Assembly (NCBI RefSeq): GCF_032062105.1
Contig: NW_026927584.1
Location: 124,001 to 188,000, forward strand
Source: Saccostrea cucullata
Lineage: Eukaryota
Length of the DNA stretch: 64,000 nt
Direction of reading: 5' to 3'
Part shown: one piece after another, positions 1 through 64,000 of the stretch
How positions within the stretch are numbered: position 1 is the stretch's first letter
How the letters are laid out: each line of letters starts with the position of its first letter
Made by a program: the position numbers and the translations under genes
The notes under the pieces: model-generated
Told to the model about the DNA's origin: nothing
The model's database searches: none
The model's input: only the letters and a program-made list of their open reading frames with translations

Positions 1-379
1 GTGCTGTGGGCCGAGGATCGTTTAACTTATTCATTTGATACATTTGGGGGGGTCTTAAATCAATTTATTTGTATGAAACATCTAAGTTGTTTCCAATTTA
101 ACTGAAAAATGAAACGGCTCGGTTGCAGCGTGTGACTTGGATACACATAAATGTTCATATTCATGAACGTGCCTTGTGTAGTTCCAGACATGCAAATCAT
201 ATACGTTCCTTATTTTTATATTCAAAGAATATAAAAGTTAAGAACCATTCAAAAATGAACTCAAAACCTACTACTATTTTGGATTTCGGTTCATTCAATG
301 GCCTGATAAAGAGGTAAAAGTAGCAACTACGATGCCACAAATTTCTTAGATCTAAAAAATTTTATTTTAGATGAAATAT

Positions 380-1320
380 ACTTGTCAAAATTTCTATGTC
401 CCCACTTTTATTTTTTCAAAAAGTTCAAAACCCTAATTTCAATGTACTAGCTGCTTATAATTTTGCCTTTAATTTGCAATACTTATCTTTCAAGGCCAAA
501 AAAATTGTAATCGAATTTATAATTACTCGACCGTGACCGTTTTTGTTAAAAACCATGAAGTTCGAGTTCCATTTGTTTTCCGGGTGTATTCTTAAATGTG
601 TTCTCCATCTTTAATTGATAAAAGTTTGATTAAATTGCGGTGTATGTCCATACAACAATTTGAAAGTGAAGTTGAAATGGCCCAAACTGTTTCCTTTCAG
701 ACTTTATTTTACTTAAAACCTTTATAATTACCACCCGAAAAACATACAAAGCATTCCTGAATTCCTTTTAATCATTAGTAATCGCTAGATTTTCAATAAA
801 CACAACCAAATCATCGTAGAGTTTATCCGGAAAAATCAATGGAACCGGAACCGGAAGTGCCCTCCCCAATGTCAGACTGGAGGAGTGGGTAATGCATGCA
901 ATGAGACATTATGTAACTATTGTCAGCAAGGCACAGGCACTTTTGGTAAGCCTACTTGTCATCTTAATCTCAACCCTAACTTACATGTATGGAAGAAGAT
1001 AGATAATAGTGTGAGACCGCTTTTCCAGCAGCAGAATCTAGCGGAACAAGAGGACGACCTAGTCTCCACATGGAAAAATATTGAATAAAAGAATTTTTCT
1101 TAAATAGTGTGAACTCTTTGAGGAACGGTTATCTTGCTGTGAATTCGTTTGAATGGAGGATAATGCAGTATTTAACGTTGTGAATTTTTAATTCAAGGGT
1201 GCCTTAACGTTTCTGCATATTGTGTTAAAGTGCTTCAATAAAATAAATTAAGTGAGAAAAATTGTTTTGCTACTTTTTCATCCTGTATACTTATTAAATT
1301 ATAGTGTTAAAATAATTCAA
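380..1320 (+). mobile_element. Decayed Tc1/mariner (IS630-like) DNA transposon remnant
   Basis: ORF 885-1088 contains 'KPTCHLNLNPNLHVWKKI', a degenerate version of the PxSPDLNPIExxW motif of DDE_3 transposases. A second copy near 35720-35775 reads KPPCHPDLNP..VWKKI with a frameshift. Both copies end ...ATCCTG|TA (~1286, ~36009). The left boundary is uncertain. Confidence 0.45.
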
Positions 1321-1429
1321 TATAAGAGCGGTGTAAAGCAAAAACTTGCCCGGGGACTTAGAAATTTTGACTAGTATACATGAAGATCACGAACAATTCA
1401 AGTTTAATGTCCATCTAAACTATACAAAT

Positions 1430-1900
1430 CGGTAAGCAAACACAGACCTCCAAATAATACTTAGGGTGAGATCAGCTCCCATGAAGGAGTGAGCATCCCC
1501 TACCGACCCCTCACACCCGTTATGTACATTCCGCCATGATCATGGAAACGGGAATGCCGTAGGCAATTCAGTGTGTAAGTAATGGCCTAACAATACGTGT
1601 TAAAATTATCAGTCTTTTGACTTAATGACAGATTGTATTTGCTGACAAGACCATTGCATCAAGAATTACTAGTAACCTTGAGAAACGATGACTTCAAAAT
1701 ATACCTTTTGGGGTCATATTTTTACAGGCTTCTATACAAAGTCATGGACTTAATTTGACTACGGAATGTTCCGTCTACCTGATCAATATATAGGCCTAAT
1801 GGTGACCCGACAAAAGGGATGCTTACTTCTTCTAGGTAGCTGATCCCACCTCTTAATTTTTTAGATCCGTGCTTTGTGCCTTGTTCACAGATTTGTATTG
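1430..1900. repeat. Two fragments (opposite orientations) of an interspersed retroelement-derived repeat
   Basis: The motif 'agg(g)tgagatcag..ggagtgagcatcccc..cgacc' occurs at ~1460-1510 (+), as its reverse complement at ~1805-1850, and again at 25230-25280. Confidence 0.5.
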
Positions 1901-2148
1901 CTTGTGATTCTTTTTAAATTGATCAATGTTCATAATCTTTATCATTTATGCATCACCTCCAACAATAGATTTACATGTAAATTGTAGGGTAAAATCCATG
2001 AACATGATACATTACAGAGAACAGTTTACTTCACACGTTATTGGAATACTAGTAGTTTGTAATCATACTTTCATTTTTGTTACACTTTATTATACATACA
2101 AGAGAGGACAAATAATTTAAAACCAGTCAAATAATTCAAATTCAATAT

Positions 2149-3533
2149 AAGAGGCCCATGGGCCTTATAGGTCACCTGAGCATCATGCAACAACTTTCAA
2201 ATCATTGAATTTGGTTCGTGTTTTAAGCTAGATGCTGTGGCATTCATAATTTTGAAAGAGGCACCATTGCTTATCATAACACTTAACAATTGTTTAGTTC
2301 GTTTACTTTATACCCATAAGCAGGGTAGGGGAACAAAAAATGCATTTCAAGTAATCAGTGATACTCATCAATCATCAGAAGTGCCCCTACCACACCTGAA
2401 CCCCTGACCCTAGGTCTATACATTGCACTATTTTTGAAAAGGCACACTTGCTTATCAAAAATGTTTGATTAATACCAAGGAGCAGATTTCAAATAATTCA
2501 TTTTCAGTATATAAGTAGACCCCCCTTTAGTATCTCTGACCCAGGGGCCTTGAAATTTACAATTCCGAAAGAAGAGCCCTTGCACATCATAACTATATAG
2601 GTAGTTCATCTGCTTATTACCCAGGAGTAGAGAAAAAGAGTTTCATAGATGCAATGTATTTTCACTTAATAAATCATTATAGAGCCCCACCCTAACACCA
2701 TAACCCCTGACCCTTGGGCCATAAAATTCACAATTTTGGCAGAAGCATTCTTGCTAATCATAACTATGTACTTAGTCAGTTTATTTAATACCTAGGAACA
2801 GAGAAGAAGATTTTCAAAGATATAATGCATTTTCACTATATAATCTTTATAGAGCCCCACCCTAACACCAGAACCCCTGACCCTGGGGCCATAAAATTCA
2901 CAATTTTGGAAGAGACACTCTTGCTCATCATAACTATTTACTTAGTTGGTTTATTTAATACCCAGAAGCAGAGAAGAAGATTTTCAAAGAATTAATGCAT
3001 TTTCACTATATAATCAATAAAGCCCCGCCCTAACACCAGCATCCCTGATCCTGGGGCCATAAAATTCAAAATTTTGACTCTTGCTCATCATAACTACGTA
3101 CTTAGTTTATTTAATACCTAGGAGCAGAGAAGAAGATTTTCAAAGAAATACTGCATTTTCACTATGTAATCAATATAGCCCCACCCTAGCACTAGAACCC
3201 CTGATCCTGGGGCCATGAATTTCACAATTTTGGTAGAGGACTCAATGCAGATTACAATCATACCAACAATTTGACTGCTTGATGTCCAGGAGTAAAGAAG
3301 AAGATTTTTAAAGATTGCACTAATTTTTGTGGTTTTGGCCCCACCCACCCCCCGGCCCCGAAATTCACAATTTTTTACCCCTTCACCCACAGATGCTATA
3401 TGCCAAAATTGGTTGAAATTGGTTCGACGGTTTCAGAGAAGAAGCTGAAAATGTTTGAGTGTTAATGCACGATGCACGACAACGGATGAAAACAGATAGC
3501 AATAGGTCACCTGAGTTTACTCAGGTGACCTAA
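2149..3533 (+). mobile_element. Helentron-associated (HINE-like) non-autonomous element with internal ~160-170 bp tandem repeats
   Basis: 5' 'aagaggcccatgggccttataggtcacctgag'. Repeat units begin 'agccccaccctaacacca' (~2683, 2853, 3021, 3177). A short acga/acgg tract follows, then a 3' hairpin 'ggtcacctgagtttactcaggtgacc-taa'. A related copy lies at 56085-57210. Confidence 0.7.
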
Positions 3534-4578
3534 TAAATGGGGGTATTTCAAAATACTTCATATATAGAAAAAATCACACTATACCATATGGAACATACCA
3601 TACTTACATATGTAAAATAACACTAAAACAATAAAAAGATTTAAAATACAATGCTGTCAACATAAATACATGTCTATGTGTAGAAGACATAGATGGAAGG
3701 GCATCAATCTGTAATATGATGAACTGGAATTTGAGAAGAAAAGGAAACAGTCTTTACAGGTAAAAGTTCTCCTACATACTAATTAGCATGCACTGTAGAG
3801 GCAGATAATACTAACTCCTATTTTATCTATAATATTTAATTTCAGACAGACTAAATATTACCAGATCTATTTGAATGTCATAGAGTAAAATTATTTTTAC
3901 TAAATTAACATGATTAACATTTTTAAAAATATATACATTTTTAAATTTCTGATTCACTCTACTTATGTTTCAGCTAATAATATTTCCCATGCATTAACAT
4001 GATTAAAAAATTTAAAATGAAAAAAAAGCACTTGTTCTTGAAATCACCATAGCAACATCACTTTCTGACCTCGATTTTCTTTAAAATATCTAATGGATAT
4101 ATCAATGTTATCATTCCTCAAATAAAATAATCAAAATGAGTGAATCAAATTCTTATTAAATAATGCTGTAAGTATTATCAAAATTTACAGGCATTTACAA
4201 CGAGAGGACTCAAGTTTGAATTTTATCAAGCTGATTACATACATTGAAGTTGAGTTCACTGACAAATTATTCAAACAAAAACTAACATGTTTAAATTTTT
4301 GATAAATAAAAAGAAATGATTGAACAGAATATACTTGTACACTCTTTACCTTAAAACAGATGAAACATCTGTGAGAATATTTGACATCAACGTTTTGTTT
4401 TTTTTTTCGTAAGATGTATAAAAATTATTTGTCTAAAAAAAATAATTGCATTGTTGAAAAATCATTCATTGGCATGATATTATAAAAATAAGACTGAAAT
4501 ACATGTAAATGTATAAAGATAATTTCAAATTTTTATTATAAATAATACCACAGATAAAAACCTAGACTGTATACAGCC

Positions 4579-6488
4579 TCACTGTTGTTCTCGACTCCTT
4601 GACTTAACATCTGATACTTTAATATTTTGAGTGTTCTTTGCCCCTGTTTTAGCTGGATTAGGAGATGCCATTCCTTGAGAAGATTTAGATTTGTCATCCC
4701 CCTCCTTCATTTGCTTATTCCCTGTGCTTTCTTGAGGAGACTGAGTATTTTTGTCCCCTTCCCTAATCTGCTTATTCTCTGTCCGTTCTCGAGGAGATTG
4801 AGGATTGTTGTCCTCTTCCTTTACTTGCACAGCTTTCCCTGGATGTGTCCCAGGTTTTCCACTAGGATCATTACCTCTGTTTTCCTTCTTTTCCTGTCCC
4901 TTGTCCCTTTTACACTGAACAATTCCTCTGACTAAAACAGGTCCATTTTCATGTAAGTAAACTGTAGGCCACACAGTATAATCTACAGTAGGACCATTAA
5001 CTGTGAATTTTCTGTGGACAGCATTATCAAAAGCAGAACCTGGCTTTACTTCAAAGTTAAAATACAAAGGCGGGGTCTGTATACATGCCCTCCAAAATAA
5101 TGACAAACAACTGCATATAAATCTTTTGACATTTTCATCTTTAAATTCAAGCACACAAGGCTCCTTTTTTTCTTTCTGGTAATCCTACAAAAAAAATAAT
5201 AAACAGGAAGGACATGAAAAGCAATAAATAAGTAAAGTTAATCTTGAGGCAATTTCTGATTATTTCTTGTATTTAACTCAGACTTTATCTTCCTTGTGTG
5301 CAAAAATCAATGTAGAAATATTTAGAGACATAAATGATATTTTTTATAAGTACAACAGAAACAGAATGTTGTAAAATACATGTATCTGTACCTCTTCAAG
5401 AAGTTGCTGTTCTTTCTCTAAGAGTGAAGTCCTTAATTCTTTGATGTGTTTCAACACACCTTTAGGTAAATCATCTTTTCTTACTTTTCCCTTCATGATA
5501 TAAATTAATTTCATAATTTGAGTTAAGCAATGCTAATTTATTATTTTATATTTATCAAGTGAATTAAACAAATGTACTATGAGAGGCTCTTACTTGATTA
5601 GATAAACCAAGAACTTCCATGATCTTCTCAAACTGTTTTTCTTCCCTATTTTTACAAAAGTTTAAACAGCTCTGAAAATAAAATCAAAATTCTTAAACTT
5701 AACATTTAAAGTTAAGACATCATCAAGGACTCATCTTAAACTCACTTGGATATATGGTTTCAATATAGGAATGGATAATTCATTCATTTAATTGACAATA
5801 CATTGTCGATATATCTAAACATCAAGTTGAAAGCTACATTAAGTCTTTTCTTCTTTTTTCAAGCTTAAGATTTAGTACTGAATTTTTGCCTATAGTAGCC
5901 TAGGAACTTATTACCTCATTAAAATTGACCCTCCTCCCATACAACTTAGTCATGAATTCATAGCCAAACACAACCATCTGTTGTTGTTTTTTTTTTTTTT
6001 ACTTTTAAGCACCAGATCATGTTATTTTTTTTTTATTAATCTGCTAAAATATGAAAATGTATGCTTCATTAAGAAATGCATTGTCCAGGAAGGGAATATT
6101 AAGCATTTTCTATTTTAATTAGATGCCAATAATTGTGTAAGTGGCTTTATTACATGTTTTAGATATTCATGAAGTTGGCTTTCCAGTATATGAAATCATT
6201 GTTCCTATACTGACATCACAGTAATACTGAATTAAAAATAACTAAGTTATGGCAATGCAAATCATACACCTACTTATACGCACCTCAGCAGTATTTAAAA
6301 TTTTGATGTGAATTTCTTTGGTTTTTTCCTCTCCCTCTGTCTCCTTCAGTTTCATTAACACCTCTGTATATTCATTGTCATATATTTCTGAAAACACCTC
6401 TCCAAGGTTAATTGGACGATTGAGGTCACTTAAATCAGCAATCCCAGGATTGTTTTCGGTCATGCGTACACCTGCTACTTGACTTAAC
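4579..6488 (-). CDS. G1: MIEAP/SPATA18-like domain protein (5' end unresolved)
   Basis: GT-AG exons 6284-6488 (RLSQVAGVRMTENNPGIADLSDLNRPINLGEVFSEIYDNEY..), 5594-5671 (SCLNFCK..), 5392-5490 and 4579-5184 (..CLSLFWRACIQTPPLY..GPTVDYTVWPTVYLHENGPVLVRGIVQ + tail). These splice in frame with no stops. Confidence 0.8.
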
Positions 6489-7487
6489 CTGAAATAATAC
6501 ATATAACTATAAACAAATGAATTGTTTTATACATGTATTTATGTTTGAATGGGATAAAATATCTGCATTAAACAAGTTTAAGGTATTCTTGGAAAAAAAA
6601 ACTGTGTATCTCTCATATAACATGACAGGTTAATCTTGATACAATTTTTTATTCATCAACTTTCATAAAAGTACATGTAGTGTGTTTATATAATATGCTA
6701 AGCATGTTTTTAAGTTGTCAACAAATCCTGTGTAAAATTGAAGAAAAACAGAAAGAAACTAATTGTAAATCATCTGAGGTGAATCAAAATTTGTATGTAC
6801 CAGGTTGGGGGGAAACGTAAATTCCGCTATAATAGTGGTATCTCACTATTATAGTGAAATTACACTATATTTCCTGCCGTAGACACCCTCAATTTCATCC
6901 GATACCATGCAAGGGGTTTGAACTGCAAGCCATGGTGGGTATTAAAATGATCAAAAACTGTCATGCTTGCATGTTTTGAATTTTAATAAATGTTCTACCG
7001 TTGCGTTTAATAATGCGAGCACTCTTTTTTTAACGGAAGTTGCATTTTTAACATAGCAACCAATGATTACAGGGTATTTAAGCCTGTTTGAATCTCATTT
7101 ATTCCTCATAAAAAGTCACGAATTGATGCTCGTTACAATTGTCAATCAGACTGGAAAGGGTTTATGGAATTAAACAAGAAAAAGGCTATTTCTGTCTGCA
7201 TGGAGGCCCGCTATGGTAAACGTAAAGACCCATTATTATCGGTCGCCGCTGCTGTGGCTGATCTTCCTGTGGTTGTGTTAGATAGTGCACATATGGGAAA
7301 TGAGAAGTTATTTTTGTAATAGTTCAGTAAAATAATTCTTCATTAATAACATGTAGAAAATCAAAAGTAAAATTTGCTTTAAACTTAATATTAATTGTTG
7401 TTATAATGTTTCAATATCATTGTCATTTCTCATCAAGATATTTGATAATTTTGACTATATAAAAAGAGTTTACAAAAGGTGCTATAT

Positions 7488-8555
7488 TACGATGGTATAT
7501 TTAGGACACGCAATTATTTTTTTTTAAATACCAAAAAAAAATTATCTTGTGAAAACGACATATTTATCTTGTGAAAACGAGATATTATCTTGTGAAAACG
7601 ACTTATTATCTTGTGAAAGCGAGATCTTATCTTGTGAAAACGACATATTATCTTGTGAAAACGACATATTATCTTGTGAAAACGAGATATTATCTTGTGA
7701 AAACGACATATTGTCTTGTGAAAATGACTTACTATCTTGTGAAAACGAGATATTATCTTGTGAAAACGACATATTATCTAATGAAAACGAGAAATTATCT
7801 TGTGAAAACGACTTATTATCTTGTGAAAACGACATATTATCCTGTGAAAACGACATATCATCTTGTGAAAACGAGATATTATCTTGTGAAAACGACATAT
7901 TATCTTGTGAAAACGACTTATTATCTTGTGAAAACGACTTATTATCTTGTGAAAACGACATAATTTCTTGTGAAAACGAGATATTATCTTGTGAAAACGA
8001 GATATTATCTTGTTAAGATAATATGTCGAGAAATCTCGTTTTTAAAATCTCGTTTTCACAAGAAATATCTCGTTTTTACAAGATATTATCTTATTAAGAT
8101 AATATGTCGTTTTCACAAGATAATATCTCGTTTTCACAAGATAAAATCTCGTTTTCACAAGATAATATCTCGTTTTTACAAGATAATTTCTCATTTTCAT
8201 AAGATAATATGTCGTTTTCACAAGATGATATCTCGTTTTCACAAGATAATAAGTCGTTTTCACAAGATAATATCTCGTTTTCACAAGATAATAAGTCGTT
8301 TTCACAAGATAATATCTCGTTTTCACAATATAATATGTCGTTTTCACTAGATAATATCTCGTTTTCACAAGATAATAAGTCGTTTTCACAAGATAATATG
8401 TCGTTTTCACTAGATAATATGTCGTTTTCACAAGATATAATCTCGTTTTCACAAGATAATATCTCGTTTTCACAAGGTAATTATGTCGTTTTCACAAGAT
8501 AATTTTTTCTGGTATTTAAAAAAAAAAAATTGCGTGTCCTAAATATACCACCGTA
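7488..8555. mobile_element. IS3EU-like foldback element made of inverted arrays of a 21-bp repeat
   Basis: TIRs 'tacgatggtatatttaggacacgcaat' / 'attgcgtgtcctaaatataccaccgta'. 6-bp TSD CTATAT at 7482-7487 and 8556-8561. About 20 copies of ttatcttgtgaaaacgac/gata per arm, in opposite orientations. TAY..RTA termini with a 6-bp TSD are characteristic of IS3EU. Confidence 0.75.
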
Positions 8556-9860
8556 CTATATAGATATAAAAGGAAATTATGATTTTCCGGATAGTAATGA
8601 CGTGGTTCATAGTGCATGGTTAAAAAAATTGAAAAACTCTTCAACTAGTAAAAATTGTTTTGAATATGTTACAGCTGCGAATGATACAAGGATACTTTTG
8701 TTTCTACAATTTGCAAAGCGCCTTGCAGCATAGCCTATTCTGCAGAAACCAAGGGCATTATCATGTGATAAAGATCCAGGGTATCTGCACGTGGTTCGGT
8801 CTTTTTAAGTTTTGACTGTCTTCAAAGCAATATAAATAAATAATTGAAAAAAATAAGTAAATAGAGATTTTAATGCATTTGCTCATCAGATGGACTCATC
8901 GGTGTAATAAAGTCAATGATGAATAATATTAAGAATTTATTGAAGATGAAAATATACGCTTCTAAAGATTCTAGTTCAATTTTGAATATCTTGTGCTTCC
9001 ATTGCACGGATATACTTTCCAAATTGTGAAAGCACTTTTTTTTAAACAAATGCTAAATTGTTTGCGACCGATTTGATGCTTTGCAACAATTTTTAATTGC
9101 TGAAAATTTGAATCTAGTCTGATATTTTAGACATTTTTTGCTGAATATTGAGCAGTGGCGATTGGTTATTTGATGTTTCCTTGTGGTTTAAACAACAACA
9201 CTTTGGTATAAATCTAGAAGTCTGAAAAATTGATACTTTTAATGCGATTTTTTGTGATAAACTTTCATTTCATATGAATATAATTAGATTTATATATCTT
9301 TCGAATAACAAGAAAAAAACCTAAAGCTATTACTCTCAGATTTTAAAGTTAAATCGTTCTTGCCTGAGTGCATAAACATAAAGCGTTAATAAATAAGATG
9401 CGTTTGTGCGGAGTTGAAATGATTGTCAATTAATAATTATTTGAACATGTGTTAAAATAAGGATACAGGCACGCTTGTAAAATATTCCCGACACCAAAGT
9501 AAATTGAGCCTTTTTTTCTGAAATAAACAATTAACCAGCCGAAATCAAAAATTAGGTATGTTTTCTACGATCGTTTTTATCAGTAATTTTTGGATTATTT
9601 ATTATAAATTAATTTTGTTCAGAGGATATAATCGAGTTTATCAATATACTCTTTTTTATGTTTGCCATATTGCATCTTTACATTTACCATAATGGGCCTC
9701 CATACCCATAACCATGCAGACAGAAATAGCCTTTTTCTTGTTTAATTCCATAAACCCTTTCCAGTCCGAGTTGACAATTGTAACAAGCATCAATTTGTGC
9801 ACTTTAATGAGGAATAAATGAGATTTAAACAGGCTTAAATACCCTGTAATATCGGTTGCT

Positions 9861-10737
9861 TAAATACTCCTGGTTTGTACTTATCAAAAACCATTCTATT
9901 TTTGTATCTTTGTGTAGCTACTTGTGTAAAAATGACCAAAACTGTAGAAGAAGTAGTGTTTTAAAGGAATTTCACTTCCATCACCGAAATCAAAAACCGA
10001 TGCACTATTCTATGTATCTTAGTGTAGTCTACTTGTGTGCCAAGTTATATTGAAATCAGACCAAAACTGTAGAAGCAGTAGCGTTTTTAAGGAATTTCAC
10101 AGAAAATTCTATTTTTAGTAACATGGCAACACCGTTCATCGAAATCAAAAAACCGATGCACTATTCTATGTATCTTAGTGTAGTCTACTTGTGTGCCAAG
10201 TTATATTGAAATCAGACAAAAACTGTAGAAGTGAGATAGCGTTTTAAAGGAATTTCACAGAAAATTCTATTTTTAGTAACCATGGCAACACCGTTCATCA
10301 AAATCAAAAACCGATGCACTATTCAATGTATCTTAGTGTAGTCTACTTGTGTGCCAAGTTATATTGAAATCAGACAAAAACTAGAAGGTGTAGCGTTTTA
10401 AAGGAATTTGAAAATTCTATTTTTAGTAACCATGGCAACACCGTTCATTGAAATCAAAAATCGATGCACTATTCTATGTATCTTAGTGTAGTCTACTTTT
10501 GTGCCAAGTTATATTGAAATCAGACCAAAACTGTAGAAGGAGTAGCGTTTTAAAGGAATTTCACAGAAAATTCTATTTTTAGTAACCATGGCAACACCGT
10601 TCATCGAAATCAAAAAAACTATTCTATGTATCTTAGTGTAGTCTACTTGTGTGCCAAAACTAAAATTGTAGGAGGAGTAGAGTTTTGAAAAATATTTTGA
10701 GGACAAAAAATGTTTAAGTTGGGTTCTGACCAGTAGA
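9861..10737. repeat. Insertion carrying a ~150-158 bp tandem satellite (~5 units), interrupting the right TIR of the 6801-10989 element
   Basis: The unit marker 'ctattctatgtatcttagtgtagtctactt' occurs at 10005, 10161, 10319, 10469 and 10619. TIR homology stops at ~9860 and resumes at ~10738. Confidence 0.75.
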
Positions 10738-11010
10738 GTTAAAAATGCAACTTCCATTAAAAAAAGAGTGCTCGCATTATTAAACGCAACAGTAGCAAAT
10801 TTATTAAAATTCAAAACATGCAAGCATGACAGTTTTTGATCATTTTAATACCCACCATGGCTTGCAGTTCAAACCCCTTGCATGGTATCGGATAAAATTG
10901 AGGGTATCTACGGCAGGAGATATAGCGTAATTTCACTATAATAGTGAGATACTACTATTATAGTGGAATTTACGTTTCCCCCCAACCTGTGTACATGAAT
11001 ATTCTATCAA

Positions 11011-11015
<5 letters not shown>

Positions 11016-11057
<42 letters not shown>
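11016..11057. repeat. (CT)n microsatellite
   Basis: Read directly. Another (CT)n lies at ~11952-11978. Confidence 0.95.
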
Positions 11058-11061
<4 letters not shown>

Positions 11062-11947
11062 GTTCTCTTCTTCAAGTGTGCTGATTCTGTCTATAAGTTT
11101 CTGAATATTTTTCTACAAAAAACATATTCAAAGTTAATGTAAAATCACATATTTTGAGGTCAAAAAATGTTTCAGTTGGGTTTAAGAAAAAGTATTGTTT
11201 ATCGGGAATTATAATCTATAACGCTAATAGACTAACGTGTTGAACAGAGGAAATTCGGATTGAAATCTGTACATTGTCAGCCTTGCAACATTGATTCCTG
11301 CACTACCCAATGTCCTTTGCGCGAATAAATCAAAAATAGTAAAAAAAATCAAAGGAACATTGTTTCTTACCGAAATCTTAACGAAATGATTTTGCCTTAC
11401 CTTATTCAAAAAAATACCCCCATGCCACAACACCGGCCTTCATGCCCTTCGGAAATGATACAAATGACGTCAGAAACTTACGAATTTTGACGAAGGTCTC
11501 GGAAAACATGTTCTGCATAGCAACATGGTGGCTAAAACTAGCAACAACTTACTTCGATTTAATGCAATCTCTTTTCCATAAAACTAGCGTCTTGCGTCCT
11601 AAGTCAATCTTCTGAGCCAGAACTTTTTATCTGACGTCGTACTTTCGTCACTTCAACGGTTCGGGTATTTCCATCTTTGTCGGAAACTTCTACAGAAGTT
11701 TGTCAGCTCTAGATGCTTGGGAAATGATTTCTTTTTATTGTTTTGTTTTATTCTTTTTGCTTTAAGATGATATGATAGACAGTACATGTGTAGGTTTATG
11801 ATAGTAAATAAACTGCGCTCGCCCCAACGGTCACACCGTAAAACATATTAATTAAGTTGAATTGAACTTTGTGGAGGACATGATTTCATAAGTCTCTTCA
11901 TACCTCGAAGCCAACAAAAATGAAACTCAAACAAAAGTAATTTTACA

Positions 11948-11982
<35 letters not shown>

Positions 11983-13019
11983 CACATTTCATTTGATCAT
12001 ATTTCTTCAACGATTTTATGGACAACATTTTTGCACTGTGAATATAATCTATAACGTTAATCTGTTAATCACTGTTAATTGACTTATGATTAGTATGAAT
12101 AACATCACATACCAAATCATTTTAATAAGATTTGATCAATACTCAATTAATATTTTAACTGTTGTCATGACTTGAAATACACTTGAAAAGTTTTTGTACA
12201 TGTACACTGTAGATATATGCAACAAGCTTTTGGAATAAATTACATAACGTTACCATGAAAAAAAAAAGAGAGAATTATTCATAAAATATTACAACCATTA
12301 AAATATGCCATTGGTCCCCGCTTCTGTTGCTTCGTGCCGGTTCAACAATAATATTCCTGTATTATCGTTGAGCAAATTAATTAATTAACATGTATGTGTA
12401 TATGAATTATTTACAGCTTTTTATTCATTAAATGTTTCAAAATACAGATTTAAAAATCATTGCATGTAGTTTGCTTTTATTCCTTTTAATTTTGGTTAAC
12501 TACCGTAAAGTATTAAAATTTGCAATTTTCACCTCGGGACCAATTTAGTGTTATTAGCCTTTAAAAAAGTGTTGTTATTTCCCTACATAACATGGTTCAT
12601 GGAACCGCTTTTGATGGTATCCAACTCATCTTTTGAAATGTGTTAGTACTATTACTTGTCATTCAAAGCAGTTCATGGAAATTTGAAAATCTGTTAACGT
12701 TCTTAGTAATAAGAATCAGGAAACTATGCACGTAGTAAACATATTTTTGAAGAAAAAAAATCGGAGACTTCCAAGAATAGATACTGAGCTAGATTAGATG
12801 AAACCCTAACGCTCTCCAGTTTTTGTTTCCATTTCGAGTCTGATATCCTTAAGCGTTGAAACGCAAAAGTATCACATTTTCTTTTTTAACAAACAGTTCA
12901 ATCCAAAAGATTTTATCAATACATGTACACTGATGTATTTGTCTTGTTTTATATCAAGCTTTCATCAGAATTGTTTAATTGATGATCAGAAATGGCTATC
13001 CGAATTTTCATGGAGTTTG

Positions 13020-13620
13020 TAAAGGTTCATTCTAGTCCTATCTATTCCCACTTTTTGAAAATCAGGTAGAAAAAGGTCAGGTTTTATGTGGGAATAGGTG
13101 GAATTTTTGTGTAAACAAATTATTAACTATGAAAAACATATAACTACTGTACAAACAATGATTAATGAACACCTATTGGAATAGAGGACAGGTATGTTTG
13201 CTTTATTAAATTATAAATCAGACTTTGTACTAATATTTGAAAGGAAAATGGACTTTTAATAGAATTGAAATATATTTTTTCTCTGTTAATATATTCATTC
13301 TAAAATCCATAGATCTGAATGACTTTTTTTTCTCAATAAATCTATTTGTTTTATGGTCTGAAATGAAGATATTAAGTAGCACTTTCTTGTAAGACCCTTT
13401 TTTTATTTCAAAAATCCGAAATAAATCATATTTTCTCATAGATGTCTTCAATACTTTCTGTCTTAAAATGTACAAAATACAGGTAAATCTAAAGAGCAGA
13501 TATAATTAGTCTAGTAACTGTAAAAATAAATTAACTATCTAAACATCTATTGTTATTTGCAAGTGGGAATAGGTGGAACTGAGATTTTAAAAAGGTGGGA
13601 ATAGGTAGAAGACACCTTTG
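13020..13620. mobile_element. Degenerate MITE with imperfect inverted ends
   Basis: 'aaagg..ctatctattcccactttttgaaaatc' at the left versus 'gattttaaaaaggtgggaataggtagaagacaccttt' at the right, with internal gtgggaataggtgg repeats. Confidence 0.4.
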
Positions 13621-14585
13621 TAAAGACTACGCGTATGTACATGCCTGAGGACAGTCCATTGTTCCCCTTAGGTAGGAAAACCTCTCAAATCACATAGAAT
13701 ATACAAAAAATACACAAACACCCTATCTTTGCGACACGTGTGGCACGTGCGGAGAGGTGCCCTAGACCACAAGGATCAGCACAATGTATGAATGATAGAA
13801 TTTTATCTTATCAGTTTATAATGCCATTCATCATGGATTTTTAAAATGCAGTTTTCTATTCCTGTTCGTGTATTTTTATTCAATTTACTGACAGTGAAAT
13901 GTGAAAATTAATTTAATGAGTCCAACTTTTGAAAATTAGTGCGACACTTAAACCTATAAACAACATTGTCCAGACTGGTATATAGGTCCCTGCTATTGAT
14001 TACCATTTCTAATTTGATGCCTTAAAAATGTTTATATCACTTAGTGGGATTTCATCGCAGTATCACACTGTACATTGTTAAACATGGAATATATCCCATG
14101 GATTATGATTATGAAATCCCACTCAAATGGGATGTTTATATGGATACAGTTTAGTAAGCCTTTCCAAAAGCAAAGGAATTGATTGTCTTGATTAGAATTG
14201 CACTTATACCTCAAATACGACATAATTAATTTCTGGGATCGTGTTGTGCACATCAATCAACAACCTTTGAAAACCTAACCCAGACCACTGTGTTCATACG
14301 ATTACATTCACCAGAAATAAGATATAAAGCATCTTTTGAGTTTTAGGTTTAAAATTTAAAAAGCACTTCGAATTCATAGCATATTATTATAAATCCGGTC
14401 TCCACCTTTTTTTGTCTTTTATATATTCCATATTTCCTCAAACAACACTGCGATTTAAAACAAATTCAATCTATTAAATATGATATTCATTTTGTGGTTT
14501 TTTTTTTAAAAACCTCAGATGTAAATACATAATATTGTACTGTAAATACGAATAAGCAATGTTAACGTTTAAAGAAATGGTGAAT

Positions 14586-16142
14586 TCAACTGAAATTGAA
14601 TGTCCCGATTTCTGTCGGTTGTTGTCGAGAGTCGGAGGACCTTGTCTCCTTTAAGGCTGATTTCCTGTCTTCCAGTTCCTCAGGGGACACATCTAGAATG
14701 GCTGAAGGAGTCCTCTGCAATGTCGGTTCCTGCGAGGAGAGCCTTTGTAGCTTTAGGTTAAGGGATTCGTTTTTGTTAGTTGTTGCTACATTGTCTTGTT
14801 GTCGAGCTTCAGGGCTTTTAACTTCTTTTAACTCAGATTTCTTTATTTCAAGTTCCTTTGCAGAGAGACTGTACAAGAAAGGGGGCGTTTTGGTGATTAC
14901 AGAGTCTGCATTATCAGACTTATTACCATTTTTGATAGCATTTCCAATAACTATGTCTTTTGTTGGACCAATCTGAATTCTAGCAATATGCTTTCCATCA
15001 AAGTTATCCGCAGTAGTTGGGGTTGAGGTAACACTAGGAGAGTTGTTGTTGAGTTCAATAGTGGGGGATGAATCGCTTTTCCTAGAGATCATATTTCCGT
15101 TCTGTTGAGTCGTCTTCTGTTCGTTGCAGCCTTCAACAACAGCTTTGTTGAGAAGTGGGCCATTTTGTTCTATGTATAATGCTGGCCAGACAACATAATC
15201 TACAAACTTTCCACTATTTTTATACCCTCTGTGACATTCACTGTTGAACTCTGTAAAATCTGCACAAAGATACATTGGAGGCGTTTGAATGCAAGCATAC
15301 CAGCACACTTCCAGACACCGGTCTTGATAATTCTGCAGAGATGTAATCTCTTCTTTATTGGGAAATTTCTGTAAATTCAAGCACACATTTTTGAATCCTG
15401 CAATATCCTAATTACTAGCAAGTTCTTTTTTCTTTAATGTTAACATAAGTTTCTTTTTAAATAAAACTATGAGATACAGTACTCATTCATAGTTCTTGTC
15501 CAAAACTGTTTTATGATATTGAGGGCATGTATATCTCAAAAAGGTTGATATTTAAATCACATTTTTGTCGAATACCTTCATGAACAGGGAACTTACCCTT
15601 TTAATAGATGTCGCAAGTTCTGTAGCAACACTTTTGATGAACTCATTGAGCTTAGTCGAGGTAGTCTGAGACAATGTCGTCGTTGTGTCCGTCTAAAAGC
15701 AAAACTTTCTATTAAAAAATCATGATTGTGTTTTCTTATCCCTCAGTCATAGAAATGCAGAGAAAGAGAGAATTACCTCTATATCATCCAGGAACAACAG
15801 AGAAGCCGCCAGACGTTTCCCCTGCTTCTCTGATTCGCGTTTGCAAAATGCATAGCATTCCTGCAGTAAGACCAATTGAATAGTAAGCTATAAAATTTGA
15901 AAATTGTCTTTAAAGTTGAGACTGTTGATAGCAAAATAATATATACCATTATGATATCCAGTAACCGTTTTGTAATGACACAGTCGCTTCGTTCAATGTC
16001 AGTCTTGGCTTCCAAACTGAGGCGCTCAAACGCTTCCGTCCATTGGTTGTCGTAAATCTCGCTGAACATCTCTGACAACTTCTGTGGTCTTCTGGGATCG
16101 CTGAGATCCGTTATGGCGGAGTTACTCTCCATTAGCGTCAAA
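14586..16142 (-). CDS. G2: MIEAP/SPATA18-like domain protein with a long C-terminal tail (start possibly ATG 16132; ~395 aa)
   Basis: Exons 15947-16142 (..NSAITDLSDPRRPQKLSEMFSEIYDNQWTEAF..), 15777-15860 (ECYAFCK..), 15597-15692 and 14586-15407 (..CLEVCWYACIQTPPM..SGKFVDYVVWPALYIEQNGPLLNKAVVE..). All in frame. Confidence 0.8.
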
Positions 16143-16344
16143 CTGTTTTATTTCACTTGTGCTGAAATGAGTAAAGCTAGGGTAGGTACATGTATTGATT
16201 TTGAGAAATATTGAAAACTAATACCGCTTCTGCTACTAAATGCTCTCCTTCAGATGAAAATAATACTTTGAACTATGAAATAGTTTTTTTGTCTAAAACA
16301 GTAAATGATTTTGCTCGTTTTATTTTCTTTTATTTCCTCGTAGT

Positions 16345-17037
16345 TTTTTGTCCCCCGGCTTTGCGAAAGCGAGGGGACATATCATTTCATTCGACTGACT
16401 GTCAATTTGCCCGTCTGTCACTATTTCACAAAAAAATATATTTTGTTTTTAACTCCTAAATGAAAACAGATACATGTAGGACAAACATATTTTACATGTT
16501 TATTACCCGTAAAAAGACATTTCCAAATTTACTATTTTTGACACCGTGAACTTGGCCTTTAAGTTTTGCCTATTTTTAAAAAGTTTTATCATTGCTTTAA
16601 ATTCATTTGGTCAAAACTTTAGAAAGAGAAAAGATATAGTGCTTTCATATTATACATGTATATTATCTGTGACAAGAACTTTCTCAATACATGTGTATAC
16701 TATGATGTTTGAACATGTGACCTTGAAATTTGACCTTCTTTTCAAAAATGTTAACCTACCTTATAACTTTTTGATTTGATAAAAGAAATAGGGCTTTAAT
16801 ATTTGACGTGTGTATTGCATGTGACGAGATGTTTCAGAATATGCTATGTATTTTGACCCATCAGAGACCTTCATGTTTGATCTTATTTTCAAAAAATTAA
16901 CTTAAAAATTAATTACTTTTAAATGACACATGAAAATGCAATGATAATATTAAACAATATGCCATAAATAATGACATTCCATCCACTAAAACATCGAAAG
17001 CGGGGGACCAATATTCTTTGAATTACATGTAGCTTGT
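16345..17037 (-). mobile_element. HINE-like element (reverse) with 'ttgacctt' tandem repeats
   Basis: Terminal hairpin 'tgtcccccggctttgcgaaagcgaggggaca', a ctgtc tract, internal repeats, and a subterminal 'aagcgggggac..cttgtt'. Confidence 0.55.
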
Positions 17038-18730
17038 TATTCAAATCAGTCCTATTTGTTAACTCCATAGCTTATTACACATGGAAAAATTTAAGGATTA
17101 ATTATTTGACGTTTTACAAAGAAAAGCCATTTGGTTTTTCAATCAGATATACAGAGATAGTACTGTGCTAAATTGGTGTCAGTATGATACTATGAATTTT
17201 CTTGTCGACTATAGTCTAATAAAGATTAAGGTCATACAACTGAAATTAGTCTATATGTGTACGAAGTAGCAACCAGATAAATGTACAGTGTTAAAAATGC
17301 ATATTCTAAAGTATATCCCCGGGTAGTACAAGAAAATGTAGCGTACTTACCTCGCTATAAAAGTTAGTCTGTACTGGTTTTGTCATCGTCCTCTGTGATT
17401 GTCTGTTCCTATATTTGACCTACTCTCTCTCCTCTGTGTATATTTTCCATAGAATGAACGTAAAGTTATTAAAATAAATCATTAATATTTACAAACTTAG
17501 AAGTACGCATCCTAATAGTTGTAAATTATAACCTTAAGTTATAGTGTGACAAATGTAAATATACTTACACCTATACGGTGTGTTGACGTTGAAGATCGCT
17601 GACCTGTTGATAAAGATGTGTTTTATATTTATTACCGGCATTGACAGGTAAAAACTTCGCTCCAAGGTTGTAGATACATATCAGGTATCAGGAAGAAGAA
17701 TTTTTGTTGAATGAAAAAAAAAATCCTTTCACCTGAGCACTGCCTTTTTGTTAATTGTCTGGCAATCACGTGAGCTAATAATGTACCATTGCCAGACTTG
17801 TATAGTTTTGTTATATACATACATGTAATTAATGGGGATGGCCACCTTTTTGTTTTACTTTCGAAGTCGCATTTATATTCTCATTATGAGTCTTGATTGA
17901 ATATAAATGCTTGTGCCGTTTTATTTCAATCTTGTCATGCCGACTACTGTCTCACCTTGCATAAGTGTTCATTACCGAATTCTATTTTAGTACTGTGCAC
18001 GCAAATGGCCCGTATTGCATAATTATAGTCCTATATTCCACGTATAAAAGGAAAGTACATCATGTATGGTATTATATTACTTTAAAAAATTGATAGATCT
18101 CTGTGGATACTTCTAAAATGTTTTATGACCAGTAACTTACCCCCTCCCTCTGATTGGTCCGAGAATTTGGTTGTTTGCCACTTAGCTAGTTATCGTAGGT
18201 TCTTGGTAATACTTACATAACTTCCTGTCATAATTTTGGCAATGTCGTACACTGATTTAAAATGACACAATTTAAATATCTGCTGGGTTTCTTTATCTGT
18301 AAGGTCTCTGCTTTATGTAGCATGGTGACTTTTTTTAAAAGATAAAATTTGACTGGGAAAATTCCAAAGGGTAAAGTGCAGACATAGGCAACATTCATGC
18401 ATTGTCAGGATGTAGAAATTAATATCACCAGGAAAACTAATGTTAAACAAACTTCATCATGTACAGTCAGTTTTTTTAATTAACAACATCCAACAAAAAA
18501 TGCAATATATCTGATAATAATGGATAATTACTAAAAGTGTATGAAAGAAACGGTTTATACATACATGTATAATAAACAATACAATGAAATAAAATTAAAA
18601 TACAATATCACTTATTATGATAGATAATGATTAAAAAGTTTATAAAAAAACTTACAACTATTCTTAAGTTAAATACTTGAAGTAGAGTATAAATCTAATG
18701 GAATGATACGTGATTTATTCTGATATAAAC

Positions 18731-21700
18731 TTAATTGCTATGCGGTTGGACAACGCCTTTCTTTAAAAGCGGACCACCCTCGTGTAATAGTAACGACGGC
18801 CATACATTAAAAGACACAGTTTTTCCTTTCCCACTGTACAGTCTTAAATGCTCAGACACTCTCTGTCCTTCATGGGCCCAAAGTAAACACATAGGCGGAT
18901 CCTGAATATTGAAAAGCCAGGACAATTGTATGCACAGGTTGGAGTATTTCATTAAATTGTCTGTGTGTAAATCAGGGTCAATCATTTTGGACAACTGCTT
19001 CCGTGTGAACAGCTGCAATGAATAAAAGTTTCAAAAATGACAAATATTAAAAATAAAAGTGTAAACTTTTCAACTTTTAAAAATTTCCTCTTAACTTACC
19101 ATTTGTATTGAATGAATACTGAGCACACCGTGATCTTTCCTGAATTCTTTCAAACATCTTGAGGCTTCTTTTTGTAATTTTTTACTCACATTTAGCTACG
19201 AATAAATAAGAATCAAATTATCTTGAACTTGTATAATTTTAAGTGAAAAATTTTGATTGTGAAATTTTTATTAGCGAAATACATGTAAACATGAAATATG
19301 TATACGTACCTCATATTTTATTTTCAAATTTTAATAAGAATAAATTTTCAAGGATTCTTTTATCAAAGTTAGAAACACATTTTTTAATCCCTCACCCACT
19401 CTGGTACATTCCTCATGGGGAACAGAATCTTCTCCCACATTTCCTGGAACTGGTCCGAGGCCAGAGTCTTACAGTACTGGAATGCTGCCTGTAAAACAAA
19501 ACATAGATTCAAATTTAATATATAGAATATAATTCTATGAAATTTATAATTCCTTTATGCTATAGCCAAAACGTAGAGAGCACGGAGATATTTGAAATAA
19601 AACTTCTGGGGTGATAATAAAAAGAACGTCTAGAATTTGGGTTCTCTCCTTGTTTTTCTTAAAATGGAGAGCGATCTAGTCTAGCATTTTTTTGCAAATG
19701 TAATGGAATATAGTTGAAACACGGGGCTAGGTTAGCAAGAAGACTCTACGTGTAATAAGCATTTAATTAAATTATAATATTGGCACACGAAGTTTATAAG
19801 CTGCCTTTTAAGTCTTTAGAAATGATATTATTTTACCTCTAAAATGTCTGCCAAAAGTTTGATATTCCCATCCTCGTGATTCTCTTTGGTCATGCGTAGT
19901 TCCTCTAGAACCATTGTCCACTCGTTGTCGTAAAGTTCCGAGAATCGCTCGGCGAGATTTGTAGGTCTGTTTGTGTCGCCGAGATTTGAAACTGTCGAAT
20001 CTTGATCTTTATCTCTGTGCTTTTCTTCCTCCAATTTACTTAATCTGTGAAAATTCGATGCAACGTTAACTTAATCTATATGCATCTCTTAGAAACAAAG
20101 ATGTAGAAATATGCTCTCAATGTATCCAAAATAGTTTTAGAATATGATTCTTTTTGTGACTATAGTAATAATTGGCTTCAGGTGCCGTACACGAAATGCA
20201 TGTACATGTGTAGTTTTAGCAAAGCAAATGGAGTTTTGCTGAAAATGTGTACACGCATTCCTGTGTTATAATAAATGCCATTGGTATCTATCTTAATTTT
20301 TAGGCACGTTTCATGTTTATTCAAATGATATAAATACTACCTAATTTTTAATTCTTCGATTTCTTTTTGCTGTGATTCTATAAGACTTGGCTGGTTCTCA
20401 TGTCGGGCTGTCTCAGCTGGTTTCTCGTCCTCACTGACGTATCTCTCGGTGTTCACTTCGTCCGTCTCTTCCTGTTTCTCTATCACAAAGGTTTTGGAGG
20501 CTCGAGTCAGACTGTCTAACTCTGTTGGTACATCCATAAGATCGTGTATTCCAGTGAATTTCTTACTCTCAACTGTTCTCTGGAAAGAAGGAATACTTGT
20601 AACTTTTTTAATGACATTTACGTAGTGCAAGATTTTATGTCTTTACTAGAAGATTATTGTATATAAAATAAATTGAAAGAGAGAAAGGTCTGATTATTAA
20701 TCAGACCTTTCTCTCTTTCAATATTATTTTTATTCTCTGACTCAAATATAAATGCAATCACTTTTGATATTTGAAAGACATGATAATAAAGGACAATGGC
20801 TAAAAATATTGGGAAGACATGAGGTAACCAATAACCTGCTTGTGCACTCTGTACACGAGTGTATCATACTATCATATTATCATTCATGCCCAAAGTTCAA
20901 AGAGGGAACACGTTCAAAATTATATGAAATGAGATGAATGTTTACAAGACTTAACAAAACTTGGTTGAAAATTTTACTGCATTATATCTGAGGTAAAGAA
21001 TGTCCTTCGAAATTCAACGAGAAGTTTTGGTGGAAGGGATTACTCTGGAAAATTTTTAAATGTTTCACTTAGCAGTGACTTGTCTAAGAATTCAAAACGA
21101 TAGTGTTTGACTTAATATATGTAGAAACTTAACAATGATGATTGACTTACAGGAACTTGTAACTTGTCTAAAAATGAACATGATCGTGATTGACTTACAG
21201 GAACGGGTCTGTATCCTTTCTTCAGAGCTTTCATCAGAGTTGTGTAGTCTATCTGGGCGTCCACCAGAACCATCTCTAGTTTGTCCCAGTCCTTCTCCTC
21301 TGCTGCTTTAAGGGCCGTCCGGAGGGACTCTACCTACATTGTCATTATTTTATAAAGAAATCTGTGATTTACTCACATTAATGTTACAAATGTGATATAT
21401 TCTCTTGTTTTTAAATAATCCAGCTGTGTGTATTGGTCACAGGTTTCATTTTTCAAAGAAAAAAAAAATCAAACATATCAACTTAAGAATCTTAAACTGC
21501 ATTTTTTATACGTAGATTAGACTCTTAGTAATATGCTTTCATCTCCTTTATACTTTTATATTCAGTTTTCATACCTGTTATAGCCTTTTCTGTTCAAATT
21601 CAAGCTTACAGATTCATAATTGAATCCCAGTAATTAATTAGAATCGGATATAGAACATGAAATAATGTAATTTATCAATCTATATTGACCTACATTATCA

Positions 21701-21840
21701 GCCTGGGCCCCCACCACTCCTTTCATCAGGTTATTGAGATCCGCCCTGGCGTTCTGAATCATTTCCCGCGTTAGGAGGTGGTACTTCTTCTGGGCCACGA
21801 GCCCGACCACGCCCTGTAGCACCTTACCGAGCCCCGACAT
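18731..21840 (-). CDS. G3: MIEAP/SPATA18-like domain protein, 7 exons, ~399 aa
   Basis: Exons 21694-21840, 21199-21333, 20341-20579, 19837-20044 (RLSK..NLGDTNRPTNLAERFSELYDNEW), 19396-19488 (AAFQYCK), 19100-19195 and 18731-19012 (CIQLSWLFNIQDPPM..VWPSLLLHEGGPLLKKGVVQ). Total 1200 nt, ATG to TAA, no internal stops. Confidence 0.85.
20672..20722. repeat. 51-bp palindrome (25+1+25) in a G3 intron
   Basis: attgaaagagagaaaggtctgatta-t-taatcagacctttctctctttcaat. Confidence 0.9.
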
Positions 21841-23034
21841 CTCCTACAGCATCCTCAGCTTCAAGTCCGCAAGAAAACGAAATCATTCTCAAAATAATCT
21901 ACACATTTTTACAGAAAGCCTTGTATCAAGTCTATACTATCAATGGCTTTTTTCTCTCTATCATGGTTTTTCCCAATCTCATGGATGTTTACATAGAAAG
22001 TGGCGAATAAACAGTTTGTAAACAAATATATTTATCGATTTAATGTTTACTTACATATATGTGCTACTTCTTACCTTAAAGTGCGGACAAAGTCTTGACA
22101 TGACCTAAAAATCAGCATTTGCGACTATACACAGTCCACGAAGATATTAAATTACATATCGGCGAAGATCTTTTTAATGGTACTACATTGTTTCCGATCG
22201 CTGATCATATTAGCATATGCTCGCCCTGATTAAGGTTTCTTGTTTAAGAATCCCACACTGTGCATTTAAATGCCTCCTGATTGACTTAATCAATACGAGA
22301 TTATGAGGGGTTTGAAAACATTTCACAGTTCAATATTCATGTTTAGTTAAATCCTGGTTCCCCACTGATTTATCTGTTTGGATCGATAAAATTGATACTT
22401 TTTCCCTTTTAAATCTTAAACTTGTTGATTCCTTCAAAATGGAATTTCTGAGTTTCCACATAAACTAATTCCCGATGCCTGTACATTGCGAAAATTATTT
22501 ATCAGTAATAAAATAGAATTTTATCTACATAGAGTCAATGATTTTTCTTTAAACTAAAGCAATAATGTGTAATATTATTTATGTGTTTGCATGTTTTATA
22601 CCTTAATTAAAATTTAAAGAACAAGCAGTTTATATTAAAAGCGTAATAAAGTAAAAAAAAACAAAAACAACAACCATCCTGAGCAGTCTTTCGCCGATTA
22701 AAAGAGACATTGAAAGCACGATATACTAGTATCGTATAAATGAAATAGACTCGCTCTAAACCCTTCATTATGATACCTTTCTGAATTCGATTATTACCCC
22801 CGCCCACTCTAATTTCTTAGTTCTTATGATCTAGTGGCAAACACTATGAATGGTACCTAATTGTATACCAGTGATTACATAACAAGCCAAACAATTAATA
22901 CGTAAAATATTAGATTTAATCAACATAAATATTTTACTTTAAAGACTGACGTGGTATGCCTACATGCAGCGATAAGTACGTTTTACTTACTATTTTTCTT
23001 CTTCTTCTTTTAAATATGAGTATTTTACCCTATC

Positions 23035-23330
23035 TTTGGACTTTCAGTAGGCGTGACTTTCTCGGCGCTACGTAATGGAGAATATTAGTAGATTCTCATT
23101 GGTTACGAAATTAATAACATAGGAACTTAAAATTGTTGTTGATAACGATCAGACGACTTATGCCCCACCTCTGTGCCGTGAGAGAACTTTTAATTGGCTA
23201 TTTACTACACCAGTTGACATTCGGCCGCATTTCTATCATATGTATATTTCAACAGCGAAGGGAAGCTGTGTAAATTTCAGAAGCTAATTAGGTAACGTCG
23301 AGAATGCCACGCCTTACTGAAAGTCCACAC
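23035..23330. mobile_element. Palindromic MITE; related copy at ~44342-44655
   Basis: Inverted ends 'tggactttcagtaggcgtg' / 'cacgccttactgaaagtcca'. The internal 'atgtatatttcaacag..gctgtgtaaa' is shared with the 44.3-44.65 kb copy. Confidence 0.55.
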
Positions 23331-23810
23331 TAAGCGTGTAATTCTTCTAAATAGATTAAATACAGTTAAAACGAACACTCTGTTCTTATTTAACTCATAT
23401 TTTGTTGAACTGGCACTGTCATTTCTCTAAATGTAATAACATGCGAATTTTCAACTTAAAATTCCCATAAATATTTTTTACCACAATTTTTTTTCGTAAC
23501 AGATTTTGCAAAAAATATTTTTATTTAACTTAAAACATTAACAAAACAGTACAACTTTGGTAGAGTACATGAATACACGTTGATGCGTTTGTAGACATTA
23601 ATGTATTAAAGCTTATATCATGTACTTTTAAAGAGACAATTCACAATACAATTTATACAAGAATCATAGCGGTAAAAGTAAGGTAGATACAATATGTGCC
23701 TAAAGAGCGATATATCTTGTTTGCCTACATTGATACAAGTTCAAATGATAATCACATTGTCACGTGATTAATATTTTGTGAATTTTAAACTACATTGTAG
23801 TTTAATTCCA

Positions 23811-26800
23811 TCACTTTTGCGTCGCTATAACAGATCCTTTTGACAAAACCTTTCCACCTTCTTGCATTAAAACTGCTGGCCATACGCACATGGATACGTA
23901 CTTCCCACTCTCTGAATAAAACTCGTATTTGTCCCTTTCGACTCTGTCTCCCTCTGACGGCCAAACAAGAGCCATGGGCGGATCTTGGACGCACATTAAC
24001 CATAATATTTCTATACATTTGTCTATATAGTCATTGAGCACACTAGGTAGTTTTGTATGGTCCCAACGAAAATCCTTCTCTATTGTTGTTTCTTTGAATT
24101 TCTACAAATGTAAATTTATAACATGATTACACAGGCACCTGACGTTACTTATTTTTCTTTAATAAAAAATATACACATACCTAATAATAAACAGTTTATC
24201 ATTAGGTATATGTATATATTTTTTTTATTAAAGAAAAATAAGTACCACCAGGTGCCTGTGCATAACTAGTATTGAAAATAAAATCATAAAGACGTTGTTT
24301 AATTCTTTCCCGAAAAAGCAAATACTTGGATATGTGGTTACACAAACTACCTCGAAGATGTTTCAGATTACTTATAAGAAGTCATACGTTTCGTGTAGAT
24401 TTTATTCGAGTTATCTACCTTGCAGAGCTGCGGTACAGACATTGTGGCCACCTCCTGACGTAACCCTTTGACGTATTTCATCCCTTTTGATGACAACATT
24501 AGTCTCTGCTCCCGTGTGGGGGAACTTTCCTGAGAAGAATAATTCATTTCATAGTATTTTATCATTGTCAAATCTGTTATCATATGTGATATCATACAAC
24601 AAACAGCTGAATTATTAAAGTGACAATTTTGGAACTGTCAGATGTTGGAAAAAGATTTTCAATTATAAAGGACCTTTGGCAATAATCTTAAATTTTTATA
24701 TCGAAGTAAAAATTCTGATTGGGAAAATGAATACTTTTGAAGAGTATACAATTTGTTTCTCACAAGGTAAGGAAGTTTGATTGGTTGTAGTAAAGGCACT
24801 GCAGATGTCGTGGTTAAATCCAAAAGCTGTCCGTAGGCGGCAGTTTGGCAGAATGGATATGCATACTAAAAAAAGAGCAAATATCAAAATTCACCGAAAG
24901 AGTTGCAATTGTTACCCTCTCGATTGGATCACAAAATATTTATACATTCAGAAATTGGAAATAAGAGCGCGTCAGAGATACATTTCCGGACAACAATTAA
25001 TACTAGTATATTAAATGGTATTCGAAAAAGGATCGCCAACGTGCTCTTATTTCCAATTTCTGAATTTATCGTTGCACCTAAAATGCATCTGATGACATGG
25101 TTACATAAACATGTACAGATTTATCACAATACTTTTGAATAAAATTGGAGATAACTAACAGTAATCGAGCTCAAAGTCCGTTAAAACAATACAATTTAGG
25201 AACAGAGCAAACATGAACCTCTGAAGCTATCAGAGGTAGGATCAGGTGCCATGGAGTAGTGAGTATCCTCGGTCGACCGGTCAAGTCTGTCTTGTGCTCC
25301 TTGTTATAATCAGGCATGCGAAAAAAAATATATAGACAATACAGTGTGTAAATAATGGCTAAATAATAAAACTAAGTTTGAAAAACGTAAAGTCAGCATT
25401 CGACTTAAAAAGAAGTCAGAAGATAGACTGTACATATTTGCTGATAATGCCATTGTATCGACCATAGAACTTGCAAATTGTTGCCTATGACTGGGACTAA
25501 TGATGTTCATTTACGAGTATCATCAACTTGTTTGTCAAAAGTCTCGTTTTAGAAACTGGATCTAACTCAATGTTTCAAGATAAAGATGAAAGATGTATAC
25601 CTTAGAGATATTCATTATTCCTCAACACAGAACAACTTCTGATTAATACCGTATTCGTGTCCTGCTTTCCTGTATTCTAGATCTCTATACACTGTACCTA
25701 CATGTATAACGTGCATGCTATTTACCCGTACTATCCTCATGAGGTTATACATGATTTCTGTGTCTTTGCCTTGATTCCATGTACTCATCTCATGAAATGC
25801 TCTTGCGTATTCCTTGTCTCGGAAGTCTCTGAATCGTTTGGTGATTTTGAGGGCTTTACTGAGTGCAGTATCATCCTCCTCTATCCCGCCTCCCAGTCTA
25901 AAAATAGTCAAATAACATGTGAATTCACTGAACTTTAAAGAAAAGCATTTTAGGTAAAATTAAAAAATGCAGCCTGGGTAAAACTTCTTTAATTTTTAAT
26001 ATAGCACAAATAATACAGCAAAAATTCAAAAGAATTCAAGTGTAAGAAATATATTTTTAGATATTGGGCACTCTACTTTCAACAATTGTCTACTGTGTTA
26101 CATAATATTATTAAAGCATTTTATCTTAAAATACTCCTGGCACTGTGGAAAACTCGCTCTTCTTGTAATTAAGGTCAGACGACACGTTCCTAAAAATATA
26201 TAATTTTTCCGAAGAATTTGTCATTGAAGAAAAGGGACTTAAACAAGATTCCTCACAAAGAAGTAGGGTACCTTACCAGGCATATGGACAAGATACCACT
26301 GGAAAATATTTCTTATATAACCCTTTTGGGTAATCTTCTGAATGGCCTATATCATCATTTTTGGTGTACTTATACTTAAAAACAGTTTGAAAACAATGTA
26401 GAAATCAGAAAAGAATGACGAATATGAATATTTTTTTTTATATAATACCAAGAGATACAAAACATATAAGTATTTGAGATATGTGTCATCTGACCTTAAG
26501 AGGGCAATGGGTAGTGGTGATGGCCATTTTCGGACTATTTAAACCTCATGGAAATTAGGAGCTTTGTATAATCTGATAGTAATATTGCATATTACAGTTG
26601 TATTTTCAAAAAAAAATATTTATTGCCAAAATATGGTATTCAAAATACTTAGATGGATCATTTTGGCGATTTTTGACCACCCTTTTAACCTCTTTATTGA
26701 ATCCTTGAGTGGAGTAATTGTCCTTCTCTTGTGTTTCCAGAAACCCCGTTTTCAATAACAAGCCTGGGATAAAGTATTTTAAAGGTGGAACTGATCATAT

Positions 26801-29208
26801 AATTTAGAACCTTCTCCTTTGCATACCTCTTAGTGAGCTGGTCTATCTTAGTCTGTTGGAACTCCACTGTTCTGAGAACATCTTCGTAGTCGCTGATAGA
26901 GGACCCCGTTACAGAGTGTCTGTGGGTCTCCCCACGGGAGGTTTTCTTGCCGTGCTTCACTCGGGGAGAAACCTCCATGATGGTCATTCTTTTTGGTAGG
27001 TACTTTTGCGGCAATTCCTAATGCAATAATAAGCACATTTAATATCATTTCCATACTTGCAAAGAGAACAATGAACAAAAGAATCAATCAATATCTTCGT
27101 GATAAACAAGTTTTTAAAAAGGACTAAATTGCCTGCTATGTAAAATATAAGGATTTATCAATTTTTTTTCATTATCTTTGCTTTTATTGCTACATTCTAA
27201 ATAATTAAAAGGTGTATAAAAAAGGGGTATTTCGAAGACAAGTCTTGGTCCACAATGAGTGTGTGATTGGGGATGGCATGCATCACCTTAAGATGTGGTT
27301 ACCTACTGATTAAACGAATACAGTAGCCTAACCATACTAGAAGCAAATATGATCACAGAACCAATATATAGTTCAGACACGAGAACAAGTTTGCACTAAC
27401 CACTTTATTCTGCATGTTTAGTAGCATTTTCTCGGATCGTTTAAGTGAATTGTACTCGTATAAGGCTGTTCCGGACGTGTATTTATTGACGCTAGGCTCC
27501 CGGCAGGCGACCATCAGCACTTCCCTCAGTCTGCTCTTTGCACTGTTCTCTGGACCGTGACGAGGACTTTTCTGAGCTTCCATGATGCCAGAAATCAATA
27601 CATCCTGGTACTAAGAAAATGAAGAAGGTACATGTACATCAAAGACAGTTGGGAGTGCAATTTTTAAAACAGTTAACGTTTAATTAAAGCAATTATCCAA
27701 ATTTTCTCAACTTTTAGAACTTTCGTGGTTTTAAAACTTGCGTTAACTAATACACTTACATGTGTTAAAAATAAAGGTTATATGACACAAACAATTTTGA
27801 CTGCACTTTAAATTTTACAGAGATTGCAGCTGTCAATAGATATCATTCTTACAGTGACAAGGTTTCTACATGTAGTTGTATTATATTGAGTAAGTTCACC
27901 GAGAACACCAAACTTACAACGAAGCTTATCAATGTCTTGCGATAACTATTTTTTTTCTATAATTGAATTTTCCCTCTATGCAAGTATCTGTGAAAGAAGT
28001 TTGGATGGAAGGTGTGCATGCTTTCAAGTATAACATTTATTTTTAGTTGAAAATTTAAAAAATATATATATATATCTTAAAACAATCTTGGTTTTACGAG
28101 TTACCTTTGAACACTTAGAAAGATAATAGCCATTAAACTTCAAGTTCCACCGCATTTACAACATGTTGACTTCAAACGACTGCCGATATATTAATGTATC
28201 ATTAACTTATTTGTCAATAGCATATATTCAAAATATTGTTCATCTGCTCTTTTGTTTGGAGAGACATAAAACTCACATGTAGGCGAAAATGGCGTATTGC
28301 TACTCTAATAAGGGAATTTGACGACAGAAAAGTTGAAGTCATCACATTTATCAAATGTCTGGTTGTTATTTTGCCATCAATGATCTTCTCTAAAGAAACA
28401 TCTAAGTATGATTGTCAAACTCTGTGACTGTTGTATTTCGAGATCACAGGAATACATCATATCAACGCGTTCGGTGAATTGTTTGGTCAGTTTGGGTGTC
28501 CAGGGCGTGTTTAAGTTTTTAAGTAGTTTTAAATCGACCTGGTTAAAACACACAGAGAAGGATTCATTGATTTCGTCCTTTATATTCTAGTATATTTCTT
28601 GTGTAAATATTTCTGAGACTGATTCGAAACTTAATGCATATAGTAATCACGTACACAAACGTTTGAGAAAAAAATAATCTATAGCTGTCATGCGCTCATT
28701 TTCTCATGCTTTTTAAGAATCACTGATTTATCTTTTAAATTTATAATCTATAAAATTTTTACAATAAAATGATGACTGGAAAGATCTTGATCAACTTTTG
28801 CACAGGTTTTGTACAAGGGTGTTCGAAAACTAAATTGATGTCTGTAAAGTTAAACATCAGGACTCTCTCTCTCTATCTCTCAGAATCTGTAATGTTCCGC
28901 TCTTTGCCCCAGTCCACCCAAGACATATGGAACCTGTACTTTGACATGTATAGTTCCTCCTCAGAAAAGTATAAATGGATAAAAAAAACTTTAAATGTAC
29001 TCACCACGGGGGGATAACGTTCCTTAAGCAGCTGTTCAGCCTGTACCAAGCCGATATACTCTAGTTTAGCCGCTTCTAAATCCTCTGTTGACACGTATCC
29101 CTCCATCTCCTGTAGAGTTCTCTGAATGTTGCTGCGAGTGTGACTCTTCAAAGACGGTAAATTCAGATCGGGTTGGCGCTTTGACGCCATGGCAGCCGTT
29201 TTATGCAT
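23811..29208 (-). CDS. G4: divergent MIEAP/SPATA18-like domain protein, 7 exons, ~426 aa
   Basis: Exons 29005-29208 (alternative ATG 29190), 27401-27610, 26827-27017, 25726-25897, 24764-24865 (YAYPFCQ), 24419-24529 and 23811-24101 (CIEILWLMCVQDPPM..SGKYVSMCVWPAVLMQEGGKVLSKGSV). Total 1281 nt, in frame. Confidence 0.82.
24130..24260. mobile_element. 131-bp hairpin MITE in a G4 intron
   Basis: Ends 'cacaggcacctg' / 'caggtgcctgtg'; the element is nearly palindromic throughout. Confidence 0.65.
25180..25520 (+). repeat. Interspersed retroelement-derived repeat fragment (same family as 1430-1700)
   Basis: 'agaggtaggatcaggtgccatggagtagtgagtatcctcggtcgaccggtca' and the downstream 'tttgctga..ccattg.atc' are shared with 1430-1660. 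Confidence 0.5.
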
Positions 29209-30659
29209 CGTTCATAGGCCACTGAATTTCTGAAATTTTGTACGGCAATGGTCAGTTATTGATTCACTGTCGTTGAGCAACTTCTAACTTAACTGCTAAA
29301 ATTCTCTCTTATGTAAGACGATTAGAGTGGGCTTAAAGAGTTTTAATAAATATACAGAGAGAAATAGCGGAATCAATAGGAGAAATATTTACATTACTAA
29401 AACGTTACCTTTTTATCTGCACATTTGGCCAGCACGAAGAATTGAGAACATTTTAAGATAACGTCCATAGTCGCCAAAATTGAATTTAAAAATGTATGAT
29501 TTAAAATTCAGCATTTATTCATTACATAAACCACATTTGTCGTCCCAGCACATGTAGCACTGGACTTTTAAAAGTATGAATTCTTTGTGGAAATTGATTA
29601 AATTTATTGACGCATGCATAATGCACCATGCATAAAAATAACTGACCCTAGAAAAAAAAACGGTGTAAGAAATGAAAGTGGCTTACCAAAGGGTAGGATG
29701 ATCTGGATGTAATCCCTGGATTCAAATGGCGTGAGGATCAATATAGCATTGTAATCCAAACACTTAGATCAGATTGACATTCAATTCAGCATTGATTAAA
29801 AGTTAATGTACTGTGACGTAAATAGGCATATTTGAACGGAATCGTTTAAGAAATCAGCGAATCGTCCCTACCTGGGGGTCGACAGGTTGTGTTTTCTGAT
29901 TTTTTCACCTGATACACGATATCCTTAAAATTTAAAAGGAATAATATACAAGAACACAGGACCAAGTGGACGTTCAAAAATTAGAAGAGTTAAGCAAGTT
30001 TGATAAGATCTCCATAAATATTTGTTCGACTCTTTTGTTTAGTTTAAATGAACTCGTGTGAAGAAAAGAAACACTTCAACACTCTCTTACTGGAGGCGTG
30101 CTGTGTCAGTGTGTTTCAAAAGAAACCTCTTGGTAACGAACAACAAGGTTAAATTAGTTATTGATAAATCACACAAAAATCGATCTACCTCATAAATGGC
30201 AAAGGATACAAATGTGCTTTGAATGAGAAACAAACTCATTAGTTGCACTGGCGGAGGTGACAAGAGAACGCCTTTTTCATTAAATATTGGAAGCTACCAA
30301 ATATCGAATGTTTCTCATCTTGGTCACCATTCTATGGCTATATTTAACAGCTGATTAATTGTTTCTTGTAAAACATAACAGTACCATTAAAAAAGGTCTC
30401 CAAATAGCGTCTACAACCCTTGGTCTGATAATATCGAATCTGTCAATGTAATTATATAGCTGTCAAATGTAACATAGATGTCTCTGCATGGATATCAGCT
30501 AGGCAGTGTCTCACTCCAGGCGTACATACAGTCTTACCACATGCTTGGCTAATCAAATAAAGCTCTTGGAGTATATTAAAAGTAAATTGGTAGTTTAAAG
30601 AGTAAGAGCCACTAAGGGCCTTTTTTGGCCTTATGAATTTCTGGCCAAATATTAGAGAA

Positions 30660-31890
30660 TTTTTATACCCCCCGCTTGAAAATCGGGAGAGTATGAAGTG
30701 ATTGGGATGTCCGTCTGTCCGTTACGCTTGGAGGAACCCATCTCTTATCCGCAACTCCTCTTTACCACTTAAATGAAATTTAATGAGACTTTCACAGAAT
30801 ATTTGTTACATAGTTCCATTGTGCACCTCCTATTTAACTTTCTGATCCTACACATATATTTTGGCTTTCCTAGGGCAAAACATGGACACGACCATTCTTT
30901 CTATAATATTGAAGGATACCCATCTCTTATCTACAACTCCTTCTATACTACTCAATAGAATTTAAGGGGGCCGACTATAGTTTCCATTGCGCAATATTTC
31001 ACGCATCATAGTAAAATGAAGCGTATTTACTGTTTCAATGCAACTTTTTTCGCTCAATTATCAAAATTAAACAAAATTAAGAAATTATAGGTATAAAAAT
31101 GTAATTACAATTTGATATAACTGATTTTTTAACCGATTTTGCAATTGATAGGTAGGTTGACGTCATTGCAGTGTGTTTTTGACGTTATGATAATCTGTAG
31201 CTCTTAAAGAAAAGGGTAATAAAAATATTATTAAAGAAAAAGTAATAAACATACGCTCTTGAAATTTAAAACATAGAAATTTGAGAATATCTCCAATATT
31301 TTTATTGTGTTTTCATGTGAATCCATTGTGTACGTCATATTTTGTAATACTCTATAAAAATAGTAAAATTTGCTAATTTTTTGCATTTTGAGATGCCCCC
31401 TCTGGTAACAAGACGGTAGAATTTTGTGTTTCTTACATATATTGTATAATATAGTATTTCATCAAATATTGTAGTTTGAACAAAATGTCTATTGTAGTAT
31501 TTGTATAATTTGCTTTAAAGTGCTAAAAATTGGCATTTTCCTGTATAATCCTATAGTAAATGTACCTGTATTTTGAGACGGTCCCTCAAAAATACCTGGA
31601 CGGTAGATTTCCCCCAAACTTTGCGTGTAAACTGAAGTTAATGCAAGTTATATATGGTATAAAAATGAAGAGTTTCGCTATTGTAGTTTTCACACAATAA
31701 AACTATAGTCGGTCCCCTTAATGATATTTTCACAGATTTTTTTTATTACATAATGCCATTGTGCACCTCCTATTTTACTCTTTGTTCTGACACTTATTTC
31801 GGCTCTCCCAAAGCAAAACATGGACTTCGCCATTATAATGGAATTGGAGACGGGGGTATCATTAAGTGAGCTCATTGTTCACAGTACCTC
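30660..31890 (-). mobile_element. HINE-like element (reverse), interrupted by a Kolobok-like insertion; forward copies at ~32410-32660, ~32820-33030 and ~42155-42665
   Basis: Terminal hairpin 'tataccccccgcttgaaaatcgggagagtat', a gtccgtctgtcc tract, and internal 'ccattgtgcacctcctattt' repeats shared with the other copies. Confidence 0.6.
30966..31717. mobile_element. Kolobok-like non-autonomous DNA transposon
   Basis: TIRs 'gggggccgactatagttt' / 'aaactatagtcggtcccc', flanked by TTAA on both sides (30962-30965, 31718-31721). Purine-rich termini fit Kolobok rather than piggyBac. Confidence 0.7.
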
Positions 31891-33569
31891 GATATTTCAT
31901 CTTCTCATCCAAAATTTGTATTTTTATAATGATAGATCTGTTTGTGAAGATCAATTAACAATTTTTAATTTTTAAAATAAAGACCGTGCATATATTTTAA
32001 TTCGTTGCTGAAGGTAGTCAAATACGGCTAATCTCTGCAAAATTAAAAAAAACATTCCATTTTCACAACGCCAGTATTCTCAAAAGGAAATTTTGTTATA
32101 AGAAATAATAAGAGCACTAAGTTTCTACTTTAATTCAGAAACAATAAATTAAGCAGATGGTGATAGTCAATTTTTTGATTTATTTATACAATTTTTTTTT
32201 TCATAAAGTGAATGGGATTGGGCAGAAGGCAACACAATTTTTAGCCCTAACTAATATATGAGCATGATCATTTTATGCATCAGCCCTTTGGCTCAAAATC
32301 CACTTTGATGCAGAAATTGAAGACTAATTCACAAAAGATCTTCAAAGTCCGAGTGAAAAAATTACAATGACAAAAGATACTTACCAAGGTACATGAAATT
32401 ATTCAAAAACCAGAGGCACTGCGAGAACTGAGTTTACTCAATGATATCATTGCTCATTATACCTCTCCTATAATTATAATGGCATAGTCTGTTTTGCTCT
32501 GAGAGACCCAATAAGTGTTTGAACAAAAAGTAAAATAGGAGGTGCATATAATGGCATTACGTAATAAAGAATCTGAAAGTATCACTACCCTAAAGGCGTA
32601 ACAGACGGACGGACATCCCCATCACTATATACCCTTCCACTTTTCAAGCGTGGGTATAATAACTTTTACCTTTTAATACATGCATTTCTGTCATGACACC
32701 TAAAGCCAGATTTGAACGATACTTTTTGCGAATAAGCTGTTTAAAGAAGTCTTGAATATTGTTTTCGAAGAATTTTTTCTATTTGTAAAGCATGCAGGTA
32801 TAAATAGAATTTAAAAAATAACTAGAGGTACTATGAGCACTGAGGTCACCAATAAATACCCCGCCTACCATGTAATTATCATGACAAAGTTCATGTTTTG
32901 CTCTGGTGGACCCGAAATAAGTTTTAACTCAAAAAATTAAATAGAAGGTGCATATTGGCATTATCTTATAAGAACTTGTGAAAGTATCATTAAATTTCAT
33001 TCAGTGGGGGGGGGGGGGGGGGGTTACAGTGGATGGCAATCCCTAACAAGTTGTCGTTCGCTTCGCTACAAAATACTAAATGCCAAGATTCTTAACTACC
33101 TATTGCATAATAAATTATAAGTGTAAAACTGATATATTCTTGTTTAACAAGTTAAATAAAATTTCATTTATGAAAATTGTCAATAGTTTTTGTCAAAGTT
33201 TTTCAAAGTGTCAAAGTTTTCTGCGATAAATATCAAAAGTTTTTTTTCAAACAACTTGCTACATTAACAAATATATATAAATGTAAAGGTGTTAATCTTC
33301 TTGTGGACAATTTTAAACAATTTTTTTTAAAAAATCACGTTCCTCCGCTTACGTACTACTTTTTAGACGTTGACAGAGGTATAAGTGGAAGTATTTCAAA
33401 ATGTCATCAAGTTTTCAGAGACCAAAGTTTTTCAAAATAGTATCAAAATGTCAAATAGAAGGTGCACAAAGGAACAATGCAACAAAGATTATATGATATT
33501 TCATTCAGTGGTATAAGAGGTTTCATAAAAAAAAAGTTTTTCAGAAGTGTCACGGATAGATCATTTTTA

Positions 33570-36045
33570 ACTTGTCAAAATTTCTAAGTCCCCACTTTTC
33601 TTTTTTCAAAAAGTTCAAAACCTTAACATCAATGTACTTTTCTTACAATTTTGTCTTTCAAAATTTTGTCAAGGCCAAAAAAATTGTAAAAATGTGTAAT
33701 TACTAACCGTGACGTTTTTGTTAAAAAGCATAAAGTTTTAAAGTTTTCGGGTGTATTCTTCAAGTTTTTTTTTTTACATGTGTTTATCTTTAATTGATTG
33801 CGAAAAACAGAAAAAAGTTTGATTAAAATGCGGTGTATGTCAACACAACAATGTGAGAGTGAAGTTAAATGTCCCAAAGTGGTTTTAACAAAGTTTGAAA
33901 GTTTTTGATAAAGTTTTTGGAAACAAGTAAATAACTTAGTTTCCTCTCCTTATATAGTTTTTCAAAGAAAAAAAAATAATACAATCGATACATGAATAAA
34001 TAGATACAATATAATGTAATACAAATTTGGAGAATCTACATGTTTTCAATAAATTTTTTTAAGAGTTCTGTTTCCTTTCACAATATGACTTTATTTTATC
34101 AAAACCTTTTTTTCAGAAAAGTGTCAAATCCCTTTTCATTAGAAAGCTTTTCAAACAGTACAAAATCAAAGTTATAGAAAAATTTAGATAAAGTTTGTCA
34201 AAAGTGTACACATGTGAAAGAAATTGGTTTTGTGAATTAGTTTTTAAAAGTGTCAAAGTTTTTGTCAAATTTTTACTAAAAATATTAATTTTACAATCAT
34301 TTAAGTAGTTTTCTGCCTATGTAAGTTTAACACATGCTGTGTTACAAAGTTTTACAGGCTTATGACTGTCTATTTTTTTGAACTTGTGATAAGACATCAA
34401 TAAGGCACACCGTTTCGGGGAATAGGCAGTGAGGGGTCACCAATATTAGCTAATACGTAAGACCTGTATAAGGCATTCACTTGGTTATATAGAGAGAGGT
34501 TTTTCAGAAGTGTCAAGATGCAGCAGTTTTGGCAGGACCAGAGAAATTTTGCGGGAGTGTCGACCACAGTTAGTGGTTGTCCAATCAAGAAGAAACCCAT
34601 TGTATTTTGTATATATTTGATTATAATCGTTTGGTCAACAAAAATTTTAACAGGTTAAGTGTGAGTGTAACGTTTTACAAAGTTTCACCGCCAAACAAAG
34701 GTGTTGCACGTTACATTATTTGGTGGCAATTTTTTCAAAGTGTCTAAGAAAGTGTCAGAGACTATAGAGCGGATGGAGAAGTTTTTCAAAGTGAGAAGTT
34801 AGCAACGATGGTAGTAAATCAAAGTTGGATATCAAAAGTGTCAGGAGATGTTATAAGTACGGCGCACGGCCTAAAGTTAGATTTCCAGATGAAGGCAAAC
34901 CAACTACACACCAAATGCTGGGGTTAAACTATAGTTAACTAAACCACAGATTTTTTTGTTGCCAAGAGGGATAGGAGGAGTTGATGATAAGAGATAGGCA
35001 TCAGTATTATAGAAAGATTAATTGGCAGTGACTTCATGTTTTGCTGGTCAGAGGGAAGACTAACCAAACAGATATGTATCGTGTTCAAAAAATCAGAATT
35101 GGAAGTTAGGTCAGGCCATTAGAGATTTAGATGGTATACGCCCAAAGCTGGTGACAAATGGCAAAGAATAGATGCCTAGGGAGACGTCACAAATTGTCAG
35201 GCGTTGCAAAAAAATTGTATATAGATGTAAAAAAAAGAATTGTAAATAGTTAATCATATGTTAGTCTGTGTTGAAAGAAATTGGTTTTGTGATTTATCTA
35301 TAAAACAGAGCATGTTTTCCTAATTTCTTAAACACTAAAAAATATTAATTTTACAATCAAAGCCTATGTAGGAATGACTGCACTGAGGTAACACACTGTG
35401 TTGGAAATTTGACATTAGATACTTATTTTTTTGAACTTGTGATAAGACCTGAATAAGGCACATTGAGGAGCATGCACCAGCTAAATTAAACCTTTGATAA
35501 ATGATTAGATAATGTAAAAAGAAAGGATGCAATTGACACATCAAACACATGTGTTATGAAACCCATTGTTGTATATATTTGATTATAATCGTATTGGTCA
35601 ACAAAAAATTAACAGGTTGAAGGTGTAATTGTATTCACCACACAATTTCGGCCGCGTTGCACATTACACATGTAATAAGACATTATGTAACTTTTGTTAG
35701 CCAGGCACAGGCACTTTCAGTAAGCCCCCTTGTCATCCTGATCTCAACCCTTATTAACACGTATGGAAGAAGATACTGAATGAAATTCAGCAGCAGTAGG
35801 GATTTCACATGGAAAAACATTCAATAAAAGAATTTTTTCATGTGTAAACTCTTTGAGGAACGGTTGTCCTGTGAATGTAAATGGAGGATAATGCAGTATT
35901 TTTGTGAATTTTTAATTCTAGGGTGCCTTAACATTTCTGCATATTGTGTTAAAGTGCTTCAATAAAATAAAGTAAGTGAGAAAAAATTGTATTGCTATTT
36001 TTTATCCTGTATACTTATTAAATTATATTGTTAAAATAATTCAAA
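33570..36045 (+). mobile_element. Second, scrambled copy of the Tc1-like remnant at 380-1320
   Basis: 33570-33880 resembles 385-690, 34068-34110 resembles 688-722, and 35675-36045 resembles 900-1320. It has internal duplications and interspersed AAGTTTTTCAAAGTGTCA motifs. Confidence 0.5.
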
Positions 36046-36054
36046 ATAAAAGAG

Positions 36055-36057
<3 letters not shown>

Positions 36058-36107
<50 letters not shown>

Positions 36108-36122
36108 TGAAGAGAGAGAGAG
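36058..36122. repeat. (GA)n microsatellite
   Basis: Read directly. Confidence 0.95.
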
Positions 36123-36534
36123 TTAGAAACCCATCTTTACAAATCGAAGGTCCCAAATCAACACTTGTGGAGATTTCATTCGATATATACTTTATAGTTT
36201 GCTTCTTTCATTGAGGCGCATGGAACATCTAAATTAAATCTTTCATAAAGTATTAGATAATGTAAATAGAAAGGATGCAATTGACACATCTTATCATGGA
36301 ATGCGAGTTGAGTTGGGAATTGTAATTTTTTCCGAAAGACGTCGCTACAGCCAGTCCATGAACTACTGAATGAAATTGGTAATATGTTCTATTAACTAAT
36401 CAACATATATGGTGAATCAAGTTTTATATCTTGAAATTGAACAGAAGCGTATTTTTCAAATGATCTTCCACAAATTTAAGCAAACAGATGGTAACTCAAA
36501 AATGAGCACTTTCCCTTATATAGAACAGTTCATG

Positions 36535-39500
36535 TTAAAATGGCTCCACTACACCTTTAGACAACAAAGGACCATTTTCATATAACTGCAATATAGGCCA
36601 TACAGTAAAGTGGACAATCTTTCCATGTTTTGAGTGTTCCTTCATATTGTCGTTTATTTTAAACCCTTCTTCGGGCCACACAAGTTTCATAGGCGGATCC
36701 TGAATAGAAAATAACCAGCATATTCGAACACAGCTCTCAACATAGTTAATTATTTCTTTAGATTTATCCCATCCTGTTTCTGCAAATGCACCACCGTGTG
36801 TATACCAAAAGATCTAAAATAAAATTTAAGAAAAGGAATCTAAAATTGTAATATTTGATAATTACCGCACATGTTTGGACAATTATCATGAATGCAAATA
36901 AATTTGAGTAACAGTGTAGTCAGTTTGTTCTATCAAAACTAAACATATTTACCTCCTGAACAGCTGGTACGGCGTACAAACCCGTCTCCTGTTGTATCTG
37001 ATGGACTCTAGGCTGCAGTTTCTGTTCTGTGGTGTGGTTTACTCTAGCCTACGAAATATAACAGGGGTTTAAAACATAATGGAAGAAAAGATTATTCATA
37101 AATTATTGTTTTAAAGAGGCTGTCATACAGTGCAGACATGTAGTGACGTTTTTGAACAGGGGGTACCAATCAGGAAAAATTTTGACGCCCTACTTGCAAT
37201 AGCTTCGACAAGCAAATGAAAATCGGAATTTGGAGAAATCTTATTCATGAATAATTTAAATGCACATATTTTCAGAATAATCTGCAGGAGGAATCTGGTC
37301 TGAGATCGCCTTTTAATCGAATATTCTTTTCCAACCAGAGTTATGTCGTTACATGTTTTCCTATCGCCGACTGCATCATCTCTGGGGAAATCGTCTACAT
37401 TCATAAACTTCTTAAGGAAAATACTTTAAAAATGGTTACACTGTATACTATTTAGACAATTTACCCCTTTCAAGAAGTCAAAAATGAGACAAAAACGCTC
37501 ACTTTAAAAATATGTATTTACTGTTTCTTTTTATTTTACTCACTTTCAAGGTCACTTACATTTGCTATTGCTGGTAATCCTAAGGGGTAAACTAGAGCCT
37601 CCGTTATTTTCCCTCTGTGTTTTCTGGCTTCTTCTCGACATAATTCATACGCCATCTGTATCAAAATTCAAAGTGGTTTAGTAACCAAATTCAGAGCAGA
37701 TGTACTTTTATGTACATTTTTATGCCATCCCCTTTTTTTTTATCAAACACCCTCGCCTTAAATTTTAAAGCTCTACTATCTATTTCATTAAGCTTACTTC
37801 TAACATTTTGCCCAATCTTCTAATGATTTCCTCTTCGTTCCTTATTTGACCCATGCCTTTTAATGCTTTAAAAGCAATGGTCCACTCCCTGTGATAAAGA
37901 TCTCTGAAGTACTCAGCTATTTTCTCTGGTGTATTCAGGTCGCTCAGCTCTATTTTAGGCCGATGGTGGTCTCTCCGTTTTTGGTCACCAACCATGGAAA
38001 AACTGAAATAGAATGCAATAATAAGACGGTCTCAATTATTTAATTGATAAAGAAAAATGTTATGGTTATGTGCAAGGGTATACACGCACTTTCTAAAGAA
38101 CTCAATCCTAGATCTTTTTTATTCATTGATCATTTCATCTTTTTGAACAATATAGGTGGTGTCATTTAGTCTGACTTAAAAATTTCATTCTCATCCTTGA
38201 GACCTAATGGAAATTGGAAAGGGCCTTTTTTTTTAACTAAAGCATGGTCTCAGAACTCCTGTAATATTTCACACAGTAGCTAAGAATGATGCGTGGTTTG
38301 CACGGCGGCTTCAGAAATTATTTCACATACTTATTAAACACAATTCTCTGAATCTCCCTCTTTTAATATCAGATTTTACATCATGAAATATGAAGACAAC
38401 GAACATTAATCAAGTTAAAAGTTAATTATTGGAATTAATTTCATGGACATACAGTAATGTGAATTTATTTTGTGCTCAACTTGATAGTTTATAATATTAT
38501 ACTTTTATGTAAATTAGTTGAATCTGATTGGTCGACAAACATATCTTAAAAAGCACTATTACCCGCTGAACAATGAAGTCACGCCCTCCAGCGTAGCAAC
38601 AGTCAACATTGCTTGACGAATGGTTCTATTCCAAAAATTAGCGACTGCGCAGAATTAATGCGCGCACGGTTCATTCTTATATGTATTTGCATAAAACATT
38701 CAGTATAATGTAATAAATATAGCATATTTTATGGAAATCATAGAATATACGTATTTTGTGGCTTCCTCACAACCCAATATTTATATAGGTACTTCAACTC
38801 AGCTACATGCATAAGTGAGCTAGTTTAGAGGCTAACACGCGCAGGTAGTATTTTTCTATAATAGCATCCAGTTTTAGATTCTTTTAACCCAAGAAAAGTT
38901 CCAAGTATTGCATACATGTACCTTGTTTCACGATCTTCACTTGTGTTCAAATACTCTGAATTGGTAGACCCTGCAGGGGAATTCTTTAAAGGAAAAAAAA
39001 TAAAAACCATAAAAGAATTATAAATAGTGTGATATTTCTACTTACTGAAATACTAGTAAACGTATTTAAGATATGTTATAGAATCGCTTTAAAATACATG
39101 TATATTCACAATACTTTGAAGTTTTGTGATGTTTTATATATTTTTGGATATGTGTATTTGATAGACTCTTGCCTGTACTTACACTGAATACAAACTCTGG
39201 AACAACCGATTGCCTTTGGAGGTAGTTTTGGTACTCTTTTAGAAGATTATGGAATTTTTCTTCGCCGTCTGCCTTGTACTTTAATATTTCTTGTAAATGT
39301 CTAGACTGAGCAGCATTCAAAAGCCTCATTATATCTCTCTGTAATTTGAAAAAAAAAACTTTATGTTGTACACTACATGTTTAAAAAAATTTCTATTTGA
39401 AATGTAACAATATGAATTTATCTAAGATTACTAGCATTATGTAAACAAATAACTTGAAATCAAATTAAAGGCAAATAAAATGAAACAAGGCATAAATGAA

Positions 39501-39762
39501 ACAAAATGATTGGTATAATAAATATTTTCAAACATTAATTGAATAAATTAACTTCTGAGAAAATCATAATTTATGTTCATATAAGATTCACTTCCTTTTT
39601 ACTTACCTGTGTGTCTGGGATCAGCATGGGCAGCGTCTGACATATAGCGTTAAGTTCTCTAATGGCTATTTCTACATCTGAAGTACTGAAGTCGCTCTCG
39701 TAATATTTACATTGATGCAGTTTATCAAAAACTTTCTTCAAATACGCGTATTTGTCAGACAT
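36535..39762 (-). CDS. G5: MIEAP/SPATA18-like domain protein, 7 exons, ~349 aa
   Basis: Exons 39607-39762, 39183-39338, 38922-38983, 37798-38002 (ELSDLNTPEKIAEYFRDLYHREW), 37560-37655 (MAYELC), 36953-37048 and 36535-36813 (CVRICWLFSIQDPPM..HGKIVHFTVWPILQLYENGPLLSKGVVE; this exon is absent from the ORF track). Total 1050 nt, in frame. Confidence 0.85.
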
Positions 39763-41827
39763 CTTTATCTCTCTTCTCCTGTAACCACTTTTTCTATAAA
39801 AAGCGAATAAAAATTCAACTTAATTGACTACATTAACGATAGATTTTAACTGATTTGCAGTGTTTACCTTCGGACAATTCCTGTACAGAAACATTGAGTG
39901 CATGGTCTTGTTATCAATATAATCAATTACTTTAAATGTTCAAATAGCTGACAATGTAAAACATTGAATTGATTATATATATTTAATTTTAGTAATGTTT
40001 GTAATTAAGAAATTTTTAACTGAATATTTTATTATTTTTCTTTTATCCCATATTTTGATAAAAACGCCTTTTTAAATATAACCAATCAGCGATAAGTACT
40101 TACCTACAAGACCAAATTTTATCACCTGAAAAAGATCTTGAACTAAAAAAAAAAAAACTGAAACAAAGCATAACAGGTTTAGTGAGGTTATACGCTACCT
40201 CAGTCTTTTAAAATACCGCACTTTACTGGAGATTTGACGTCAGTTTACACAGTGTATGGACAACAACTCCTGTCAGAGTTGATAATTTTAAGCGATTTGT
40301 TTTAATTCCTTAAAAAAAGTAAAATTAATTTTACAGTTATCTGAAAGCTTTTGTTAACTTTAAGAAAAAATATATATATTAAGTATGTTGTAAAATGATT
40401 TTATTATAAAGGGGAAAAACCTGTTGTTCTTTTATATTTTCCCTGTTTTGGCCCCAGTTCGATCGGAAATATTTCAAAGACCATTCTTTTATATACAATA
40501 CACTACTGCCTAACAAACTGATCTCTTCAACTATCAAAAAGATCATTTTGTCTGTATAAAGATAAGGAGTTGTAAAGATTTTTTAAAAAAATCAATACTG
40601 AAATGTAAATGCAAATGTTTGATGCAGTCAAAGCAGATATAGTCCTTATATAAAAACTTGTATAGCACTCTAAGCTAGTCATTTTTAGCAATAACATGGT
40701 AGATTTTTATTACGACTTTAATTTTTTTAAATGTTATTGCATCTACGTGTCTGCCCAAACAACTTGCTTTTAAACAATCTGATATTACAGCATTTTTACG
40801 AAGTACAACATTAGATAAAATTAGGCCCCTATATTGAAAAAAAAAATGATAAAAACTAGTTTCACCTTATTCCTAAGAAATGTCCTAATAATAAAGTATG
40901 ATATAGCTTTTTTAAAGTAATAGAATAAGGTTTTTTCGATTAAAAAAAATGATTAATTAAGTAGAACAGCAATTCAATTTAATTTTTGTAATATGAATTA
41001 AATCTTCAAAAATGCAATTATAATTTTACATGCAGTTAGTGAAATTTTACATTTTTGGAAAGTATAAGTCAATTGGAATCATTATAGTAAATTATAAGTT
41101 TTCTATACGTATATACAAAATATAAAGGAACATGTTAGAAGGCACATGTAACTTATCAAATAGAAAAATGACCATTTGCAGCAGGAGAAATGCTCAACGT
41201 ATGTTAGAGAAATCAATTTAAATTGGCAGAAGCATTCATGGTCCCCAAAGCCAGCAATCAAGTTACTTGAATCTGTTGCGTTATTATAAATGAGTGAAAA
41301 ATGTATTGGGGCATAAATTCCTTGCTTTTTTCATGCAATATTTGTTATAATTCATATGCTTTGTCTATTTATTTCAGAATACAGAATTAAATATGAATAG
41401 TACTTACATGTAATAACTTGGAAAAAAAAAATATCAACTGCCTCTGAGACGTTTAAACGCTCATTTCATAGACTACACTGAAAATCGATCTATTTATCCA
41501 CAAAAAATATAACGAAATATAATTCATAGATATGCTTTTAATACAATTTATCTTTTCAACTTTAGCTACAAAATAAGTTGTAGTGGGTGTATGCCAATAT
41601 CTATTTCAGGTACTAGTATTTATTTAGTATTTTCCGTCTCACTTACTACAGCATATCAGTATTCTTGATCATAGTTTCTAAGAAATATAGTTTTAGGTGT
41701 TTCCTTCATTTTTTTTCCCAACGTTAACTCAGAGCAGAAACAAAAAAATCAGCAAACTTTTAAATTGTGATCACTCAATGTGAAAATAAATTCCTTTTCA
41801 AATCATTGAAAATTGATCAGCTGGTTA

Positions 41828-44800
41828 TCAGACTGGTTGGACGACACCTTTGGACATCAGAGGACCATTTCTATGTAAATATAATGTTGGCCACACGACG
41901 TAACTGATTACAGTTCCCCGTTTGGTAAATTCTTTGACATCCTCATCAATTTTACTCTGTTCTTTTGGCCACCATAACTGCATAGCAGGATCTTGAATGG
42001 CAAATAGCCAGCAAATTTGTACACAGCTTTTGATGTAAGTCATTATTTCCCGTGATTCGTCCCAGTCGTTCATTTTAATTTCTTTTTCATGGTGTTGCTG
42101 AAACATCTGAAAATCAAAAATGAAATGATTTTTTTTTAATCATAAAGGAGAATTGTACAGGTAATGTGAGCACTAAGCTCACTAAATGATACCTCCGCCT
42201 AACATATGATTATAGTTACAAAGTCCATGTTTTGCTCTGGGTGACCCTGACTAAGTGTCAGATCTAAAAGTAAAATAAGAGGTGCATAATGGCATTATCA
42301 TGTAATAAAGAATCTATCAAAGTATCATCAAATTTTATGTGATTTAGGATGAGTGGCGGAGAGATTTAAGAGATGGGTACCCTTTTCAATATTATAGAAA
42401 GAATGACAGTGTCCATGTTGTGCTATGGGAAACCCACAATATGTGTCCGACCCACAAGTAAAATAGGAGGCGCACAATGGCACTATGTACAATGTACATG
42501 TAACAAAGATACTTTGAAAGTTTCATTAAATTTCATTCAGTGATATGAGAGGAGTTGCGGATAAGAGGTGGGTACCCCAAAGCGTAACAGACGGACATGC
42601 AGACGTCCAGACATCCCGATCACTATATACCCTCCCAGTTTTCAAGCAGGAGAGGGTGGTTATATTTACATATCATTTCTGAAAAATTAAAAAACTAAAT
42701 TTACTTTTACCAATTAAAATCTTTTTATAATGTGTATACCTCCTGTATGGCAGGGATGGCGTAGACGCCCGTTTCTCTTTGTATCTGACGGACTTTGGGG
42801 CGCAGTTTTTCCTCAACATTTGGCTCTACACTGGCCTACAATATTGGAAGAGATGTGTATATGGAATCTCTTAACCATTGATCATAATGGCTTTATCATT
42901 GACAATGCAATTTTTGACTCGAATATGCACATGAGAATCATATTTCTTTTACTGAATGTTCATATTGCACTGCTCTTACATTTAGTGTTAGATGAATTCC
43001 AACGGGATATACTAATGTTTCTCGGATTTTTTCTCTGTGTTTTCTTGCTTCTTCAAGGCAAAACTCATAAGCCATCTGTAGCAAAAAAAAATTGAATTAA
43101 TATTCAAAAATATCCCATTGTTAGCCAAGTATTCAAAAGAGTGCATGTTATCATAACACGAAAAATAATTCCACTCTATAATTATATAAATACACTAAAA
43201 AATGGTAGTTTTTTCTGGATCTTATCCAAGTGCGCTCTTAAGAACACCGTATCTGGCCTTTCCCCCTTCTCTTAATGATTCTGAATCCTTCAATATTTTG
43301 AATTCTTAGGTTTTACATCTAATCTTATGGTATCATAATTCGTGATCTGTAATATTTATTTATCATAAATATATTATATATCTGACTGACCTTTAACATT
43401 TTACCAAGTTTCTTGACAATATCTTCTTCGTTTCTAAGCTGCCATTTTTTGTGTAGTACGTCATAAGCATTGGTCCACTCGTTGTCGTAAAGTTCCTTAA
43501 AGTACTCCGCTAGTTTAGTTGGTCTGTTAATATCACTGAGGTCCGCTATAGAGGGATTGTTGCTTCTCAGTTTCTCCCCAGCAACCTTGCTTAATCTGTT
43601 AATATAATAATTCTATAGGTTTTCGCTTCGTTCCTCAAGTGAAAACGGGTCAAAACAGACAGGTCAAAATCAATAGTTTTCTTTCAAAATAGTCATAATT
43701 TTTCAAATTTTAGCCCATCTGAACTGAGGGCTCAAGTGAGTTTTTCTTGAGCATATTTTTTCTGGCATCCGTTCGTCAGTCCATTCAAGTTCGTTAAATA
43801 AAAGAATCATGCCTCAAAGGGCACTGAACAATAAAGTTAAATCATTCAGATAAAAATTAGCAAAAATTTCACTCCATATGCAACTTTTACAAACCCTCTT
43901 TTCATGAACCCGGGATTGAGGTGGGACCAAAATGGCCGATCAAAGTTCAACATATTAGTAAATAAATCTTCTAATGAACAGCTTAGCCTTGATTAATCAC
44001 ATGTGTACTTATACGGAAGCATTCTCAAGTAGTGTAGATTCAACTTAATTCAAATTATCCCCTCAGGGGCAGGGTGAAGCCCTTTTCAAAGTTTTACATA
44101 GAAAGATAAATATGGAAAATTGGAAATACATGTATCATACAAAAACTCAGGAACAGCAAAGACAGGAAAAATCATATTGATGTGGATGAAAGTTATGTAG
44201 TTTCAAGTCTGTTCAAATCATGACCCCTAGGTATAGGGCAAAAATATCATTATCAAAGTTTTTGCCTTGTTGTAAATTTTGAATTTACCGGGTGGCAGTA
44301 AAAACAAAATTTACATTGCCATCTGGTAGTACAATTTTTATCCTTGGACTTTAAGTAACTTAAGGCGTGGTATTTTCGACGTAACATAATCAGTGTATGA
44401 AATTTACACAGCCTTTCATTTACTGTTGAAATATACATGGGAAAGCAATACGTCTCAGTAATGAAACGCTGTCATTGGATCATTGCTACACTAGTTGACA
44501 TTCGCCCGAATTTCTATTCCATGTATATTTCAACAGTGAACGAAAGGCTGTGTAAAGAGATGGGGCTTAATGTTATGAATTTCTTAACCCATGATAATTT
44601 GAGAGACGTTAATTATGTAGCTTCGAGAATGCCATGTCTCACTGAAAGTCCAAGGTTGACAAAGAATTGTACTAAATTTAAAATTTATAACATGACATGT
44701 TTCATATTAGGAATAAATAGGAAAAATCTTTAAAAACCTTTCACTTAGGAGCCATTGGGCCGGAAGAATTACCTGTTTTTAAGTTCATTAATTTCCATGT

Positions 44801-45537
44801 CCTTACGAGCCATTTCGTTACTAGTTTTTGAAGTCATTGATTTTGCAGATCCTTTATGTTCCGGATTTGGTCCAATTTCTGAGGGTTTGGCACTTCCTCT
44901 ATGTGAACCCTGTGTGTAAGAAACTCGGGTGTTATTCAATTTATACCTGACACAGCACTTAAATTATATACCTGTTATAGTACTTTGATTTACTAGTACT
45001 ATTATTGGAATGTTAATGTTAAAACTACAACAGGTATAAATACAAAATTGTTTAGCAATTATATTCTGTTAAACAAAAGTGAATTTTGTTATCTGAAAAT
45101 GAAATTCGCTTCGCTTTTATTTTATTTACTCACGTGCACACTTCCATTTGAGGGTCTGGCTCTTGATTCCAAAGACTGTTCAAAATCTTTTACAACCGTT
45201 AAATATCTGGGCATGATTTCATGTTGCTTCTTAAACCTAATTAATTCTTGTGGTTTTCTTGATTCTGCCAAATCAAGAAATTTGAGCAAATCTACCTGAA
45301 AAGAAAACCATCGACTTGAATATCATTGTGTATATGTATAAAACTAATTTCTAGTACTTTTATACTATATTTAATTCTTACCTGAACAAAGGCAGGTACA
45401 GTCGTCAGGGCCTGACATATGGCCGCCAATTCTCTCTTTGCGTACTCTACATCAGAATTGCTGAAATCATTTTCGTAATATTGTCTGTTTTCTATGCATT
45501 CCACAACTTTTTTCAAATGACGATATCCGTCACCCAT
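41828..45537 (-). CDS. G6: MIEAP/SPATA18-like domain protein, 7 exons, ~376 aa
   Basis: Exons 45382-45537, 45134-45295, 44773-44909, 43391-43595 (RLSKVAGEKLRSNNPSIADLSDINRPTKLAEYFKELYDNEW), 42980-43075 (MAYEFC), 42740-42835 and 41828-42106 (CVQICWLFAIQDPAM..VVWPTLYLHRNGPLMSKGVVQ). Total 1131 nt, in frame. Confidence 0.87.
43708..44240 (-). mobile_element. HINE-like fragment (reverse) in a G6 intron
   Basis: Terminal hairpin 'tttagcccatctgaactgagggctcaagtgag', a ccgttcgtc tract and 'ttcaaatcatgacccc' satellite-type subunits. Confidence 0.5.
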
Positions 45538-47789
45538 TCCTTCTCCTTCAGAAGCTAAAACAATAAATAAATAAATAAATAAGTCAGAATACGTAAAACA
45601 GACAGGAATCACTCCTTGTCAATATTTAACATGAATGAGCATTTTTCCATATTTAACTTACAGCTGTATTATTAACACAGATTGTTATTTTAATATGCTG
45701 CTATTTAAATCAATATTTTAAGGTATTCATCTGCTAATCTCTATATTGATTTTATCATATCTGAGAACAAAGAAAACATCTTTTGGAGATATAAATATCT
45801 GTATTGAGTTATGAAGACATAAAGCTTTGTATTTAAAGCTACCCAAAGTAGCTATTTTTACCTACTTTCTTATGACCAAATGCAGGAACGGCGCAACAGT
45901 GTCACACTGATAATCAATATGAGAAAAAATTTGCCAAAAAAAAACTTTATAGATCAATTTTTAAAACCAAAATGCCTGACAGGTATACTATATTTCTCCT
46001 AACGCAAAAGGATTTCTTTTTAACATTTTGCTTCCATACAATCTTTTTTAAAAAAAATCCCTGTATCAGAGTACTTTATGCGTTTCAATTGTTCAATATT
46101 TTTACAATTGCAAATATGCATTTTAATTCAGCATTTATTATACTAATGATAACCAGGCTAAGCTCTTCTTACCTGTGTTCAGATTCTACTTCCTGTTTCG
46201 TTTTCACGGGATTTTCATGACAACGGCAAACAAAAATCAAGAGGCTCCTAAAGGGGTTTATCCACAAATGAGGATAAAATGGTAAATATTAATTTGATAA
46301 ATTCACTTTCAGCTATGGACGCATTACGGCTGCTAAAACACAATAATAAACATTTGAACAGTCAATGCTTTTAAACGTTCACCTAAATTTAAATCGATCG
46401 ATACAAATATTGATGTAGAATCACTGGATAGAACGCTACATTTGAAGTGACGGTAATGTGGCATTGGGTGGCAGCCCCGATGTGACAAAAGTCATACGCA
46501 AATGCATGTGTTGTGTACTGAGAGGTTAATACTTAAGTAAACTAATCTACACATGTATACATGAAGCGTTTCTTGATGATGACAGCTTTTCTCCGACTTC
46601 TATACATGTGTATATGAAAGAATCGATCTGTCTGAATACTTTCATGTAAATTATAATAAATAAAAGCCATTCATGATCATCATTTGATTTTTTCGAAACA
46701 GAATTAAAGTTTGAACTAAATCTAGAATCAGATGTACATGTACCTAAATTTGATTTGTTTATGCTAACTGCACTGCATATGCTTTATTTTTTCCATTAAT
46801 AAAATATATAATAAGATACAAAGATTTTGTGCAAAGGGAATGAATCCCAAAAAGGAATTAGAGGAATATCTTTAACGGTTACAGTTACATGTAGATCACT
46901 AGTTGTAAATATATTTTTGTATGGTTTTTTTCTTTTGCATTTCACGAGGTAATTATTTAATTATTATTACAAAAATATCTTTCAAAGATTTTAATTAAGA
47001 ATATTCAAATTTTAGACTATTTAATATACTCACAACGAATTTTTAAAAATACATAAAAATGAATCAAATTCATTAAAACAGACCACCATTTTATTGTTTC
47101 TTCAAGACAGCATGGTTTATACAATTTTTAAAGTATACCAGCATAATTAAAGCAAATATGTGCTGGGATAAACAAGTTTAAATTTACATCCTTATTAGTA
47201 TCTAAAATTACAAAGCATGAAACTACACGTGAACAACATTTTGATGAAAAATTTGATGAGAAATGAACAAAAGGGGAGGGGAAGAGGTTGAGGCCCCTAA
47301 ATTTTTTTACACGATAATAGTTATTGCAAATATTTAATTCTTACTCCAAATGCTTACATACAAGAGGTAGAAAAAGTATCACAGTAAGTATAAAGGAACA
47401 TCTCAAAATCCATTACAGTCCTTTGGCACAAAAACGTGAAAAAAATCTGTTCAAAACCAGGTGCATAGTATACTAGTATATCTGTGTGATCTCAAAGTCC
47501 AAAATTAAACATAAAATCAAGTTCTTGACGTATAATACAGTTACTTTTACCAATACATCTGTATGGTGTGTAATTCACCTTTTCATCATATGTCTAACTG
47601 TTTTATCTGTACATTGCACGTAAGCTTACTTTTACAATAAATTTTGCATTTGTGAAGATATAAAATTACGCAAATGAGGTAAATATTTGATTTAAAGTCG
47701 CGACAAAAGCATCTCGTTTTCTGAGATGAAGAGAAATCAATGCCTTGCATGTTTTGAAATCACATACGTATTCAGTGCAAAACATATGT

Positions 47790-50700
47790 CTAAACTTTCC
47801 GTTCAAAGGGATAAACGTATCCTTTGCTAACGATTGGTCCTCTATTGTGTAAAAATAAAACAGGCCATACCGATACTTTAACAATGCTACCATTAGTTTT
47901 ATATAACTTGTAATAGTCTTTATTAATTGCCTCCCCTTCTGTAGCCCACGTGATCACCATAGGCGGATCCTGTATGCACATTAACCACGTGATCTCTATA
48001 CAGGCGTCAATGTAAGCTAGGATTGGTTTTGGAAGTTGGCGTGGCTCCAGCTGAAAGTTCTGTCTCAGAATTTGTTTTTTGAAGACCTAAGTAAAATTAT
48101 ACTAGGATATCTTACTTTGATTTCACTGGATATCAATTTATATTGCAGTTGCTTATAGGCAATAAGAAATACTAGGTTAACTAAAGGCTGGTGAATTTAT
48201 TTTGATGCTTAGTACACTATCATTTAAAGAGTGCAGACCAAAAATTACCTCCTGTAACTCTGGAACAGATTTGACACCTGCTGCCTTTCTGAATTCTTTA
48301 GAATGTCTGTTACAAACTGATCGCAGCAGTTTTCCTTGACTTTCGTCAAGACGCACATCTACTGAACCAATTGACGAAGAAAAATTGGTCTAAAATGTAA
48401 TTGTAACATATATACTAAACATTTTTCAGTCAAATATTATTTTCAGAGAAAAATAAATGCACTTTTCTTAGAAATGTAAATGATTTACTGTTCACAAGGA
48501 AATTACTTTGCTTACCGAATCGGACATAGAATGTCCATGGAAAGACGAGGGATGTAGAATGTGTTTCTCCATTGACAGCGACAAGTTAGACAATTGAGTT
48601 TCAGAGGACTTTTTGCAGAAGTCATATGCATACTGAAATATTTTCAATCAGAAACTAATTTTCTTTTGAAATTCATATAAAATATTCGTAAAATTTAAGC
48701 TATGTGAACAATTTTAAAAATAGGAAAACTGCTCTTATCATTTAACTAATTACATGTAAAGAAAAATATTCAAAAAATATATCTTAGATTCTAGATCTAT
48801 GAAACATTTCCTTTTCGGTCTGTAGAGGAATGTATACAGAGTGGATATGTTTCTGTCGTACTACCTACTCTGAGTATTCTCAGTAGAACTCTCAGACAAT
48901 TAATTCTCCTCAGTGTACTTAAGCTGAGTGTGGTTTAGTTCCTGATATATTACCTACCCTGAGTATCCTCAGTAGAACTCTCAGACACTCCTCCTCTGTG
49001 TACTTGAGCTGAGTCTGGTTTAGTTCCTGATATATTACCTACCCTGAGTATTCTCAGTAGAACTCTCAGACAGTCCTCCTCATTGTACTTGAGCTGAGTG
49101 TGGAAGGCGTCATACGCATCAGACCATTCCTCATCATATAGGCTTCCCAACTTCTCCCCGATTTTTGTCGGTCTGTTCTTGTCACTCAAGTCCGCCATGT
49201 TAGGATTACCAGCTAGCAACTGTTTGCTTGCAAAACTGCTTAATCTGTAAAACATTCTTTTGCACTGTACTGGTAATCAAATTAATCATTATGGAAAAAA
49301 CGGCCTTCCAACATCTCTGCCTTTGGTTTGTGTCAAATCTTATTATCTTTAACATTCATTTTACAAATTGACCTGTAAATAATATAATTCTGTGATTGGT
49401 TCCTTCTCGCCCATGCAGACACTAGCGTGCAGCACGTTTACACATACCTGGTTGTGAGTTCCTCTATCTGCATTTCTTGCTGTTTAATTCTTTTGTGAAG
49501 ACGATCGTACTCTTCTTTTGAAATGAAGATGGACCCTGAGCTATGCTGACTATTGTAAGCCTGAGAAGAAGGAGGTCTGGAAGCAGAGATGAGGCTTCTA
49601 TTTAAATGATTACTAGCATCTTTGGTTGACCCTCTTTTAATGCTGGAATTGAAGTCAGGTTTGTTCGCCGAAGTATTGTCGGCCTTGTATAGAGGTTTAG
49701 TTGTGGTGTATTCTGGGTTTATGGCTTTCATTGGTCCATCTTTATGTGGGGTGTGGTGGTGGTGGTGTGAAGTTGGTGTTTGTGGTTTACGTTTAGCAAG
49801 AAGAGATCCACCCAGGTTTTGTTTTATTTGTGGTTCTCTTGGAGAGCCATCGGGCTGAAGTTTTAAAAAATTAAAAAGAGAAAAATGATTATTAATCTGT
49901 CAATTAAAATATACAAAAAGATCTTTAGTTTCTGTCATTCATTTTGAAATATCCATTTTTTATGACTCACAGAGAGTTTCTTTATTTCCTCACAAGCTCT
50001 TGCAGATCGTTGTAAGGCGTTCAATTCTCTCAGAGCATCATTAGAAAGGCTTTTGACAGAGGTTTCTTCAGTTGATCTCTGTATGATATAATACAGTTTT
50101 GGTCCGTACATTTGATCGACGTGAGAAGACGCTCTTGGCTGACATTCGGAAGTTTTCTGAAACTAAACATCTGCATTTAACTTAACTATTATCCAACATT
50201 AAATTATTTAAATTACTTATCCTAAAAAAAATTGCTGCCCGGTAACTCATGAATGTCAGAAAATGCACATTGTAGGTCAGATCAAGAGTCCTAAGAAAGT
50301 CTGCTATTACATATATGCTCCTTACGTGTATAATTTCTATATAAGCAGTTTGGTCTAAATTAGAACACACATATCGATTTTACTTTGAAATTGTTGATCT
50401 CATAACTTAGACTAGGAAGCCGACAACGGGTTTTTTTTATTTAAAAAAAAAAAAAACTACATTTAATTATTGAGTACTGAAATGTGGATTAAATTGTTCC
50501 TAGATGTTTATTTTTTTAAGTGAACTAATTGTTATTATTATACTTTCATGTTAAATACTAAAATCTGATTGGCTTAGATGCAGTTAACAATCCGTTCGAT
50601 TACCCTGAGCCTTAGCAACACACGTGGCAACGGGTAACACAACGGTAATGCCAAATGCGTGGAAATTATGCGCGTACGGTTCAAATGATTACTCAAAACG

Positions 50701-53700
50701 TCAGTTGCGCGTTTGAAAGAACCGGAATTAACTTGACGTCAATAAAAGCTTGCGTCCGATATAGCTTACTTGAAAACAACAAACGACAGACGATACATGC
50801 TTGCGGGTGTAGGAAACATGCTTGCGAACCAGAAATAACGAAATTTTATATGATAAATGACTCTAATTCGAGTATCAAACAAACAATAAGGAGATTAGTG
50901 AACTGGTGAGTGTAAAAGCTTTCTATACATGAACGTAAAGACGATCGACGTTTTTTTTTTTTTTTTGCTGACGCCGTAAATAAGACATTCAGTATAATAA
51001 AATAAATGGTGCCTGTTTTGTAGGGTAACATTTGAAATTGACACCCCAAGGAAAACCATTGTCAACCGACGCGTCAGCTACAAAACAGGCACCATTTATA
51101 TACAGTGAGGTTGCCAATAACGAATCGCACCCGTTAACGAATCACTTTCAGATGAAAATTCTGTATTTTTTTAATCAAAGTCCAATACTTAGCTTAACCT
51201 ACCCTGTCATGCTGAATTATTCTTGCTTTTATCATTTATCATAAAATTATTAAATCCAACTCGTTCAATGTCCTAATTTTTAAATAAACATGAACAAGCT
51301 TTTTTGTGACGCTGACCAGAAGCGTACATGCAAGCAGACTACTTTCACTTTTCGGTACCGCTCCAATGTGAATCGTGCATTCTAGGTAAACAAATTTGGT
51401 GCAGATGTTTAATAAAATTATGTGTCTAAAAGCACTGAAAGCGTCATACAATTTCTAAATCAGAAATTAATAGTATTCGCTTTAAAGTTGGGGGGTTTTA
51501 GGTTTCCAATAACGAATCGCTGTTTTAAGAAATATGAGATGCAGGGATCCTGTCCAAATTATATTTTTCGTATGCGGTTTTTTGCACACCAGTTACGATA
51601 AAAAAAACAACAACGGAAGATGTCTACCAAAAGCGTACAATAAAGGTGGTTAAAATACACATAAACAAAATCAGCAGCCAAAATCAGTAAGATTCTCAGT
51701 GGATTTGAGAATGTCTCCCGGTGGTATATATGCATGTAGTAAGCTACTGTGAAGACATCGACGATAGCGAAATAAAGATCGTCATGATTACCGAACAAAA
51801 TTAAGATTTAGAAATTTTATTTATTTATCCCTTTGCAATTTAAACTTCCCTACTAAATCATTATTTCCAACAATACCCCGTTTGCAGTTTTCCTATTCCC
51901 TAAAAAATTATTTCCAGTAATCAATTTTTATTTCTTGTCATGATCAAGATCAAGCTCGTATAATATAAAATGTATATTGCTAACAATACTTTTTCAATTC
52001 AACATCAAGCTAAATAAATTATAAACAGAGTATTATGATACCCCCCCCCCTTTCAACATATACTAGTTAGTAAACATTTGATTTAAATTACACATTGAGA
52101 AAATGATATGCAGACTGCAGCCTTTTGCCTATATGGAATATATGCCACCACTGTCTTCACGTAAAAGGGAGAAAGAGCACCATGAAAGCAGCTAGAGGAG
52201 AATGAGCTGTCTTATTCATTTCTATAGAGACGATGGACAGTTGAAGTAGACCCATGTAAAGTGAAAGGACAACCTCCAGTATAAATCGGAATATTGGTAT
52301 TTAGTCTACTGTGGATGTTGGAATGGAGAAATCCAGCAAATGAGTCCCAACATCATTATTTGTAAAGTTGTCTCTGCTCATCGGAGGAAATTTAGGTGTT
52401 GGGTCTCGACATTTTGAAAATATAATTGTTCCTTTCAGCTTTAGGTATCTCTGAAGCCAGGCTCGTAAGAAGCAATTTCAGTTGGTAGGGGAGGGGTGCA
52501 GAGCCATACATATGCAGTTGAGGAGGCACTATCAACCACCAAAATTCCTTGACAATTAATTAATCAAGCATAAAAAGGTCATCTGAGTTTTTTTTTTTTT
52601 TTTTTTTTGAGGGGGGCACAATCACATATCTAGCGATATATTTTCTATCTCAATAGCGACAAAATTATGAGGAGGGGGTGTGGTAGCTCAATGAGTACAA
52701 TTTTTGAATAAAAAATTAATTCTTCGGCTGTTTGCAGTCCATCACTTATAAGTTTTTACGTCCTCTTATATCAACTAGTCATTTGTTTTCCCTATGATTT
52801 CATTGTTGTTGTTTTTACATTAATTGTCGGATGCAAACAACTCAAAAAATACCTAGCTTTTCTACTTTTTTGGGGGGTGGGTGGGGTTTGAAATATTTTA
52901 AGGCATAGTAAAACGTTACGTAAGAAGGGTATTTTTAAATTTACAGTACACGGTCCTGAACCAGAATAATCAGCTCTATGTCACGTGATTCGGTAATGGA
53001 GAAAATGATCCGGTAAAGGAGAAAACATCATTAATACAAGTACAGCGATAATTTTTTATTTAATCAGTGGTTATTGGGGAAAATATATATGATGTTATAA
53101 GTAAAACATAGTACCACCAAACAATGTTGTAAAATGAATTTAACTCAAACTCAGGTACGAAATATCCAAGCAAATTTACTAAGTGATTCGATAACGGCAA
53201 CCTCACTGTAATGTTTCATTTTTTAAATATACAAACTCTTTTTGAATCTAATTGTTTAAGTTTCTTTTCCACTTCCATCAGTTCTATATATTCCATTTTG
53301 GCCATGATAATCATGCTCTGCTCGACATATGCTCCCATCTTAGCCAGCAGCCTCTCTAGGTTGGCCCTGTAATGTTCCTCCAGTCCTGGGGGCTTGATGT
53401 CTACTGTTCCTTGGCCGAAAACTTTCCCGAGGGATCCATGCTTTGGTTGCCGAATCGTGCGACCAAATGATGAACTGACAACTAAATTGATTAAGACATT
53501 AAGACTTACACAATGTAAAAATAACTATCATTTTAAAAAGTGGGTGAGACCGTTGTATACTATGTAGATACCAATGTTGAGATGTGAAATTGAGTGAATA
53601 AAAACCTGCTTTTTGAAAGAACCATTGTAAGACTAAATATGTTATATTTTGAAGCTAAGTGTTATTATAGTACCTTTTCTCGAATATTTATTAAAGATAT

Positions 53701-53803
53701 CGCAAGTTAAAAATTTTATTTAATTCAATTACGAGACAACAGAGATGAAAATGTTTACGTTAGTGATTTTATTCTACTTTCGGTTTCACTTACCTTCAGC
53801 CAT
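47790..53803 (-). CDS. G7: MIEAP/SPATA18-like domain protein, 8 exons, ~534 aa
   Basis: Exons 53794-53803 (ATG GCT GAA G), 53237-53481, 49971-50156, 49448-49854, 49043-49244 (RLSSFASKQLLAGNPNMADLSDKNRPTKIGEKLGSLYDEEW), 48516-48632 (YAYDFCK), 48249-48389 and 47790-48086 (CIEITWLMCIQDPPM..VWPVLFLHNRGPIVSKGYV). Total 1605 nt, in frame. Exon 53237-53481 aligns with G4 exon 1. Confidence 0.82.
48863..49103. repeat. Tandem triplication (85-89 bp) of a G7 exon 3' end plus its splice donor
   Basis: Three copies of 'acctac(c/t)ctgagta(t/c)tctcagtagaactctcagaca..gtactt(g/a)agctgagt(g/c)tgg'. Confidence 0.9.
50536..51250. mobile_element. Crypton-like non-autonomous repeat; related fragment at ~38497-38720
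   Basis: Both begin 'ttatactt..atgt..aaatctgattgg..attaccc..tagcaac..atgcgcg(t/c)acggttca'. The superfamily is recalled from similar oyster repeats, not verified. Confidence 0.4.
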
Positions 53804-54656
53804 CTTGGTAGATGGGTGGAAACGAATGATTTAAGAAGACTCAACCTAAGTGGCTATCTTTTAATTGAAAAAATATCTATTTTAGTAGAAAAAATTTCAC
53901 AATCTTAAAGGTTTTTATATCCGAATTTGAATATTTTTGTTCATAATTTCAATGTACAATGTACAATGTACACGAAGTAAGATCTGTTAAATGTCTGCAA
54001 GCTTCAATAACAACCTAAAATCAATACATCGAGGTTCTAAACGGGGTTGACTTTAAAAGACGATTTATGATGATTACACCGTGATTGTTTTGAAGAAAGA
54101 AAATTAAACGATAGGAAAGGTAACTCTGGACATCCTGTATAAACAAATACTTCGAATATTATAAATACATGTATACCAGTTTTATTTTATCTTTGTTAGA
54201 ATTATTTTAAAAAGTATTTAAATATTCTGATATATTTATTATATACGTCTTGTTTGTGAGTTTATTATGATTGACCACTGTTTTGTTTCTTAATTTACAA
54301 TAAAATAAAATAGTTTATCAAAATATAAATATTGTATGTATAGTTTAAGGGCTGAGGTTGAAAATTGTTATAGATGGGTGAAGATCCATAACTTAAAACT
54401 TGAACATTTCCTTCAATTAAGTAACAGACTTGTTTGATTATATAGCAAAAGTATTTAATAAGACGTTAAAATCTGGCAACAGTGTAAAGTTTCTATAGAT
54501 CACATTTAGAAAGACATGTTGATGTTCTCTTGTCATATATTTTAGATGTGAATTTACCAAAATAGTTTCAGTTTATCAATGTTTTATCGACGAAAAAAAT
54601 ATTCCATATAGCTTCTTGTATAAAGATGAGGCGGCAGGTCCTCTGCATGTATATTC

Positions 54657-55330
54657 TATTTCATTTTTATGCCCTCGTAATCGAAGTTTCGGGGGTATAG
54701 AGTTCTTGCCCTGTCCCTTTGTTTGTATGTTGATCTGTTTTCCGCAAAAACTTTAACCCTTTCCATAATTTTTGAGTGGGTGGCACTATGGCTTTCATAT
54801 TTCACAGGTGTATTCCTTTTGATAAGACCTTTTTTGGTCCCAACAAATTTGACCTCTTGATCTTGGAGTTTGACCATAACCATTACTTTTGAATAGTTGG
54901 TGCTAGGGCTTTCATACTTTAATTATGTATTCACTGTAACAAGACCTTTCATTAGGTATTAAATTTTTTTACCTTGACATTAGAGTTTGACCTGCTTTGC
55001 AAAACTTTGACCTTAGCCATAATTTTTCAACCGTTAATACTAAGGCTTTCATATTTCACATGTGTATTCCTTGTCACAAGACCTTTTTTTGGATACAGAC
55101 CATTTTGACCTTGATCTTAAGAGTTTGACCCACTTAAAAACTAACCCTACCATAACTTTTGAACAGATAGAACTGGGCTTTCATAATTCACCTCAGGTGT
55201 ATTCCATGTGAGAAGACCGTCCACTGGGTACCAACAATTTTGGCCTTGATCTTGGAGTTTAGTTTGAACAATTTCAATCCTCGACATTAGCTGCCATACG
55301 GGGGCATCACTGTTTCACAAACACTATTTT
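54657..55330 (-). mobile_element. HINE-like element with 'ttgaccttg..gagtttgacc' tandem repeats
   Basis: Hairpin 'tatgccctcgtaatcgaagtttcgggggtata' plus ~130-bp internal units. Same family as 62165-64000. Confidence 0.6.
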
Positions 55331-56084
55331 TGCGAGCTCACGGAAAACGTCGACCAAGCAGGTGGATATGAAAAGCTTAGCTTTTTATTGTCAGTTTTAG
55401 TTTTAAAACAAACTTATCTCTGCAGTTTTAGCATAGTAGGGTTTACGTGCTGTTTTTTTTTTTTTTTTACAGATTAGAAGATAAAACAAGAAACTTTAGA
55501 TGATATGATTCACGAACTGTCATTCTTTTCATAACTAGAAACAGTAAATTCGTAGTCCAGTAGAAAAGACAAACGTACAATGTAGTGGCTAGCGCTCTGA
55601 AGAGTTAGAAATTAAGTTTTTTTTGTACGTTTATACATTATCAGTTTCCCTACATTTTACAGTTGTTGGACAGTTTAGGTGGGATACAGGAGTAAACATC
55701 ACATAGAGTTTGAAACACACATGATTATTTATTAGGAATTTATACAGTGACCATTTATTTTTAAATGTTCAATCAATTCCGATTTATTTTTTCATCGAAA
55801 TATCATTTAACCTTTAAAGTGTTTTAACAACAAAGCTTCAGAATCTTTTATAATGATTTTTTGCTGGATCTATGCATCAAGCCTGTGAACATTTTTGGTG
55901 TTATTTGTTTCCAAAAGTACATTAAAATCTACCAGTAATCATTTACCGTATCAGCTAATAATTATGGAATCGGTGAAGTGCTTGTCAAATGTATGTATAA
56001 GTAAAGGTATATACATTTATAAAGCAGTTTAAACTAATCAAGGGACTAAAAATTGAATGTCTTTCTGTTTAAAGGAAATATATC

Positions 56085-57210
56085 AAAAGGCCCACTGGCC
56101 TTATAGATCACCTAATTATCATGCAACAATTTTCCAACATTTTAATTTGGTTTGTGTTTTAAACCAGTGGCCATGAAATTCGCAATTGTGAAAGAGGCAC
56201 CATTGCTCATCATAACTATACACTTAACATGCTTACTTTGACAGAGGCAGAGCTGAAGAACAAGGAAAAATGCATTTCCGCCATATAATCAGTAGAATCC
56301 CACCCAACAGGAACCACTGACCCTGCATGGGGTCACACATTTAACAATTTTGGAAATACCAAAGAGCATATAAAAGCATTAATTCAATTTCAGCACTATA
56401 GTATTTAATCATTAGACCCCCTAATACACAGTACCTTTAACCAAGGGGCAATGAAATTCACAATCCTAGAAGAGGAATTCTTCCTCGTCATACATGTAAC
56501 CATGTACTTGGTTTATCGGCTAATAACTAGAAGTTTTAAGTTTTCACTTTGTCTATATAATCATCAGAGCCCCGCCTTAAACCAGAATCCCTGAACCAGG
56601 GGCTATGAAATCCACAATTGTGTAAGAGGAACTTGCTCATCATAACAATATATTTAGTTCATCAGCTTAATACCAAGGAACAGAGAAGGTTTCAATGAAT
56701 TAATTCTTTTTCACTATAAAATCATTAGAGTCCCATCCTAACACCAGAACCCCTGACCCAGGGGCCATGAAATTCACCATTTTGGAAAAGACACTCTTCC
56801 ATATCATAACTACTGCAGGAGCCGATGAGAAGATTTTCAATGAATTAATGCATTTTCACTTTACAACTATACAGTAGTATATGCATTAGAGTCCTGCCCT
56901 AGCGTTAGAACCCCTGACTCAGGGACCATGAATTTCACAATTTTGGCAGAGAGCTCAACGCTTATTACAATCATGCCAACAGTGCATTGATTTTGATGGT
57001 TTAAGCCCCATCCCTTAGGCCCGAAGGGGGTGGGGGGGTCATGGGCTTTGAATTTAAAAAAGTTTTACTCCCCTTTATCCATACGATGCCAAAATTGGTT
57101 GAAATTGGTTCAGTGAAGAAAGTTAAAATGTTCAAAAGTTTCGACCGACGAATGACGACGGACAAAAAACAGATAGCAATAGTTCACCTGAAGGACAGAG
57201 GTGACCTAAA
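56085..57210 (+). mobile_element. HINE-like element, same family as 2149-3533
   Basis: Same 5' end (ggccttatagatcacct), 'agaacccctgacc..ggggccatgaaattcac' units, and a 3' 'gttcacctgaaggacagaggtgacctaaa' hairpin. Confidence 0.65.
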
Positions 57211-57437
57211 AATCAAAATAATTACATTAAAATGAATTAATCATTATAAATATTTTTAGCATGTGAGAAGATTTGCGTGGATAGCATTTTCAGTGTCTTT
57301 TTTTTCCTTTTCGATTTTCATTAGCAACAATAGCATTAGATTCAAATGGAAAATAGTCTGAAGTACCTTTCTGAAATTCAGAAATGAATGTTGTCTAATC
57401 GTTATGTGAAGAACATTTGATATGGTTAATAGAAAGA

Positions 57438-57808
57438 CAGGCACGTAGCATCGTTTTTGAAAGTGGGGGGGCCAACCTGAGAAAAATTTTTTTTACTTAC
57501 CTGAAAAAGTTGACAAGCAAAAAAAAAAAAATGAAAATTAAAAGTTGCCCAAACTCGAAAATCCTATTTCGTGGGGGGGGGGGGGGGGGGGGGGGGGGGC
57601 TAGTGGGCCAACTTTTTCAAAGCCAACTTACTATCATTTCCAATTTTTTCCTTACAATCCTTGCTATCACTATACTATGGTTGTCACCGTTATAAAGTGG
57701 GGGGCCAACCATCCTATCAATGAACATTTACTATAGTAAAGGTTATGTTGGGGAAAAAAGTGGGGGGGGGCCAGGCCCCACCTGGCCCCCCCGGATGCTA
57801 CGTCCCTG
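57438..57808. mobile_element. hAT5-like MITE
   Basis: TIRs 'caggcacgtagcatc' / 'gatgctacgtccctg', a 5-bp TSD AAAGA on both sides, and a G-rich interior. Confidence 0.7.
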
Positions 57809-58452
57809 AAAGATCAATTATCATTTTTATCTTACAATAAAATTAAAAGTAGGAGGTTAGATTAAAATAATATTTACTATCATACAAATGTACCTACATT
57901 GTGTACCTGAATAACATTAGAAAACATAATGAAGCGATGCTTTTTACATCAGAAGATCACATTGTGTCTTTGCCTGTAAAATAAAATGCATCCACCCATC
58001 CATCCACAAGAGTTATCTTTCTATTTTTCTTGAAAATATTTTTATTGAAACAAAATTTTAATTTATTGATTATAAAAATTCTGAATCTAAAATTTCTGTT
58101 ACAGTGAAAACATTGGCAATTAAAACTTACGTCAAGTAGTCGACATTTGTACATTAGATCAGATTAGAATGAGATGACTACAAAATGACCCTCATTAATA
58201 TTAAACTCTGACAAGACAATGGTGTCATTAAGTTGCTTATGATAATTTTCTTAGAAAGTTATCTTTCTCATAAGAACTTAAGAGGTATATTACATCTTAA
58301 ACAAAATGGATTTCGATTTCTCTACCTGATATATTTTATAGCGCGGTCTAACAGTTTAAAATCAAGTTTACATAATTTGATTCGTGTTGTAAATACTGCT
58401 AGCAAATTATATGCATCTTTTATGCTTTTACTGGCAAATCTATGGAAAGCCG

Positions 58453-59150
58453 TAGGGTACCCCCACATTATTATTATTTTTTCCTATATAATTATACCAA
58501 AAATAATAATGTCATCCAAACTTGCTTTTTACAACATTATTATTATTTTCCTGCAACAATTATAATCTTGTCTGTTAAATGTGTACACATTATTATTATT
58601 GTGTCCTACAATTATAATGATTCACTTCACAATAATAATCTTGCTCAGTCAATATGTAGACACATTATTATAATTTCTCGCCTCATGATTATAATCTTGT
58701 CAGTCTATATTTAAATGTGTACACATTATTATTATTTTGTCCTACAATTATAATGATCCAAACTTTACAATAATAATCTTGCCAGTCAATGTGGACACAT
58801 TATTATAATTTTTCGCCTCATGATTATAATCTTGTCAGTCGATGTTTAAAAACATTATTTTTATTTCACCTCAAAATTATAATAATTATTCTTACTTTTA
58901 ACAATTATAATCATGTTTGCCCAAGCGAACACATTATTTTTATTTCGCTTCAATTTCATGCCAATTTTATTCCACATCGATCATACAATTATAATCTGTC
59001 TTACTCCAACAATAATAATCGCGACCAAAAAAAGTTGCAACATTATTATTATTTAGACGCTTGAAATCAAACGTTTCTGTGATTTTGATGTACTGAACAA
59101 TTATAATCTTGTCAGATTTTCTTTGGGAAAGATTATTATTATTTGGACGC
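58453..59150. repeat. Compound short-period tandem repeat (alternating acattattattatt / acaattataatctt subunits)
   Basis: Read directly. It begins abruptly at 'tagggtacccccacattatt'. Confidence 0.7.
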
Positions 59151-59639
59151 TTGAAAAAGTAAACGTTTGTCTGCCGAAGACAATCACGTGGTTTAAGGCC
59201 ATGTGCTTCCCTAGTATCAACAGTGCCGAGGACGGCGCCAGTGAAAGGCAGGCGGTTTGCCGGTAAGTAAAGATGATTTTGTTATATTAATGTACAAGGA
59301 AGCGAATTCCATTCATTCGATAAAGGAAATGTCTCAGAAATCAGCTGTCAGTATGCTGTTATAAAACGACAGCTTCGGAAAAACTAGTTCGAATTATCTC
59401 TGTACTTTTGTATAGGAGATTGAGTCAATGAGATTGCATCAATGCATGCCATTGCATTGTGAATTTATGTTCCAAATCTAGATAAAGTGGCGTTAAGTTG
59501 AATGATATAGTGTATATATTTATATATTTACTAACAGATATTTTTTTAAAGTTTATTAATAGCTTGTACTTTACAGTTTTAACTTGAATTTTCTCTGAAG
59601 TAAGTTATTCATATTGAGATCTATTGTTATTTACATTGC

Positions 59640-60112
59640 GACTTGGGTCAGTTGAGTTGCCCATATAAGACTGTTTGCTCTACAGTTGCAAAGTTTCGTG
59701 GGTTCGAATCCCATTGTGGGACATGGAGACCAGTCCTTCATATGCAATTTACTATACAATGCACAATATTGATGGAGCTGAAAAGATTTGTATGTACTCT
59801 GCACCCGGTAACAGGAAAAGTGTGTGATGATAGGTACACGTCACAGCAGGTGCGTGACATATACCATGTGATCAGAGGTAGCAGGGCAATCCGTGGCTAG
59901 CACTTCCAGGACTACTACATTCAGATAAAACAGTATAAACCAAGGTCCTGTGTCACAGTAGGTGCTGGCACAAAAAAGATCCCTCACTGCTCAATGGCCA
60001 TAATTGCTGAGTATAGAATAAATTTAAAGCTCTCCACCAGCAAATGGTGGCGTCTCCATATGAATGAAAAATTCTTGAGAGGGACATTAAACAACATAAA
60101 AACAAACAAAAA
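59640..60112 (+). mobile_element. tRNA-derived SINE
   Basis: B-box GGTTCGAATCC at 59701, a body containing 'aagatccctcactgctcaatggcca', and a 3' 'gagagggacattaaacaac..aaacaaacaaa' tail. Confidence 0.65.
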
Positions 60113-60322
60113 ACATTAAGTTAAAAGTCTGATTATTGATAAATTGTCTTGATTGGCTGATTTTATCTATGATTGGATGAAAACAATTTTTATGAAATAA
60201 CTGTTATGTTGCAGATTATGCACAAGTTGAAGAAAGGAGCTGCTGTGGGATGGTAAAAAAAGTTCCAGGTAAAGGACAACCTTTTCCATTTATTTTAAAG
60301 GGGTATGAACATTGCATATTTA

Positions 60323-60529
60323 CTGTAAAATCACAAATTTTCGTGAAGGTTTAATTTTCGTTGTTTTCGAGGTGTGGAGAGACCCACAAATTCATGTCCA
60401 CCATGAAATGTAAAGTGTTACATATAAAACTACTCAACAATTCTTCAGACACAAAATCAAATTCCCAGGATCCAAATTTTTTCCCCAAACCATGAAAGTT
60501 TGAACCCACGAAAATATGTGATTTTACAG
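60323..60529. mobile_element. Tc1/mariner-type MITE
   Basis: TIRs 'ctgtaaaatcaca.attttcgtg' / 'cacgaaaatatgtgattttacag' with a TA TSD. Confidence 0.75.
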
Positions 60530-60570
60530 TAAGTATGTTCACCTCTGGGTCAATCTAATTAAAGTTAAAT

Positions 60571-60795
60571 GTTAGATCTGCTCGCATACTTGCTACTCTA
60601 ACATCTAACAATATCACATAGAGGGTCACATCTAAAGTCAAATTTGTAACAACTGTAGACTTATTCCTTTCAACAAATATTCAATGATTTTGCGGGCGAC
60701 AATTTGATTGGATGATAGAATCTGACCCCTGACTTGACCCTCTGTGAGATGTTGTTACTGGATGTTAGTGTAGCAAGTATGCAAGCGGATCTAAC
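60571..60795. mobile_element. MITE with ~35-bp TIRs
   Basis: 'gttagatctgctcgcatacttgctactctaacatc' / 'gatgttagtgtagcaagtatgcaagcggatctaac'. No TSD is evident. Confidence 0.6.
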
Positions 60796-62164
60796 GCCTC
60801 TGGGTGTTTTTTTTTAAATTCACAGCTTTTAAGAGTTAGATAATAGATTCTAAATTTGAGAATTTCTACATTTTTTACTCAATCATCTGTCACCATGAGA
60901 AATACAAATTATGCTCTAGTTTTTAAAGAATTATTTGCACAATTAATTTCAGGAGCAACAAAGAGTCTTGATTTTTATAGGGGTGCAGATTTTAAAGAAA
61001 GAAAACTGTGTTGTAAAGAAAGAAGATTTTCCATCAAATAATGGTGGATGACAAAGGTAAAGAGGACAGTAATGATTAGAAAGAATTAATTATTTAACAC
61101 AGGGGCAGATTTTTTGTTGCAGTTTGTAAATGCTATTCAAAATGTTTAGCATATAAATTTTTATTAAAATATCATGATGAATGTTCATGCAACTTAATAG
61201 CTCTTATCAATGTTTATAGTTTAAGCATATGAAGATTAATCAAAGTCTCTTGAATAGTTTCTTTAAAACTAAGCTTTGCTCACTAATTTAAAGAAAGATC
61301 AAGGTCAAAAGAAAGATCAAGTAAAATAATGATTATGAAGTTGAATAGATCCCATCAGTATGTATCTGGCACTATCTGCATATATATAAGGTTCGATAAA
61401 AATATCTGAAACAACTTTTGAAACAGAACTTAACATAATTTAACAAAAATTAATGTCAAGGTCAGAAATAAGAAACTCTTATTAATAAAATATATGTATC
61501 AGCATATGAAGTTCAAAGTGTGATGGAAGGACAGTAGGACATGTTATTAAGATTAAGTAAACCTCATTACAAATGTTTATGCTAAGGTGAAGCCACAATA
61601 TTGGGTCATTTTTCATTGAAAAAAGGAACATTTTTTTTTAAATTCTGTGGAACACTAGAACCAAGTGACCTAGGTGAGCATTGTGGCCCATGGGCCTCTT
61701 GTTATGTGTTATTTAATTCATCATGAATCAGGTGGTATAATGATTTTTTATATTTCAGTTCTTCCTATGAATGATGTCATAACCCACTTTGAAAAAAAAG
61801 TTTGTTGGAGAGAAAAGGATCTGAAGAGGGAGAAAGAATTGATTATATTCAGATGGATTTATAGACTGTTAGACCTTTTGCTATCACTTAATTCTGTACT
61901 ATTAGTTCTGCAACACTGAGCCTATAAGCTTTTGACTTGATGGTTTATCTAATTTGAGAGAGCCTAGTCCATTTTTTAAGCATTTCAAGATTAACAATGC
62001 AGAATATGTACACATGTAATGGCAGGTAAAAATCCCACACAAACAGGACACTGATAAGACTGGAATTTAGAGATATTTCATTTCTCTCTTGTGTGAATTA
62101 AAAAAAATTAATGCCAGAAACAATATAATAAATTAATAACTTAGTCTTGTTTTGTGCTTATACT

Positions 62165-62813
62165 TTAATGCCCCCAGAAATGAAGTTTCGAGGGTATACA
62201 GCAAAACTCGCTTAGTACGAACACGGATATTGCGAATAAAGCGGAGTCATCTTGGATCCCCAGCTATATAAATTTAATGAATTTCTTGTATGATTATAAC
62301 GAATTACGGATATAGCGAAGTAATTTCATAGGTCCCTGTGACTTCGTTATAATGGAGTTTTGCTGTATAGTTTTTGTCATGTCCATCTGTCTGTCTGTTT
62401 ATCTGCAAAAGCTTTAACCTTGCCCATACCTTTTGATTTTATTAGTGGAGCTATGACTTTCATATTTCACATATGTATTCTTTGTATTAAGACCTTTCAT
62501 TGGATACCACCAACTTTGACCTTTTGACCTTGGAGATTTACATACTAATAAAAACAATGCAAAGATTAAACTTTTCTAAAATGCAAATTGAATTAATTGG
62601 TACCAAAAGTAGGGTATTCTCACTGGAAAACAATTGTGAAATTTGAAAGTAGTCCAATGTAAAAGTACTTTCAATAAGTACAAATATCTCCAAGGTCAAA
62701 AGGTCAAGGTAATTGATATCCAATGAAAGGTCTTGCCACATAGGATACTTATGTAGAGTATGGAAGCCCTAGCCCTAACCATTCAGAAGTTATAGCCAAG
62801 GTTGAAAATTTTT

Positions 62814-62844
<31 letters not shown>

Positions 62845-64000
62845 AAGTTCTTGTTTTCAAATGAAAGGTCTTGTCACAAGGATTAAATGTGTAAAGTATG
62901 GAAGCACCAGCCCTAACCCTTTAAAAGTTATGGTCAAGGATTGCTTTTTTAAAGTAGGTCAAACTTAAAGGTTATTAAAGTCAAAGGGTCAAAATGCTTG
63001 GTATCCAATGAAAGATCTTCTCACAAGGATTACATATATGAGGTATGAAAGCCCTGTCCCTTACCATTCAAAAGTTATAGCCAAGGCTAAAGTTTTTTTC
63101 ACAGGTACGGAAATATACAAGGTCAAAGGGTCAAGGTTCCAGGTATTCAATGAAAGGTTTTTTGACAAAAAATACATATGTGAAGTATAAATGTCCTGGT
63201 ATCTACTGTTAAAAAAATATGGCCAAAGTAAAAGTTAAAAATTTTCATGTAAAAGTGGGTCAAACTTCAAGGTCAAAAGGTCACATTTGGTGGTACCCAA
63301 AGAAAGGTCTTGTCACAAGAAATACACGTGAAATATGAAAGTCATGGCTCTACCAAATCAAAGTTATGGGCAAGGTTAAAGTTTTTGCGGACAAACAGAC
63401 AGATGGACATGACAAATACTATATACCCCCAAAACTTCGTAAAAAACTTTAACATTGGAAATAACTTTTGAATTGCAAGGGGTAGAGCTTTCATACTTCA
63501 CACATGTAATCTTTATGAGAAGACCCTTCACTGGATACCAAGAGCTTTGACTTTGACCTTGGAGTTTGACCTGCTTTAAAAAAACAAACCTTGACAAAAT
63601 ATATTAAAGGGTACGAGCTATTGCTTTCATACTTTAGTTTTTTAATCCTTGTGACAAGACCTATCATTTGATACCTAGACCTTTGACCTTGACCTCAGAG
63701 TTTGACTTACTTTTTAAAAAAATGTAACCAAAATTTTTAAACGGTTAGGGCTAGAGCTTCAATACTTCACATGTATTCTTTGTGGCAGGATCATTTATTG
63801 GATACCAATAACTTTGACCTTTTGACCTTGGAGATTTCCGGACTTGTGAAAAAACTTGAACCTTAGCAATAACTTATAAATGGTAATAGGGCTAGGGCTT
63901 CCATACTTCACATATATATTTTCTGTGGCAAGTCCTTTTATTGGATACCAAAACCTTGACCTTTTGACCTTGACATTCCAGGACTTATGAAAAAACATTA
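62165..64000. mobile_element. Cluster of HINE-like satellite-bearing elements in both orientations (reverse 62165-62540, forward ~62690-63440, reverse ~63440-64000)
   Basis: ~130-150 bp units containing 'caaggtcaaaggtcaag..aaggtcttgtcacaag', an acag/acgg tract and a terminal 'tataccccc.aaacttcg'. Confidence 0.6.
62199..62365. mobile_element. pogo/mariner-type MITE nested in a HINE-like element
   Basis: TIRs 'cagcaaaactc' / 'gagttttgctg' with a TA TSD. Confidence 0.65.

What the first reader, a model, noticed from the sequence alone, without database searches (positions are those of the whole stretch)
4579..53803. Array of seven co-oriented, highly diverged MIEAP/SPATA18-domain genes: a possible diversifying gene system
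Seen: seven minus-strand genes share a four-exon core with identical intron phases (a phase-2 intron before the core at R|LS, then three phase-0 introns) and the motifs DLSD.NRP, ELYD.EW, Y.FC, W...iQ.PPM and VWP.L....Gp.l.KG.V. Outside these motifs they are very divergent and carry different N- or C-terminal extensions. G3-G7 are intact. Established: in mammals this domain occurs in the single p53-inducible mitochondrial quality-control gene SPATA18/Mieap. Inference: an old tandem expansion with a constant core and variable appendages suggests a specialised family of adaptors or sensors (stress, immunity, or germ-line/mitochondrial turnover) rather than simple dosage.
Basis: partly seen in the sequence, partly recalled or inferred. 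Interest (0 to 1): 0.8.

Follow-up and report, generated by a model that had tools for sequence, protein, structure and literature searches.

The report
Tandem oyster MIEAP-domain gene array
Seven neighbouring, intact and conserved copies of a "mitochondria-eating protein" (MIEAP/SPATA18-like) gene lie in this hooded-oyster region; they are real, but they belong to a bivalve-wide expansion of about 50 copies per genome that is already published, and they evolve under purifying selection, not diversifying selection.

Summary
Seven minus-strand genes each carry a four-exon MIEAP (PF16026) core. Each last core exon alone scores 43-58 bits (cut-off 27). Intron positions and phases are the same in all seven.

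The window is Saccostrea cucullata. G1 and G2 are RefSeq models (320 and 382 aa). RNA reads show GT-AG junctions for G2 (2 of its 3 introns) and G3 (3 exactly; the e3/e4 joint aligns 3 nt off). An eighth copy lies just left of the window.

The array is old:
- Order and orientation G4-G3-G2-G1 are kept in S. echinata, and G3-G2(-G1) in Ostrea edulis.
- The paralogues are 30-57% identical.

It is not diversifying. dN/dS against S. echinata is 0.06-0.24. No signalling or recognition domain occurs in any extension.

The genome holds about 52 distinct copies, many in similar arrays. Regan et al. 2021 already reported a Mieap orthogroup of 53 genes per bivalve against 0.6 elsewhere.

The most likely function, by inference, is that of Mieap-like scaffolds: a helical or coiled-coil N-half plus a lipid- or membrane-binding MIEAP domain, acting in mitochondrial quality control and specialised by tissue or stress.

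One side lead is untested by sequence. The MIEAP fold resembles the plant DUF641/GIL1-IRKI (COST1) domain at TM 0.62-0.66.

The parts
4582..6488 (-). G1 = RefSeq LOC134274869 (320 aa). CDS exons 6284-6463 (ATG at 6463; the frame stays open up to a phase-2 acceptor at 6488), 5594-5671, 5392-5490 and 4582-5184. The MIEAP domain is followed by a K/E/Q-rich tail of about 110 aa holding a 57-bp repeat.
   Evidence: (P0162 matches the exon models at 92-100%). The e1 dN/dS against S. echinata is 0.11.
14589..16132 (-). G2 = RefSeq LOC134274857 (382 aa). Exons 15947-16132 (ATG), 15777-15860, 15597-15692 and 14589-15368. The MIEAP domain sits at the N-terminus, followed by a tail of about 180 aa with conserved motifs.
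   Evidence: 83.9 bits, profile 1-193/195. RNA joints at 15368/15597 and 15859/15946; the e2/e3 intron has no read. Omega 0.24. Tail conservation is shown.
18734..21840 (-). G3, about 399 aa. Exons A 21694-21840 (ATG), B 21199-21333, C 20341-20579 (coiled coil, phase-2 donor), e1 19837-20044, e2 19396-19488, e3 19100-19195 and e4 18734-19012.
   Evidence: A 1364-nt transcript contig and raw reads span the introns between C, e1, e2 and e3; the e3/e4 joint was read as 19009/19100 with 3 letters between, so 19012 comes from the AG acceptor. Exons A and B are 93-94% identical to the S. echinata 397-aa gene and 76-78% to O. edulis. Omega 0.10.
23814..25897 (-). G4 core. Exons e1 25726-25897 (degenerate N-terminal motifs), e2 24800-24865, e3 24419-24529 and e4 23814-24101. 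Candidate upstream exons lie in ORFs 26697-27017 (phase-2 donor at 26827), 27356-27610 and 28876-29211.
   Evidence: (58.5 bits). Exons e3 and e4 are 95-97% identical to S. echinata, omega 0.06. The upstream exons are inferred only.
36538..39762 (-). G5. Exons A 39607-39762 (ATG), B 39196-39338 (phase-2 donor), e1 37798-38002, e2 37560-37655, e3 36953-37048 and e4 36538-36813.
   Evidence: It is colinear with the 355-aa mRNA-derived protein P0135.
41831..45537 (-). G6. Exons A 45382-45537 (ATG), B within 45104-45298, C ending at 44773 (phase-2 donor), e1 43391-43595, e2 42980-43075, e3 42740-42835 and e4 41831-42106.
   Evidence: It is 63-84% identical, exon by exon, to P0135, which comes from a 1698-nt transcript contig of another run.
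47793..49899 (-). G7. Coiled-coil/IDR exon within 49441-49899 (phase-2 donor at 49448), then e1 49043-49244, e2 48516-48632, e3 48249-48389 and e4 47793-48086. Possible further 5' exons lie at 49938-50162 and 53219-53524.
   Evidence: (54.9 bits). An 85-bp tandem repeat at 48862-49103 triplicates the e1 donor region. The 5' exons are inferred only.

Best explanation
The region is part of a tandem array of separately transcribed, intact genes of the bivalve-expanded MIEAP (SPATA18/Mieap-like) family in Saccostrea cucullata. Seven genes lie in the window and an eighth lies just outside it. The window genes are not the SPATA18 orthologue, which lies elsewhere. They are old paralogues that each have their own conserved orthologue in other oysters.

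Each gene encodes a soluble protein with a C-terminal or sole MIEAP domain, predicted as a bundle of 4-5 helices followed by a small six-stranded beta subdomain. There are two architectures:
- G3-G7 carry a conserved helical N-terminal part plus a coiled-coil or disordered linker, the same plan as human Mieap.
- G1 and G2 start just before the domain and carry a low-complexity C-terminal tail with conserved short motifs.

Inferred mechanism: like human Mieap, the structured MIEAP domain binds membrane lipid (cardiolipin-type), and the coiled-coil or disordered half drives self-association and client recruitment. The proteins would then organise condensate-like compartments for mitochondrial or organelle quality control. 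The many paralogues would be retained by subfunctionalisation by tissue (for example ciliated gill), stress or client, not by an arms race.
For: Shown:
- Family membership and shared exon/intron plan.
- Species and RefSeq models.
- Transcription and splicing of G2 and G3, and a G6-like mRNA in another run.
- Conserved synteny in S. echinata and O. edulis.
- Purifying selection, omega 0.06-0.24 at dS 0.33-0.45. G3 against a transcript contig gives pN/pS of about 0.2. G6 against P0135 gives pN 0.20 against a saturated pS of 0.91.
- About 52 distinct copies genome-wide, often in co-oriented arrays such as C19497:632-679 kb.
- Canonical SPATA18-like loci are distinct: Pfam 88-97 bits, long branches.
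- A confident fold model, pLDDT 92.3 and pTM 0.88, matching the Atlas MIEAP cluster at TM 0.86.

From the literature:
- Human Mieap has a hydrophilic coiled-coil/IDR N-half and a hydrophobic structured C-half. The C-half targets it to cardiolipin-containing mitochondrial condensates (PMC10845071).
- Bivalve Mieap orthogroup OG24 has 53.1 genes per species (PMC8382680).
- MIEAP-domain genes are over-represented among gill-specific transcripts of a mussel (PMC5549309).
- A MIEAP protein changes abundance under cadmium in Dreissena (PMC11036304).
Against: - No localisation, lipid-binding or condensate data exist for any bivalve paralogue. The mechanism is carried over from one human protein that is only about 20-30% identical.
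- G1 and G2 lack the N-terminal half that human Mieap needs for multi-phase droplets.
- Expression was checked for G2 and G3 only, and depth was low.
- The 5' exons of G4 and G7 are inferred.
- Gene-average omega cannot exclude positive selection at a few sites.
Confidence: 0.6

Rival explanations
1. One reading: a diversifying family of immune or stress adaptors or sensors, with a constant core and variable recognition or signalling appendages that evolve in an arms race.
For: Large lineage-specific tandem expansions are typical of bivalve immune families (PMC8382680). An oyster nidovirus encodes a MIEAP homologue, which could hint at host-virus interplay (PMC11848433). The paralogues are very divergent outside the motifs.
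Against: Omega is 0.06-0.24 between orthologues. Order and orientation are conserved across Saccostrea and into Ostrea. No TIR, Death, CARD, LRR, lectin or any other Pfam domain is found in the extensions or in long relatives. The N-terminal exons of G3 are 93-94% conserved.
Confidence: 0.1
2. The MIEAP domain is the animal counterpart of the plant DUF641/GIL1-IRKI_C domain (COST1, RTA9). On this view the proteins are membrane-associated regulators that bind and modulate partners such as dynamin-like GTPases or ATG8 in autophagy and organelle shaping, and are not cardiolipin condensate scaffolds.
For: The Atlas fold search gives plant PF24994/PF04859 clusters at TM 0.62-0.66 by query, with 160-171 residues aligned at rmsd about 3.5. 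The feature search with PF16026 excluded returns GIL1_IRKI_C as its top three hits. COST1 is a membrane-enriched autophagy regulator without a transmembrane segment, and its authors ask for animal counterparts (PMC13189119). Maize RTA9 is a mitochondrial DUF641 protein that affects ROS (PMC12697904).
Against: The feature scores of 0.77-0.78 are below the tool's trust line of 0.9. hmmscan at E<=10 gave P0001:1-204 no family but MIEAP; for the other 67 members only the 25 most-matched of 132 families were shown, and GIL1_IRKI_C was not among them. No profile-profile test could be run. A shared fold does not show a shared function.
Confidence: 0.15
3. The proteins are GrpE-like co-chaperones. The helical hairpin plus beta subdomain would act on the co-expanded bivalve HSP70/HSPA12 proteins.
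Confidence: 0.05
4. The array consists of decaying duplicates, that is pseudogenes or neutral copies, with no individual function.
For: G4 has lost the N-terminal motifs. Expression of G2 and G3 is low in the runs read.
Against: All 28 core exons are open with GT-AG sites. Omega is far below 1, including 0.06 for G4. Orthologues are retained in three oyster genera.
Confidence: 0.02

Closest known systems
Human/vertebrate SPATA18 (Mieap), Pfam PF16026
   Same: The MIEAP domain is the same: full-length match for G2 and colinear exon matches for all seven genes. G3-G7 share the overall plan of a helical/coiled-coil/disordered N-half followed by the structured domain near the C-terminus.
   Different: The window genes are not the orthologue. 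Canonical loci (C18862 with haplotig copies, and C15967) score 88-97 bits in Pfam against 41-56 for the window exons in the same search, and sit on long separate branches. The family has about 52 copies here against one in mammals. G1 and G2 lack the N-half and have C-terminal tails. p53 control, mitochondrial localisation and cardiolipin binding are untested.
Bivalve Mieap orthogroup OG24 (Regan et al. 2021, PMC8382680)
   Same: It is the same family and the same phenomenon: a bivalve-wide expansion of 53.1 genes per species with duplications in the bivalve ancestor. The window array is one local instance.
   Different: That paper gives counts and a stress-related interpretation only. It reports no locus anatomy, synteny, selection estimates, architecture classes or fold model, which are provided here.
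Plant DUF641 / GIL1_IRKI_C proteins (COST1, GIL1, RTA9)
   Same: The predicted fold is similar over nearly the whole domain (TM 0.62-0.66). Both are soluble proteins that associate with membranes or organelles, with links to autophagy, mitochondria and stress.
   Different: No detectable sequence similarity was found with hmmscan, and homology is unproven. The plant partners (RHD3, ATG8e, S40) have no shown counterpart here.
GrpE nucleotide-exchange factors
   Same: The arrangement is the same: long helices or a helical bundle followed by a small beta domain. GrpE is the top PDB match by two aligners.

Membership tests
MIEAP domain family (Pfam PF16026) | Match to the Pfam HMM above the gathering score of 27 bits | tested here: met
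   The last core exon alone scores 43.5-58.5 bits in all seven genes. The whole G2 protein scores 83.9 bits, E 2e-23.
MIEAP domain family (Pfam PF16026) | Complete domain, colinear over the whole profile | tested here: met
   G2 covers profile positions 1-193 of 195. In all seven genes exons e1-e4 map to positions 1-62, 63-88, 91-122 and 127-214 of a 215-position family HMM. G4 e1 is weak at 9 bits.
MIEAP domain family (Pfam PF16026) | Shared fold with other family members | tested here: met
   The AF2 model has pLDDT 92.3 and matches the Atlas cluster 'Mitochondria-eating protein domain-containing' at TM 0.86 over 193 residues.
SPATA18/Mieap orthologue (single-copy gene) | Being the closest copy in the genome to canonical SPATA18 | tested here: not met
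   Other loci (C9193/C9491/C18862 and C15967) score 88-97 bits in Pfam against 41-56 for the window copies. They score lowest against the bivalve-expansion profile and sit on long separate branches.
SPATA18/Mieap orthologue (single-copy gene) | p53-inducible expression, mitochondrial condensates and cardiolipin association | not testable with these tools
   These properties are known only for the human protein (PMC10845071).
Diversifying (arms-race) multigene family | Elevated dN/dS between orthologues | tested here: not met
   NG86 omega is 0.11 (G1 e1), 0.24 (G2), 0.10 (G3) and 0.06 (G4 e3-e4) against S. echinata. Site-specific tests were not run.
Diversifying (arms-race) multigene family | Rapid gene turnover or loss of synteny between related species | tested here: not met
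   The order and orientation G4-G3-G2-G1 are kept in S. echinata, and G3-G2-(G1) in O. edulis. G5-G7 were not tested.
Modular adaptor/sensor proteins | Known signalling or recognition domains in the variable extensions | tested here: not met
   No Pfam family at E<=0.1 appears in ten upstream exons or in the G2 tail. Six relatives of 1105-2606 aa show MIEAP only at E<=1e-4.
Plant DUF641 / GIL1_IRKI_C (PF04859, PF24994) | Homology shown by sequence profile | tested here: inconclusive
   The fold matches at TM 0.62-0.66 and the feature search gives it as the top three hits at 0.77-0.78. hmmscan at E<=10 gave P0001:1-204 no family but MIEAP, and GIL1_IRKI_C is not among the 25 families shown of 132 for the 68 members.

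The most novel reading that the evidence does not exclude
The MIEAP domain is not metazoan-specific. It would be the animal member of a pan-eukaryotic fold that includes the plant DUF641/GIL1-IRKI_C domain (COST1, RTA9) and unnamed ciliate and Mucoromycota proteins. The roughly 50-copy bivalve radiation, including this array, would then be a set of COST1-like, membrane-associated regulators of organelle fusion, autophagy and ROS. Each would be tuned to a different partner through its N- or C-terminal extension. This would give the animal counterpart that the COST1 authors asked for.
Probability: 0.25. Interest if true: 0.6.

Novelty: new member of a known kind. Interest (0 to 1): 0.3.

Why it matters
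As it stands, this is ordinary for a bivalve genome. It is one local array of a published, RefSeq-annotated family expansion. Its value is descriptive: it shows that these copies are old, syntenic, individually constrained genes in two architecture classes. That argues for subfunctionalisation and against an arms race.

The biochemical role of about 50 Mieap-like proteins per bivalve remains unknown. It may bear on how sessile intertidal animals manage mitochondria under hypoxia, heat and metal stress.

The fold-level link to plant DUF641/COST1, if confirmed, would connect two families now described as lineage-specific. It would also suggest testable partners.

Tried and rejected
- Signalling domains. 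Pfam scans of ten upstream exons, the G2 tail and six long relatives found none. The modular-adaptor idea is rejected.
- Beta-thymosin/WH2-like reading. The two conserved G2 tail motifs (..ELE.KKS.LKE..) gave no Pfam hit. This is dropped to a passing note.
- Solved structures. The sequence-profile search gave nothing below E 0.04. Foldseek against the PDB gave nothing at E<=0.001. BFVD viral structures gave nothing.
- GrpE similarity. It is consistent but weak, with no sequence support.
- Monophyly of the array. The tree on 81 columns is largely star-like. Only G3+G5+G6 (98/88) and, weakly, G7 with the outside eighth copy are grouped, so no claim is made on the duplication order.
- Exact look-up of P0001. 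It was not on record.
- Earlier scan notes. None exist for this place or for these words.
- An upstream coiled-coil exon for G1, like the one in its S. echinata orthologue. Only a weak candidate was found at 10996-11112 (E 0.004). This is unresolved.
- Steps left out. Whole spliced models of G3-G7 were not joined and searched as proteins. Full-length searches used only the database proteins P0001, P0162 and P0135.
- Reads.
Full report
**What is there**

The window has 32-35% G+C and no N runs. Its reading frames are short and interrupted, as expected for an intron-rich animal genome.

Each of the seven last core exons, given by reference, matches Pfam MIEAP (PF16026) at 43.5-58.5 bits against a gathering score of 27.

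The G2 last exon is 99% identical to RefSeq 'uncharacterized protein LOC134274857 [Saccostrea cucullata]' (P0001, 382 aa). G1 is LOC134274869 (P0162, 320 aa). tblastn of both proteins reproduces my exon models. As a whole protein, G2 scores 83.9 bits over profile positions 1-193 of 195.

**Gene anatomy**

From open frames, GT..AG sites and the paralogue alignment, I derived four core exons for each gene. Searched exon by exon against a family HMM, the exons map to the same profile segments in all seven genes. Exon e1 covers 1-62, e2 63-88, e3 about 91-122 and e4 about 127-214.

Three phase-0 introns separate the core exons. In G1 and G3-G7, e1 is entered through a phase-2 acceptor. In G3, G4, G6 and G7 the preceding exon is a coiled-coil exon that ends in a phase-2 donor (..EL..|R). 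G5 has a shorter equivalent.

Public oligo-dT RNA reads and a metatranscriptome contig, all 95-99% identical and so from another population or sister lineage, show junctions on the minus strand:
- G2: 15368/15597 and 15859/15946, both GT-AG. The e2/e3 intron has no read.
- G3: 19195/19396, 19487/19836 and 20044/20341, all GT-AG.
- G3 e3/e4: read as 19009/19100 with 3 letters between the sides. I place the boundary at 19012, where an AG acceptor lies, so this junction is supported but not exact.
- One 1364-nt contig spans five G3 exons and runs on into an upstream exon.

The extensions fall into two classes.
- G1 and G2 begin at a Met just before the DLSD motif. They carry tails of about 110 and 180 aa. 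The G2 tail contains motifs conserved from Saccostrea to Ostrea and Crassostrea-like sequences.
- G3-G7 have multi-exon helical N-terminal parts. The first two G3 exons are 93-94% identical to S. echinata and 76-78% to O. edulis. G5 and G6 are colinear with a 355-aa protein (P0135) that comes from a 1698-nt transcript contig.

None of ten upstream exons has a Pfam family at E<=0.1, and the G2 tail has none either. Six long relatives of 1105-2606 aa show MIEAP only.

**Family context**

The same genome (1.17 Gb) gives 80 exon-level MIEAP matches. I fetched 65 last-exon loci. Adding the window's seven and collapsing copies at 95% or more identity, which are probably haplotigs, leaves 52 distinct copies. 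Several sit in other co-oriented arrays, for example C19497:632-679 kb.

An eighth copy lies on the + strand about 0.9 kb left of the window.

The loci that score best in Pfam (C18862 with two near-identical contigs, and C15967; 88-97 bits) score worst against a profile of the bivalve expansion. They also lie on long branches, so they are the canonical SPATA18-like genes.

The tree of last exons is mostly unresolved. Only G3+G5+G6 (98/88) are firmly grouped, and G7 groups with the outside copy and two other contigs at 86/87. Window paralogues share at most 57% identity in that exon.

A profile search of 1.84 billion cluster representatives finds 2196 clusters at E<=0.001.

The expansion is published. 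Regan et al. 2021 list a Mieap orthogroup of 807 genes, 53.1 per bivalve against 0.6 in other taxa, with duplications in the bivalve ancestor (PMC8382680).

**Age and selection**

In S. echinata (JAVQLB010000056.1), four co-oriented MIEAP genes flank the G2 orthologue. tblastn shows that they are the orthologues of G4, G3, G2 and G1, in that order. In O. edulis (OX387705.1) the G3 and G2 orthologues are adjacent, followed by a 326-aa MIEAP gene.

Nei-Gojobori estimates against S. echinata, computed exon by exon and pooled, are:

| Gene | Codons | omega |
|---|---|---|
| G1 e1 | 60 | 0.11 |
| G2 | 378 | 0.24 |
| G3 | 302 | 0.10 |
| G4 e3-e4 | 133 | 0.06 |

dS is 0.33-0.45 in the multi-exon sets (0.74 for the single G1 exon).

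Two further comparisons agree. A count on 35 listed differences between G3 and the transcript contig gives pN/pS of about 0.2. G6 against P0135 gives pN 0.20 with a saturated pS of 0.91.

So the copies are old, individually conserved genes. There is no sign of gene-wide diversifying selection or of decay.

**Fold**

An AlphaFold2 model of the G2 domain, built with a 68-sequence alignment, is confident (pLDDT 92.3, pTM 0.88). It shows helices at 16-41, 50-83, 99-123 and 131-148, then six short strands at 155-203.

- No PDB sequence relative exists.
- Foldseek finds nothing at E<=0.001. GrpE is the weak top hit.
- BFVD viral structures gave nothing.
- In the ESM Atlas the model matches its own family at TM 0.86. 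It then matches unnamed ciliate and Mucoromycota clusters at TM 0.69-0.71, and plant GIL1_IRKI_C/DUF641 clusters at TM 0.62-0.65.
- The Atlas's own model repeats this. A language-model feature search with PF16026 left out returns GIL1_IRKI_C as its top three hits, at 0.77-0.78, which is lead level only.
- hmmscan at E<=10 gave P0001:1-204 no family but MIEAP. For the other 67 members only the top 25 of 132 families were listed, and GIL1_IRKI_C was not among them.
- No paper in the library holds both SPATA18 and COST1.

**How it most likely works**

Shown: these are expressed (G2, G3), spliced, constrained MIEAP-family genes.

Inferred: they act like human Mieap. In the human protein the structured hydrophobic C-half concentrates it in cardiolipin-containing mitochondrial condensates. 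The coiled-coil/IDR N-half recruits clients (PMC10845071).

G3-G7 have that bipartite plan. G1 and G2 are domain-plus-tail variants.

Reports from other bivalves fit a mitochondrial or stress role that has been partitioned among paralogues, but they do not prove it:
- Gill-enriched expression in a mussel (PMC5549309).
- Cadmium-responsive abundance in Dreissena (PMC11036304).

Rival readings are scored in the report sections. They are an immune sensor family, a COST1-like regulator, a GrpE-like co-chaperone and pseudogenes. An oyster nidovirus encoding a MIEAP homologue (PMC11848433) keeps a small probability for an antiviral connection.

**Verdict**

It is not supported on 'diversifying', and 'adaptors or sensors' finds no support.

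This is one more locus of a known, published bivalve expansion, so interest is modest (0.3). The most novel surviving idea is the fold-level link between MIEAP and plant DUF641/COST1, which needs a profile-profile test.

**Limits**

- Reads were laid on 14700-20699 only.
- The 5' exons of G4 and G7, and a possible upstream exon of G1, are inferred.
- Spliced models of G3-G7 were searched exon by exon only.
- Synteny and selection were not tested for G5-G7 against a genome of a sister species.

Noticed in passing
AF2 model of P0001:1-204 (G2, window 14589-16132): The MIEAP domain model matches ESM-Atlas clusters of plant GIL1_IRKI_C/DUF641 (TM 0.62-0.66), and unnamed ciliate and Mucoromycota clusters (TM 0.69-0.71). 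A feature search that leaves out PF16026 also returns GIL1_IRKI_C first. This is a possible remote homology between two families now described as lineage-specific.
   Followed up: partly
window 7541-8013 and 8043-8503: Two arrays of a 21-bp satellite, about 22 copies each, lie in inverted orientation relative to each other. They form a palindrome of about 1 kb, roughly 1 kb upstream of the G1 start.
   Followed up: no
window 48862-49103: An 85-bp tandem repeat (2.8 copies, 89% matches) triplicates the 3' end of G7 core exon 1 together with its donor site (..LRVLLRILR|GT). This gives two extra potential donors in intron 1.
   Followed up: no
window 14589-15120 (G2 tail); alignment A1: The G2 C-terminal tail is not free-drifting low complexity. 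Two related motifs (..SAKELEIKKSELKE.. and ..SPEELEDRKSALKET..) and the C-terminal ..RQQP.EIG.FNF. are conserved from Saccostrea to Ostrea and Crassostrea-like sequences. Omega for the tail is 0.25. No Pfam hit was found.
   Followed up: partly
G000:C9721:122926-123141 (+), about 0.9 kb left of window position 1: This is an eighth MIEAP last exon on the opposite strand, convergent with G1. In the tree it groups with G7 (86/87).
   Followed up: partly
window 30670-32970 and 42135-42650: Repeated elements are shared, in both orientations, between the G4-G5 intergenic region and intron 3 of G6 (tblastx 50-80%). They are probably MITE- or TE-like fragments.
   Followed up: no
window 16718-16748 and 17398-17957: RNA reads and contigs cover short stretches upstream of G2. 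There is a joint 17429/17569, and a few reads link 16133 to about 17367. These may be a 5' UTR exon of G2 or a separate transcript.
   Followed up: no
window 2614-3233, 9981-10657, 58575-58850, 62688-63188: Further tandem repeats with periods of 170, 150, 135 and 138 bp lie in the flanks of the array.
   Followed up: no
Literature (PMC11848433): A 64-kb nidovirus from Crassostrea gigas is reported to encode a MIEAP homologue, which would be a host-derived gene of this expanded family in a virus.
   Followed up: no
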